DNA from: Adineta vaga
Lineage: Eukaryota; Animalia; Rotifera
NCBI GenBank assembly: GCA_021613535.1
Contig: CP075492.1
Location: forward strand, 16,678,001-16,742,000
DNA length: 64,000 bases
Direction of reading: 5' to 3'
A program made the translations under genes and the position numbers. Shown one piece after another: positions 1-64,000 of this stretch; the first letter of the stretch is position 1; the number at the start of each line of letters is the position of its first letter. The notes beneath the pieces are model-generated. The model was not told where the DNA came from. It worked only from the letters and a program-made list of their open reading frames with translations, and did no database searches.

Positions 1-7
1 CACTTAC

Positions 8-1935
8 GAATGCTTCAACTTGACCTATTAGCGTTGTCCTGACTTGAGGAGTTTTTTTGATATCATAGTAATTTTTCAGAGATATGCAGAATAAATGATT
101 CATATCGAATGCATCTATTAAACCTGATGGACAATGAGTATGAATATAAATAGCCATATCGTATAGAAGCCAATATGCTACTTCACTATCGACTATTGTT
201 TGACCTTTGTGTGACCACGCATCAAAGACAAACCGAACTGTTGCTTCATATAATTGCAGAGGAGATGTTAACTGAATGCTTGTTGCTGTTGGTTTGCATA
301 GTAAAGGTAAAATGAGCGAGAGTAACATCGGATGAGACCAATTTTTTCTATCTAAGCAAAAAACTGTTTCTGTTATCCATGTTTCCATTTTTCTTTCTTC
401 CAATCTGATACTTTCTATATTCATACTGTCCAAAGTAGTATTATGATGAGAACTATATTGAGCATGAATAAGCCAATGTTTGACAAATGCCTGAACTTCG
501 TCTTCATTCATTGATTCCAACGTGAATAGTGACGAGAGTTTACCCTTTATAGGATATAGATAGTATCCAGTAATTCTTGACGTAATGATCACTTGATTTC
601 CGCCAACAAATTTTGGCTGTTGACAATTTAAGCCACCCCATTCATCGATAGTTTCGTGTCGTCGTTTACCGAAATATGTTCCGGAGTGTATATGTATTCT
701 TCTATGAATGTTTCAATAACACGCACAATGTTCTTTCGTTCTGAATAATTCGCTACTTCATCAAGACCATCAAAAAGTAGAAGAGAATGTCCATGATATA
801 TGAAATCGCATAAAAATTTCCTATCTTCAACTTCTTGTTTTATATAATAACTTTTGAACCAAGTATGTTCCTTTACATAATCAATAATTTTCGATGATGG
901 ATGAACTTCCAACCATGTGATCAATTCTCCTATACGAATTAGTATAGGCAATCGTAATAAATATTTATTACAAAAAATTGATGACTCTGGTTGATCTGGT
1001 TTTTGAGAGTTTGAATTAAAAACATCTTCTTGTTGCGAAAGAGAACGTGTAAATTGCAACAAAATCCATCGGAGTAAAGTCGTCTTTCCACACCCTGGAT
1101 CACCTAAAACTATAGCCCATCGAAACGTTTTTAGGAAATCCTCACAACTGAGGTTGCTTTTCGAACTAATGTATGTCTCTTTTTGTGAAGGTATGAAAGG
1201 AGCTGATATGTTTTGTTCTACTTCAGCTAAAGATGATAGATTTGATACCACAAGAGTAGATGCTGACAGATGTAAAGGTATATCAATTGTTCTGACTGAT
1301 GCATGTTTTTCTTTCGTTACTTTTCTTTCTTCATTTTCACTGTCGACATCAAAGTTTTGCACAGGTACAGTGGAATGAAAAGAAATACATTTTGCCAAGT
1401 ATTCAGCAAGAAGCACATGGTATTGTTTACATAATTCACGTAAAGTTTTTCGCGGACCATGTATGGCTTCGAATTGTTTATTTCTTCGATCGAGTTCGTC
1501 CTCATACTGTTTCACACGCTGGTGTTTTAAACAGATCGGATCGTTACTGTCCGGAGCATATTCCCATTCCAGTGGAATATTTCGACATTCATCGTAGAAA
1601 TGTTCCCATGGATCAATTAAATAATTTCTTATCATATCATCATCGATCTCTGGTTCAGTCGAACGCTTGATTTCATCGGGCATACCGCATATTGTTCTGT
1701 CAACACGACGAAGAAAAGAATGTGTCCATTCATCTTGAAACTCTGATTGACTGTAATTGGTTAGCCACTGCACTGCTTTAAACACTTGAACGAAAGCTAA
1801 TTTATCATAAGTATTGTCAAGACCAATAGTATCCTCATCCAAAGGCCATAGAATATCTTCCTTCCGAGGATCTCGATATAAAGCTGCACAGACACGTCCT
1901 TCAAACGATTCTAAGCGTTGAAGCATGTTCATCAT
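8..1935 (-). CDS. NACHT/STAND NTPase protein (3' part continues beyond the window start)
   Basis: Walker A GDPGCGKTT, LPILIRI and Walker B LLLFDGLDEV are in ORF 628..1935. The NACHT continuation (PKFVGGNQVIITSRITGY...SHPMLLSLI...LLYDMAIYIH) is read in another frame from about 616 down to 8. The two parts join either by a 53-nt GT..AG intron (669..617) or by a frameshift. A GTAAGT donor starts at position 7. Confidence 0.85.
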
Positions 1936-2082
1936 CTTCTTTTACAAGTATTTCTTTCTTCCATTCGGTTGTTATATCCAAAATGAAGCAAGTGTGTTTT
2001 TTTTTCATTTTTCTGTCAACAGAAAGGAATTTATTGACATAAGAAAAAGAGTCTTAAAAGAAAAACTACGAGAAAATAAATA

Positions 2083-2142
2083 TTGAGGGTGTGGATTGGT
2101 GAGGGTGGGAATATATTCTCTCGACTCTCACCCACACCCTAA
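2083..2142. repeat. Telomere-like palindromic element, copy 1
   Basis: AGGGTGTGG (2086-2094) pairs with CCACACCCT (2132-2140); about 35 bp past the stop of the 2177..2815 gene. Confidence 0.85.
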
Positions 2143-2176
2143 AATATTTTATCGTATCAAGAATGATAACATATTT

Positions 2177-2815
2177 TCAGTTAAAGTTCAGCTCAATATT
2201 ACGAGAGTTCTTTGTTAACGTAACTACCGGTTGAGGACCTTGACCATTTAAATCCTTAATAACATCCATTCTCATTTGATAATAATCAGGTATTGTTGAT
2301 CCATACGGATAAATTTGAGAATGTGTATTCAACAGTGTTTTTCCTAAAACATAATATTCTGGACGATTTGGGAGTTGGGTTGTTTCTAAAAAATAACAGC
2401 AAACAAGTTTTTGATTAACATCATAAACTGACCATTGATACAATTTCATTAAGAAGGGATTGCATTGATAAAATGGAGTAGGGTGAAAATATTCATCTGC
2501 ATCAATATGATATGAACCAACATCAAATGCATCTCTAGCAAAACAAGTAACAATTTCTGGCCATAAATTTCCTAAAGAATTCTTTGTATGTTTTAATTTT
2601 GATATAATACGTTCAACATTTTCATGATCTTCAATAGTTTGTTTATCAGTAGTCGTAGATTTTGAAAGTTCAATCATATATTCTGCACTAACATTAAAAA
2701 TTAATAATATATTTTGTAATAATTCAATAGTAAATGTTTGAAATGTTTGTTTCCATTCTTCACACGCTTCATCCATAATACATAAAAGAAATTCTACATG
2801 AATTATTGATGACAT
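2177..2815 (-). CDS. Hypothetical protein, 212 aa
   Basis: Uninterrupted ATG-to-stop ORF with globular-protein composition; no motif recognised. Confidence 0.65.
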   Translation of the reverse strand: MSSIIHVEFLLCIMDEACEEWKQTFQTFTIELLQNILLIFNVSAEYMIELSKSTTTDKQTIEDHENVERIISKLKHTKNSLGNLWPEIVTCFARDAFDVGSYHIDADEYFHPTPFYQCNPFLMKLYQWSVYDVNQKLVCCYFLETTQLPNRPEYYVLGKTLLNTHSQIYPYGSTIPDYYQMRMDVIKDLNGQGPQPVVTLTKNSRNIELNFN

Positions 2816-3047
2816 TATGAATTTGTTTTAATGAAACTAAAATTTCTAAATTGAAATACGTAAAATATAAAGAATAGTTCAAATTAGTCATTTTTATATG
2901 ACAAAACTCTAACCGGAAAAGTCTTGTAAATCTAAGATTGATGGAACAAAAAAGGAAAGAAGAAAACCAACCACAAATAATAAATAAAGTTAGTGCCATA
3001 GCACGGCATCTGTTGATATTCTTAAACGAATAATTCTTCGTATGGTA

Positions 3048-3103
3048 TGAGGGCGTGGTTGTAAATATGGATATATATCCTTTCCTTACCCTCATTCACA
3101 CCC
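3048..3103. repeat. Telomere-like palindromic element, copy 2 (degenerate)
   Basis: TGAGGGCGTGGTTGT ... CCCTCATTCACACCC. Confidence 0.55.
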
Positions 3104-3352
3104 ATCCAAAGAAGTAAGAAGCCGGAATCCCTGTTATGGGCTTTTATTTTCCGGTAACATTCGTTTTGGGTATTCCGGAATTGATGGAAAGCTATTCCGA
3201 GTGGGAAGACAGTGCAGAAATGTGTAACTTTTGCGAATAGATAGTATTCTCTTCCGAAAAGCACCTATAGAATCGTTTTTTATGCAATTAGGTTTTTCTC
3301 TTATTGATATATGTAGATTGTCTAAATGGCAAAAAGTAAAAGAAAATTTCTA

Positions 3353-3772
3353 CTACATCGATTGTTGAGCTTTCTTAATAAGTTCATCCAATATTTGTCG
3401 GTATTTCGTTGAAGGTTGATGTGTATCAGAAGTAGTAACAGGTTTGCCATGTCCGAAGGCTTTATCGGCAAGTGAATAAGCATATTGAAAATATTTCAAT
3501 ACTAAATCAGGTTTATTATCTTCTAATAATTTTTTTCCATAATCAATTAAAACATTACTCATATCGCGACCAAGTCTTATCAACAAGTCTGTTTGATGAT
3601 CAAACATTTGTAGTTCTAATTCATCATTAATACATTCGATACTCCATTCACGTACCGCACAAACCAGATTATCAATTGAATCTGGTGGGACAGCCACTGT
3701 TTTTGCTAGATTTATTTGAAATCTTCTTCTCAATGATCGATTATTAGTTTGGAAACGAATATTCGCATCAAG
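3353..3772 (-). CDS. Terminal exon of an unknown helical (TPR-like) protein; upstream exons unresolved or degraded
   Basis: A TATTTAG acceptor at 3773 opens LDANIRFQTNNRSLRRRF... in frame with ORF 3353..3733. LKYFQYAYSLADKAFG is TPR-like. Confidence 0.45.
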   Translation of the reverse strand, partial: LDANIRFQTNNRSLRRRFQINLAKTVAVPPDSIDNLVCAVREWSIECINDELELQMFDHQTDLLIRLGRDMSNVLIDYGKKLLEDNKPDLVLKYFQYAYSLADKAFGHGKPVTTSDTHQPSTKYRQILDELIKKAQQSM

Positions 3773-4542
3773 CTAAATAATAGCATATCCATCACTGAAT
3801 ACTATTTCTGCCGAAATTTTTCGAATTGAATTGTTTATTCAATGAATAATTCGTACAAAAGAAATGGCGATAAAATATTTTTCTTCTTTAGTTTCCTTTG
3901 GAGAATTTTTTACATTGATTTATTCATTTCTTCGATACAGTTTGTCTGAAATCGGCAAGAATGGTATAAAGATGCATAATCGTATTGCATCGATAAATAC
4001 ATTTAGATTTCTTACAATACAGAAAAGAGCGTATCATAATTATGGATGACATTTGCGTAATTCGATTTTTTGACTTATGAAAATATATAACTGATGATTG
4101 CGTTTTATCAAAAATATTGATCAAAGGAAGTAGATAAGAACGATTAATCGATATGTCTCATCATGTTGATTTACATTGACTTTTTGGACAGAGACTCGCA
4201 AAAAAACAAGCAACGAAGTAAGCTATTTGAAATTTGATTTCATCGGTAATAAAGGTTACGTCAAAAATCAGTCACATAGATATCTGATTTTTGCTTTTCT
4301 CGTCCGTTTTGCTTCAATAAGCTAAATATCTGAGTACATAAATGGTTTAATTAACGGTTGGAAAAATATCAAGCATCTTCAGCTACTTCCTTTCGAAACA
4401 ATTATAAATATACGCATGTTGCGCGAGGGTTAATTGCTTGTTTTTTAAAACTATCTCTCTGTCACATACAAACTATTTGAAACACAGATAGATATCAAAA
4501 CTTCAAGTGATCAAAACATATTCCTGCAAGCAAAGATCTACA

Positions 4543-5370
4543 ATGTATATGAATCCTGGAATGTACTCCCAAAACTACTACTATCCTAGTTACAATGATC
4601 AGCTTAGAAAAGGATTGTATGGAGACCAAATGAATTCGAATTATGCTAATTCATGGCCGTCATACTATGCTCCAAATCAGCAACTACTCTACAACAATGG
4701 CATGTATATGCAAAACGCCGGATACTATCCTAGCGTAGATGGTTGGCGATTTAATATGAGTGGTTTAGACAGTAAGCCTGCAAATGGTATCGGTCGTACA
4801 AATCTGGAAGCAAGAGGAGGTAGATTATTAGAATTTATTATTAACTAAAGAAATTTTATCGCGAGAAGAAAAGAGAGAAAGTGCAAGTAAATCATTATTC
4901 TCCCATGAAGTATGCAGACATGTCTTTCTTTCTACTTGGCGTAGTATATGATAGGGAAAATAAACAATATTTCGAAAATATTTTCAGATGAGTAAGAACG
5001 ATCATTTTGCTTTGTTGATATAAGTTAGCAAGAATACTTTATTTAAGGAAACAATCGCCTTCCGCCTGGACGCATGCCTATGAATATGAGAACGCGTCGT
5101 GGAAACAATCAGGTTGGACCGATGATAGGTTTGATTCCTGGCATGATTGGTCCTGTACTTCGTGGTGCGATGGGAGGAGCTCGACCCTTAATTGGAGGAG
5201 TTGTCCGAGCTGGAATGAATAATGCTCTTCCTCGAGGTGGTGGTGGTGGTTTTAATTTGGGAGGAGTGTTCGAAAATTTACGTGATATCGCTGGTGGTGG
5301 GGGTGGTGGTGGTTTCGGAGATATGATCGGTGGTGGCTTGGGAGATATAGATATTGGTGGATTCATTTAA
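4543..5370 (+). CDS. Low-complexity protein: Y/N/Q/M-rich N-terminal half and Gly-rich C-terminal half (2 exons)
   Basis: ATG at 4543. A phase-1 intron 4820..5047 (GTAGAT...TTTAAG) joins ...LEARG to GNNRLPPGRMPMNMR... of ORF 5074..5370 in frame. Confidence 0.6.
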
Positions 5371-5953
5371 TATGATTTAACGCTGTTTCTTATTATCTTT
5401 TATGCTCCAATGTTAATTTCAATGGTCCATACCATGAAATTTATGTACTCTATTTTTGTTTTCCTCAATTACCTTATTTTTCTATTTTTCGTTCATTGAA
5501 ATTATTTATAGACTTTCTTTCCTATTGAGGAAGACGTTAATCTGCTTCGTTGAAGAATACTTTAGTTAGTTTATTTTCGTTTTATGATAAATAATCAGTA
5601 TATTCAATGTTTTCATAAATTCTCACATAATTAATTACCGGTCACAATTATGATTTGATTTCGTTGATTTTTTTCATCGTATTATACATTAGCATTTAGT
5701 TGAATGAAAATATTTTGTTCGCTCTATATGTTACAAAAATGCATTATATACCTTGAAAATTACGTTCGTTATGTACAAGGTGAATATACGTAAGATTTTA
5801 TCGTTTCTCATATTTATCGATTTGTTTTTTCGTTTCATTCTGTGTCATTATTTATATCTCAATGGTTCTACTTATGCTATCAAAATACAATAAAAACGAA
5901 ATACGTGTAAAAACAAAAGCATTGTTTTTATCATCGTAGATCAAATCACCATC

Positions 5954-6013
5954 TCGAGAGTGTGGCTGTGGCTGTGGGTTTACATCTTATTCTTATCCAT
6001 CAACACCCTCAAG
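5954..6013. repeat. Telomere-like palindromic element, copy 3
   Basis: GAGAGTGTGGCTGTGGCTGTGGG ... CAACACCCTCAAG. Confidence 0.7.
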
Positions 6014-6656
6014 ATATAATTTAAATCACTATACTTGATAATAGTTGAAAGCGATAGAAACAAACATAAAACTATTATCCATTTATGGTTGAAAATTTCA
6101 GTTATGACTCAATTGTTTTTAAAGATTGTAGATGCAAGATGGCTCTAAATCCAACAAATGTATCAGAAACGACGTCTTTATCATATCACTCGCCTGTTAT
6201 GATTCAATCGAATAAAGATTAGTTATTCATTTGAAATATCTTAGAATGTGACACGTCAGAAGGCCACGTACACACGCAAACGACTAAAACTCGATGGATC
6301 GAAGCACTGACAGAGATTCACTATGGTAGAGATTTTCCCATTCATTCACGATATTTTTAAAAGCTTTTAGGCTCCCGTTCAATATTTCAAACTTGTTTGG
6401 AGTCGGACTCCATATTTAGAAAACATTTTTTCTTCAGAGCCAGATTCAGACTCAGGCGTATGTATTGATTCGAATCTATCCTACGGTTTCTACAATTGAC
6501 AATGTCATGTGCACTTTCTACCTCAAATTTGCGTATACAGATGCCCCTCTGAAGTGTTGTGCGCGATAATATGAGAATAGTCATATTTTTTATCAGATCA
6601 TTTTTATTTGTATAAATTATCAAATGATATGATTTTCTTACTCTTTCTAAAAAAAT

Positions 6657-6697
6657 TGAGGGTGTGAGTCAGACTATACTTTTCACCCACACCCTCA
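6657..6697. repeat. Telomere-like palindromic element, copy 4
   Basis: Perfect 10-bp inverted repeat TGAGGGTGTG (6657-6666) / CACACCCTCA (6688-6697); about 60 bp past the stop at 6760. Confidence 0.9.
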
Positions 6698-6759
6698 TAC
6701 AAAAGGATGTCTGTCTGTTTTCTTAACACAGTTTTCCTTTCTCTCATAGATATCAATTT

Positions 6760-9336
6760 TTAATTTATTGGTATAACTTGAGTTGTTCGACGACGATTAC
6801 CAAAATGTTGACGTGTTTTCCAATAAATATTTAAACTATGCCAAGCAAATAATTTTAATCCAACAGTTAATCCACCATATAAACCAAGAAATGTTGTTAT
6901 TGTATATAAAATATTATTTCTTTCAACATGATTATATTCACATGAAGATGGTGAACAAGATGAATAATAATTCGAATAATTACTTGAATTTTGCCATGTT
7001 TCAACAAATAATTTATCGATCAATTCACCCAATGTTACAGATAATAATGGATTAAAACGAGTTGGTACAGATTGATTAAGAACATTTGGAAATTTAGTTG
7101 TTATATTGAAAAACTGAGCTAATTCATTTAAACATGTCGAATTATAAAAACATTCAAGTGTCGATTGACGAAGACCATCAATAGGTAAACAACCAAAAAC
7201 TATACCTACAAATATAAGAATATATAAATCTAGAAATTTTATTTAAATATATATATATATCTTACCTGGTATTCATATTGTTTGATTAAAAATTGTCAAT
7301 TGAGATCTGAAACATTGTGATGGTGATGTTGTACATAAACAAGATTGATTACTTTCATTAAACCATATAGGAAATGTTTCTATTATATTCCCCATTTGTT
7401 CATTTGATACAAAAGATTGCCAATTTAAATAAAATCTATGTTGTAATTGATTTGCATGAAACATATCAGTGATATAACGATGTATCCATTGAAATTGGGT
7501 CAATGTTTGAACAATGAAATCATCAACAGTTGAATCAATTTGTCTTTGAAATGAAGAATATGTTAATGTTTTAAGAGTAATAAATTGTTTTGTTGAAAAT
7601 GTTTCAATATTTTGTTTAATTATATTTCTTGTCAATGTACAAAATGATGATAAAGCATTAAAAAAACCACTTAGCGTTTTCCTATCATAGTTAAGTGTAT
7701 ATTCTGTTATGTCTTCCGTACCCCAAAGTATTGTAATAAAATCCAATGATATGAAGTTAGATGAACAAATTTGATGATAAGTTAATGATTGAATAGAAAC
7801 AAATGTTGAATATGAAATTGCAATGTTTGAACATGAACATGTTAATGTTGATGAATATTATTGAGATAATTGTTGATAAGTATCGAATGAAGGATTCTTT
7901 ATGATTACTGTATGAATTTGTGTTGAAATGAATGAATAAAAGATTAAAATAATTAAACCAACAGTTAAAAATAAAATATAAAAACGTGTTGAATAAATTC
8001 CATCTTTAATATCATTGGATAATGGAAACATATTATATGTTAGAACTTGTTGAAAAATAGTTCCATGAATGATTCTAAGACGATTTTTTAAAGCTAGAAA
8101 ATTTGAACAAAAAACTATAAATAAGAAGAAATAAAATCGTTCTTTTACTTTGATTTTCATTTCTTGGAATATTTATTATTGTTTGATTTCTACGAGAAAT
8201 TGATTTTTTTATTTTTCGTATTAATCGAATATTTATTGGTATAGAAAGAAATAAAATGACTTTTAATCCACCAAATAAACTAAATAAAGTAACAATAATG
8301 TATAATAGATTAAATGATTGAGTAAATGAATATGTGCACAATTTTGGAGAACAGATTTCATAATATTTGCTAAAATTATAAATTTCATTCCATGATTCAA
8401 TGAATAAATTATTTAATAAATCATTGATCGATGTTTCTGTCGAGTATCGAGATAATTTCAATGGTGAAAGTAAAGAAAATTCTGGAATAAATTTTTGAAG
8501 AGAATCCAAACATGATTGATCATAAAAACATTCAAATGTCGAAGTTAATAATGATTGATATGGATAACAACCAACTCGTGTATTTGGTAAAATAAACATC
8601 ACATGTGGATCATTATTCGTCGTATCAAATATCGAACTACCACCGATTCCTATTCGTCCAGTATCATTATAAATATAAGCTGGATATGTACATTTATCAT
8701 CTCTTCTACAAGTACAAGAACTCGATCCAGTTCCATACTGATTTGTTAGAACAGTAGTAACATCTGAGATTGATCGCATATAGAAATTACTACGTAATCC
8801 GGAAAGAATTCTATTATAAAAAGTATTGAACCAAATAAAATCATTGATATGTTTATAAGCAGTTATTGTATTTTGTTGAAATTGATTAATAAGTGTTGAT
8901 ATTTGACTTTGAAAGTTGTCAGAAGATAAAACTTGAATTGTGATTAAATATTGAGAAGAAAATTTTTGTAAAACATTGTCGATTTTTTCTTTTATCATTC
9001 GACAAAATATTTCAAGAAATTGAATATGTGATGAAATCATAAGACGATAATCGACTGGCCAATATTTACTGATACTTCTTTAGTTAATGATAAAAGAAAT
9101 GTTTGACGATATTTAATTGAAAGTTGGTTAAAAACATCTTCTGATGGTAAATCAATTGTGACAAGATTTGTTTGACCAATAAAACTAGTAGATAGAACTA
9201 TTATTAGAATTGAAAAGAATAAGAAAAGAGTGAATAATCTGGTTGAAATTAATTGATCCGTTTGTGATAAATTTTCATTTTCTGTATAGAGATTAAACTT
9301 TTTAATAAAATCACCGAGTTTTCTTACTCGATCCAT
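6760..9336 (-). pseudogene. Disabled membrane protein with two tandem TM/Cys-rich ectodomain/TM units
   Basis: The same motifs occur twice (STR-TM1, GCxP..STxECFY..C, FIESW/FVETW, YYxxCSPxxCxY, GGL-TM2). Lesions: frameshift with loss of the CxC...CSS block near 9040-9100, in-frame TAA at 7858-7860, in-frame TGA at 7273-7275. Introns near 8100-8150 and 7208-7265. Confidence 0.8.
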
Positions 9337-9709
9337 GGATATTTGGTTTTTTTATAATATAAAATAAAAGAAAAAAAAACTAAGAATATTTCTATTGTTA
9401 GGATTCGAGAATATTCTTTCCGAGATAGAAATTCATCTATTTAATTGTGTTTTTATTGAAATGTAAAAATAATTAGATTTTTATTTGTTTTAACGTTAAT
9501 AATTAATTATTTCATTTCTTATTTGCTCGAATTGTGAAGAAAATTAATTTTATATTTTAATAATTTATCTATATTAATGTCAGTTTATATTTTACATATG
9601 TAAAATGTTCTCAAAATGTATTTTGTTCACTGTTTTTCATGCAGTCCTTGACATATTTATACTCACAAAAAAAGAGTGTTTAAAAAAATCGAAGTCAAAT
9701 GACGACAGA

Positions 9710-11974
9710 TTAAAGAGCAGCAATTCCACCATATGTTGCTAAAACAAAGACATGATCATTATTTTGAGCAACAGCCAAATGTACATGAGATAAATGTGTA
9801 TAATCAAGAAACGAAAATTGATCAAATTTCACTGATGGGTATCCGCATTGACACGATGCATGGTTAAATCCTTGTATTTCTTTGGTTAATTTTTCAATAT
9901 TGACCTGATAAAGTGAAATGGGATTTTCTTGTGGAACTGATTTCTGAAGTGTACGAATACAGTCGCGTAAAAGAGAATCGTAACGTATATTCGATAATGC
10001 ATCATCTGGCAAACGTTCAACAGTTAATTGATGAGTATCAAAATCAAATATAAGATGATTGTAAATCTTAATCAAATCGTGAACTTTACTTATTTGATAA
10101 TCACACATACCACAATCACATAAATCACGAGCAACATGATCTTTTGCCAATAACATTCGAAATAGACTAGTACCGGATTGTTTTTCTGTTTGGTTTAACA
10201 AATTTTCTCGGTAACCTAGAATATCATCGCTAGCACAGCCCTCTTGACGGTAGCTGTATGTATAAGCACTCGGACAGTCGTCAACAAGTTTTTCCGTTCG
10301 ATCTTTAAGTGCGTGTCTTCGTTGCCAACCTAGAATATCTTGTTCATTAAAAGAATTTTTACATTCTCCTTCAGCATCTTCTCTAGTCGAGAAAGGCCAC
10401 TGAGGATCTTTTAATGTAAAATGAAGACACGGTAAAAGATCTTGTCCAATAAATTGTGATTGATGTCGATTTGTCATATATGTTCGATCAACACTTGAAT
10501 TTAAATCCATTGTTGGTTGACATCTATTTTCATCAATTCGTTTAACTCGATATAAAGAACCATAACAATTTCTATTATAAAATGCATCGGCTAATAATTT
10601 CTCCATATCGACCTCAGATACTTCTTGAGTATTTCTATCATATCGAACAATATATGTTGTTGAATCTTTCTGATGTCCTAATAGAAAGAAAGCATAAACA
10701 GCTGCAACACGACAACATTCGTTGATATGTTTATAGAAAAATTGAGCATCAGAAAACTGAAATAATGTTCGACTGCCATATTTTGCATGAATTGTAGGAA
10801 GAAATTTTGGTCGAAATGGATCTGTTTCTCTAGACTGCTTATCTTGAGCTTCCCAAACAAGTTTTAATAATTGAAATTGTGGATAAGCAAAAACTAAATT
10901 TCGAATATCTTGTTCATGAATAAATTTAAATATATGAAGCCAAATTTCTGGTGGAAATTGATCAATCAATGATGGTTCTTGTTTATCAATTGACTTATTC
11001 AATTTTAATTCAAGTAATCGTGGATAACAATATCGAATCGATAATGATCGTTCATATAATTCTCCTGTATCAGTTAGATTTTTAAATTGCTTAGAAACTT
11101 GACAATCTTCTAATTCATTTTGTTGTGCTTCACGAAAAAAATTTAAACATCCAAAATAATCTTCTTCTTCTTCTGGACAAACTGCAAATCCTAATGATTT
11201 TTCATTTCGTTTCACTAATATATCAGTTCGTAATACAAATCGTTGAATTGTATCATTCACTAGTTCAGGTGCTAGTGCTTCATGTAATAAATTATGTGTA
11301 AAGAGAACAGCATAACCTTTCTTTGGTTTGAATATAATACATTCATATCCATGTTCTAATCCATTATAAGCATTTATTTCTTCTTTTATTGTTAATCCTT
11401 TAATATTCGTTTTTGGGGATATTTTTGGAAAATAAAATTTTGTTTCACCTTTTTCATAGTTATCAGTTAAATAGATTAATAAACTAAATAATGATCGTTC
11501 ATCTCCACTTGGTGCATATTGAGCGTCTTTATGAGGTGTAAAATATTCGTCTCTATTATATTTATTTAATCTCATTGCTGTATTAATACCACTCATTTGC
11601 CAATTACCTTGAACATTGAAACCTAATGGTTTTGTATTTTCAACAAGTTTTGCTAATTTATTATCGAAATTCAAACGTTGCCAAAGTGTTTCAGCTAATT
11701 GATCATCCGTTACTATTAATCTGGAATTATTTCTCTGTTTAGTATTATATTTATTCGACATATTCTCAAATATTTCTCGATCCATATTAGTTACAATTTC
11801 ATCACATTCATTTGAAGACACGAAATTTTCTACTTCAATTAACATCAGATCATCTTGATGTTTAATTGTATTGATTTTGATATTATCGTTGATTTTTGTT
11901 GATGTATCATAATTTGTTAATAATGAAGCGGTAGTACCCAAATCAATATTACCCAGGAATTGATGTCGCGACAT
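9710..11974 (-). CDS. 2OG-Fe(II) oxygenase (prolyl-4-hydroxylase-like) fused to an F-box and an unknown C-terminal domain; intronless
   Basis: RLNKY...FTPHKDAQY (HxD), SLLIYL...GETKF, LLHEA (distal His), R in RFVLRTD; F-box-like LIDQFPPEIWLHIFKFIHEQDIRNL. Confidence 0.85.
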   Translation of the reverse strand: MSRHQFLGNIDLGTTASLLTNYDTSTKINDNIKINTIKHQDDLMLIEVENFVSSNECDEIVTNMDREIFENMSNKYNTKQRNNSRLIVTDDQLAETLWQRLNFDNKLAKLVENTKPLGFNVQGNWQMSGINTAMRLNKYNRDEYFTPHKDAQYAPSGDERSLFSLLIYLTDNYEKGETKFYFPKISPKTNIKGLTIKEEINAYNGLEHGYECIIFKPKKGYAVLFTHNLLHEALAPELVNDTIQRFVLRTDILVKRNEKSLGFAVCPEEEEDYFGCLNFFREAQQNELEDCQVSKQFKNLTDTGELYERSLSIRYCYPRLLELKLNKSIDKQEPSLIDQFPPEIWLHIFKFIHEQDIRNLVFAYPQFQLLKLVWEAQDKQSRETDPFRPKFLPTIHAKYGSRTLFQFSDAQFFYKHINECCRVAAVYAFFLLGHQKDSTTYIVRYDRNTQEVSEVDMEKLLADAFYNRNCYGSLYRVKRIDENRCQPTMDLNSSVDRTYMTNRHQSQFIGQDLLPCLHFTLKDPQWPFSTREDAEGECKNSFNEQDILGWQRRHALKDRTEKLVDDCPSAYTYSYRQEGCASDDILGYRENLLNQTEKQSGTSLFRMLLAKDHVARDLCDCGMCDYQISKVHDLIKIYNHLIFDFDTHQLTVERLPDDALSNIRYDSLLRDCIRTLQKSVPQENPISLYQVNIEKLTKEIQGFNHASCQCGYPSVKFDQFSFLDYTHLSHVHLAVAQNNDHVFVLATYGGIAAL

Positions 11975-12177
11975 AAATTTGTTTTTAAAACGATTTTATT
12001 TTTATCAAAAAATTGGTGTAATAGTAATTTTCTAATTCGGTCTGAGCAAATTTTGTTATTTGTGTATTGAATTATATGGACAATATATTGCACAATCAGT
12101 TGAGCAATTCGTTGCTACTCGACTTGTGTCATGATGAGAAGCGAATGTGGTAAGTTGTCCGCAGATGTCAGTAAATT

Positions 12178-12229
12178 ATGGGTGTGGGTGTGTGAATACA
12201 AGAGACCCTTATCCGCACCCACAGCCTCA
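12178..12229. repeat. Telomere-like palindromic element, copy 5
   Basis: ATGGGTGTGGGTGTGTG ... CCGCACCCACAGCCTCA; about 150 bp past the serpin stop. Confidence 0.8.
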
Positions 12230-12376
12230 CATCGAAGTTAAGATAATCAAATGGGGAAAATGTTTTATTTTTGTAAAGAATAAAACAAAAATCAAGAAGG
12301 ATAATTTTTTCTATTTTAAATCAATTCAAATATAGTGCGCGGGAATATTATCATTGTTTTATATATAAGTCTCGTG

Positions 12377-13779
12377 TCAAACATATAAACGTCCACTATT
12401 TATAATTGGTGGCATATTAGAAATATCAATAACTTTGGTATATCGTCCCATAAATAATGTTGTTTGTTTGTATCGAATAGCATACAGAAATGGTTTGTTA
12501 CAAAGAAATTCAACAGTCTTTTGTGGGGCTCCACTAGTCATCGCTATGATTCGGACAACAGATGTAGCCGCTATAAATAGAACATTTTAAATCATAAAAA
12601 CAAAGAAAAAGATGATACTTGCCTGCTCGTACACCTTTTTCATCAACAATGACATAAGTTCTAAAAGAAACTTTATATATAGAAATCACATTTAGTGAAA
12701 TAAATAAACATACTTGTGAATTAAATTAGATAAATATATCTTTTTTTGCATGGATAGTCCTTTCAAATTGGCCTTGTTTTCATCAAACACATCCGTGACT
12801 TTCATTTTCTTCTTTAATATATCTTCAATATTATTAGCAGATTCAAATTTCCATTTCGGTATCCAAAGGAATACTGTCTGATTTGTAGTAGTTGGTGAAT
12901 TCAGTAATGTTGAAGTGAGTTTTGATTCAACTTCAGATAATGTAACATTTTTATTTGGTAGAATAATAGTAAAAGTGAAATCGTTGTTTTCAAATGGTAA
13001 ATGAACCATGCGAGCACCGATCTTTGATGTTAAATCAACATAAGAAAAGTGACCTTGTTGCATCATCAAAGTAAGAATCTTGTCTTGTTGTGGACCTTTG
13101 TCAGGAAAAAATGTATTACCACCAATAGTGTTTTGTGCTTCAAATTCCTGTTTCCATTTTGCTAGAAGAGATCATAGGAGAAGAAATATAATCAAAAATC
13201 AAACTATATACCATCAAAGACAAGACAATTGATTATTAGAAGTGCATTGAGAACAGCTGGGCTATTTGTTGCTAGATCATTTTCATTTAATGTTTGTTTG
13301 ATATTACCATTCGTTTGATTAGATACCCATGCATTGATTTCATCAAGTACAGGAGTAATATTTTTAGCATTAAGATCTACCGATGCTAATGTAATATTAT
13401 ATAGTTTTTGTAATCGTCGTTTAAAAGGTGATAAAATCGAAAATTTCCTATCTGGATAAAGTCGATTAGCCAATTTAATTTGAGGTAAACGAGTAATATC
13501 CATTAATTGTTTAATTGATGAATCTAATTTGTCACGAGATGAAGTTTGTAGAAGATTGAGAAGTTCTTTTTCTGTTTTACCCCGTGCACCTCCGGCAACC
13601 ATTGAAAGAGCAAGACTGATCGAATATGGTGAAAAAAAAGCATTTTCATCGGGTTTTATATTGACTAAACTCTTATAGAGATTTAAATGAAAATCTTCGA
13701 TACTTTTCTTTGAAACAGCTGATGGTTTTCCTTCAACATTGTACAGAAGAAAAATAAACACAAATACCAGATGAAACAT
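12377..13779 (-). CDS. Secreted serpin (4 exons)
   Basis: Signal peptide; NAFFSPYSISLAL, INAWVSNQTNGNI, IPKWKFE; hinge/RCL DEKGVRAAATSVVRIIAMTS; FLCNKPFLYAI...LFMGR. Stop at 12377-12379. The last intron (12622..12571) is GC-AG. Confidence 0.92.
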
Positions 13780-13992
13780 CTCTATAGAAGTGTTTTCGAG
13801 AATATCTAATGTAAAGAAAAACTAAAACCATCTTTTGTATCGTATTATGTGTCATCAAGTTGAAGATAATGTATCTTATATCGTTCTACTGGGTCATAAC
13901 ATTACTGGTAATGTCCTGTCATCAACAACATGTCAACAATGAAAGAAGCGAATAATTTTGATAATATTTCTTTGTAGTTATCAATCTTGAAT

Positions 13993-14482
13993 CCACTCCA
14001 GTTTAGAAGACCCCTCTTACGAAAATCTTTTAAAAAGATGCTGAAATATTTAGATTTTCTAATTTTAGTGAAAACTTCGTTTTTTCCGTTCTGTTTGTAT
14101 TAAATTCAATTTTCTGTGACTATTTTTTTCTTTCACCATATTTCAGACAGATATTTCTATAGCACAAAATGAAGGAGAAATCAATTGAAATCAACGTGTG
14201 TCTCCTCTTGATGGTTATGATAAAGATAATCGTATTGATATTGTTGCTGAAAAAGCAGTCTTGAAAACCATATGTGTAAAAATAAAGAGTAAGCTTTTGT
14301 ATGTTATATATTTTTATTTATTCGGCTATTGCTTTTTAAAATTCAACTAATCAAATAGTGAACGGTGGAAATATTTTCCGTTATTTGTTGTCATTAGCAA
14401 AAGACAGTTTACAAGACTGCCCTTAGCTAGTTGACATGCAAAGACATATTATAAGACCGGAGTCTTCTAAACTGGAAGGGCG
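13993..14482. mobile_element. Candidate non-autonomous DNA transposon (MITE-like), about 490 bp
   Basis: Perfect 15-bp inverted repeat TCCAGTTTAGAAGAC (13997-14011) / GTCTTCTAAACTGGA (14462-14476), extending imperfectly to about 27 bp. Interior is non-coding; no clear target-site duplication. Confidence 0.55.
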
Positions 14483-14649
14483 GAAGAGATTTATTCGATT
14501 GGTGGTGCTAGTAAAATCAATTTAATAAATTCAACAAATCCAATCGAATAAATGAATTTCTGTGAACAATATTTTTTGATATATTTATTGATTCAAATGA
14601 AACTCTCTACTGTTCAATTTCAACTTGTCATCAATTGATTTGCAAATCA

Positions 14650-14990
14650 TTAGTTAATCGCTGGTGGAATAGGTTCTCAAGGTTCAACATCAACGACACG
14701 TTCAAATCCTGATGAAATTTTTTATTGATCATTCAAATGAAGATTTACATATTGCTGATTGTGGAAATAATCGAATCCAATTATTTAAATCAGAAACATT
14801 ATTGATCATACCGTTATTGGAACTCAACCATTGAATAGTACAATTAACTTAAATTATCCAACTAATGTTATTTTAGATTTCGATAAATTTCTATTTGTTA
14901 TTGATTCAATGAATCATCAAATTATTCGTCGAACTCAAAATGGATTTTCCTGCTTAACTGGATCAATTAGAAATCGATTAGTAAAATTCT
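14650..14990 (+). pseudogene. NHL-repeat gene remnant
   Basis: Fragments LIAGGIGSQGST, LHIADCGNNRIQLF and LNYPTNVILDFDKFLFVIDSMNHQI lie in shifting frames. Confidence 0.7.
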
Positions 14991-15967
14991 ACTTCATACA
15001 AGAGATAGTGAAAAATGATTTCCTTTTACTCTTTCTTCTTTTTAGAATGGATTAACACTGGAAATATGAATGTCGCGTGACATCATCATACAACATCAAT
15101 CTAATCAAATGAAATACTCGTCGAGAACTACAGAGATGTAAATGAGAGTTTTGGTGTATATCACCGACACATACATCCTGAAAAACATTCTTATCTTTTG
15201 AAATTTTTCTGTTTACATACACTATTCAATATGAAATCAATCTTTTTTTGTTACGGTTTTACTTTAAGGCATGGACACGCAATGATTCATTACTATGACA
15301 ATCTTTCTGAATTTGTTTTTCCACAGGAAGATGGTCATTCTCCACATATACTTATCATTTTCAACTGAAACTAAATTTTGTCAAGATAAAGAACGTGTCA
15401 CGTTCTAATTCTCGCTATTTTATACTTAAAGTATGCTTACTTTGCAAAAAAATATGCAGTGTGAATTTTTATGAATAAAAAGCAAACAAAATAAAATATT
15501 AACCCAATAAGTATCTTACTCAAATTTTCATATAACAGAAAAGAAGTTTTTTATGTTTAATTCCGAAAATACGCATAATCTACATACTTAGATTCAATTT
15601 TAGATAAATTAATCAATTCGATAGCGAGATTCTATAGCAACTGGCACACTTATTTCAAATATGATGGTATTTTTTGCAAATTGTATACATGACAAGGTCT
15701 GTATTAGTACAGAACATGATTTCTACGAGAAAGAGCTGGGCGAGGCTCCTGACGAGCGTTATTTGTTTCAGATAAACATTTTTTGGAATACGGTTTCATA
15801 TTTTATAGATGTCTATATCAATTAGTCGTGTCAAATCGTTTTTGATTACCAAAAATTAATTGCATTCTATATTTTTCACTCATTCTAACATCCGTGTCTT
15901 GGTCAGGAAGTGATTTTAGGCATTATCATTACCAAAGCAACAAGTACGATATGATTTTTTTTCTTTT

Positions 15968-18900
15968 TTAGTTTTTAGAAAGCTTTCGTTTGCGTATATT
16001 TAGAGATTTTCCGAGGACTATTCTGATATTTTTCCGGCAAAGAGATGAGGGTAGAAGATAAAAAAGAAATGCACCTGCCATCAGTGGTAAACATGAAATA
16101 AGATAACTAATAATATATAAATGAACTTACCATGCTGTTTGAATACAAACAAGAGAAAATGCAACAATAAGTCGTGGTGTTTGAAATACACCGAAAATAA
16201 TAGGACTGACAATAAAAGCAATATGATGATTAAATTCTCCACGTAAAATCATATAATAACTCGTCGTTTCATTAGCTTGTCGGTTAGACATACGATACTT
16301 ACGTTGAGTTGTAGCAAACAAAAAATATAATACTGTTAATAAATTAATAGCTAGGGGTAACATAAAATGAATGATATTCTTTACGATATCATAGGTTTTA
16401 ACAATAGGTTGATTTATCTCCAATATACACCACCAACTTGGTTCATTCGTACGAAAATCATTAATTACTTTACGATAGAATACTTTATGAAATGTAGTTC
16501 CAAATGTCATTGTAATAACAATTGGTAATGTTATATATTTTGCAATAAATTTACTTCTAGATCGAATAAATTTTGCGCCTTGTATAATGATAAAAGTTCG
16601 TTCGATTGCAATACAAGCAGTTAAGAAATCAAAAAGAGCAGAGAGAAATATTATTGTACTTTCTGTAATTATACATGACCAATATGTACATTCATAACTA
16701 ATTGAAGATAAATATAAGAAAATAAACTTTACAACAAATTCAATTAATCCAAATTGACCAACAACAGTTAAACAAAGAATAGAAAATTCAGATCCAATTT
16801 TGTCTTGACATGTTGAATGGCAAAGTATAATAAATGAAAACAAATTAAAAATTAAACCAATAAAAAAAATATAAAATAATGATGAATTTCCTACAGCTCC
16901 ATGTCTTCCTACAAGTGCATCAAGCGAAATAGAATAAGATGCTGTTGTTGTAAATTGACAAATATCACCCAATGTACAAGAAGGACAAAAACATGCAAAT
17001 TTTATTGGCTCATTTTCTAATGATGGTTCAACACAATGACCTCCATTTTGACAATTTCCTTTCCCAATACAATTACTCGCTTGATGATCAAACCATAAAC
17101 ATTCAAAACGGTTTAAATTATCGCATAGACACACATATTGTTCATCAACAAAACATTTTTGATCATTAATTAAACATATTCTGAAATATTGTTTATATCG
17201 TTTCCAACGAGAATATTTATTTATGATTGTACTATTAAGTAAAGTCTTTACATGTGGACATCGAATAATATTTTTCATATCAATAACCAATTTATTAACA
17301 CGTGGTTTAAGTAGAGCAATTAGATAAAATTCACCTTCTACATTAGTTTTATCGACATATAATTGTACAAGAATAAATGAAGGAAGAGATGATCTTTCAT
17401 GTAGATAAATAGTCGGTAATATCGATGGTACGTGAACATTACTATAAACTGTTCGAACTTTCAAATCAGTAACATTTATATCATTATATAAATCGAGTAG
17501 ATGTAGTGCTATAACTGGAATTCTTTTCTCATTATATTCGGTATTAGAAAATTTTATCATAATACTAGCATCTTTTAATTGACAAGTAGAACCATGAAAA
17601 CCTTTAGGACAAAGACACAGTGAAGAACTATACTCAACAAGTAATGTACCACCATTTGCACATTTTGTTTGAAGTAAATCTAGCTCAATATAACATTTAT
17701 AACCAAATGAAAAAAGTGGACAAATGCAAATGTTTTTAAATAATACTTGCGCTCCTAACGCACACGAAGTGATATTTTCAATGAATTGATGATCACAATA
17801 TTTTCCGTACCATCCCGTATTACATAAACAATAGAATTTTGTAAAATTATTTTGATAATTAATACATTTTCCATTAGAACATAATGAGCAGGTATTATTA
17901 TTTTTCACTTGATTGAGTTGTAGATGTGCTCTAATACGATTGACAGGTAATATATGTTGAAATGGTATTTCATAACGCCACGATGATAAATGTGATACTG
18001 TTTTTGAAAAGAGAAGAAATACATCAATATTTACATAGAAGTGATTGGAATTCAATTCATTTGGATATCGAAGAGTAACAAGATACCTCCAAAATGATTT
18101 ATGATTTGAAAATAAATGAGTCATTTGTGAGATACTGTATACTTCATTATTAGATTCTGATATTAAACTAGCCACAAGACGAAGAGCTGGCGATAAATGA
18201 TTATCGAATCCACTTGTATTCACTGAAATTATTAACAGAATGCGACGATTTTGATTTTGACATCTTTCACCACTATAACCAGGCGAACAAAGACATCGAT
18301 CTGTACCATCTTTAGCATTTAATAATAATCCACGATTACAATGAAATATGATACGATCAATCATAGTATTGTTTAATGAATTTTTGTAGACCTACATTTA
18401 TCAATGAAATTGTATTCTCAGCATATTCTTCTTGCTCAAACAAGTTCAATGGTGCTGGATGGTTGAGATTTTCAAATGTAAATAATTTATATGTATTATA
18501 AGGGTCTATTATTCTACATCTCCAATTGTTTGGAATACAATGTTCGCATCCAGTTTTTACTGAACAGGATTCAGCACGATTTTTACAACTATTCTTCCAC
18601 TCTTGACAATTATCTTCGTCAGTTTCACTGTTAACTTCAGGATTTTTGAAACGTGTGATACCATTGCAAAGTTCTTGAAATATAAAATAATCATTGAGAT
18701 TCTCGGATACTTCATTTCGTATGTATTTACAACCCAAGGTTTTATTTGTGCTACATGTAAATGGATAAAGTTCATCGTCGCCAACCAAACAATCCTTTCG
18801 AGAATCAATTAATCGTGTACGAAGTATACACCTACGTAACAATGTACTACATTGGAAATAGATAGTAGAGTTTGATAAACATGTTATTTCTGAATTTTTA

Positions 18901-19793
18901 GTATCACCAGACTTAAAATCTTTTTCTTCATGATTTAACCAAGAATACGAGATGAATTCTGTAGAAGAATGACTTTTATATAGTTTTTCTGCATTTTTAA
19001 ACATGTTTTTATTGAAGCGATAACTGTAGAATTATCCAATTAGAATAAAGTAAGCAGTTACTTTTATGAATACACCAGATGTGCTCCAAGGATATATCAA
19101 AGAATCAGTCCAGTATTTGCTATAATTATTACACTTATAATCATTAATTATTGATTGATCGTGACAGATGAATTGTGGACAACTATCATTTTCGAAACAA
19201 ATGAACGTTGGTAATATCATATTGTTAAATTGAGAATCTTTTACTGTCGTATCATACATAAAATAAGTGGAAAAATAACTTGTTAAAAATTTTGATGGAA
19301 AAAAATAATATTTTGGGCATACTGTTTGTCGTAATTTAAACCAATCTGAATCATAATATTGACATATATTTTCACAGTTTATTGAAGATGAATAATAGAA
19401 TTTACCCAATACTGAAGCCATTGAGCATATCATTGCTTGCCAACATAATGTGTCGGTTGAATTAATTTCATGAGTATTAGCAAACAATTTTGTTGAAAAC
19501 GCTTCTCGCAAGCCAGAGTTACAATAAAATGGTGAAGTAAAACAAGTTCCATCGTCACATGAAAATGTTTTCGATCCACAGTTTCTTTCCTCACGTTCAA
19601 TAAGAAGACTCTTATAGTATCCCTCGGTCCTAGATACGCTTAGCTCTTGTTCATCACTTCCATCAGCGCAATCATAAAATCCATCAAATCGAAAATTTTC
19701 ACCTATACACATACCATTATTACAGCGATATTCATTATCTTCACATATATTTATATCAAGATTCATACAATTAGCTTCGTCTTCTCCATTCTT
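15968..19793 (-). pseudogene. LDLa + EGF repeats + rhodopsin-like 7TM receptor, disabled and 5'-truncated
   Basis: LDLa motifs (CNNGMCI...DCADGSDE), EGF motifs (CLCSPGYSGERC, CLCNTGWYGKYC) and a 7TM region with IAIERT. Lesions: in-frame TAA at 19032-19034, frameshift near 18360, premature TAA at 16127-16129 before TM7 (read-through gives VHLYIISYLISCLPLMAGAFLFYLLPSS, next stop 15968). The sequence begins mid-LDLa (KNGEDEANC) near 19793. Confidence 0.8.
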
Positions 19794-21136
19794 ACTTCAA
19801 CGAGGAAATAGTAGATTTCGTCGTTTCTTCCTTGGTCTATATTCTCGAAATTTCTCTTAAAGTAATTTCGTTTCAGTCTAATACATAATACGAACGAACA
19901 ATAATTCAATTCAATTCATCAATATTTTTTCGTAAATAATACTTGATCATTGAAAGATGATAATTTTGCCGAAGAGGAAAAAATAATTTTTGTTTTTCCT
20001 TTAATTTAAGAAAGTTCTTTTCTCTATTGGTCACACGTCTCAGAGATTATACCGTACCATTTACTGTTTTTTCTTTTGTAGAATAGAAGAGTCTATTAAA
20101 GACATGAAGAAACCCTTTTCTTCTTGCAATATGAGAAGTGAAGTTATCAAGAAGTACATTATCTGTACTTGTTTTTATTTGAAGTTGAAATATTCAATTA
20201 ACTAACTTTGCCTCGAAATGACATTGAGGTTATTAAAAACCACTATCGCTGTCAGTCAATGAAATTATCTCCATATTTCAATTTAAATATGATTTTGCTT
20301 TGATAATAGATACTATATATTGGGCAAGTAAGTTGATCTTGATTTCATGTTTTTACTCATGATTTTGATAAAAATTATATATTTATTTTGAAATAAAAGT
20401 CTTAATTTATCAATATTTCGAGTTTTACATAAATAGTCTGCAGTATTTCATTTTATCAAAAATATTGATTTACAAAAACTTTCTCCGATATGTTCAAAAT
20501 CATCGGCTATTGGTCATCATCTATGCAGATTTAGGACGAATAAACAACAATGAAACCGAAATAGAAAGTGAAGGTACGAATTGCTATTAGAATATGTATA
20601 ATAAATGGCGATCGATCCAATGACTGATCATCACCGTTGTATTTCTATTGAATTAACATTGAATATATAACATACGTGTATTCCTAAGATAACATTAATA
20701 TATGCTAAAAAAAGTATCATATATTTTGCAGTTTAATAAATAATTCATTAAATGTGTTTTACATTGTTAATATAAATTAAAAGCAAATGTCAAATATTGA
20801 TCAATAATATTTTGTTTTTCGTTTATCATATTCAATACCTATCTTTTGTTTTTCATCGTTTCTCTATACATGTAGTATGAATGTTTATGTTGTTCGTATG
20901 ATGGTGTTTTTTTTCCTCCCATTCTTTGATATTCGGTAATATTTTTCAAAATAGTTTGCATCACGATGATGAAATATTCATATAAAAAGGACAGTGTTGT
21001 GATAAAAATAATATAAATCACATATAGGTATGTTTTAGTATGATTGAGAAAAAGCAGTTGTACAAAAATAGAAAAAAACGTTTTTAGCTCTAAAATGTTT
21101 ATTTTATTCGTATTTTCTTTCTAATCAATAGCTTTC

Positions 21137-24100
21137 ATGGAGATTCAGATATTAACTGAACAATCATTGGATGATCAATATCGTTTGAATGAAGTTAATA
21201 TTAATAGCGAATCACTCGAGACGAACCATCATGAAAATGATGAATATATATTGGAGAAGCAAATAGGAACAGAGTTTGTATTTGTTTGTTAATAACATTA
21301 ATCTAATGAATATTTATTTTCAATAGAAAAAGTCTTTGCCTACCGATAAGACCAATGACTGAACGTATAATAGGAGTTGGTATATTCGTCGGTATTTCAT
21401 TACTCATCGGAATATTAGTCGTTTGTTTTACTACACCAAAACTAAGTATGTTCTTCATTCATTTTTTTTATTGTGATTTCAAATAATATTTTGTATTTAT
21501 TTTTAGATAATGCGTGTCAATGGATATTTCGGTCAACAATAAAAAGTTCAGTTGTTCGTAGTTCTCAACCACGTTCAGTTGCCCTTGGAGATTTAAATGA
21601 TGATCAACAGATCGATATGGTTGTAGTTAATTCTGGTACAAATACAATTGGTATTTTTATTTTAGATATTAATGGTACAATTATTAATCAACAAACATAT
21701 TCAACCGGTCCAGGATCTCGTCCATGTTCTCTTGTTGTTAATGATTTCGATAAAGATGGTTACAATGATATTGCTGTAGCAAATAATGGAACAAATAGTA
21801 TTGGTCTATTCTTTAATAATGGAGATGGAACATTTCGTAATCAACAAATTCATTCGACTGGTTCTTTTCATCCATCGTTTCTTTCTATTGGTGATTTTAA
21901 TCATGATAATTATTCAGATATTGCTGTTGTTTATTATGGTACTGATAATATTGGTATTCATTTAACAAATCTTGATGGATCTTTGCAAAGTGGAATTATT
22001 TATAGTACTGGCTATGATTCATTTCCATATTCGTTAGCCATTGGAGATCTGAATAAAGATGAGAAATTAGATATTGCTGTTGCTAATTATGGTACAAATA
22101 ATATTGGAATTTTTCTAGGATATGGTGATGGAACATTTGCAAGTCAAATAATTTATACAACTACACAAAATTCTCATCCAACATCTGTTACTATTGGGGA
22201 TGTAAATCAAGATAATCAATTAGATATACTTGCTTCGCATTATAGTCTCGGTAGTATTGGTATATTTCTTAATCAAGGTAACGGTAGTTTCGCAAAACAA
22301 ATCATTCATCCAATTGACTCTCAATCTCGTCTACAATTTATTACTGTTGGATATCTCAATATGGATAAATATCTTGATATTGTTATTGTTGATTCAGAAA
22401 ATGATTGTATACATGTTTTACCTGGTGTAGGTAACGCAAATTTTGATACATTAACAACTTATGATTCGATCGTTGGATCACATCCATCATTTGTTGCAAT
22501 CATTGATTTTGATAAAGATAATCAATCGGATCTTATTGTTGCTAATTATGGAACGAATACTATAGGTATATTATGTAATTATTCAAGTAAACCATCTGTT
22601 CGACAAACAACGTATTTTGTTGGACGTGATTCTCGTCCATCATCAGTTGTTATTTATGATTTCAATAAAGATGGTCAATTAGATGCACTTGTTGATAATT
22701 TTAATAATGATTATGTAGTTATTTACAATGGTACTGATAATGGAAAATTTATTCGAGGAGATTCGTATTCAACTGGAGATAAATCTAGTCCACAATATAT
22801 GTGTCTTGGTGATTTAAATAATGACAATCGAATAGATATGATTGTAGTTAATTTAGGAAGTGATTCTATTGGTACTTTTTTTGGTAATGAAGATGGTACA
22901 TTTGGATCGATGAAACCTTATTCGACTGGTATTAGGTCACAACCATGGTTTACTGCTCTTGGTGACTTCAATAATGATACGTATTTAGATATTGTATCTG
23001 TGAATGGTGCCTCTGGTGGAATAAGTATATTTTTAAATGATGGAAAAGGAAATTTCAATGACATGAAAACATATTCATCTGGTGTCGGATCTGAACCTTC
23101 AGCGATCGCTATTGGAGATCTTAATAATGATTATTATCTTGATCTTGTCATCAGTGGTTCACAACCTGGTCCAGTTGGAGTCTTTTTAGGTTATGGTAAT
23201 GGTAGTTTTGGTGTAATGATGCCATATTTAGCCGATTATTTAGGATTTTCTTTTATGATTGTTCTTACTGATTTAAATCGTGACAATCATCTAGATATTA
23301 TTATTGCTTGTCCAGTATCTAACATTATATTTCTTTACTTTGGAATCGGCAATGGCACTTTTGAACCACCTGTAGCATTATTTACTGGAAGTAATACATA
23401 TCCATACTATGTATATGCTGCTGATTTGAATAATGATCAATATCTTGATATTGCTACGACATGTGCTACATCAAATGAAGTAGTCATTTTTTATGGAGAT
23501 AATACGGGAAATTTTACTTTGGCAAGAAGATATTCAACAGGTGATGGTTCATCTCCATATGCTATTACTACTGCAGATCTTAATAATGACAAACATTTAG
23601 AATATGTAGTAACTTACTGGGGTAGTGGATATTTAGTAGTATTAACTGAATATTATGCTGCAGATTTTACTAAACAATATTCTTACAAAACTGGATCTGC
23701 TCCACATCCATATTCATTAGCAACTAGTGATTTTAATAATGATAATCAATCGGATGTTGTTATTGCAAATTCCGATACTGATAGTATCAATATATTCTTT
23801 GGTTTAAATAATGGATTGTTTAGAACTCCAATGATATATTCAATTGGGACTGATAGTTCTCCACAATATGTTCTTACTGGTGATATTAATAAAGATAATT
23901 ATTTAGATATAATTACTTTAAATTCAAAAGAAAATACAATGAGTTTAATTTTGAATAATGGTAATCAAAGTTTTGCTCAACAAAAGAAATATTCAACTGG
24001 ATCGAATTCATTTCCATCGAGTATAGTTATGGCTGATTTAAATAATGATAATCGAAATGATTTTATTATTACAAATCAACAAGATGATAGTATTGGTATT

Positions 24101-25804
24101 TTTATTGGATTTGATTATACATCATTTCAAAAACAACGAACATATTCGTATGAAAATACTCAAGGACCAAGTGGTGTCAGAGCTCACGATTTCAATAATG
24201 ATAAATACCTTGATATTCTTGTAATTTATGAATTAAGTAATCAATTAGCTATTTTTCTTGGTCATGGTGATGGAAATTTTACCTTTTCAACAATTTATTC
24301 AACAGAACCTAATATTACGCCTTTTGAACTCACTCTCGATGATTTTAACAAAGATAATTATGTAGATATTGCCGTCGTTTACCCTTCTAGCAGTGCCATA
24401 GGTATTTTTTTTGGATATGGCAATGGAAGTTTTTCCAATCAAGTAACATTTTCGACTGGAATTGATACTAATCCACGTGGCTTGGCTACTGGAGATTTAA
24501 ACAATGATAATCAAATAGATATTGTTTCAGTCAATACTAATACTGCTACTATAGGTATTTTCATCGGAGATGGCATGGGAAATTTCACTTTGTTAGACAT
24601 ATATTCGACTGGAAATTCATCACAACCACAGGCAGCAGCTGTTGGTGATTTAAATAAAGATGGTAATATGGATATTGTTGTATGTAATTATCTTACTAGT
24701 ATCGTAAATGTTTTTTTTGGATATGGCAATGGAAGTTTTCAAGCAAAAGGATTCTATTCTGTAGGTTACCAGTCGTGGCCAACCTCGATAAATCTTGCTG
24801 ATTTCAATAATGATAGTCAACTAGATGTTGCTGTTACCAATTTTAATGGTAATAATGTTGGTATTCTTCTTGGATTAAAAGATGGTACTTTTGGTAATGT
24901 TAGTACGTATTCAACAGGTGATGGTACTGGACCTTCTTTTCAAACTGTCGATGATTTCAATAATGACAAAATCTTAGATATTGCAGTTGCCAACTCTTTA
25001 CTGAGTACAACAGTCATATTATTTGGATTTGGAGATGGAACTTTCTTATTAGGTACTGCTTATTCTACTGATGAAAATTATCTACCATACTCAATAGATT
25101 CGGGTGATTTCAACCAGGATGGTCAATTAGATGTTATTGTGGCCAATTACGATGCAAACCAGGTCGGTATTTTTCTTGCATATGGCTATGAATCTTATGC
25201 TGGTATGAAAAAATATCCACTCATTGATGAATCACAACCGTATTCAGTTGCTCTTAGTGATTTTAATCATGATGGTTGGTTGGATATTGTTGTAGCCAAT
25301 TATGGTACTGATAGCATTGGTATTTTATTTGGAGTTAGTAATGCAATGTTTAGTCCAATGGTAACATATTCGACAGGAATTAATTCTCGTCCACATTCTC
25401 TTGCTATTGCTGATTTTAATCACGACAATCATTCGGATATTGTTGTTACTAATTCTGAAACGAATAATATTGCCATATTTTATAGTGATAGTAATGGAAC
25501 ACTTACTCTTCAAACATTGTATTCAACAGGTACTGGTTCTCGACCTTCTACAGTGAGTATCGGTGATCTTAATAATGACAACAATTTAGATATTATTATT
25601 GCTAATTCTGGCACTAGTAATATATTTGTATTGTATGGTTATACAAATGGAACATTTGGAAACGAAACTTCATATCCATTAGGTTATGAAAGTGTTCCAT
25701 ACTCAGTTGCTTTAACTGATCTAAATCAAGATGGACGAATGGATATGGTTATAGCATGTTATGGTACAGACAATATAGATACATTAGTTAAAATATGTAA
25801 TTAA
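21137..25804 (+). CDS. Type II membrane protein with 28 FG-GAP/VCBS-like repeats (3 exons)
   Basis: ATG at 21137; exon 2 encodes TM IIGVGIFVGISLLIGILVVCF; the 4.3-kb last exon carries repeated GD(L/F)NxDxxxDI motifs. Confidence 0.9.
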
Positions 25805-25816
25805 TTCTTCATTAAT

Positions 25817-25877
25817 TTGGGTTGTGGATGCTAATGGGATTGCTTCGTACTGTATCTTTACTCACACTCACACCCTA
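25817..25877. repeat. Telomere-like palindromic element, copy 6 (degenerate)
   Basis: TTGGGTTGTGGATG ... CTCACACTCACACCCTA, immediately after the FG-GAP stop and between convergent genes. Confidence 0.6.
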
Positions 25878-26007
25878 CAACATTTTTGCCCATATTTATT
25901 AATAATTTATTAGCTTGAATAAAATATGTGGAAAATTAAAATTGTAAGAAAAAAATCTCAAAAGTGAGTTAAATATTCGTCATCTTTAGAAATCATAGAT
26001 AATTGTT

Positions 26008-26573
26008 TTAATCCTTGGCATCTAAGTTCAAAATAATTCTCTCCATGATATTTCTGTGTTTGAACGACCATATGCCTTCAAATTGACTCTCTTTTGAATT
26101 CCATAAGAGTTGAATGACTACTGAATGGCCTAAATTTTCTAGTGGATTGCCTGTACCTTGTTGGTAAGTTTTTATTAGACCTATTCGTTGTGTTTCAGTT
26201 GAATAAATTCCAGATACCGTATATGTACCAACATTATCATGTCCTTTTCCTTCAACTTTCAATTTTAGAGAATCGAATGAAAGTAACAAGTAATCTTGTT
26301 TATGCCATTCGTGATATTGATGATATCGGCTGACCCAAGTGCCTAACTGGAAGATATATGCATTTTCCGTTTTATCTATATTACGTCTAGGAGCAACATT
26401 AACAAAGATCCAATTAGTACGTATATTTTTGCCTGTAAAAATGTATTTCAGATGTTTAACAAAGAAGAAGCAACAACAGCATAATATAGGTAGACCAAAG
26501 ATACTACCGACTACGCTTCCAATCATAATTGCATCCCGTTTGCATTGTTCCGGTGTGCAATTATATCTGACAC
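26008..26573 (-). CDS. Single-TM protein with Cys cluster and C-terminal beta-rich domain; possible frameshift near the 3' end
   Basis: Acceptor at 26574; TM IGSVVGSIFGLPILCCCCFFFV; GKGHDNVGTYTVSGIY...KTYQQGTG. An alternative frame after EGIW reads VQTQKYHGENYFELR. Confidence 0.6.
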
Positions 26574-26870
26574 CTGTATTAATATCGAATAATAATAAAA
26601 TATTTTATTACGGCAAATGAATCTGTTGTCGAACGTTACATTTAACAAAAACTAGCATTAAAATGTATTTTCAAAAATCTAGATTTCTTGTGCTATTATG
26701 AAACTTAAGATTTTTCTATTTTCATACAATATAAAGATCGCTATCAAGCGAGAATAATTTCATTGCTTTTTTTATAAAATAAATCAATTTTTAAGCTAGT
26801 CGAAAGATTCACTGCTCCCTTCTGTAAAATAAAGAACAGTTTTATATTCGCACTATTCTAGTTTTTCATC

Positions 26871-26911
26871 TTGAGGGTGGGCGTGGCCGATCATCTACAC
26901 CCACACCCTCA
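26871..26911. repeat. Telomere-like palindromic element, copy 7
   Basis: TTGAGGGTGGGCGTGG ... CTACACCCACACCCTCA; about 100 bp past the stop at 27008. Confidence 0.85.
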
Positions 26912-27007
26912 CACATTTTGTCTATCTATTAGGCAAGCTTAATATAGAAGAAATATGTCTGTCATCGATTTATACGTCAATAAGTAATAAGACGAGACAA
27001 ATAAAAA

Positions 27008-28054
27008 TCAATTATTTTGTGTGAAAGTAATCAGTGTCCAGCAAAGCATGAGACCCAACACTGCTTGGACAATTCTATCAGCTACTGGACTTGTTTGCTG
27101 AGCTTGTTCTACAATAGGTGTGGATACTTCCATACTATGCTCGTTCGAGTGTTCATTTGAATGATGCAGAATTTCAATAGGATTTTGTTCTTTTTGTGTT
27201 TTTTCATCTTCGTCCGTTATCTCGTATGCTAGTGGAATTGATGGATCATTATTGAACAAATCACAACGAAGTCGTATGATCAGTCTAACTAATTCATCTC
27301 GTTCAAGCTCGTTCAGACGACAATGAGCTTTTTTGATTGACTTTTTGTAGTCACGAATTATTTCATCGAAACGCTTACTAAAAACTACTGATTCAGCCGA
27401 TGCCGCTGGTTTAAACTGTTCCCCTAAAACGAGTCAAACAAAGAGTTATAGCGGTTATTAGAACTAGACAAAGGGGAAAAGCGGATTCTTTTGGATCCTA
27501 TGAGATGATGGCATACATCGTTTTCTCTTTGTCAAGATCAACGAGGGTCCAAGAAAAAGCAAGAGGATCCAGAATCCGCTTTTCTCCCTTTGGAAATAGA
27601 AAAACGTGAAATAATGAGATGATACAATCCATCCCGCTTTACTGTAAAAATATTTTCCGTGTAGATGACAACTTTATGTCGTACCAGTCGAGAATGAAGG
27701 CAATTGTTGTGATTGGCCAAAATCAATTAGCTCATCAGTGGATTCTTCGACGAGTACTTGGTTTAGGTCATAAGTTAAATTGATGACCCCATCGATGATG
27801 ATATCTAAAACGGTGTAAACAATACGCCTAGTTTTATTTACTTTTTAAATCGTATCACTATTGACTAGTTCCCGATCCGTTGAGTCATCATCATGCTTTG
27901 TACCATCATTGTTGCTTTTTGAAGCAGTCGTGTCTACCTTCCCAAGAATTTTTTTAGCCTCTTCGATGTCTTCTTGAAGATTTGAAGTTTTGTTCTTGAA
28001 GTCGCTTACTGCTTCTGTGATGAAAATATTTAAACATGTTACAATTATAAACAA
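27008..28054 (-). CDS. Unknown multi-exon protein with a C-terminal hydrophobic (tail-anchor-like) segment
   Basis: Open last exon 27423..27008 (EQFKPAASAES...RIVQAVLGLMLCWTLITF) follows a TTTTAG acceptor. An upstream charged segment lies near 27845-28020. Exon structure is uncertain. Confidence 0.4.
27469..27592. repeat. Inverted repeat with arms of about 28 bp (MITE-like or hairpin)
   Basis: CAAAGGGGAAAAGCGGATTCT(TTT)GGATCCT versus AGGATCCAGAATCCGCTTTTCTCCCTTTG. Confidence 0.7.
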
Positions 28055-30517
28055 GCGACTTTCATCTTGATGTTTGTCTCCATCCCGTTACTGTAAATTT
28101 AGGCGAATCCCAAGTCTTCTCTTCTGTGTCATTCATTCTCATTTTCTGAAGTTTTAATATTCGATTGATTCTGTTATGTACGAATCGTAGCCTCAAGTAA
28201 CAAATATCGGTTGGTGCAAAAGCATATTACGATGAATCTCGTTTTGAAAACGATTTTCTTATTGACTTTCAATTGATAAAGTTCATCACAAACAATGTAA
28301 ACATGCACGTCAGTCTTACTTAAGTCATCTGCTAAAGGAGCTTATGTTACACTCTCTTTCATACGATAAATATACGAGGTAGAACCGTTTCACATTCGAC
28401 ATTAATATACTTCTCTTATTGATAACGCTACAGATCAACATCAACAGTGTGTGTCTAACTTTAACCTCTTTTCTTATATATTATCATGTTTTAAAATCCT
28501 AGTTTTTTATTGACGAGAAATGTTGAGAGATTTTATTATTCTAAAAAATCCTGTAGGGATTTTTAGTCGTTTCAAGACGGGAGTTCATCTTATTTTTGGA
28601 TACTCATCCGAGGGAAAGACAGAACTTATTCAACTCATGAGTTAAGCATTGTAGAAGTTAAAATGTGACTGAAAGTATGTGAATAGCATGGCTGTGATCT
28701 GATGTGGGTTAAAAACCTTCGTATGAGTGAGTGATCGATGGACTGGCTATACTGACGCGTATAGTACAGCTTTTTATTTGTTTATTCTCTGATCAAGTAT
28801 ACAAAGAAAGAAATATATATTCCGCTTATAACTTACCGTTGTCTGTTGAGTCATTTGAAGTTGCAGAAAATTGTTCTACTTCCTCAATCGATTCCTATTA
28901 TAAGTGATAGATCTTCAGTTTTGTGCACTATCATTCTGAAGAACAATTTCTTACCTCCAACTCTTTGGACAATTGCCGAAACATTTCTACTCTACAACTC
29001 GACTGATCAGTCATGAAAGACCACAATTCCGTTGGCGTTGTTGTTGACAGCAAATAATAAAAGAGTCGTATGTCTGTTCTCTCGTATCAGCACCTATAGA
29101 ATGAATAAGTCAATATATCTTTATCACAACCATATAACTTTTCAGCATGATCTTGAAAATCAATAAAACACGTAAAAGCAATTTCGTCGCTGTTTTTCTG
29201 GGTATCCATTTCTCTTCTACGTCGTTGTTATAAAAAAATCGTCTATTATAAATCTATGTATGTCTTCCATTCTGCGCAGTTTAAAACATTTATATTTTAA
29301 AAAATATTTTCTTTGAGGAGTACCTAACGATGATCCTTGCGTTTATAGGTAATAAGCGGACGTATCCGATGTTGGTCCTGAACCTTCCAAACTAAAAACT
29401 TCATCCGTTAGAAAACAGCGGAAAATGCAAAGAGGGATGTCCTTAAAAATTTTCGTATATTGCAACAGTAGATCTCGCCATGTTTACGCAAGATAAGACA
29501 GCTCAGACCTTGTCTTACTCCAAATCCTAGTATTTTCTGGTGTATTCTGCTGCAACACTCACCCGTCTTTCATTGCCGTTGCTCATACCAATCCACTCTC
29601 GACTTTTCCGTGAACTTAGAACAATACCTTAGAAAGTCCAGTAATATTAGGTCATAGAAAACCATCTGGGTGAAATTTCACCTACCCTCAATTTTTTTAT
29701 GCAGGAGAAGCTTGAGCCTTCCCGAGCCTAATAACTCCACCGCCTATGTCTACGAGTCATAGAACACTTCACAATAGAGAGTTTTTCCGATCAGTTAGCA
29801 AAGATCAGCTACTAGTTCCTGACTGCAACCCGAGTTTCCACTCGAGTCCTCAAACAGATCCAGGCAGGTTTAGAATTGTTCGAGTTACCGGTTATTTAGA
29901 ATCCAATGAATGTTCTCGTTCTTAAGAAAGTGTGAACCCATAGTAACGTGTCGCAAAATGCAAGAAAAACCATGATTTACCAAATGAGCATGCTAAACAA
30001 ATCAACAAAAAAGAATTGTGCCATAAGATTCTTCTATTTTTGGTTTCTTTGAGGAAGCTTGGTCTCTATCTATTAGTAGTGAAGTTTTTATTACATTTTA
30101 CTACTGTCTATAATTGATCACATCTGAAATCTTTCCAACCGGGATGCAGATCTAGACACGACGACCTAGAATGGCCATACTTACGCTCAGTTTCAAAGTC
30201 ATACCTATACCGGTATCCTGAACTTTCGGGTGATAGCGCGAATTCGTTCACCAGTCAAGATATTAGTATACATGGATCAGAAGACTCTTTCAAATAAGTA
30301 AATATCTACTGTGTGTTTACCATTTTTTAGAAAAAAAGGACTCGCTGTATTTATTCATCTATAGTTCTAACCTTGATATCATTTTCGAAAGCGCGGAAAA
30401 TCGTAGTCAAACAGTCTCAAACTGATAATAGTCTCGATATCCGCATCTAATATTTTATTACTGTAACTATCATTAGAAAACTAGATAGTATATCACACTT
30501 GTAAATTTCATCGAAGT

Positions 30518-33089
30518 ATGGCACAAAACAAATGTTGTTCTCTTTCATGCTTTGGACGACCAACAGTAGGTGAAACAATACATGTATACACTCACTATAA
30601 TTTTTTATATGTAGCATGATTCTCCAGTTAGATATCTTGAACAGTCACAAAAATTGCCATTAAATGAAGATACAATAGTTAAGCCACTTCAAATGCAACT
30701 AAATACCCTTCAAGTCGAACGATATAGGCAATTTTTCAGAGAATCGTCACCACCATCGACGGAACAAGTTAATCAAACTTTTGTCTTAGAATTTACTGAG
30801 TCGTTAACCGTCTTAGTTGGCCCAAATAATTCAGGAAAATCAAGTCTATTGAAAGCATTAGAGTTGTTCTGTAAAGCTGTCAGGCAAGGAAGTGGTACTT
30901 ATGATCATAAACAAACAAAAGAACTGCTTGGTATTGACGAAGATCTATCCGAAGTTATCTTGCAGGGCACTTTTACAGTTCATTATCAAGGTTCACCTAA
31001 GACAAAAAGGTTAGTACTGAAAGTAGTGCTAATTAAGTCAAATCTTACCGCTGAAAATATTGAATTGCATGTGCAACCTGGAAAACAGCATAGGAAAGAA
31101 AAGACTACTGTAAGTGTCATAGTGATAGAACCATCATCAAATGATATCGATGGAATCAATATGCAACAGCTTTGTTCTTCGTGTTATACTGATTATGATA
31201 TATTCCGAGATTTATTTCCACAAGTTGTATCACTCAATACCAAGAGTATTTTTAATTGCTCGCTAGATGATCTATTCAAGCAAATTCCAAACATTCGAAA
31301 ACGACGACATGAGATCAATGAGGAAATAAGCAAAATTTTTCCTTCTTTTCGACTTGATTATAAAGAAGAAATTCTTGCCAAACAAGATTCTTCCTTGGCG
31401 TGTTTCCTAGAAGAAAATGTAGATTTAGAAGAATTCGGTATCCCATTATTAACTACAGGCTCAAAAATAACAATCGGAAATGAAATTATTAACCAAAGAC
31501 TAGACACAACGACTCGTTGTAGTGAGGGTGTACTAAAATGCTTATCCATGATTATAGCCATATGTTGCGCAGATCCCCATTCAATTGTTATCATTGATGA
31601 GCCCGATGCTCATGTGTTTCCAAATGCACAACAACAATTAATCAAATATTTTTATCACAGAATGGCAGACCTTCGACGTTCGAATTTATTCTGCCAGATG
31701 ATTATTACCACACACTCAACTGATATCATGCAAGCAGCCAAAATAGAACATATTCGACAAATATTTGTCAATCCAAGCGATGATAGACCAATTGGCATTC
31801 GATCTTTGGCTGGAACTCGTCATTTATTCGAAGCAATGGGTAGTCTGGGAATGTCTCTTTTGAGTCATGGAGAGTTTGTTCGTTTGGGTGTGCATAAAAA
31901 AGTTTTAATTCTCGAAAATCGCAGTGATTATGATTTCTTACGTGGCTTGATAAATCGAAGCAAACCAGCTTTACTGAATTCTTCGTTTACAGTGATAGAT
32001 AAACGTGGATGAACGAATCCAACTGAAATTGAAAAATTCATACACTTATTTCGGCAACTCTTACCAGACGAAGCGACATTGTACCTCTTTATTCTGGTCG
32101 ATGCGGATTTGAGGGAGAAAAGCACGTTGCAACAAGAAACAGAACTGTACAATGATCTAGAAAAACAAACATCTTTACATGTTGAACTAGGATATCATTG
32201 CTGGGACGCTCGTGAATGGAAAAATTGGTTACTTTTCAATGAAGATCTACTTTTTGAGATATTATATGACAAGGATATGTATCTTAAAGATCCAAATATC
32301 AGACAACTTCGACATCAAATACGAACGCATCGTTCAGGAGAATCCATTTTCGCTGCAGATGAATACTCTCAGCAGCACTCGTCTACAAAGAGAAGAGAAT
32401 TATTTAACTCATGGTTGGACATAGAACTGCAACGTCATTTTCAAATATTATTAACAGATCTAAACATTAGCCAGATGCAAGGTATTGAACGTATCGATAC
32501 TAGAGAAGAAATGAAATCACAAGATGAGATGTGTATACAATTTTTAAAGCGCAAAAATATTGACGATGATACTATGAATAAATTCCACCCTCATACCAAG
32601 AAGATTAAAGCAGTGATTGGTGAAGAATTACGAAAGAAAAGTGGGGATTACAAACAACAACAAGAAGAAAATAAACGACAACAGCGAGCCTATTCAAAGA
32701 TAGAAAATCGAGCAAAACAAAACCAGCCGAGTACGGCCATCAATAAAACCAATAAAAATACAAAAAGAAACGAAGAACAAATGCGTCAGGATTGGTTAAA
32801 AGAACGAGATCTACCAGCAAAACCGAAAGATATAAATAGAAATATCAGGCAGGCAGCAACCAAATGGATTGATGCGAAATTATTTTTTCAACATTTAACA
32901 TCTGGCATGAATAGTGGAAAGGCCAGGGGTTTGGATAATCATTGGAAAGCAGTGTTTGCAATGGGAGACTCAGAAGATAATCTATTTGAACGATATTTTC
33001 ATACACTTGATCCCCAAAATCTACAGTTATGGCCACAAGATTTCGATCGCTTACTCGAAAAATTCGAAAGATTTGTGAAAGAATCATAA
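30518..33089 (+). pseudogene. OLD/GajA-like ABC-ATPase + TOPRIM nuclease with one in-frame TGA (pseudogene or read-through)
   Basis: Walker A GPNNSGKS, signature-like CSEG, Walker B IIDEPDAH, H-loop IITTHS; TOPRIM motifs VLILENRSD and FILVDAD. ORFs 30654..32012 and 32079..33089 are in the same frame, separated only by TGA 32010-32012. A 5' exon 30518..30565 is followed by a 49-nt intron 30566..30614. Confidence 0.8.
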
Positions 33090-33351
33090 TATCTTAATCA
33101 AAAATTTTTCCATCGAAGTTTACCAAATCACTGCATTAATATCAATCTATATACTAAAAAGCGAAAAACAAAGCAAATACTCTCTAGTTTCACTCTAGAT
33201 TAGTGTAGTGTGATATTTCTAATAAAGTAGATTGTTTATCACATGTTTTTATTTAAATTCATTAGGTATGCCAAACTGCATCTATCTACTTAAACCACAG
33301 ATTATTTCCACATGAATTGTTCACTCGTTAATATATACTTGTACGATCTTG

Positions 33352-33396
33352 TGGGTGTGGGTATATCTTCGTCACTTACATCTACACCCACACCCA
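33352..33396. repeat. Telomere-like palindromic element, copy 8
   Basis: Perfect 11-bp inverted repeat TGGGTGTGGGT (33352-33362) / ACCCACACCCA (33386-33396). Confidence 0.9.
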
Positions 33397-33613
33397 AAAA
33401 ATTGAAATCTCTCTATTCTATTTATTATTTATCGGTTTGATCACTTACGATGATCATAGGAACGTTTAGAACAATTTGTCTTGCTGCAATCAATTACAGC
33501 ACTTTCCATTATAATTGGCATCATTGTGATAAAAAATACAATGAGTAAGTACTTCATGATTTTTTCAGAAAATTAATGGATTGATCGATAATGCATACAC
33601 AATTATTTAACAG

Positions 33614-33670
33614 TCTTGAGGGTGTGGATGTGGGGATACCAAGATAATACCGACACCCACACTCTTAAGA
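33614..33670. repeat. Telomere-like palindromic element, copy 9
   Basis: TCTTGAGGGTGTGGATGTGGGG ... GACACCCACACTCTTAAGA. Confidence 0.88.
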
Positions 33671-34410
33671 GCGCAATTATTGTGTGAGAATGAATATCTC
33701 AATTCCTTTCACTTCCGTGTAACGAATCACATCAGTGAGGAAATATTCCCAAGACATATCAAATAAGTTACCCAGAATCCGGTTAAATCTTAACTACCTT
33801 CTGTCTCGTACTCTCCTCGGTTTCGTCGAATCCTTCTCGATTGTTTTCTATGAGTGGAAAAAAGTGTCACAAACAGTTTGGTGACGTTAGCTATAACACA
33901 GATTCAATGTATATCGAACAGACAAATATTATTCTTTATATAAGCAGATGTGTGACTCATGTACCAGTAGTCTTTAAAAAAAAAGTAACTACAACAGAAC
34001 AAACTGAATACTGATATGAAGTAAAAACTTGGAAAAAACCCAAAATAAAATAAAAATCTAAGAAGAAAAGATTGAGAGAGCAGAGTATAAAAAGTTTGAC
34101 CTCTACTTGCATACTTCGTTATCAAGCAAATTCAAGATAAAATCGAAGACAATTTATCAAAAAGTGAGTTAGACTTTTTGATTTTTCATTTAGACTAAAA
34201 AACGTTTGTTTCACCAGCAACTATATTTTTACTTTTTAATAAACCTTCATCTTATTTTCCTTGAGACATAATACTTTCATTATGCTTCTATCTTTCGATT
34301 ACTATCAAATCGAATATTCTATTACCCTCTCAATCAATATTTCCCATTAACTTTTTATGCTAAATTTTTACAGAATTATAGTTTTCTAGATATATTGGTT
34401 GACTTGATCA

Positions 34411-35382
34411 ATGACTTCATCAGTTCGTACTACGAATGATCGAAATCTGTTAGTAGCTGGCATATCTGCGATTCTAGATATCCCTCTACAATCATCATCA
34501 CCTGTTAATCAATCTGTAAAACCAACAAAAGTTTCACTATCAGATTATCATCGTAAAACATATTCCTACGGTCAAGTAGGTAATACACTTATGGATTTGA
34601 GAACATCTTCAACGAGAAATTCCAGAAATAAAGTGAATCAACAGATAGAATTATATACAAAAACGTTGACTGGACAAGATATAACAGTTCAGGTAGACTC
34701 GGACGGAACTACCGATGATGTCAGAAATGCGTTACAGATTACGAACAGTGTAGCGACCAATCAATCCAGTGTCATATTTGCCGGTAAGCAATTGAAGAAC
34801 GGAAGACAATTGAGTGGATATGGAATACAAGATAAATGTACTGTTCACGTTGTACCTCACTTACAAGATGGAAGTCCAACAATTTTGGATCCTGAAAGCA
34901 TGGATCCACAATATGATCATGACTTCTCAACCACTAAAGATAATAACAAAGTATTTACGAGAGGTTCAATCAAATATGTTCGGCCTTGTGGATGGAAACG
35001 TTTTGCAATTAAAGTATCCGATAAATTTGAGAATATGATCTGGTTAGGCCAGAGTAACAGTGAAGGCGAATGGCCTGTGTCATATCATGGAACTGGTTTT
35101 CATCAAGATAGAAGTATTGCAATGGACGGTTATGATTTAACAAAAGGAAAAAAATTTACATTTACATATGGTGTATATTCAACGCCAGACATAGAAGTAG
35201 CTGAGAAATATGGTGTCAAGTTCTCATATGGCAATGAACGATATTTAATTCTATTTCAGAATCGTGTGAATCCTCAAACATTAATGAAACTATCAGCTGA
35301 CAACAACGGTATGGGTGAATATTGGGTGAGCCCTACAGACAAAGATATTCGCCCGTACGCAGTTTGTATCCGAAAACTTTAA
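34411..35382 (+). CDS. Ubiquitin-like domain fused to a PARP-like (H-Y-E type) ADP-ribosyltransferase domain
   Basis: Ubiquitin-like KTLTGQDITVQV...VIFAGKQLKNGRQLSGYGIQ; ART motifs WPVSYHGT, GVYSTPDIEVAEKY, QNRVNP, EYW, DIRPYAVCIRK. Confidence 0.85.
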   Translation: MTSSVRTTNDRNLLVAGISAILDIPLQSSSPVNQSVKPTKVSLSDYHRKTYSYGQVGNTLMDLRTSSTRNSRNKVNQQIELYTKTLTGQDITVQVDSDGTTDDVRNALQITNSVATNQSSVIFAGKQLKNGRQLSGYGIQDKCTVHVVPHLQDGSPTILDPESMDPQYDHDFSTTKDNNKVFTRGSIKYVRPCGWKRFAIKVSDKFENMIWLGQSNSEGEWPVSYHGTGFHQDRSIAMDGYDLTKGKKFTFTYGVYSTPDIEVAEKYGVKFSYGNERYLILFQNRVNPQTLMKLSADNNGMGEYWVSPTDKDIRPYAVCIRKL

Positions 35383-36521
35383 ATAGCATATTTATTCGCT
35401 TTAAATAAATGCATCTTCAAAATACAGACTAAAAAGATACTTATAAATTTAAAAAACAAACTATCTATTCATATTCTTTTCTTATGATTATTGCAACTGT
35501 TGAATGAAAAATAGGATATTGTATTGTAGGTATAGCATCGTTTATTACTTGTGATGTTTATCATGTTAATTCACGAAGTGTTTTATGTGGTTGTTGTAAT
35601 ACAGAATTATGTAATTCAATTGGTCATCTTTCATCACTAATGATCAGGGGAATTGTTCTTTCTCATTTTTAAGCAATAAAAGATGTTGATTATAAAATAG
35701 AAATATTCATTTAACTTATAGAGAATTCTCTCTTCTCTTATCTTGATTTTTGCAGATCGCTGTAAAGACTTTTTGCAAGTTTATTGGTCTGTCATATGCT
35801 TTGTTTATAAAAGAAAGGAACATTAATATGCTTGTAACAGCTAGCTTGTATGAAAATTTTAGGCTGACTGGACCAAAAATGAACGGTTTAGACATATGAA
35901 AGATTAGTTGTTATTTATGTAAAAAAGAAAAGTTTTGAAACTGAATAAAATTCATGTCACACTTGATCTACATCTCTACCCAACAAAACCTCAAGCATGA
36001 CTAACAAATAACCAACTAAAAATTACCACATTTTGAATTAGTCACGTTCTTTTTTCTTATATTTATCCTCAAAATTTTATAACTTCTATATCTCTCAAGT
36101 AAAGTTTGTCTAAAGACTCTTTCACGATAGAAATTGAAAAACATAAATATATCCTTTTGAATACAAATAGAAGGGAATGGATGGTGTTTTTTCTTCTCAA
36201 TTTAATTGATTTTTTATCACATAAAAGGTGACTCTTACTTCTTTTTATGATCAAATAATTACAGACAGACCTTTTGAATATGATCTATTGATTTTTGAAA
36301 ACATATTTTCAAGTATGAAATATCAAATTGATTAAAATAACGAATATTTTAAAAGAAAAAACCTTGAATCAATATGTAAACAGAATTCTAATTAGAAAAA
36401 CACATTAATCAACCCATTATATTATAATGACATTTACGTATATTATACTCATTTATTTTCTACTTTCTTTCTGACAAGGAAAAACATATTCAGCGAGTAT
36501 TAACTTGTGTTTAACAAAAAA

Positions 36522-37125
36522 ATGCTTGGATATCGACAACCTCGACCATACGGTCGTCCACCAATTGGTTATGGAGGAAGATTAACAAATATTGATTATA
36601 AATGGAAAGCACTTTGGCCATTTCTTGTCTCGATAATTATTGGTGCTTTGATTATATTATGTGGACTTCTTGTTTTCGTTTTAGAAATTGCAGATTTAGG
36701 TCTTCTTGGTAAAATTGGTTTAACTCCAAGTCTCTATGCAGCTGCAGTTGGAATTTGGTGTGGAATATTTATTATAATTGCTGGTGTTTGCATTGTTCTT
36801 ATTAGTAAATAATATATAAGATATTCATAATGCGAATTTTTCTTTATATAATTTAGGTTGTATGAAAAATGTTCGTCGATGGGCATTTATTGCATTTTGT
36901 TTAACTATTGCTGCTACTGTTTTTGCAATTATTGATTTTGCAGTCAATGCTGCAAGAGTTGATGATTTAAGATCAGCTGGTTGGTTTGATAGTATTTATA
37001 CAGATTATAAAAGTGTAGCTGGATTAATAGCGGCACAACTTGCATTTGGTATCGTTGCATTTCTTCTCTGTCTTGCCTTTATTGGTGTTTATATCTATAT
37101 GTACTTCAAAATTAAAAAACGTTGA
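36522..37125 (+). CDS. Four-TM (MS4A/CD20-like) membrane protein, 2 exons
   Basis: Four hydrophobic helices and GIWCGIF; a 52-nt intron 36805..36856 joins the two ORFs in frame. Confidence 0.8.
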
Positions 37126-37821
37126 TCAAATCTAATGAACAATCACAAGACATGAATTTTTTCTCGTTTCATTTATTCATAATTTTCTCTAGTTTAATAA
37201 ATGAAACAAATAGAATTAATTATTTCGGTAAAAGATATAATCTCTAATGCCGCTGTCAATTATGAATTGGTTTATATCATTAATGAGAGCGTGATCATCA
37301 AAGAATATGATAATTATTACTGAAAATAAAATCTTTCGGACAAAGAGTACCTAAAAATATAATTGGAATTTTTAGTCAAATGATTTTCCAAGGAATTTAT
37401 TAATTAGAAAGATATTTTCTTCAAAATAAATACTTTTTTTTTCATATCAAACAACTGACTTAAGCCTTCCTGCCCTCCTTCATACTCAAAATTCATACAA
37501 CGTAAAATGAGAAATAGACTAACTGATAGAAAAAAAAAACTTCCTATTACCCCGCATTCTGAGATGCTCTGTTAAACGTCGGTTAATCGAGCTGAAAATT
37601 TTTATCAAGTCCCAATATATGCTCCTATAATTTTAACCTATTTCGCCATTAATTACTAAAGTTATATTCTTTGAAATCTATATCTTCAATCTAAGAAAAC
37701 GTCATTCAAAAATAAAAATAGATGTTGTAATTATCTAAAAAGTACATTGTTCTCTTTCATAATCTCACTTATATAGTCTTGAAAAGAGAACCGATCTTCT
37801 CATTTTTCTATTGATATATTC

Positions 37822-38799
37822 ATGGAGAAGAATGATGAAATGTCAAGAATCTTAGATGCTAAATTCTCGATTATGGTTATCTTATTAAGTATATCTATTC
37901 CATGTTCAATTTGTATTTTTATTTATTTCTATCAACTACGAAAGAAAATTTCAATTCATCAACATTTATTAACTTTTATATTAGTTCTTTTCTGTTTCTT
38001 GGATATGATCATTAATTATCTAATTGCTTTGTATCAGAACCGAAACCAAAGAGTTATTTCTGAAACATCAAGTTTTTGTGCATGGTGGAACTGGTGGGCT
38101 TATTCATTAACTATTGCATTAGTATGGGTTGTTGCTTGTGGTTCAATTGAACGACATTTACTTATATTTCATAATACTCTTATAGCAACACGAAAAAGAC
38201 GATTCTTTCTTCATATTCTACCAATGTTAACTGCAATTACTTACTCTTACACATTCTATTTCATTGTCATTACTTTCCATTCATGTGAAGACTATTGGGA
38301 TTATAAATCTGTAAGTTCTATGAAGCTCTTCTAAATTATTTCTACATTGATGCATTTTATTATTTTTCCTTAGCTACTTTGTCTTTTACCATGTTTTATA
38401 TACAGTGAACCTACAGTTGCATTATATGATTTTGTAATGCATACAATAATGCCATTAAGCATAATAACTGTAGCCAATGTCGCTTTAATTGTTCGAGTAT
38501 TAATGCAAAAAAAGAATCAACAAAGAGATTGGCAACGAAAATGGAAATTAGCGATATATCTTATATTAATTGCTATCTTTTTTATGATTACTTGGTATCC
38601 ATTAGCAATCAATAGTATTATCTATATGTATACATCATCATCAGTATCGACGAATTTACAAATGAAATATTTCTTTTCCCTTCCGAGTTTATTAGAAATG
38701 ATACTTCCGATCGTTTCATTATTTTTTCTACCAAATTTTAAAAAAACAGTTTTTAGATTCCGACAAATCACTATTATCCCGCAAGCTTTTAATCGTTAG
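37822..38799 (+). CDS. Rhodopsin-like (class A) GPCR, 2 exons
   Basis: Seven TM segments, SIERH at the end of TM3 and WYP in TM6; intron 38311..38373 preserves the frame. Confidence 0.88.
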
Positions 38800-38827
38800 A
38801 CATATAGCCAGCTAGAAGAGGTTAGAT

Positions 38828-38893
38828 TTGAGGGTGTGAGTGTGAATGTAGGTACTTCTTCTTTAGCTTCACCTACATCCACCCGCACCCACA
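38828..38893. repeat. Telomere-like palindromic element, copy 10
   Basis: TTGAGGGTGTGAGTGTGAATGTAGGT ... ACCTACATCCACCCGCACCCACA; about 30 bp past the GPCR stop. Confidence 0.85.
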
Positions 38894-39364
38894 ATCAATA
38901 GATTTTGTAAATGTTGTAAGACGTCATCAAATTCTGGATATGTGATTAACAGTATTATTATACTTATTTATTTTGGATCTATCAATGAATGTTATTTTCA
39001 TCAATCAGTATGCCTACTGATCATTGACGCAAATAGAAGAGTCATAAACCTAGTACTTTAATTTTTGTGAAGAAAAGAAAAAAAGAAAAGAAAAAGAACT
39101 ACTATATATATTATTAATATAAACATTATAACATGTGAGTGGAGAGACCACTTTTTTCTCTTATAATATATTAAAAGGAAATTATACACTTTTATTACAC
39201 AAGCTAAATATAAAATATCTACGTCATACTGATATATGTACTCATTAATATTTATTTCTTTGACGTCAATATTCAATCTTAATCAAGAAGAAAAGCCTAT
39301 AAATACTCGAATATTTACATTAGAAAATAACATACACATTTTAGCATAAACTTACACAATAGCA

Positions 39365-39650
39365 ATGTCTTCTTCTCAACAACAACAACAACAAAGTCCA
39401 TATCCTCGTAAGTTAATGTCGACAAAGATGTATATGTAATATGACAATACTGATTATTTATTTTGTTTAATATTTTCTAGCTCCAGATTATGGTTCTGAT
39501 CGTTGGCAAACTGATCCTTTCAATCTTGCTCCAGCAGCTAACGCAAAACCGTTCGATAATGGCAGGGGAAACGGTCAACAAACATCACACAAAGAACAAA
39601 CTTATACTCTTCCCGGTGGTACTACGACGTATACCGAATGGAGTGGTTAA
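39365..39650 (+). CDS. 70-aa hydrophilic microprotein (2 exons; not in the ORF track)
   Basis: Exons 39365..39407 and 39481..39650 are joined across GTAAGT...TTTCTAG: MSSSQQQQQQSPYPPPDYGSDRWQTDPFNLAPAANAKPFDNGRGNGQQTSHKEQTYTLPGGTTTYTEWSG*. A TATAAA-like sequence lies near 39298. Confidence 0.75.
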
Positions 39651-40132
39651 TATAAGCCATGATTTCAAATTTTATATAAACGATGAACGAATTTTTGTAG
39701 CTAGTTTCGTTTTGTTACATGAAATAAATTGTATTGGACATTTTTCGATATAAAAATCATTATTTCATCAAAATAGATGTTGAAATGAATTGTATAAAGA
39801 ATGTTTTTGAAGGTGATGATTTTTTGTAGCGAACAGCCTAAATGTATTCTGAAAAATTGGGTGTTTGTGCTGCTTACATAGATAAATAACATTTTAACAA
39901 TTGCGATCATCAATCTAATAATAATAATAATAAAAGTTTTAGATATGATATTCTAAATTTTATCATCTAAGAATAGAGATGCATTCTGATAAGACCTATG
40001 CTGACACATTGTCATTTTTTTCTGATAGTAGAAGATGCATGTCATAGTTACGTTTTATATTAAAAAGCAAAGTAAGTGTTAGCTCGAGAATGAGTAGAGA
40101 TTGAAGGGGCAGTTAAAAAAAAGTCATTTCAG

Positions 40133-41430
40133 ATGAAGAAATTGATTAAAGTGTTCAGTCAAATTCTATTGCTACTCGTTTTCATTCCGTCAATAAAATT
40201 TACACATGCAATAGTTAATTACAAGTTAACATCAGTTATGATGGATTCTACAGGTAATTTATCATTGTGGGTTGGCAAACGTCAGGCAAGTATCGACATT
40301 TACACTGATTGGTGTGATAATTCATTGGATTCATTTTTTGATCTTGAGATGAATAGTGTATGGAATCGTAGTATGATCCCATTCATAACATGGGAAATAA
40401 CTCTTTGTAATCATACTAATGCAGACGATCCAGGAATAACGATAAGAATTAATAACAATAGTTATGATCCATACATTAATAAATTTGGTGATCGTATGAA
40501 AAATTGGTTGGCTGGTCCGGATGGTATTTATGGAACTAACGACGATAGACGAGCATTTGTACGACTAGGTATGAAATCACATAGTCTACACTTAGTCTTT
40601 ATTTGTCATAGGAAAGTAGTATTTGACATTAGTACTATATAGACATCCATCAAACCCGAAATATTCCTTTCGTATATAGAAAAAGATGTAGCTAGCAGTC
40701 TTTGAGCAGAAAACATATTTCAAACTTCTTCCGATTTGATATTTTAGGTCATGAAATGAATGGAAATTGGTATTCGTGGTCAAAAGGTTCCATTCCAAAC
40801 AATTTTGTTTTGGCATGGCGTCATACTTATAATATATTATTAAATAAAGGTATAAATGCAACGCGACTTCAATGGGTTTGGAGTGTAGCGAGTAGAGACT
40901 ATGGTCAATATACTGCAGAAGATTATTGGGTTGGAGAAAATTATACAGATTGGATAGGAATTAATGTATTTAATGCAGGTTCAAGTACTAATGAGAGTAA
41001 ATGGGAATGGCCAAATGAAATCCTTAATAATATGATAGGTCGATTCAACAAATTATCATCAACAAAACCGATCTCTATGAATGCATATGCAACAGTTGGT
41101 GTACGAACAGGAAATACTACAGATGTGCAGTCAAAAAATGAATGGTTGCGTCAAATGTGTGATTATATAAATAACAATAATATTAAAATGGCCTCTTATT
41201 ATAATGTTGATCAACCCACTCAGGATAATATGGTATTTGGTGGTACACATGGTGATGTTATTTGGAATAATTATAAGGGATATTCAGCCTATAGAAACTG
41301 TTTACAGACTAATGATTGGATAGAACCAAATATGAGTAATCCAAGACTTATTACTGATAAACAATTTGCGGGCATATTCTCAAGCTCAAGTGATATATAC
41401 ATTTTAAAGAATCAAGATACTCTAAAATAG
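40133..41430 (+). CDS. Secreted glycoside hydrolase family 26 (beta-mannanase-like), bacterial type, 1 intron
   Basis: Signal peptide, IPFITWE, FVRLG|HEMNGNWYSW, WVWS, YWVGENYTDWIGI, KPI; intron 40569..40747. Confidence 0.88.
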
Positions 41431-41590
41431 TCATGATTTCGTCATTGTTTTTTGTCTTTATGAGAATGTGATTATGCAATCAAGTTTAATATTCCATTCA
41501 TTTTCAAGAAATTTGAATTATATCTTAGCACTTAAATACATGATTAAAGAAAAGATCACAATAATGAATAAGTAAAGTAAAGATTTTTTC

Positions 41591-41642
41591 TTGAGGGTGT
41601 GGGTATTGATGAGTTATCTATACTTACACCCACACCCTCCAA
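41591..41642. repeat. Telomere-like palindromic element, copy 11
   Basis: Perfect 12-bp inverted repeat GAGGGTGTGGGT (41593-41604) / ACCCACACCCTC (41628-41639). Confidence 0.92.
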
Positions 41643-41863
41643 TTTGTGAATTAATTTCTGATCAATTTCCCAATATATTTCGTATTATTTCTCATGAATT
41701 ATCTATAAATCGAATTATTGCTCATAATCATAAAAAAATCAATTCATTTTAGAAGTACACAATATTGAAACTTATAAAAATTGTTTAGATAATTCAATGA
41801 TGGAAATTAAACCATATAGTATTGTTATTGATCCTGAAACGATGGATATTCATGCGGAAAATC

Positions 41864-41923
41864 GAGGGTATGGGTGTGGGTATCTCTTCTTCTTTCATAC
41901 CCACACCTGCACCCACAACCCTA
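41864..41923. repeat. Telomere-like palindromic element, copy 12
   Basis: GAGGGTATGGGTGTGGGTAT ... ATACCCACACCTGCACCCACAACCCT; inner perfect 11-bp inverted repeat. Confidence 0.88.
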
Positions 41924-42694
41924 AGAACCAGCCTGTATTCTACAGTCACACACAAACGACGTGCATCAGAACTTGCTGCTTCCTTTATCAAATGTGTTCT
42001 TGTATTATAGGCGTTATAAATGCATTACACGAGGTATTTTATCTTTATAAATATTTTTTCTTCACGATAGTGTGTCTTCGTAGTTTTTATATACGAAAAA
42101 AGTGCTCGTAAAATATTATATAAAGGATCATAATTCTCTCGTATGTGAATATTTTACTTGTTTTTATCTACTATACTTTTTCTTCTATATGTAATGCTTT
42201 ATATATCTAAGTATATATTTCAGCATGCTCTCTCATGTGATTAAATCAGCACTAGTCGTTTCAAATTCCACGATTGTGTAAAAGCAAATTTATCAAAATG
42301 AGTGAGTCAAACTACGCTTTCCGTTTAGTGAAATTCGGTGGTTATTGGTGATACGAAAAATAATAAAAGGTTTTTTTTTTGGATGACTGTTAGTATATAT
42401 GTATTAGCATTGATAAAAACAATCTTTAGTTTTAAATGAATGACATTTGTTTACAGAGGCTAGTCGTGGGATTGAGAACATGATGTTAGGAAACAGATTC
42501 GATTCGATATAATTTCTAGCACTGAATAATCATCAAAACTCGAAAAAGGACCTAGCGCAAAGTAATAGTTTTTCTTCAGACAAACCGTGTCATTTTCTCT
42601 GTAAATAAAATAAAAAGCAATATTTCTGAAGAATGTCAGGAAGCAGATATTCAAAGAGTGTTATAGTATATTTATAGATAACTGCTAGCAATAA

Positions 42695-44869
42695 ATGTCA
42701 AAAAGTACAATAACAACTATTTGGCTTAACAAATCGGGTCAATATGACAGTAATGTTCATATGTGTCTCTGTAAACTCGATCCATATCTAGTTACATTTT
42801 GTAATACAGACAAATGCATTGATTTTATCACAAATATGGAAGAAGATGTTGAAGGCAAAGTTCTTCTGATAATTTCAATTGAAATGTTTCCTATTCCTGT
42901 TTATACAATGCTACAACTTTGCGAAGAACTTGCACAGATTGATTCAATTTACATTTTGGATTCAACAGAAATGGAGTTTACTGGAATCTTAGCAACTTTC
43001 ACTAAAGTGCGTGGTGTATACAAGAATTCGAAGGCTTTATATGACTTTGTAAACCCAGTATTTAATATAAGACGACAACGTAGAGGTGAATATGTATATG
43101 ATGATTTTATTATATCGATATTGCCTAGTTCGGCTATTCAATCAACAGCCATTACGACGAATAATACAGACTATCAACGTTTCTCATCGGCATCGATAGA
43201 TAGACAAGAAGCTGAATTTATGTATTTACTATTTCTTCGAGAAATTCTGATTCGAATCAAATCGACACGTGAAGAAATGATTAAGTTTTGTCAAGAAAAA
43301 TATACTCATAATGAAAGCTATCTAAAAATGATCGAAGAATTTAAATTATATTATGCTCCGGAAAACGCGATCTTGTGGTATACACGTGAAACATTTCTTT
43401 TTCGTCTATTGAATGCAGCTCTACGAGAACAAGATATTGATACACTATATTCGCTACGTTACTTTATTACAGATCTATTTCTACTTCTGGAAGAGCATTT
43501 TCTTAGAGAACGATTGGAGCAAAATATAGAAATCATTTATCGTGGTCAACTAATGAATACTGTGGAATTTAATAAAAAGATTCGCGATAATACTGGTGGC
43601 TTCTTTTCCGTAAATAGTTTTTTTTCTACAACTTTAAACCGACAAGTAGCTGCTGCATATGCCGGTGATGGAACCATACTAAATGAAGAAAGTGTCTTAT
43701 TTGAAATTGAAGTAGATACGGACGACATCAAAGCTGCATATACTAATATATCGACTATAAGTGCATTCGGTGATGGTGAGAGTGAAATTTTGTTTTCAAT
43801 GGGAGCTGTGTTTCGTATAAAATCGGCTATTAAAAATGAACAAAATATTTGGATTGTTAAATTAAAATTAACTGATAATGAAGATGACAATTTAAGAGAA
43901 TTAATGATTTTTTTAAAAGAAGAAATTATTACATCAAATAGACTAATAAGTCTTGCAAGACTGCTCTCTCGTATGTCATATTATGAAAAAGCTGAAAAAT
44001 ACTACGATTTAGTACTTCAAAACCCATCAATTGATGAAGATCCCCGAATACTATCTTCGGTTTATGCAGAATTAGGATTCGTTTATTTTAACTCTAAACA
44101 ATATGAAAAAGCAATAGAATTCTATAAAAAGTCACTGAAAATAGATTTACAATTATATCCTGATACTGACATAAAGTTTGTTGTAAAGTATAGTAATTTA
44201 GTATGTATTTATCTTGTTCATGGTGCCTATCATGAGGCTGTATCAGCAATGAACAAAGCAATTGAAATTAGCCAATATGAACTCAATGCTGACGATAGTG
44301 TGATCGAAAATTTAGTTAATAATATTGCTAATCTTTATCGTAGTGCAATACATAATCATGAAAAGTTACAATTATATGAAAATCGAAAAGTCATTCAAGA
44401 CAATCTTAAATCTATTATGCGCGATAATCCGGATAGTTTGAGTTTGGGCAACGATATTGGAAATATCTTTTATATTCAACAAAATTATTCTGAAGCACAT
44501 GAAATGTACAAACGATGTCTCGATAATCAATTAAAATTTTTTCCATCGAATCATCCACGCATTGCCGAAACATATCATTACATTGCCTTAGTTTATTATG
44601 CTCAGGGTCAGTATGATCAAGCAATTGAAGTTTTTACAAAAGAACTTAACATTCAAGAAACTGCATATCAGCCAAATCATTTAGATATGGGTACAACATA
44701 CTATCATCTGGCTTGGTCGTATTATCAACAAGATCAATTTAAAGAAAGTTTACAATGTTGTCAAAAGAAATACGATATTGATCTAAAATATTTCCCAAAT
44801 GATCATTCGAAAATTGATCAAGATCTCGAATCGATTGCTCGAATAACAAAAGAACTTAATGAGACTTAA
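42695..44869 (+). CDS. R-S-E class (NAD:arginine) ADP-ribosyltransferase domain + TPR repeats
   Basis: AILWYTRET, IYRGQ, FFSTT, GESEILFSMG, followed by kinesin-light-chain-like TPRs (HPRIAETYHYIALVY); intronless, 724 aa. Confidence 0.92.
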   Translation: MSKSTITTIWLNKSGQYDSNVHMCLCKLDPYLVTFCNTDKCIDFITNMEEDVEGKVLLIISIEMFPIPVYTMLQLCEELAQIDSIYILDSTEMEFTGILATFTKVRGVYKNSKALYDFVNPVFNIRRQRRGEYVYDDFIISILPSSAIQSTAITTNNTDYQRFSSASIDRQEAEFMYLLFLREILIRIKSTREEMIKFCQEKYTHNESYLKMIEEFKLYYAPENAILWYTRETFLFRLLNAALREQDIDTLYSLRYFITDLFLLLEEHFLRERLEQNIEIIYRGQLMNTVEFNKKIRDNTGGFFSVNSFFSTTLNRQVAAAYAGDGTILNEESVLFEIEVDTDDIKAAYTNISTISAFGDGESEILFSMGAVFRIKSAIKNEQNIWIVKLKLTDNEDDNLRELMIFLKEEIITSNRLISLARLLSRMSYYEKAEKYYDLVLQNPSIDEDPRILSSVYAELGFVYFNSKQYEKAIEFYKKSLKIDLQLYPDTDIKFVVKYSNLVCIYLVHGAYHEAVSAMNKAIEISQYELNADDSVIENLVNNIANLYRSAIHNHEKLQLYENRKVIQDNLKSIMRDNPDSLSLGNDIGNIFYIQQNYSEAHEMYKRCLDNQLKFFPSNHPRIAETYHYIALVYYAQGQYDQAIEVFTKELNIQETAYQPNHLDMGTTYYHLAWSYYQQDQFKESLQCCQKKYDIDLKYFPNDHSKIDQDLESIARITKELNET

Positions 44870-45890
44870 TAAGAAGATTTGCTTTTTTTTTAAATCAATT
44901 TCGAATATTTTTTGACTTTATTTGCCATTTTATTTGAATATAATCGTTATAATGAACATGTAGTTTTATCTATTGAAAATTTTAGAATACGATGATTATT
45001 TTGATCAGCTACATAAAGATTTCCTTCAGTATCAAATGTATTTCATATTATATTTCTGTCAACGAACCTTCTCTTCTATGTTGAATAACATAGATACAGA
45101 GTGATTCATTTAATCTGCATCACTCGTTAATTACATAATCAAAACTATTTTCATCCGTTCCTGTAAGAGTATGAGAACGAACTTTACACTCATGTTACTT
45201 TCGACTTTTCTGACGAAAACTTACATTTCTCAAGAGAGTTTTAATTGTCGTTTATCTTAATGTGAGAATAATATCATGACTAAATCAAATAACTTTTTAT
45301 TTTGTGTGCCTATTAGGATTGTAAAACATTTTCCCAACGTTATGCGTATTTACACGAGATAATAACGCAACATCTGCTTTTCATTTTGTTCATTATAACT
45401 TTTGACAAGAAAAATGAATTAATATTTAATTATAATTTACAATGGATGTTCAAGAGTGAATTTCATATGGAAATGTTTATCTATGAATGAATACAATTGT
45501 TAGTTGTCTAAAGATTTTCGAGCAAAATTTTCTCATCAGTTATATACCTATGTATCATATGTAAATTTATTATCATCTACAAAAATAAATTATTTTTGTA
45601 ATTTTTAATGAAAAAGATTCAATCAAATAAAGTTTTTCTCTATTCGTTTATTTTTATTATATAATATTATGGCACAGTGAGAAAAAAGCGGAAATGTTAT
45701 AGTTGAGCTGCATGCTGTCAACTCATTTCAACGAAGATAAACTACAAAATGTATTTGCTTCTATGAAATAGTAGAGAGGGATTTAATGTATTTCTCTGTA
45801 TGGTAAATTCTAATCGATCAGTGATGGATTGTTTTATATTATTTATTTTGTAGATTTTTTCTTGTAAATTATTCATCAACGTTCATCTCA

Positions 45891-47320
45891 ATGCAAACAT
45901 CAACTATTCAAACAAGAATTTCGTATGTCTATTGAAAAGTAAAATAAATGATGAGAAAAATTTTTTTATTTAGATGTATATCCTCTGAAAAAAGAAAATT
46001 CTTGATTTATATATTTATTACTACTATTGTTGTTTTAATCGTAATAGGAGCGATAATTTTAATACATAATCCTGGAACAAACCGGGAGAATATATCAACG
46101 ATAAGTTCAGAAATATCAACAAGCACAATAGAATCAACAACAACAACAACGACGACCACAGAATCAACAATAAGAGTAACAACAACAACAGAACCATTAA
46201 CGACGACAACAACAGAACTGAGAGGTACAGTTTTGCTTAAAAACAAGTTGCTCATGTTAATAATTTCATATTACACTTCTGATCCTTATTGTACAAGAAC
46301 TGATAGATAAAATATAAATTACACGTTTATATTTTTACTTTAGAATGGTTTGCTTCAGGATATCTAGTTACCTCACATACCGCACATACATTATCTTTGT
46401 TACATGACGGAAGCGTATTGCTTATAGGTGGATCAGATACTAGTTTATCTACTATATCGGCGGTCGAACTGTATGACCCATCAACAGGCATTTGGACACA
46501 AGTTAGTGAGCCACGTTATCGACGAAGTTATCATACAGCAACTGTATTAAAAGATGGACTGGTATTAGTTACGGGTGGAACTGATTCTAGTAAAATTCTA
46601 TCTACTGCTGAATTATATAATGCATCAACAGATACTTGGATAACTACAGGAAATATGAATAATCAACGAAGCCATCACACAGCTACTTTATTAATGAATG
46701 GAAAAGTACTAGTTACTGGTGGGCGCACTGATCAGTCCATTACTGTAGCATATGCCGAATTGTATAACCCGTTAACAGGTATTTGGATAAATACAGATAA
46801 TATGCCCAATATTTATCACACAACCTCCCGACTATCCAATGGAAAAGTGTTAATGGCTGGAGGTCAAAATCAGCCGGCACTCTATGATCCACTAACAGGC
46901 ACGTGGACAGCGACAAGTAATATGAATGATCATCGTTCTGAACATACGGCATCTGTGTTACCAGATGGAAGAGTATTAGTAGCGGGAGGACAACAGGATA
47001 ATTATGCTAAATTTACTGCTGAAATATACGATCCATCAACTGAAACGTGGAAAACTATAAGTAATATGAATGACCGTCGTTGTCGTCATACAGCAACTGT
47101 ATTACCAGATGGAAAAGTGCTAGTAGCTGGTGGATATCTAGGGTCCTCCCTAAATAGTGTCGAATTGTATGATCCGTTATCAGACACTTGGTCAATACTA
47201 GACAGTTTGAATATCGCACGCTCTAAGCATACAGCAACATTATTAACCAATGGAAAAATATTAATTGCTGGTGGTGAGAGCAATTCAGCCCCATTTCCTG
47301 TTGTTACAGAACTATACTAA
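45891..47320 (+). CDS. Type II membrane protein: TM, Thr-rich stalk and Kelch beta-propeller (3 or more exons)
   Basis: TM FLIYIFITTIVVLIVIGAIILI and a poly-Thr stalk; the last exon has repeated RxxHTATxLxxGKVLVxGG...ELYDP motifs. Start position is approximate. Confidence 0.88.
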
Positions 47321-48142
47321 ATATTGTAAAAGTCAAAAAGACCTTTTTTCGGTAAACATCTTGAGAAATCTTTTCTAAAAGTAAAAGTTTATATTTATAA
47401 TTCCATGGAAAGTTATCATTTGCATCTTAGGGGCGTAGTCAGGATGGTGCATAGGGTGCTCAGACATCCTCTTGATAAATAAACACATGAAAAAGAATAC
47501 GAATGAAATACTCTATTACGTTACTGTTGCACCTTACAGTTGAAAATTAAGATGAAAGAACGTTTGTAGATGTGAAGTAATTATATAAAGTTTACCACTT
47601 TTTAGGTGAAAAAAATTCGGTACTATGAACAGTTTTAGACTAAATAATTATTTTTAGCTCATAGATACAAAAATGTCTTGATAGTATATGATTAAAACAC
47701 GAATTTTTCATAAACGATTCACATTGACTTAAAAACGCAAGTTTTGAATTGCTTCTATCTTACTGTTTCTCTTTCATAGAAGTTTGCTTCCGCTTCGTGC
47801 ATGAAAATCATGTAACTTTTTTGCCATGTTCTCTATTTATATTAGAAAAAAAACACTCACATCTGCTTTTGTAATTTTAAAATTCATTCATGTTAACGGA
47901 TGCAGCTTCATTGTTTTATCGCGTAGTCGAGATCGTAGATATGCAAAAAAATATTGTTGAACGTAGACGATTTTTATTCTGTTTTTTTTTGAAGAATAGA
48001 AAGTTATCATAATGTTAGGCAAACTCTAAGAGTGTGATTTTTAATGTTTAATAAGATTAAGGATCGAATTGAAGTACATAACGCCTATATATTCATTTTA
48101 AATTATGCTGTTTGTACTCTTCTTTCTGTATTAGAACGAAAA

Positions 48143-50578
48143 ATGGATACAAGTCATCAATTAATGTCGAATCAAAATAAAACAATGAACAACAGTCATG
48201 TATTATGTCAATTATTTTTGTTTAAAAAAAAACGGTTACAGACGAATGTTTTTGTTTTAATGTTATTTTAGAACGACGAAATATGCATAGATAAAAGTGA
48301 AGAGCACAATACGTCGATAATAGCAGTGTATATGAGGTTTTTTCTTAATAATACTATTCGTTTCGAAATAGAATGCATCTGAGTTAGTTTGAGACGAAAA
48401 CTGTGTTTTTTCGAAAACTGAACACTAACTTTGTATATCACCAAACAATAGTTTGTGTGACCTTGGAAAGCATCAAAATCGAGATAAATCATCACGCTAA
48501 GACGGGTGGTGATATTTATTTCTAGAAACCAGAAATTAATGATTTTGTAAAATAATGTTTGTATTTACTTTTCTTAAAAGTTTTTCAAAAACTTAAAGTT
48601 TTGATCAGTAATCAAAGAAACACAATTTCACTCGATTCTATAATCCGAAGTATTCCTCTTTTCAATGATAGCAGCCTGAAATATCTATCTTGTTTCTATA
48701 GAAAATTATTGAATTTACACTCGCTCAGATGCATTCTATTTTGAAATGGATAGTAAGCAAACATCAAGAATTTTATTTTTAGGAGGTCATCAATTCGAAG
48801 AAAAATATGCTACATCATATTTATTTTAATTATTGTCAGTATAACGGCCTCTGCTATGGCGATGACTATTCTAAAATATTATCGACAAACAAAAATGGCA
48901 GAATCAACAATAAGAACAACAACAACAACAACAACATTAGCAGGTATAATTGCTCTTAAAGAAAAGAAAGCTTCATCTGACAAAAAAACATGACTCTATG
49001 ATACCCTCCATATTCGAGTACATATGTTTTAATGTCAAAATTTGCATTATTTTTGTAATAGACATTAATAGTTCGGGTCGTTGTAAACAGATTAAACGTG
49101 TTTCTTTTGAAGAATAGCTTTATCTATTGATCTAGTCTTATTTTATTAAGTTTGTGTTTTTCAACATAAAATCAATTATAGAATTAATAACTGTAACGCT
49201 CTCTTCAACAACAACAACAATGACGACTGTTTCAACGATTTCATCAACATTTGTTTCAACAACATCATTAACGACAGTAATAACTACAACAGCAACTATT
49301 ACAACAACTTCGTCAACAATTATCTCGACCACAACACTAACGACTGGTAAGTGGTATACTCAATATTCGATAGTAACCTTTACAATGTTCAAATCGATAT
49401 TTAATGTCATTTGCCCTTACGACTGTAAAATTTCCTTGTAGAATTTTGAATTAAAATCAAAAGTTTAACAATCTAATCCTATTTGGACATTACTATAATA
49501 TGCTAGAAATCTTTTTGTGTATCTAATAGTTTGCAATATATTTCATAAAGAAACTTCTTACTCATATGGTAGAACGCCTATTGCAATAACAGTTGCTGAT
49601 CTTAACAAAGATAATATGTCCGATGTTTTTATCTCGTATGCTGGTGAATATAGTATTGAAATTATTCTTCATGGTGACCATGGAACGATTCTTTCTCGAA
49701 CAAAGCATAACAATAATGCTCGTGCATTGTCGATTGCAGTAGGCGACATGGATTCTGATAATAAACTTGATATTGTCACTGCAAATGTAAACCAGGATGG
49801 ATATGCCGTCGGCATTTCATTTAATACAGGCTATGTCGCTTTTTCCATTGCAAGACTACATTACTGCAACTGGGATGTCCTACGTGCAATTGCACTAACT
49901 GATTTCAATGGAGACAACAATCTGGATATTGTTGTTCTTGAAGGAAACACAAATGGTCGTATTTATTTACTTCGTAACACAGGTGGCGATTACTTGACTT
50001 GTTATACTTCTTATCAAGTTGGTTCAGAGCCATCATCAATAGCAATAGGTAATATAATTGATTTTGGTTATATTCCTCTCGCCAATGTTGTTACTAACAG
50101 TAGGCTCAAAGGCATTACCATTTTTTACCATCACTATACTGTTGCTGCATACTCTCAACGCGATGTCGACTTTTCTAGTTGGTCATCTTCATTTGCCATA
50201 GCTGACGTAAATAATGACGGTTATTCAGATATAGTTATCACATCTTACATGCGTCACGAGATCGGTATTCTTCTTAATGAACGTTATGGTTATTTTTCTT
50301 CTCTTATTACTTATGCAACTGATGGATTCCCAAAACCGGTAGTAATTGCTGATTTAAATGGCGATCATTATTATGATATAATTACTGGAAGTTCAGACAA
50401 TAATGCCATTAGTGTTTTCCTCAATATTGGTAATGGTACATTTCTTCCTCGGATAACTTATAGAATTAGTCAAGTACCAAAAGTACTCGCAGTAATCGAT
50501 ATAAATAATGATAAAAAACCTGATATCATATTCGCAAACGAACATTCGGACTATGTTGGTATTATTCTACATTGTTAG
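48143..50578 (+). CDS. Type II membrane protein: TM, Thr-rich stalk and FG-GAP propeller (about 5 exons)
   Basis: TM exon near 48783-48943 (KICYIIFILIIVSITASAMAMTIL), Thr-rich exon from 49182, FG-GAP exon from about 49530 to 50578. The 5' exons are less certain. Confidence 0.8.
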
Positions 50579-50839
50579 ATATTATTGTTAATCTTAACTC
50601 TCTATACACGTAGTTCTATATAATTTCAATTATATTTATGAAATTTTGTCAATACATCTTCATATACATAAACATTCACAAAGCAAAATTACAGATTTGT
50701 ATTCCATTAATAATGATTCCTTTAGTCGGAATGAAATCTAGATTATCATAACTAAAATCTTTAGAAAGGACAAAATCGGTCATGATGGATCTCCTCATCG
50801 ACATTCAAACCTACACCCTAGATAAAATAAATTTTTCAG

Positions 50840-53800
50840 TTAGTTAATTGAATTAGTCTCAAGACCAATTCTTCGTTGTCGACATTGACATAATTGAACA
50901 ACGATTTCAGCCATCGATTGACAAAGAATCATTAAACCACCATAAAGTGAAATTAAATTAGTTATTCCATCGATAATATTCATCTTATCAATATACGAAT
51001 ATCTACATGATGATACTGCACATTCATCAAAATATTTTTCATAGGTTATATTGTGTAAATATTCTTCTATAAAAAGTTGTTTGACAATTGATTCAATAGT
51101 CATATTAATAGTGAAATGACTCGATTTCATAGTAGAAATATTCAATGCTATAAAATTTGCAGTTGAATCAATACATTGTTGATCATATAAACATAGAAAT
51201 GTCGATTGTAAAAGAGATTCAAGTGAATAACAACCAGCTAACATACCTCTAGACGGTTGTACACATTTCGACGACAATCCGCAATTACATCCTTGATAGA
51301 TGAGTGGTGTCGGATGATATATATCGTTATCAGAGAATGTGCGTGGTCGTGGCTTAAGACGCCAACTAGTTGATATAGATGTCATAATCTTATTAACTTG
51401 AGTTGTTTCACGAATGAGAGCTAAAGTAGTTAACAATACGCTAGGTATTGTTAATTTAAGTTCATCGATAGTAGATTGAATGATTTCATTTAATTGTTCC
51501 GATAATAAAAGATCGCTATTGATAAAATCACTTTTAATCAATTGCCGAAGTGAATCATTCACTATCTTTTGAGAAAGGTTACAGAATGAAGAAAGCAGTT
51601 GAAATTGTGCAAATGCTGATGCTCGAAAATCAGTTTCAATGAATCGATCAAAAATAGTACCATTATCGTATAAATATGCAATCCAACGATCAGAGACAAA
51701 GTCACTGGAACATACGTGATGAAAAGTAGATGTAATATTAAAGAATAATTCATACTTGATTGAAGCATGTGAACATGAACATTGAAGAGTAGAAGAAAAG
51801 CGTTTTTGTAATTTTTCATAAGTAGAAAATGATGGTTTATGAATCTCAACAAATCTTGTTTGTGGACTGAAAGTAATGGAAATATAAATACTAATAAGAG
51901 TGATTGTTACAAATATGAAATGTAATCGATCAATTATTCGTTGTTTATGCTGACAGATGAATTGATTTTTGATTAATCGTATTAGAGCAATAGGAGATGA
52001 TTTATTCTTGACATTTTCAATGATTAGAAGACCTATTATAAAGAAAATCTTGAATCCAAGTGTTAAACCACCAATAATACTCATGATAGTAGTAATAACA
52101 ACGAGCAGACTATTTCGATCAAGATATTGATAAGTACATGAATGAGGTGCACATTCTCGATAATAGTCAGAGAAAGAGATAACTGTTGGCCATGAATCAA
52201 TCATAAGTTGATCAATAATCGATGCAATGGTCATATTCACTGAACTAATGTTTGAATTGAGAAAAGGAAGATTAAAATCTTTTTCAAAAAGTGGATAATT
52301 ATACAAGGCTAACGTGCATGAAGCATTATAAAAACATTCTAATGTTGATGCTAATAAAGCCTCATTAGGATAACAACCCATAAACATTGTTGGAATGTAA
52401 GTATTAATCTTATATGCTGTAAAAGAATATGAGCTTCTTTCATAGAGACCCATATCTGTCCGACACGATGGTGATAAAACACAAGAACAATTCGAATATT
52501 TCATTGGCACTAATTTTAATTGTCTATTAATATAGGTAAATGAAAAGTTCGTATTAAGCAAAGGACTCATTAACTGATTTCCATGTGTTGTTGCTCGAAT
52601 AATATCGATATTACGTAAATTTTGATTTTTAATCGTTGATTTCCAATATTCAATAAGTAAATTAATTTGAGATTCAAAGATATCACGAGAAAGAATTGTT
52701 GAACTGACAAATTGATCAAGAAGAAAGTCTAGAATGGCATCATCAACTAATTGTTGAATTCGTCGACAAAAGTTTGCGAGAAAATGGAATTGAATATGAC
52801 CGTTTTCTAAATAATCCAAAGGAGATCGGTCACTACGCACACCGAGAATCCCAGTAAGAGAACGTATCACTCTAGAATCAACTATATCACTTGAACATAT
52901 ATGATGATATCGAGGTTGTATCTTGAGAAAAGTTGAATAAGGCATTGAAATAGAACTACATGAACATGAAAGGCTACTTGAATAAGTTTTTGCAATGTCA
53001 TATATTGAGATTCACTTGGATTAAGAACAATTATACGATGCATAACTACATCAAAGTATTTGGATGTAGCTAATATAACAATCGATATAAAGATTGAAAC
53101 AATATACAAGCGAGTAGCATCGTATCGGTAGCGTATGTGATAATTATCGTTTATTGAACGTTGAAAAATATTCAATTCCATAAGAGTTTTGCATAGAGTT
53201 ACTTTTAATTGTTGAAACTTGATACGAACTAGAACAATTCGCAAAATTATACGAATAAATTTTTCTTATAGTATATTTCTAATTGAAATTTTCTTTTTAG
53301 AATAGTATTTAGTGAATAATACTTACAAGGAATTTTTGGGGTTGGTTTAACATTTCGTGGTCGTCGTATCCATTGAATAATTTTTGGTATCAGTAATTTC
53401 AATATCATTGTTAAAGTAGATAGTGTACCAATGCATTTTGTTATTATGATTAGGAAACTATTAGGTTTTACTGTCGAATAAGTACATGTCATCGGTATAC
53501 ATTGATTATAGTATTGTTCATAAGATATACTAGTATTCCAATCTTCTATCATTAAATGATCAACAAGTGATTGCACTGTTGTTTGAAAAGGGAAACGACT
53601 AGTCTCAGATATTGTCATTGCTGTAAATTTCTCATTAGTAGGTAAATGTAATAATAAATTATTCACACATTTCCGATCATAGAAACATTCAAGTGAAGAT
53701 TCAAGAATAGAATTCAATGGATAACAGCTTGTCACCATACCGGGAATATCCATTATCGTGCGAGTTTCGGTAGAGCGTCGTGCATCTGCCCAAAATAGAT

Positions 53801-54587
53801 CATATATCCCAACTGGCAGTTTACAACCTTTGGTATAGTAACAATTGCAACTACGAATTCCATAAGACTTACGAACCGTTGTTATATAAATATGACGGGT
53901 GTAAATGTTTTCCATATATTCCAGGTGAGTATCTGTCATAAGACCGGACATTAATTTGTTAGTAGCTGTTAAATCTCGAATTGTTTGTAGTTGAAGTGCA
54001 AAGACACTTGATATTGACAATTTTAATTGATCAATAGATGATTGTATTAACGATCGAAGGGCATTTTCAGGTAAAACATTTGGACTAATAAATGTTTTTT
54101 TATTCAATGAAGTAATACCTTGTTCATAACTAAATTTTGAAAGATAACACAAACTTGCAAGACCTTGAAATTGAGCACTAGCAAAGCTTCGAAAGTCTTG
54201 CGTATGCAAATAAGTTACATTTGAACCAAAAAATGTCGCATTTATCCAACGATCGGATATAAAATCACTTTCACAAACATGATGAAAACGTGCTTCTATC
54301 GAAATAAATTTACTTCGTGGAATCGAAATACGAGAACAAGGACAATTTGCATCGGATGGAAGTTCGTCAAATTGTTCTTTCGTCGGATATGAAATTGTAA
54401 TTGATACTGTCAAATGCATATAACGTAAAACAACAGCGTTGACAAGAAGAAGTAGAATGAGAATTAAAAGATATACTCGTGTAGAAATAATATTCGAACG
54501 TTTTTGATGTTCATCTTCTCTTTCATTACTTTCTGAAGATGGTTTAAATAAATTTAAATTTAAAAGATATTCTTTTAACGATGACAT
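50840..54587 (-). CDS. Membrane protein with three tandem TM/Cys-rich ectodomain/TM units; one frameshift (pseudogene or sequencing error)
   Basis: Three copies of the unit also seen at 6760..9336. An intron lies near 53232-53325. One base is missing in the homopolymer at 52987-52991; restoring it gives LQKTYSSSLSCSCSSISMPYSTFL. Confidence 0.8.
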
Positions 54588-54774
54588 TATCTACAAATAG
54601 AAGAACAAAAATATGAATTTATAATTGAAAAATAAGGAAACTTTAAACACTCATATTTAACTCTGTTTATATGTACAGAGAAACGGAAATATTAAAATAC
54701 ATATAAATGAAATAATAGATGTTGTGATATTAATCGAATTGTAGTTATTTGATAATAAAAGTAAAATTTGAAAA

Positions 54775-56735
54775 TCAGTTGCAATAAGCTAATAGAATGT
54801 TAACAGAACAATACTCAAAGCTTTTAACCAGAATGTCTGGTATATTATCATTATTTATATCGATTACTACAACGTCATCTGGATATTTGCTAGCTGAATA
54901 TGTTATTCGATGAGTGAATGTATTATTTCCTTCATTGAAGAAAATAGTAACGCTGTGTTTTTTAGAGTTAAGAAAAATAATATCGATTTTGCCGTCAAGA
55001 TTCATATCAATAGCATCCATAGCAGCAAAATCTTGGTTTGAATAGTTTACCGGCATACGTGTTGTATCTAACATAAAGCTATTATTGCCTGTATTGAGAA
55101 GAATAGCGACCTCTCCATGATTATTCTCACGTACAAATGGTACAATAATATCGAGTTTTCCGTCCTCATTCCAATCAATTATTGTTATCTTATTGTTAAA
55201 AAATAAAATCGCATTATGATGTCCCAAACTAATAAACCTGCTACCATCTTTATTCAAAAATACCTCGATGGCTCGGTCGCAAAACTGAATAATATCGAAT
55301 TGAGTATCACCATCTATATCCATCGTTCGTATTTGTAGTGGTTCACAGGAACTTTTGAAATATACCATTTGACGAGCAAAACCACCATAACCTTTATTAA
55401 ACAAAATGCCAAAATTCCTTGTGTTTTTACCTAAAACAATAATATCAAGGTTATGATCAAGATTGATATCAGCGACGGCAAGAGATGTTGGGTCTTCAAA
55501 AGTTGAATAAGCCCTCTGATCAGCAAATGTACAAGAATCTGTACTAAGAAACACAGTAATATAACCGTCCGATTCATTTAAAACAATCATATCAGGTCGT
55601 TTATCATTACTGACATCAGCTATTGTTATAGATCGTGGTCCAAAACCACTTTTATATATGATTGGTGAAGAATTAAACTGACCATGACCGATATTAAGAA
55701 AAATACGGATTCTATCTTCTTTATTGTAAGCAAGGATGATGTCAGTTTTATTGTCACAATTAACATCAGCAACTGTCATAAAAGTTGCGTTATTGATAGT
55801 AAACAAGGTTTCTTGTGCCAAATATGTTATATTACATGAAACTATTAAAACGTTAAATTAATAATATCAATAATGTTATCATCCTGAAAAATATGTTTGG
55901 GTTTTTACTTCTAGGAAAGATGAAAAGGACTCGAAATAGAGCTGTCTATAGCTAACTTGATCTTTGAACTAATTATGTGTATAGGAGCCACAAACTAGGT
56001 ATTCGACACTGTTTTATTTCAGATTCCAAAACTCTTTTGTTAGTTTTATATAGCCTTCCGCGAATTCATGTTTAGATAGATTTTTTAGCCGAAATCAGCT
56101 CGATAGAATTTGCTTAGACCTATTCCCAAAGAGTAGTCACTCAAAAATATCAAACTCATTGCGCAAGGTCATTATTAGAGATGTACCAGACCAATTTTTT
56201 TCTTCGTGTCAGTTCTGATCTCAACCGAAAACTATTCATATTAAGTCTTAAAATGCTTAGAATCTCTCATTTTAATTAATTTAGCAGGATGTGTAAAACA
56301 ATCAAATAACACGTTTTCGTCCACTAGCTTCGCACATCTCTACTCGTGGCATTCAAATACGATCTTTGCTATATTTGATCTTAAAAATCTTACTTGGTTT
56401 TGTTTCTACTGTTGTAGTTAATAATGATTCTTCATTGACTTGATATCTTCTTAAAACAACTTTTGCACCTATAATGATTACTATAATTATCAAAATGGTA
56501 ATAGCTATTAAAAGTAAGCAGAATTTCTTTTTGATTCCACAGATAGTATTTCTAAAAACAAACAATACAACTATTTCTCTTTCTTTCATTGGATGTAGAA
56601 AACTTACGGTATTGTCGATGTTGCTGCTATTGTAGTCTAAAATGTATCAAGATTAAATACATTTGTATAAATGCATTTTTTTCATCATACATTATTATTA
56701 TTGCGTATTGGTGATATACTCGCTGTACGTACCAT
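54775..56735 (-). CDS. Type II membrane protein with FG-GAP propeller (about 4 exons)
   Basis: TM exon KKFCLLLIAITILIIIVIIIGAKVVL...EESLLTTTV; FG-GAP exon from about 55842 to 54775 (ADVNCDNKTDI, ADINLDHNLDI). Confidence 0.82.
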
Positions 56736-58559
56736 TACTTTTCAATCGATTTGATAAAAACTAAAAATTCTAAATACAATGTATAGATTATTCATTGAAG
56801 ATATCGTATCATATGTATATAATTATAATTTTATTTCAGATTGTTAATAAAAATATTCGATTCTTGAAGAGAAAATGTAAGAAAAGGAAATGACCGTATT
56901 TTATAAGGCCTTGTAGGATCTGTTGTGATCCTGAGTTTTACCTTTTTCTCAAATGCGATCTGAAAGAGAGTATTGAAGTGTATGAGGACAGAATTTTGAA
57001 CTCAACCCATCCCTTCCCTTCTCACAGAGATGATCGATACTACTGACATATCCTCACACTATATACGCAAAATCATAGAAACTATATGTATGTTACAGGA
57101 TATCCGAAAGTTCATCATGTTTCACATTTTTAATCTTAATTGTATCTCAATGGTTTTCATGAATACAGTCGCAATTTATAAAACTTTCTCGCATATTTTA
57201 ATATAAATTAAAAACAACAACAACAAATTTAATAGAGAAATTATGTATGCTACTGGGAAAAAGTGCTTATTATAATAAATAGATTTTCTCTACCTACATA
57301 ATTCCGTCAAAATGATATATTTATTAGAACATTTGCAACAACAAAAAAAAAAATATTTAAATCATGCACAGACTATAGAACGTAAAAAAGAGACTTTTTT
57401 TGTTCAAACTAAAGTCTTCATAAAATAATACCAGATGTAGATTAGTATTAACTGTGAATACTCGACATAATAGAAATATTGAAATAAATTGTTTTATAAC
57501 AATAAGTTACATTTTTTTTGCAAAAAAAACAGTATTTTATCGAATAAATACAGAAACATATTGTCTCAGCAAAAAAAAAGATTTTATTTTGTTGTATTTA
57601 TTAGAATGATAAAGAGAAGAAGACATTACTCGAAAATTGTTGTTTTGAAATGAGTGATGTCACAATCTCGTTACACCCGGTATTCATATGAAGGAAGCCG
57701 ACTGACCGCGCTACCCGATGAGGTGACTACTTCTCGCAGTTCATACTATTGCCTCTACAACAGCCAGAAGTGTACCAACTATATTATGCATATCGTTACC
57801 CCGATATCTAACTATATCCTGAAAGCTGAGGAATATGAGTTGATTTCATCTAAAGAACTCTCATCGCACCATATTCTTTATTGTAGTGACTTATAATATG
57901 CCCAGATAAGCACGGATATCTGTATGTTTGAGAATGCGCTTATCATCCGAATAGTTCCGATGAATGTTTTTGAATGTGACGCTTCAATGTCTTCATGTGA
58001 GTTCTCGAAGGCAAAAAGGAAATTTGTTGTGTTCGGCAGTCGATCAGTGGAAGATCTGTGCAATTCCAATACTGTTTCGATTCCCGAGCACCCTCACCCA
58101 AGATCTTATCGACTATACAAGAAATTAGCAGATTTCAAAAGATTTGAGGTAAATTATTAATTGCATATATAAGGATATAATGAACGAGTGCTGTGCTTTG
58201 GATATTTCAAATATATGATCTAAATACTTTCTAATGAATTCTTAAATTAATGCGTCAGTACTATCATTATCATGCATTATTTTCTATTATAACGTAACGA
58301 CCAAATACATGAATGTAACTACATCTGTGAAAGGAAATAGCTAATATTCTTGCATTTGAAGAATATATAATCTATTCCGGGAGCAGTCAAATCGTTATCC
58401 TAAATCAACCCATATTCCTCAAGCTTAAGGATGGTTGTATTTTTGCTGGGAAATCGATGTCATTACCCTTGGATCGAATGTGATGATGTGAATATCAATG
58501 TTCTTTCGTTGATCAGTTTCAGGGTATCGTAACGTTTGGTTATTGATACCCAGTGTAAT

Positions 58560-60010
58560 GATATCATGACAACTATGTAAACTATAAAAAAAAATTATCC
58601 TTACTTTAATCTTCGTTATCTAAAGAAAATTCTCCGACTCTTCATATGGTACTCATTTAACATCATCGCTCACAGCATAGCATAAGCTATATTTTCTCTT
58701 TGATTGAAATTTTTGAAAAAATACAGGCTCATAAAAATAAATCATATAGATATGAAGTATTATTTGAGTATGCAAATCGTGTCAATATAAAGAGAAAGAT
58801 GAGTTTTAAAAATAACAGACGTTGACGGTAATCGTTCTTGTAAATATTGAATTATTTTGATTTTCTCTATCCGTTCGATATTGTATAGCTCCATTTGCAT
58901 TTGCATATTGGAAACAGAAGATTCGAAAATTTTGAATTCCATTCCATATATCGATAGCAATACTTGGATCCTTAATTGGCATAGCAAGAACTTCATAATA
59001 ACGTCCCCAAGATGATTGAGCAAAAATTTAAATGGTGGAATCAATTTACAGATGATATTATATAGAACCGATAATAAACATTTTCCATAATGGATTATCA
59101 ATTGATAAAGCGATGTTGCTTGATTAAGCATATTTTGCTTACATTTCGACGTTGTAGTAAAGTTACTGAAAAATGTTCAATGTTGGGAAAACGAATAGTT
59201 GTCTTAATTTTATCATTGATATCTATTCTCGCATCTAATATAGTCACATGATGATATAATTGATAGTCCGAATCATTTAGACATGTTGATTGAAAATATG
59301 TATCTTCACGTATGATGGACTGTTTTCTCAAGATATCATAATCTTTGAAAGAATATGGTAGTGTATGCAGAAAAATACATTCACATCGAACAAACCAAAG
59401 ATATTCTTCAAGTCAAATAGAAGTTCGAAATGTCTTATATAGTTGATCAATAGAATGGTTATCAAGAAGTCTGTAATTGTGATGATTAAATCGAAATTTT
59501 AAGATTTTAATAAACGGTAAATGATTATTAACAATCTCCTTTAAATAATGACCGTCGAGAATATCAGATTTAATATGTCATTTTAAATAATGTACGTTTT
59601 TCATATTTTGTAAAATATTTGGTATCGAATTGCGATTTTCTGGAATTATAAGAAATAATCTAGTGATTATAAGGAAGAAAATGCCATTGGTTTATATCTA
59701 TATGAGTAGCGAATTGACATGATTACAAACAATCGTTGAAGTTCAGATGTATGAATTAAGAAATCGTAATAAAATAAAACGATGGAGATAAAATTCATAT
59801 TTAGTTGAAATTATGATCAATATCAATCAAATGAAGAGAAAAAATTTCATTGATAATCAATGGTAAATATTTATTATTTATAAAAGCAACATTATTCATA
59901 GATATATCTTGGAAATTTAAATGATAAGTTCGATGATGACTAAGTAGAAGTGTATTAAAACGAGAGTTTAGAGAGTGTGGATGTAACAATGACGAATTAA
60001 AAATTTCCAA
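58560..60010 (-). pseudogene. Degraded F-box/LRR-like gene remnant
   Basis: Fragments in different frames: SLNSRFNTLL...LPLIINEIFSLHL, IFLHTLPYSFKDY and RFPNIEHFSVTL, with many stops. Confidence 0.55.
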
Positions 60011-60795
60011 CGAAAATCACTTTTTAAAACGAGCAGATGCACTGACGTGAGAACAAATGAAATTATTGTCCAAATGACAAAAACGTTTTTTTGTTCTAAT
60101 TATTTTTCTTAATGAAAACAAGCAAAAAGAAAAGGAAATAGTTTTATATTTATTGTTAAATTGTTTCTCAAACATAATGAGTTAAGTTAATGAAAACGAA
60201 CGGATAAACGTTTATTTCAATGACAAAAAAATCGAGTTTGAAGTGATCTCATTGAAATGAGCTTTGAAAAAGTAAGTTTTCTTGCTATCGACAGTTATAA
60301 AAGTTTGATTTTGTTTAGATATTTTTTATTTTGAAATTGAATAAAACTAGGAATTAAATCTTTTTCTCATTTTCTTTAATTTAAAAACTTTGTTTGCAGT
60401 ACTTAGAAACAAAAAGTTACCCTAGTTTCATACATTAGAAAAGAATCTGCAAATCTATTTTAAATAGAATATTTTTAAATAGAATATAAGAACACTTCTT
60501 TTTTTTCTCTTTTCATTTATCAAAAAAATGCACGAGAATACCCCACATTATTAGTTTTCAAGTGCGGTAGTTAAAGCGATGCATCAATCCATGTTGAGAA
60601 ATACAGGCCAGATCCGGCGGGAAGATAACGAAAAATCCATCGTGGGATCCGTTTAAAGAATTCCTGCTTCCATTTGTCGTCGATTTTTGGTTTCTTTCGC
60701 AGGACTAAGTGCAACAACAGACTTTCTTTTTTATCAGTCAGTTTTTTTTGGAATCAGCTAATATTTTCCTTCTTTTAGATTTAACAATTTCAATT

Positions 60796-63700
60796 ATGAA
60801 AAGAGAAATCTTTTTACAAATTGTGCTCATTTACTTGTATGTAAAAACTATTGAGTTGATGATACGTTTTAAGGATTAAAAAAAACAATTTGTTTTTCTT
60901 TAAAGATATTTCATTAATGGAATTTTCTCACTGAATTTATGTCCAACAGCACAATGGTCAATGGCAGGCACAACAGTAGCGGGTGTTTCTGGATCTCAAG
61001 CAACACGCCTTTCGCAACCAACAGATGTTTTTATTGATAATGCAAGTTCAATTTATGTTTTAGACAGTGGAAATTATCGTGTATTGAATTTTCCTTCGGG
61101 AAATGCAACAGTTGGTAATATTATCATAAAAAGTTCATCAGGAAATGATACAAATAAATTTTCATCAAGTAAATTTTCGATTTCAATTGAATTTAATCAA
61201 AATAATTTATTTTTATTTTGTTAGTGATGGCGATAAATATAGATAAAAATGGAAATATTTATATATTAGATACTAGTTTATCCCGTATAACAAAATGGAA
61301 TCCATCAATGAATACAACAGCTCTTGTTGTTAATGGAAGTTCATTTGTGAATTCTGATACAAGATCTGAAGATTCTCTTTATAAACCATTAGGAATGTTT
61401 ATTGAAATGGATACAATGATTATATGGATTGCTGATACAAATAATCATCGTATTGTTAAATGGTTTAATCAAACAACAGTTCAAATCATCGTCGGAAATT
61501 ATGGAACACAATCAAATCAATTTAAATATCCAGAAAATTTATTTGTTGATATGAAAAATAATTATACGCTCTATGTCGTAGATACAAATAATCATCGTAT
61601 ACAAATGTTTTTAAACAATCAAAAAAATGGAACAACAGTTGCTGGACTAACAAGTTACTATGGAACACAATTGAATCAACTATGGTATCCAGTAGCAGTT
61701 TTAGTTGATCAAAATCAGTTTATGTATATTCTTGATAATGGAAATTCACGTATTCTTCAATGGAAAATTGGTAATCCATTCGGAAAACTTTTAACAGGAA
61801 CAAATACGTATGGTGGTTCAGGATCAGATCAACTTTCAAGTCCAGTGAGTTTAACATTTGATTTAATTGGTAGACTTTATGCTGTTGATAAGAAGAATAA
61901 TCGCATTCAAATGTATAATATCACTTGTTGTAAGTACGATCATTTTCTATTTATCTTTTTTTTTAAATTCTCTTTTAAGTATCAACAAATGATACAATAA
62001 CAACAACATCATCCTTACCTTCAAGAACAACAACAACACAATGTAAGAAAATCTTCTTGAAGTTGAAATGAAAAGTTGTTTTTTTTCTTTGAACAGCTAA
62101 TTCATTGTCACAATGTGATATACCCATATGGTCATCAAATGGAATAACAGTAGCTGGTTCACCTCTGGGTGATCGAGATTCAGATTCTTTTCACTTGTAT
62201 TATCCATATGATATTTTGCTTGATTCCAATGACACACTTTACGTGTTAGATAGTACTAACCTTCGTGTACAATTATTTTATCCAAATCAACTATCAGGAA
62301 TAACAATTATAAATGCAACCAAAGGAACTGGTTCCAATCAATTTTCTTATAGTAAATATTATTTTTGTTCTTCTTTTTGCAATTAAACTATTTGTTTTCT
62401 GTAGTGGATGCCTTTGCTATTAGTTCTGATGGAAGTATTTATATTCTTGATGAGACAAATAGTCGTCTACTAAAATTTCCTTCTGGATCATCAAATGGAA
62501 CAATTGTGGCTGGTGGAAATGGCCGAGGCAGCGCATTAAATAAACTAAATTATCCATACGGATTTTTTCTTGAACCAATAACATTATATATTTGGATTGC
62601 TGATACAAGTAATTGTCGTATTGTTAAATGGATGTCATCAACAAATGTAACGTTAGTTGCTGGTGCTTCATGTGGCTCAAAAGCAAATCAATTTAAATAT
62701 CCTAGTGATGTATTTGTTGATGTCGATGATTCATATACGATGTATGTTGCTGACACGGATAATTTTCGAATTCAAAGATGGTTTCAAGGTGCAATGAATG
62801 GAACAACTGTTGCAGGACAATCAACTGTGGAAGGAAGTGGATTAAATCAATTATCATATCCAGCAGGAATAGTTTTAGATAAAAATAAAATAATGTACAT
62901 TTCTGATGCTGGTAATAATCGAATATTACGATGGGTTATTGGAGCAAATTATGGTTCGATCATCGCAGGAACAGATTCATGTGGAAATTTACCTTATCAA
63001 TTAAATTATCCACAACGTTTTCGATTTGATTCAAAAGGAAATTTGTATGTTGCTGATAATAATAATCATCGAGTTCAAAAATTTTCATTAATTTGTTGTA
63101 AGTCTAATGAAATGATTTATTTCTTTCTGAAAACGAATTATCTTTTAGCTCCAACAATGGTAGGCATAACATCAACTATTGATACTTCTAATCCAAGTAA
63201 AATAAATTTCGTTTTCTAAATTAAACTTCATATATTTTAATTAAATTTTAGTTTCAACAACAATAATATCTAATCAAACATCGACAAGCAATTCACCATC
63301 AACAAGTAATAAGATTTAGTAGGAATAAAAGAATCAAGATAATTTGTTTTTACAATTAGCTTTAATAGCAAATTCAACAAGAATGACAACATTATCTACA
63401 ACAGTAATGCCAACTGTTCTTCAAACATCAATGGCTACATCCATGATCTCGTCAACAACACTTATCACAACATCCATCACACCATCAAGAACAACATCAA
63501 TGACTACATCCATGACGCCATCAACAACACTGATCACAACATCCATCACACCATCAAGAACAACATCAATGACTACATCCATGACGCCATCAACAACACT
63601 GATCACAACATCCATCACACCATCAAGAACAACATCAATGTCAACGGTTCTTCAAACATCAATGACTGCATCCATGACCTCGTCCATAACACCCATCACA

Positions 63701-63847
63701 TCATCAAGAACAACATCAATAACAACTTCGATAAACTCTGCAAATCCATCATCACCAGGTCAATCATCTTCATCATTGTCATTATTCGATTATTTTTATT
63801 TCAAAATATTTATAATAATTATACTTATTTCTCGGCTAAACAATTAA
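60796..63847 (+). CDS. Secreted or anchored NHL-repeat protein: two NHL propellers, mucin-like stalk and hydrophobic C-terminal tail; multi-exon
   Basis: Signal peptide MKREIFLQIVLIYLYFINGIFS; repeated LxYPxG...YVADxxNxRI motifs; T/S-rich stalk; C-terminal SSS followed by a hydrophobic tail (GPI-signal-like). Confidence 0.88.
63425..63640 (+). repeat. Coding tandem repeat, 69-bp (23-aa) unit, three full copies plus a partial
   Basis: Units start at 63425, 63494, 63563 and 63632 (TSMTTSMTPSTTLITTSITPSRT). Confidence 0.95.
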
Positions 63848-64000
63848 ATTCTTTTATTCTGACACAATTGGCTTTTCTAATGCTTTCATTGTTCACATAT
63901 AATTATTTATCTGATTTGCTTTTTGTTCGAGTCAAATAAATCATCGCTTTCTATGCCTTAATTCGATCATTCACCATAATTGCTCAACAAATCTAAATTT

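Follow-up and report, generated by a model that had tools for sequence, protein, structure and literature searches.

The window analysed here is a stretch of 64,000 nucleotides on chromosome 3 of Adineta vaga (C3:16,678,001-16,742,000), and the question that it raises is why short palindromes, each with two head-to-head arms of telomere-like hexamers around a variable spacer, should be dispersed among its genes. The gene content includes NACHT, FG-GAP, TPR, Kelch and NHL genes, which is a typical subtelomeric mix. An earlier note on this DNA had listed 12 such elements, and offered as explanations a hairpin or terminator at gene 3' ends, paired boundary sites for a telomere-repeat-binding protein, or scars of telomerase-healed breaks re-fused end to end.

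The elements and their number

All 12 elements are present at the positions given for them, with the G-rich arm first, spacers that differ and lengths of 42-67 bp, but the list was incomplete, as it lacked a decayed 13th element at about 15142-15184. The two possible half-sites near 50810 and 58090 match only weakly and were left unconfirmed. The features are as follows, in window positions and with no strand assigned to any of them.

2083..2143, seam element; C3:18.43 Mb homology begins 3 bp to the right, and the paralogue there is without an element
3047..3106, decayed seam element; left homology stops 4 bp before it and right homology begins 12 bp after it
5949..6012, seam element whose leader reads CCATC; its paralogue, L072, continues without an element
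6656..6698, seam element; spacer family seen again with unrelated flanks (L014; loose ends, run X12)
12176..12230, seam element; left paralogue L057 continues without an element
15142..15184, decayed 13th element, absent from the earlier list
25817..25880, seam element, decayed and lying between two convergent genes
26871..26912, seam element whose leader reads CATC; homology found on neither flank
33349..33399, seam element; the family of its spacer has 93 near-copies, spread over all six chromosomes
33616..33668, seam element, the second of a pair that has 216 bp of unknown origin between its members
38828..38894, seam element, 29 bp past a stop codon
41591..41641, seam element on the left side of a captured fragment
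41642..41861, captured fragment of 220 bp that matches C1:14.643 Mb, the match ending at the arms on both sides
41862..41924, seam element at which the open frame of that fragment is interrupted

No element was found in block-shuffled windows and none in the window with the arms in the reverse arrangement; a genome-wide scan for the opposite polarity, with the C-rich arm first, likewise gave 0 copies. A generic inverted-repeat search was of little use, as the true elements were drowned by AT-rich chance pairs. An independent contig from 2013 covers 2972-6886 with one difference from the window, and three of the elements are therefore not assembly artefacts.

Genome-wide counts were made on the A. 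vaga assembly of 100.8 Mb in six contigs. The genome scan that the earlier note had proposed gave 77 exact two-arm matches, against 0 in the control. Exact 13-nt arms number 1,110 (538+572), against 3 (2+1) in the control, and they crowd toward the chromosome ends. Of the 26 or so arms that the window contains, only 1 has the exact 13-nt sequence, so the genome total is probably in the thousands. Lone arms are also common in the A. vaga loci examined.

Position relative to genes

The elements had been described as lying outside genes, most of them 15-270 bp past a stop codon. The first statement has an exception, in that the element at 41862 interrupts an open, coding-like fragment. The second is half of the picture: most elements do have a stop codon 13-260 bp away on one side, but on the other side there is usually a gene start, commonly 150-770 bp away (ORF-based distances in the window).

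A stop codon within 260 bp on one side of most elements could suggest a selected bidirectional 3'-end hairpin, or a boundary made of paired telomere-protein sites, and 9 of 10 elements fold better than their shuffles. However, better folding simply follows from the presence of inverted arms. Comparison of the two arms shows them to be uncorrelated, with 107 one-arm departures from the consensus and only 7 compensatory changes, the kind of change that the earlier note had thought worth looking for, and a selected hairpin is disfavoured for this reason. The related idea of a REP-like punctuation system is not supported: this independent decay of the arms speaks against it, as do paralogous genes that usually have no element there and reading frames that are cut by elements elsewhere. 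We regard selection for either function as most improbable, although the elements may have been put to secondary use at some loci. RNA contigs are sparse, and 0 of them lie over an element.

Elements as probable rearrangement joints

Homology with the rest of the genome was compared for window positions 1-14000 and 24000-43500, about two thirds of the element-bearing region. At 10 of the 24 element edges a block of homology ends within 15 bp on the flank side, and this is with 12 of the 24 edges lacking a homologous flank for comparison. The expectation is 1.3 edges for random placement and 0.5 for intergenic placement only, and 10 was never reached in 20,000 trials.

The individual cases point the same way. 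Examined base by base, the paralogues at 2143, 5954 and 12176 have no element and continue into sequence that does not resemble the window's other flank. At 25817..25880 the left gene has a copy, 95% identical, whose match ends 8 bp before the element, and the right homology runs from 3 bp after it. An element is present at the same edge in the paralogues at 12230 and 3047, but its spacer is different; the one in the left paralogue at 3047 is decayed, and the one in L046, the right paralogue at 12230, has a different left neighbour as well. In the paralogous loci L055, L065 and L068, elements interrupt reading frames that the window has intact. There are also small pieces bracketed by two elements, one being the captured fragment at 41642-41861, which has lost about 350 bp internally when compared with C1:14.643 Mb, and another about 100 bp of TPR-like coding sequence enclosed in L003 (a reading by eye). 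In general the elements match paralogues on one flank only, the comparison being with paralogues and not with true orthologues. No empty site with both flanks contiguous was found among the A. vaga loci examined, and no target-site duplication was found at the elements (p=0.27).

It is thus the third of the explanations offered in the earlier note, telomerase-healed breaks re-fused end to end, that is supported, by homology that ends at the element edges, by frames that are cut and by the leader-bearing arms described below. We think that the elements are probably double-strand-break repair joints, in which each end was capped by telomerase and unrelated DNA was joined through a copied spacer. 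Simple fusion of two pre-existing chromosome ends was rejected, as the flanking DNA is internal, belongs to genes and was cut at new positions.

The inverted arms, the spacer families and the high copy number would also suit an old MITE-like family inserting as a unit into or near breaks. But the outer ends are nested and ragged where those of a MITE should be fixed, and lone arms are common. With no empty site found in the loci examined, no target duplication and arms that are uncorrelated, this origin is disfavoured and we give it very little weight. That the elements are recognition sites of a dedicated system for cassette exchange or programmed breakage, integron-like or resembling nematode elimination, is scarcely easier to accept. 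The modules between elements are gene-sized, some are bracketed by inverted identical spacers, some edges have been used again with both partner and spacer changed (L046, L056), and the form of the element is common to two bdelloid families. Against this, new edges arise at arbitrary positions, even inside genes, the outer boundary is ragged and the repeat number variable, no enzyme has been identified, and the reuse of edges is accounted for by ordinary recombination between arms.

The leader and telomerase

The proposed link of the arms to telomeres holds, as the A. vaga telomere repeat is TGTGGG (PMC8494291). The earlier note overlooked that the arms reach outward past TGAGGG into a truncated leader, ACCATCT. 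Each arm opens with this leader in variably truncated, nested form (..CCATCTTGA), and most of the long pure telomere runs tested open with it too (..CCATCTTGA). At least 5 letters of the leader are kept in 28 of 93 arms, where 9.9 would be expected (p<0.0002), and all 7 letters in 10 of the 93, where 0.9 would be expected; the matches are nested and not scattered. By hand tally, 91 of 100 listed long-leader arms read GATGG on the C strand, which is followed by T in 55 of the 91, by a second T in 33 of those 55, then by G in 9 and by T in 7 of the 9. The leader thus fades gradually over four more letters, without a fixed end. Among long pure runs in the tested register, 28 of 42 begin TGA, 24 TTGA and 10 ATCTTGA (again a hand tally). 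One locus, L017, consists of the leader and a long pure run without spacer or second arm, and two Athena tails are attached to leader-bearing caps or runs.

Read on the C strand, an arm gives a 1.5-repeat template, CCCACACCC, and then TCAAGATGGTT. We infer that the leader would be a first-cycle telomerase copy of the RNA that lies 3' of the template, made when raw ends pair 3' of the alignment region. The A. vaga telomerase RNA sequence 3' of the template would then be UCAAGAUGG, and the RNA would be expected to have the 1.5-repeat template followed by UCAAGAUGGUU. The leader in this way predicts about 20 nt of telomerase RNA sequence. To our knowledge no telomerase RNA has been found so far in rotifers, and the nested-leader evidence and the prediction are new here. 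The arms with the longest leaders were used as a pointer to the RNA locus and gave three subtelomeric candidates. There is a match to the TERT RNA-binding domain on C2, with 83.5 bits and one internal stop (an intron or an error), which disagrees with the loss of TERT published in one paper that reports it absent (PMC5405514).

The spacers

The spacers are alike far beyond shuffled sequences and the flanks are not, with 23 spacer pairs scoring at least 14 against 0.3, a likeness that is due in part to leftover arm letters in long copies. The relatives of the 33349 spacer were counted at no more than 2 mismatches, with 0 in the control, and its sub-variants cluster locally. Spacer families occur with unrelated flanks, and neighbouring elements may have the same spacer inverted (identical in L003, similar in L048). 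Since the spacers form families, they were copied from somewhere. Read-through past the 5' boundary of the telomerase template was considered as a source and rejected, as there is no common inner junction.

The same seams could have arisen if the spacer, and perhaps the leader, were written by an Athena/Terminon reverse transcriptase from the RNA tail that runs from the hammerhead to the C-rich repeats, with a jump to the second end. The genome has dozens of hammerhead tails with pyrimidine-rich linkers of 10-30 nt before the C-rich repeats, the size and composition of these linkers suit the spacers, and two tails adjoin leader-bearing runs. Yet no listed tail matches the window spacers or the 93-copy spacer by eye, although the sources may be extinct, the words in common are short and at chance level, and the tails are diverse whereas the leader is uniform. 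No hammerhead was found beside the C-rich repeats of elements in the window or in the A. vaga loci examined, and an Rfam search of the elements gave no family match. We consider this source unlikely.

A proposed mechanism

We suggest that telomerase-capped repair joints could form as follows. Subtelomeric DNA would break at arbitrary places, genes included; the positions are those seen at the elements, the cause of breakage being presumed. Telomerase would then very probably cap each raw end, pairing at a variable point just 3' of the RNA template, so that the first cycle would give a variably truncated leader and one TGAGGG, and later cycles one to several TGTGGG. As both capped ends would carry G-rich overhangs, which cannot pair, a copying step would be needed. 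One capped end may be extended by copying through an element already present, across its spacer and far arm, or through a similar short RNA, and the copied C-rich end could anneal to the second capped end, thus joining unrelated DNA and propagating spacer families. Copying across an existing element would be the simplest account of the spacers. Finally, selection would retain the joints that spare coding sequence and promoters, which may be why the elements are intergenic and nearer to 3' ends.

Other rotifers and metagenomes

The comparison with related species is in agreement, as the architecture recurs in Rotaria sordida with a different leader. One R. sordida contig has at least 7 elements of this kind within 24.6 kb; their arms are longer, and the letters that precede AGGG are different. 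Nine AT-rich, rotifer-like contigs from three related metagenome samples, which we take to be bog moss, have the same architecture with a leader nearer CTATCT, and in one AT-rich metagenome contig the only named relative of an encoded protein is from Didymodactylos. Short Didymodactylos and Logan contigs had no elements. Nine of 18 metagenome matches, and all of those in viral contigs, are GC-rich chance hairpins.

Significance

How bdelloids take up foreign genes and rebuild their chromosomes after desiccation is a long-standing question. The elements are real and abundant, and this family of probable telomerase-capped repair joints, with their copied spacers, has apparently not been described before. 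On this reading the seams record gene reshuffling near bdelloid chromosome ends, and give a countable and datable footprint of end-joining events. More tentatively, and with some doubt on our part, bdelloids may repair breaks in this way as a matter of routine, with telomerase tagging any free end and self-propagating spacer adaptors joining the tagged ends whatever their origin; this would account for the gene mosaics near chromosome ends and would be a main way in for foreign genes, and the tags would give the sequence of the telomerase RNA.

Comparison with known systems

Bacterial REP/REPIN sequences and eukaryotic MITEs form families of short inverted repeats that are dispersed and for the most part intergenic, and the elements are like them in all of these respects. 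They differ in having no target duplication or empty site, in their ragged ends and in lying at rearrangement joints. A literature search found no description of the element family; the Arkhipova-group work on Athena was covered in part, and an earlier notice is possible.

Athena/Terminon retroelements attach to G-rich overhangs via C-rich repeats (PMC8557442, PMC5537684). They too have a short linker beside repeats, and two are on leader-bearing caps in A. vaga, but the elements have no hammerhead or coding part, and have a second arm, and by eye none of the listed tails gives an exact spacer match.

Telomere repeats have been reported at A. vaga deletion breakpoints (PMC13564844), and short stretches of them in the subtelomeres of bdelloids (PMC2861651, PMC7943196). 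The repeat, the regions and the addition of telomeres at breaks are the same as here. In the parts of these reports that we draw on, however, the subject is single-ended additions or repeat density, and these parts have no two-arm joint, leader or spacer families.

The type C TERC-ITS of Xenopus have adjoining sequence that is attributed to RNA just downstream of the telomerase template, and among 41 vertebrate loci 3 have head-to-head ITS, which were inserted into an empty site (PMC8537989). Type C and the rotifer elements both have telomere repeats placed head to head, the G strand followed by the C strand; in the rotifer, too, these probably sit at a repaired break with telomerase acting on both ends, and the leader before them may correspond to telomerase RNA. 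In contrast, a one-step insertion with its empty site was not seen in the rotifer, where paralogues match one flank only. The rotifer elements, which are probably in the thousands, join unrelated ends, have the nested leader on both arms and have spacers that fall into families.

Inverted duplication and telomerase RNA candidates

At L001:1310-1680, a locus outside the window (at 188.8 kb on contig C1), there is a longer inverted duplication of 109 bp, 95% identical, with an element at its centre. This is as expected from the joining of two capped sister ends. The longest leaders, the sequence outside TGAGGG that is probably copied from telomerase RNA 3' of the template, include three on arms that lack a clear partner in opposite orientation within 60 bp, at C1:1346888, C1:16809064 and C3:16815193. 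Each of these is a candidate telomerase RNA locus or may be a decayed element.

Elements and genes in the window

The independent 2013 contig that covers window:2972-6886 is only about half as deep as those at 1500-2572, which, contig depth being unreliable, is a hint that this segment is absent from one haplotype. Right of element 3047, a piece of 90-130 bp (window:3118-3253) recurs towards the ends of chromosomes, in six copies or more. Two genes in the window are:

30654-33089, OLD/GajA-like AAA ATPase, flanked by elements 26871 and 33349
42695-44869, ADP-ribosyltransferase-like domain, then TPR repeats

The relatives of the ATPase gene are bdelloid first and then bacterial, and telomere-repeat stretches are also found around those in Rotaria.

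Athena/Terminon ends and a telomerase domain match

The A. vaga genome has several dozen hammerhead ribozyme motifs with C-rich repeats after them, which mark Athena/Terminon ends in many families. A telomerase RNA-binding domain match (83.5 bits, above the Pfam cut-off), with one stop inside it, is present at C2:6094386-6094754 (-), although TERT has been reported absent from A. vaga (PMC5405514).

Follow-up and report, generated by a model that had tools for sequence, protein, structure and literature searches.

A transcribed but interrupted paralogue of an OLD/PARIS-like ATPase–TOPRIM family in the bdelloid rotifer Adineta vaga

The window, i.e., the whole 64,000-nucleotide stretch of Adineta vaga DNA analyzed here, carries a two-exon gene of the OLD-like superfamily (Table 1). 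A small first exon and a short intron precede a long second exon, whose translation (30615–33089) gives an N-terminal ABC/SMC-type ATPase, the start of a TOPRIM domain and, beyond an in-frame TGA, the rest of that domain followed by a helical region with the rotifer-conserved motifs KWIDAKLFF and RYFxxLDP. The earlier note had placed ATPase and TOPRIM motifs in one frame of about 840 codons. The three TOPRIM motifs it named are present, but the TGA breaks the frame inside the TOPRIM domain, dividing exon 2 into 465 and 358 codons and parting the conserved Glu from the DxD motif, so that the domain cannot be translated whole. The premature stop thus takes away the DxD half, and the locus does not hold the intact nuclease that had been assumed. 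Exons and both halves of exon 2 were each queried separately; the reading-through frame, with X at the stop, was used only for dN/dS, the tree and similar computations.

Table 1. Features of the interrupted gene; positions are those of the window.
Feature	Position	Strand	Basis
Exon 1: ATG + 15 codons, MAQNKCCSLSCFGRPT	30518..30565	+	direct join of 30522-30565 to 30615 in X10 contig (record 1)
Spliceosomal intron, 49 nt, GT..AG, phase 0	30566..30614	+	skipped in contig of RNA-like run X10
Exon 2, first part, 465 codons: ABC-ATPase (AAA_15/AAA_21) and TOPRIM start including the conserved Glu (ILENRSD)	30615..32009	+	Pfam, motifs
Walker A, GPNNSGKS	30819-30842		motif search
ABC signature, CSEGVLKCL	31518-31544		motif search
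Walker B, IIDEPDAH	within 31584-31622		motif search
H-loop, TTHS	within 31704-31718		motif search
TOPRIM motif ILENRSD	within 31896-31940		motif search
In-frame TGA in place of the family's conserved Arg (G-R-[TS]-x-P motif)	32010..32012	+	translation, alignment
Post-stop frame, 358 codons + TAG: remaining TOPRIM (LVDAD, REWKNW) and helical C-terminal region	32013..33089	+	translation, alignments
TOPRIM motif LVDAD	within 32085-32111		motif search
TOPRIM motif REWKNW	within 32193-32234		motif search
AATAAA, possible polyadenylation signal, 132 nt past TAG	33221..33226	+	pattern match only

The ATPase part of the window copy matched Pfam AAA_15 (4.3e-21) and AAA_21 (1.1e-18), and Walker A, signature, Walker B and H-loop were all found, in agreement with the full motif set reported before. 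The residue after Walker B is Phe in all rotifer members (AHVFP) and His in bacterial relatives (AHLHP), which may mean that the rotifer ATPase chemistry differs from theirs. PADLOC returned 'AriA' models as best matches; these were set aside, as both have the size of Pfam AAA_15/AAA_21 (373/374 and 304/304 positions) and are probably generic.

The post-stop piece alone matched no Pfam, PADLOC or NCBIfam model. The domain was therefore identified as TOPRIM through intact relatives, in which the Glu and DxD lie in the same polypeptide as the ATPase. The closest of these, P0006, is 69% identical to the window copy. Its whole-protein model (pLDDT 83.5) contains a TOPRIM core at residues 416–516, ordered beta-alpha-beta-alpha-beta-alpha-beta, and the top Foldseek matches were the Thermus scotoductus OLD protein (6p74; 2.5e-14, 570 columns), GajA (8sm3; 3.8e-12, 641 columns) and retron Eco8. 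When the C-terminal half was modeled alone (pLDDT 89.2), Foldseek gave nothing at E ≤ 0.001, the best match being the C-terminal region of Burkholderia pseudomallei OLD (0.023); an exhaustive VIA search placed AriB first (8v46_D, Z 10.0 over 220 residues) and returned the same B. pseudomallei region (6nk8) at Z 8.5. The C-terminal half thus folds as TOPRIM in the prediction, and the ABC-ATPase plus TOPRIM architecture proposed from motifs holds.

Profile searches indicate which TOPRIM branch is nearest. The profile of C-terminal halves reached AriB in the PDB at 1.3e-4, with the vEGxxD, DrDyr and EiENYLL motifs aligned, and residues E421, D425, D483, D485, E521, E523 and N524 are at least 90% conserved over rotifer and bacterial sequences. 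PADLOC AriAB matched 25 of 39 C-terminal halves and AriB 13 of the 39, the AriAB model aligning to residues 351–583 of the intact A. vaga paralogue P0001. For that paralogue, Pfam detected no TOPRIM model and a single-sequence PDB search gave weak ATPase matches only; the C-terminal half of P0006 alone had no PADLOC match, and no single rotifer sequence reached Pfam DUF4435. In the HMM check that had been proposed, AAA_15 and AAA_21 were matched, but Pfam OLD-like_TOPRIM had no match among rotifer proteins. The closest known branch appears to be DUF4435/AriB (PARIS, fused AriAB) and not P2 Old or GajA proper, the types named in the earlier note.

Transcription and splicing were assessed on Logan contigs. 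In a contig of run X10, the exons are joined exactly to the base, with the 49 bases between the GT..AG ends left out, which corroborates the predicted spliceosomal intron; a single 6.8 kb contig of DNA run X3 covers the whole locus and runs unbroken across the intron. The orthologue locus L007 has the acceptor sequence tatatgtag/CATGATTC (slash at the splice site) as well. In runs X9, X10 and X12, coverage is limited to 30522–32879; their 'RNA' label is a guess, made from the spliced contig and this gene-limited coverage. The AATAAA past the stop codon was reached by no RNA contig, and contig depth is low (2–6), pointing to weak expression. Every 31-mer sampled from the locus was recovered in 7 runs, which come from 4 studies. 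Sequence variants were absent from one DNA contig and 17 RNA-like contigs of three studies; Logan contigs drop minority variants, and a second allele with CGA at the stop is possible. The palmitoylation signal that the earlier note suggested for its Cys-rich tag stays hypothetical; Cys residues also occur in the annotated N-terminus of the intact paralogue (MARCDSTTCDK) and in an upstream reading frame of L007, which is in itself no sign of lipidation.

A search of the A. vaga assembly (6 contigs, 100.8 Mb, I4U23 locus tags; a haploid collapse of the diploid genome) found two loci of the family, one of them broken. The other, I4U23_022169 (P0001, 844 aa), lies intact on chromosome 5 (946637–949114, 845 codons). 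Homologues were further identified in A. steineri, Rotaria sordida and rotifer-like metagenome contigs carrying IBR, FLYWCH and fasciclin genes. A typical member is a single polypeptide of about 800–880 aa with ABC-ATPase (AAA_15/AAA_21), TOPRIM and helical C-terminal region; the A. steineri protein P0012 has 577 aa. In the tree, the rotifer sequences form a clade (100/100) on a stem of 2.4 changes per column, the window copy groups with P0006 at 100/100, and Adineta and Rotaria sequences are spread over two different subclades, with Rotaria sordida in both. The rotifer homologues thus make up a single clade in which two or more old lineages of paralogues can be told apart.

To characterize relatives outside rotifers, a profile was searched against 1.84 billion representative proteins. 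Only rotifer-family proteins exceeded 100 bits; the next matches were proteins of 570–650 aa at E ~1e-19 to 1e-16. Most matches carried no name, and the named non-rotifer ones were all bacterial (Verrucomicrobia, Sorangium, Peribacillus, Pontibacter, Nitrospirota), as were the gene contexts of the non-rotifer relatives, while the nearest ESM Atlas clusters were 92–100% Bacteria. One cluster among the 570–650 aa proteins lies between NYN, N6/N4-methylase and ResIII genes with overlapping ORFs; by its gene neighbors, at least one bacterial fused AriAB-like relative is part of a restriction-modification island. Among the matches found, the nearest non-rotifer relatives are, by sequence comparison, bacterial fused ATPase–TOPRIM proteins of the PARIS AriAB type. 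Identity to them is only about 15–20%, and no close prokaryotic donor was found.

We infer a horizontal origin of the rotifer family as most likely. Of the features expected of a horizontally acquired bdelloid gene, the window gene shows chromosomal integration with eukaryotic characters. Of the earlier proposal of a horizontally acquired nuclease, the kinship with bacterial defense-type proteins stands, but the window locus no longer holds an intact nuclease. Nor is the family new to animals: OLD-like genes in Adineta are already known from a 2026 preprint, the accessible part of which lists Adineta OLD-like proteins, reports OLD-like genes in other invertebrates as well, states that all metazoan OLD-like genes examined cluster with Asgard archaeal homologues, and favors ancient inheritance; it does not name the cluster into which the rotifers fall (10.64898/2026.08.18.745644). 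Among eukaryotic OLD-like proteins, the tree presented here covers the rotifer ones.

The TGA occupies a column in which all eight homologues covering it carry Arg (CGA in the chromosome 5 paralogue, CGG in L007). It recurs in a second X10 contig (record 4, 31946–32217, zero differences) and in the X3 DNA contig. Selenocysteine recoding at this codon was rejected, as homologues carry Arg there and not Cys. Beyond the stop, the REWKNW motif represents a Glu-to-Lys change in the family motif REWENW, at a position at least 90% conserved with bacterial relatives included. No further stops or frameshifts occur in the 358 codons after the TGA, and the window copy has 6 private changes at 122 otherwise invariant columns, within the range of intact members. 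Measured against the orthologue L007, dN/dS goes from 0.30 upstream of the stop to about 0.5 downstream. Together these observations suggest that the nonsense mutation is recent.

In our view, the window gene is a genuine eukaryotic gene of prokaryotic-defense ancestry, and it is probably a transcribed and spliced paralogue of a prokaryote-derived, AriAB-like bdelloid family that was recently inactivated, with an intact copy elsewhere carrying the function. The family ancestor would have come from a prokaryote, most likely before the Adineta/Rotaria split, and would then have duplicated, the window copy acquiring its short first exon and the intron behind it; a short N-terminal addition is annotated for the chromosome 5 copy too. 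Judging from their counterparts OLD, GajA and PARIS, intact members may be ATP-gated nucleases: a dimer of the ATPase would do the sensing or licensing, and nucleic acid would be cut, with divalent metal, at the TOPRIM Glu/DxD/Glu site. In the window copy, a CGA-type Arg codon became TGA within the TOPRIM domain and the conserved Glu was replaced by Lys, so that the product would be at best a 481-aa, ATPase-only protein, and function would fall to the intact gene on the other chromosome. Recent disabling of the window copy is the most likely course of events. What the data show directly are the domain identities, the intron, the stop, transcription, and the family with its clade; horizontal origin, mechanism, a role in immunity and the loss of function are inferred.

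A rival explanation by bacterial contamination, a mis-join in the assembly or a chance ORF could draw on the bacterial nature of the closest non-rotifer relatives and on a coding region nearly without introns. Against it stand the intron spliced in an RNA-like contig, the position deep in the assembly (16.7 Mb of a 20.35-Mb contig), the one DNA contig spanning the locus, and a GC content of 34–36% (about 35%, host-like) that matches the flanks and is unlike most bacteria. Next to it lie genes for a ubiquitin-domain protein and an ART-TPR protein. The neighboring ORFs of 130 aa or more between 20000 and 45000 comprise these two, one for an FG-GAP repeat protein and others without a Pfam match. 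Because of the spliced intron, host-like GC, eukaryote-type neighbors and homologues in several bdelloid species, the gene is integrated in an animal chromosome and is neither contaminant nor mis-join; the contrary reading, with a probability close to nil, is refuted as far as the methods used allow.

Two other alternatives grant the gene its place in the chromosome and dispute its inactivation. The locus could still yield a nuclease of about 840 aa, either by readthrough or because the TGA is heterozygous, with Arg on the other, collapsed haplotype. The undamaged 358 post-stop codons with dN/dS below 1, the few private changes at invariant columns, and transcription with splicing all speak for this, and haploid collapse in the assembly and the loss of minority variants from Logan contigs leave room for a second allele. 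We nevertheless regard it as unlikely, given that none of the DNA and RNA-like contigs shows an alternative base and that the sampled 31-mers were all present in the seven runs. The next base after the TGA is an A (TGA ACG), to our knowledge not a known high-readthrough context, a readthrough protein would still have Lys for the conserved Glu of REWENW, and the terminal branch of the window copy (0.29) has double the length of its sister's (0.15). Somewhat less probable again is a role of its own for the 481-aa ATPase-only product, as a regulator, partner or decoy for the intact paralogue, comparable to AriA holding AriB. Its ATPase motifs are all intact, the pre-stop dN/dS is low, and PARIS is known in both split and fused ATPase/TOPRIM arrangements (PMC11464382). 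The stop also lies in the last exon, and contigs are seen on either side of it. An mRNA with a last-exon stop should escape nonsense-mediated decay, which fits these contigs. Yet the stop interrupts the TOPRIM fold itself, behind its first beta-alpha-beta unit, and does not coincide with a domain boundary, so that the product would carry an unfolded stub; none of the other family members has such a truncation; and the pre-stop dN/dS averages all history since the species split and is silent on the time after the mutation. Recent inactivation thus remains our preferred reading.

Among the bacterial systems, OLD and GajA act on DNA and PARIS acts on tRNA. The present analysis adds to the known Adineta genes that A. 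vaga has two copies, not one, that the diversification of the family predates the Adineta/Rotaria split, and that its TOPRIM is nearer to AriB than to the TOPRIM of GajA or of classical OLD proteins, which makes tRNA a possible substrate besides DNA. If the family is active, it would be one more prokaryotic defense module of OLD/PARIS type kept in an animal, with a bearing on the part that acquired genes play in the defense of asexual bdelloids against parasites and mobile DNA. The broken window copy mainly illustrates the turnover of genes and corrects the public gene model. A bolder hypothesis, to which we give very little weight, is that bdelloids keep ancient, duplicated PARIS-type (AriAB-like) ATP-gated TOPRIM nucleases as an innate-immune or genome-defense effector cleaving tRNA or foreign nucleic acid, that the short Cys-containing N-terminal exon directs location, and that the window copy is an ATPase-only modulator of the intact paralogue and not dead.

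With OLD proteins (6p74, class 1; 6nk8, class 2; P2 Old) the rotifer family shares the two domains in the same order on one polypeptide, T. scotoductus OLD being the top whole-protein match and the B. pseudomallei C-terminal region a structural match to the C-terminal half. It differs in the low identity of 10–15%, the unmatched Pfam OLD-like_TOPRIM, the Phe in place of His after Walker B and an extra helical C-terminal region of ~300 aa. GajA (8sm3, 8x5i) likewise combines ABC-ATPase and TOPRIM, and many PADLOC GajA models match the rotifer ATPase; these matches cover essentially the ATPase part only, and the rotifer TOPRIM is nearer to AriB. Among neighboring ORFs of the size and interval given above there is no helicase like gajB, the partner gene of Gabija, and the accessible part of the preprint reports no eukaryotic GajB (10.64898/2026.08.18.745644).

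The OLD-like proteins of Maaroufi 2026 (bioRxiv 10.64898/2026.08.18.745644), as far as its accessible part goes, include Rotifera (Adineta) among the listed carriers, span 577–844 aa, extremes that equal the lengths of A. steineri P0012 and A. vaga P0001, and in Adineta have Phe in place of the D-loop His, as do all rotifer members here. That part states a single rotifer gene, whereas two A. vaga loci and Rotaria sordida in two subclades were found here; the window locus, its stop codon and the AriB-like nature of the TOPRIM are absent from it.

PARIS senses Ocr as its trigger and has tRNA-Lys as its substrate. More generally, it is activated by a viral anti-restriction protein and then cleaves tRNA (PMC11464382). 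The rotifer gene departs from it in being eukaryotic with an intron, in encoding a protein that is ~200 aa longer and whose C-terminal region carries large helical insertions, in single sequences that fall short of Pfam DUF4435, and in the truncation of the window copy. The resemblance lies in an AAA_15/21 ABC-ATPase joined to a TOPRIM that looks like the DUF4435 type (PF14491), with the motifs vEGxxD, DxD and E-x-E-N-[YW]-L-L (PDB 8ux9, 8v46), in AriB as the best PDB profile match and best structural match to the C-terminal half, and in the PADLOC AriAB model, which aligns to the intact paralogue and matches most of the bacterial relatives.

Translation of the second exon of the OLD/PARIS-like gene revealed 465 codons, a stop, 358 codons and a TAG in one frame, with the in-frame TGA placed within ...TVIDKRG*TNPTEIEKF.... 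An earlier note, made from the sequence alone, had described an open ATPase-TOPRIM frame; the ATPase and TOPRIM motifs are indeed present, but the TGA was overlooked and the frame is broken. In the family alignment, arginine occupies the stop column in 8/8 homologues covering it, inside G-R-[TS]-x-P, and the matching codon is CGA in the A. vaga paralogue and CGG in the closest intact relative (protein P0006, contig L007). A single C-to-T change explains the TGA. The stop is contained in a contig of the RNA-like run X10 (record 4, 31946-32217) with zero differences from the window, every sampled 31-mer of the locus occurred in seven runs, which came from four studies, and no variant base at the locus is listed in any of the four runs whose Logan contigs, which drop minority variants, were placed on 30300-33300. 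The TGA is therefore not one assembly's error; because minority variants are dropped, there may still be a second allele at this site.

Coordinates of the features in and around the OLD/PARIS-like gene (window numbering)
Feature	Position (strand)	Description
FG-GAP ORF	21473-25804 (+)	1443 aa, uninterrupted; FG-GAP_3 3.8e-161 with 22 stretches, FG-GAP 1.7e-70
First exon, model I4U23_016223 (P0016)	30272-30298	MDQKTLSNK; model product 305 aa, ends at TGA
Spliced exon 1	30518-30565 (+)	
Intron	30566-30614 (+)	49 bases, GT..AG
Translated frame	30615-33089 (+)	ATPase and TOPRIM motifs
Supposed intron, model I4U23_016223	31014-31502	489 nt removed
Premature stop	32010-32012 (+)	TGA
Ubiquitin ORF	34411-35382 (+)	323 aa; ubiquitin domain 2.4e-13, residues 84-148
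ADP-ribosyltransferase ORF	42695-44869 (+)	724 aa; PF01129 2e-5, residues 224-393; TPR_12 4.5e-28

The intron proposed in the earlier note proved exact, as one X10 contig joins 30565 straight to 30615, and the DNA run X3 is unbroken across the interval. Contigs of X9, X10 and X12, small RNA-like runs from three studies, are confined to 30522-32879 at low depth (2-6) and leave both flanks empty, as expected of transcripts. An mRNA with its stop in the last exon should escape nonsense-mediated decay, and the presence of contigs on either side of the TGA is consistent with such escape. The public gene model begins with an exon upstream of, and different from, the spliced exon 1. Both ends of its supposed intron are crossed uninterrupted by RNA-like contigs (X9 record 14, X10 record 3), so the model is wrong there; it looks as though the gene predictor worked around the stop codon.

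The part preceding the stop (30615-32009) matches AAA_15 (4.3e-21) and AAA_21 (1.1e-18), and the piece following it, searched alone, gave no match in Pfam, PADLOC or NCBIfam. All searches took exons 1 and 2 as separate pieces. When the family was aligned with 28 more divergent proteins (570-650 aa) taken from a profile search, at least 90% conservation was seen at E421, D425, D483, D485, E521, E523 and N524 (P0006 numbering), which fall in the motifs vEGxxD, DxD and E-x-E-N-[YW]-L-L. P0006 is 69% identical to the window copy, and its AlphaFold model (pLDDT 83.5, pTM 0.77) contains a four-strand beta-alpha core of TOPRIM type spanning residues 416-516. The model's top Foldseek matches were Thermus scotoductus OLD (2.5e-14, 570 columns), GajA (3.8e-12, 641 columns) and the retron Eco8 effector, the two-domain nucleases outranking ATPase-only PtuA proteins. 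With the C-terminal half modelled separately (pLDDT 89.2), an exhaustive structural search placed AriB of PARIS first (Z 10.0, 220 residues), followed by the C-terminal region of Burkholderia pseudomallei OLD (Z 8.5) and Thermus scotoductus OLD (Z 6.8). A profile of C-terminal halves had AriB as its sole significant match in the PDB (1.3e-4), and the AriAB model of PADLOC matched 25/39 of the halves, its AriB model 13/39, and its GajA models only one or two each. Together, the motifs, the model and the structural and profile matches indicate that this half does fold as TOPRIM, as the earlier note had proposed. Judged from sequence and modelling, its nearest known branch appears to be the DUF4435/AriB type rather than classical OLD or GajA.

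Since the TGA lies between the Glu and DxD motifs, translation of the window copy cannot yield a whole TOPRIM domain, and the working nuclease envisaged in the earlier note is not borne out at this locus. The copy also carries a Glu-to-Lys change in REWENW (E535K, exon-2 numbering), a 7-aa deletion versus its orthologue, and a terminal branch twice that of its sister (0.29 vs 0.15). No further stops or frameshifts occur in its frame, private changes affect 6 of 122 otherwise invariant columns (5-21 in intact members), and dN/dS versus L007 is 0.30 upstream of the stop, compared with about 0.5 downstream. Apart from the stop, E535K, the deletion and the long branch, the copy is not decayed, and we read the nonsense mutation as probably recent, in a gene previously under constraint.

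The window spans 16.68-16.74 Mb of a 20.35-Mb contig in a six-contig, 100.8-Mb assembly, whose proteins carry Adineta vaga I4U23 locus tags. The GC content of the locus (34-36%) resembles that of the flanks. About 5 kb upstream of the OLD/PARIS-like gene, a long intronless ORF consists almost entirely of FG-GAP repeats and is itself a candidate gene of foreign origin. Downstream, the ubiquitin domain of one ORF is followed by about 170 residues without a Pfam match, and another ORF combines an NAD:arginine ADP-ribosyltransferase domain with C-terminal TPR repeats.

One further copy was found in the genome (G000:C5:946637-949114), with an uninterrupted 845-codon frame and an ATPase part 46% identical to the window copy. 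Database homologues came from A. steineri, Rotaria sordida (UniRef name 'Endonuclease GajA/Old nuclease/RecF-like AAA domain-containing protein') and unnamed metagenome or Logan contigs, whose neighbouring genes are of animal type and include IBR, FLYWCH, fasciclin and calpain. Both paralogue lineages of A. vaga have an intact orthologue in metagenome ERZ12298641, namely P0006 and P0175 (contig L010); the latter recurs in ERZ12293632 (L009), and its contigs carry IBR, FLYWCH and fasciclin neighbours. Should a single animal be the source of both contigs, a related bdelloid would have kept both copies intact. The intron acceptor tatatgtag/CATGATTC is common to L007 (1744-1870) and the window copy; the L007 frame upstream reads ...GCLSTC..., similar to CCSLSC of the window, and no donor in the right phase was found for it. 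The annotated N-terminus of the chromosome-5 paralogue P0001, MARCDSTTCDK, was not found in its locus L002 (by eye to 3200) or in L003 (six-frame scan).

A profile built from rotifer sequences only was run against 1.84 billion representative proteins, and recovered rotifer-family proteins and fragments, then, after a gap, bacterial matches at E around 1e-19 to 1e-16, with no close donor. Named non-rotifer matches were Verrucomicrobia, Sorangium, Peribacillus, Pontibacter and Nitrospirota, and the closest ESM Atlas clusters were 92-100% Bacteria, named 'ATP-dependent nuclease'. One bacterial cluster belongs to a restriction-modification island, where it shares an operon-like array with NYN, N6/N4-methyltransferase and ResIII genes; a second adjoins a DUF3108-like gene. 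In a tree with rotifers as its only eukaryotic OLD-like sequences, the rotifer proteins were monophyletic (100/100), and their stem was long (2.4 changes per column). Adineta and Rotaria are represented in two different subclades (inner supports moderate, 85-90), so the duplication predates the split of these lineages. Within that taxon set, an old prokaryote-to-bdelloid-stem transfer would fit the data. The prokaryotic ancestry put forward in the earlier note probably holds, and integration in an animal genome does hold.

The family is not new to the literature: OLD-like genes of several aquatic eukaryotes, Rotifera (Adineta) among them, are described in a single-author preprint from August 2026, which gives Rotifera a single gene and favours Asgard-derived inheritance of the metazoan copies (10.64898/2026.08.18.745644). 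The extremes of its 577-844 aa length range equal the lengths of the A. steineri homologue P0012 and of P0001, and the Phe that it describes in Adineta in place of the D-loop His corresponds to AHVFP of the family here (10.64898/2026.08.18.745644). New here are the second, broken A. vaga locus, the AriB affinity of the TOPRIM domain, the error in the public gene model, and the finding that the bdelloid family is multi-copy and old. In PARIS, AriB is a tRNA-degrading DUF4435 TOPRIM domain, and AriA and AriB are fused in some cases (PMC11464382).
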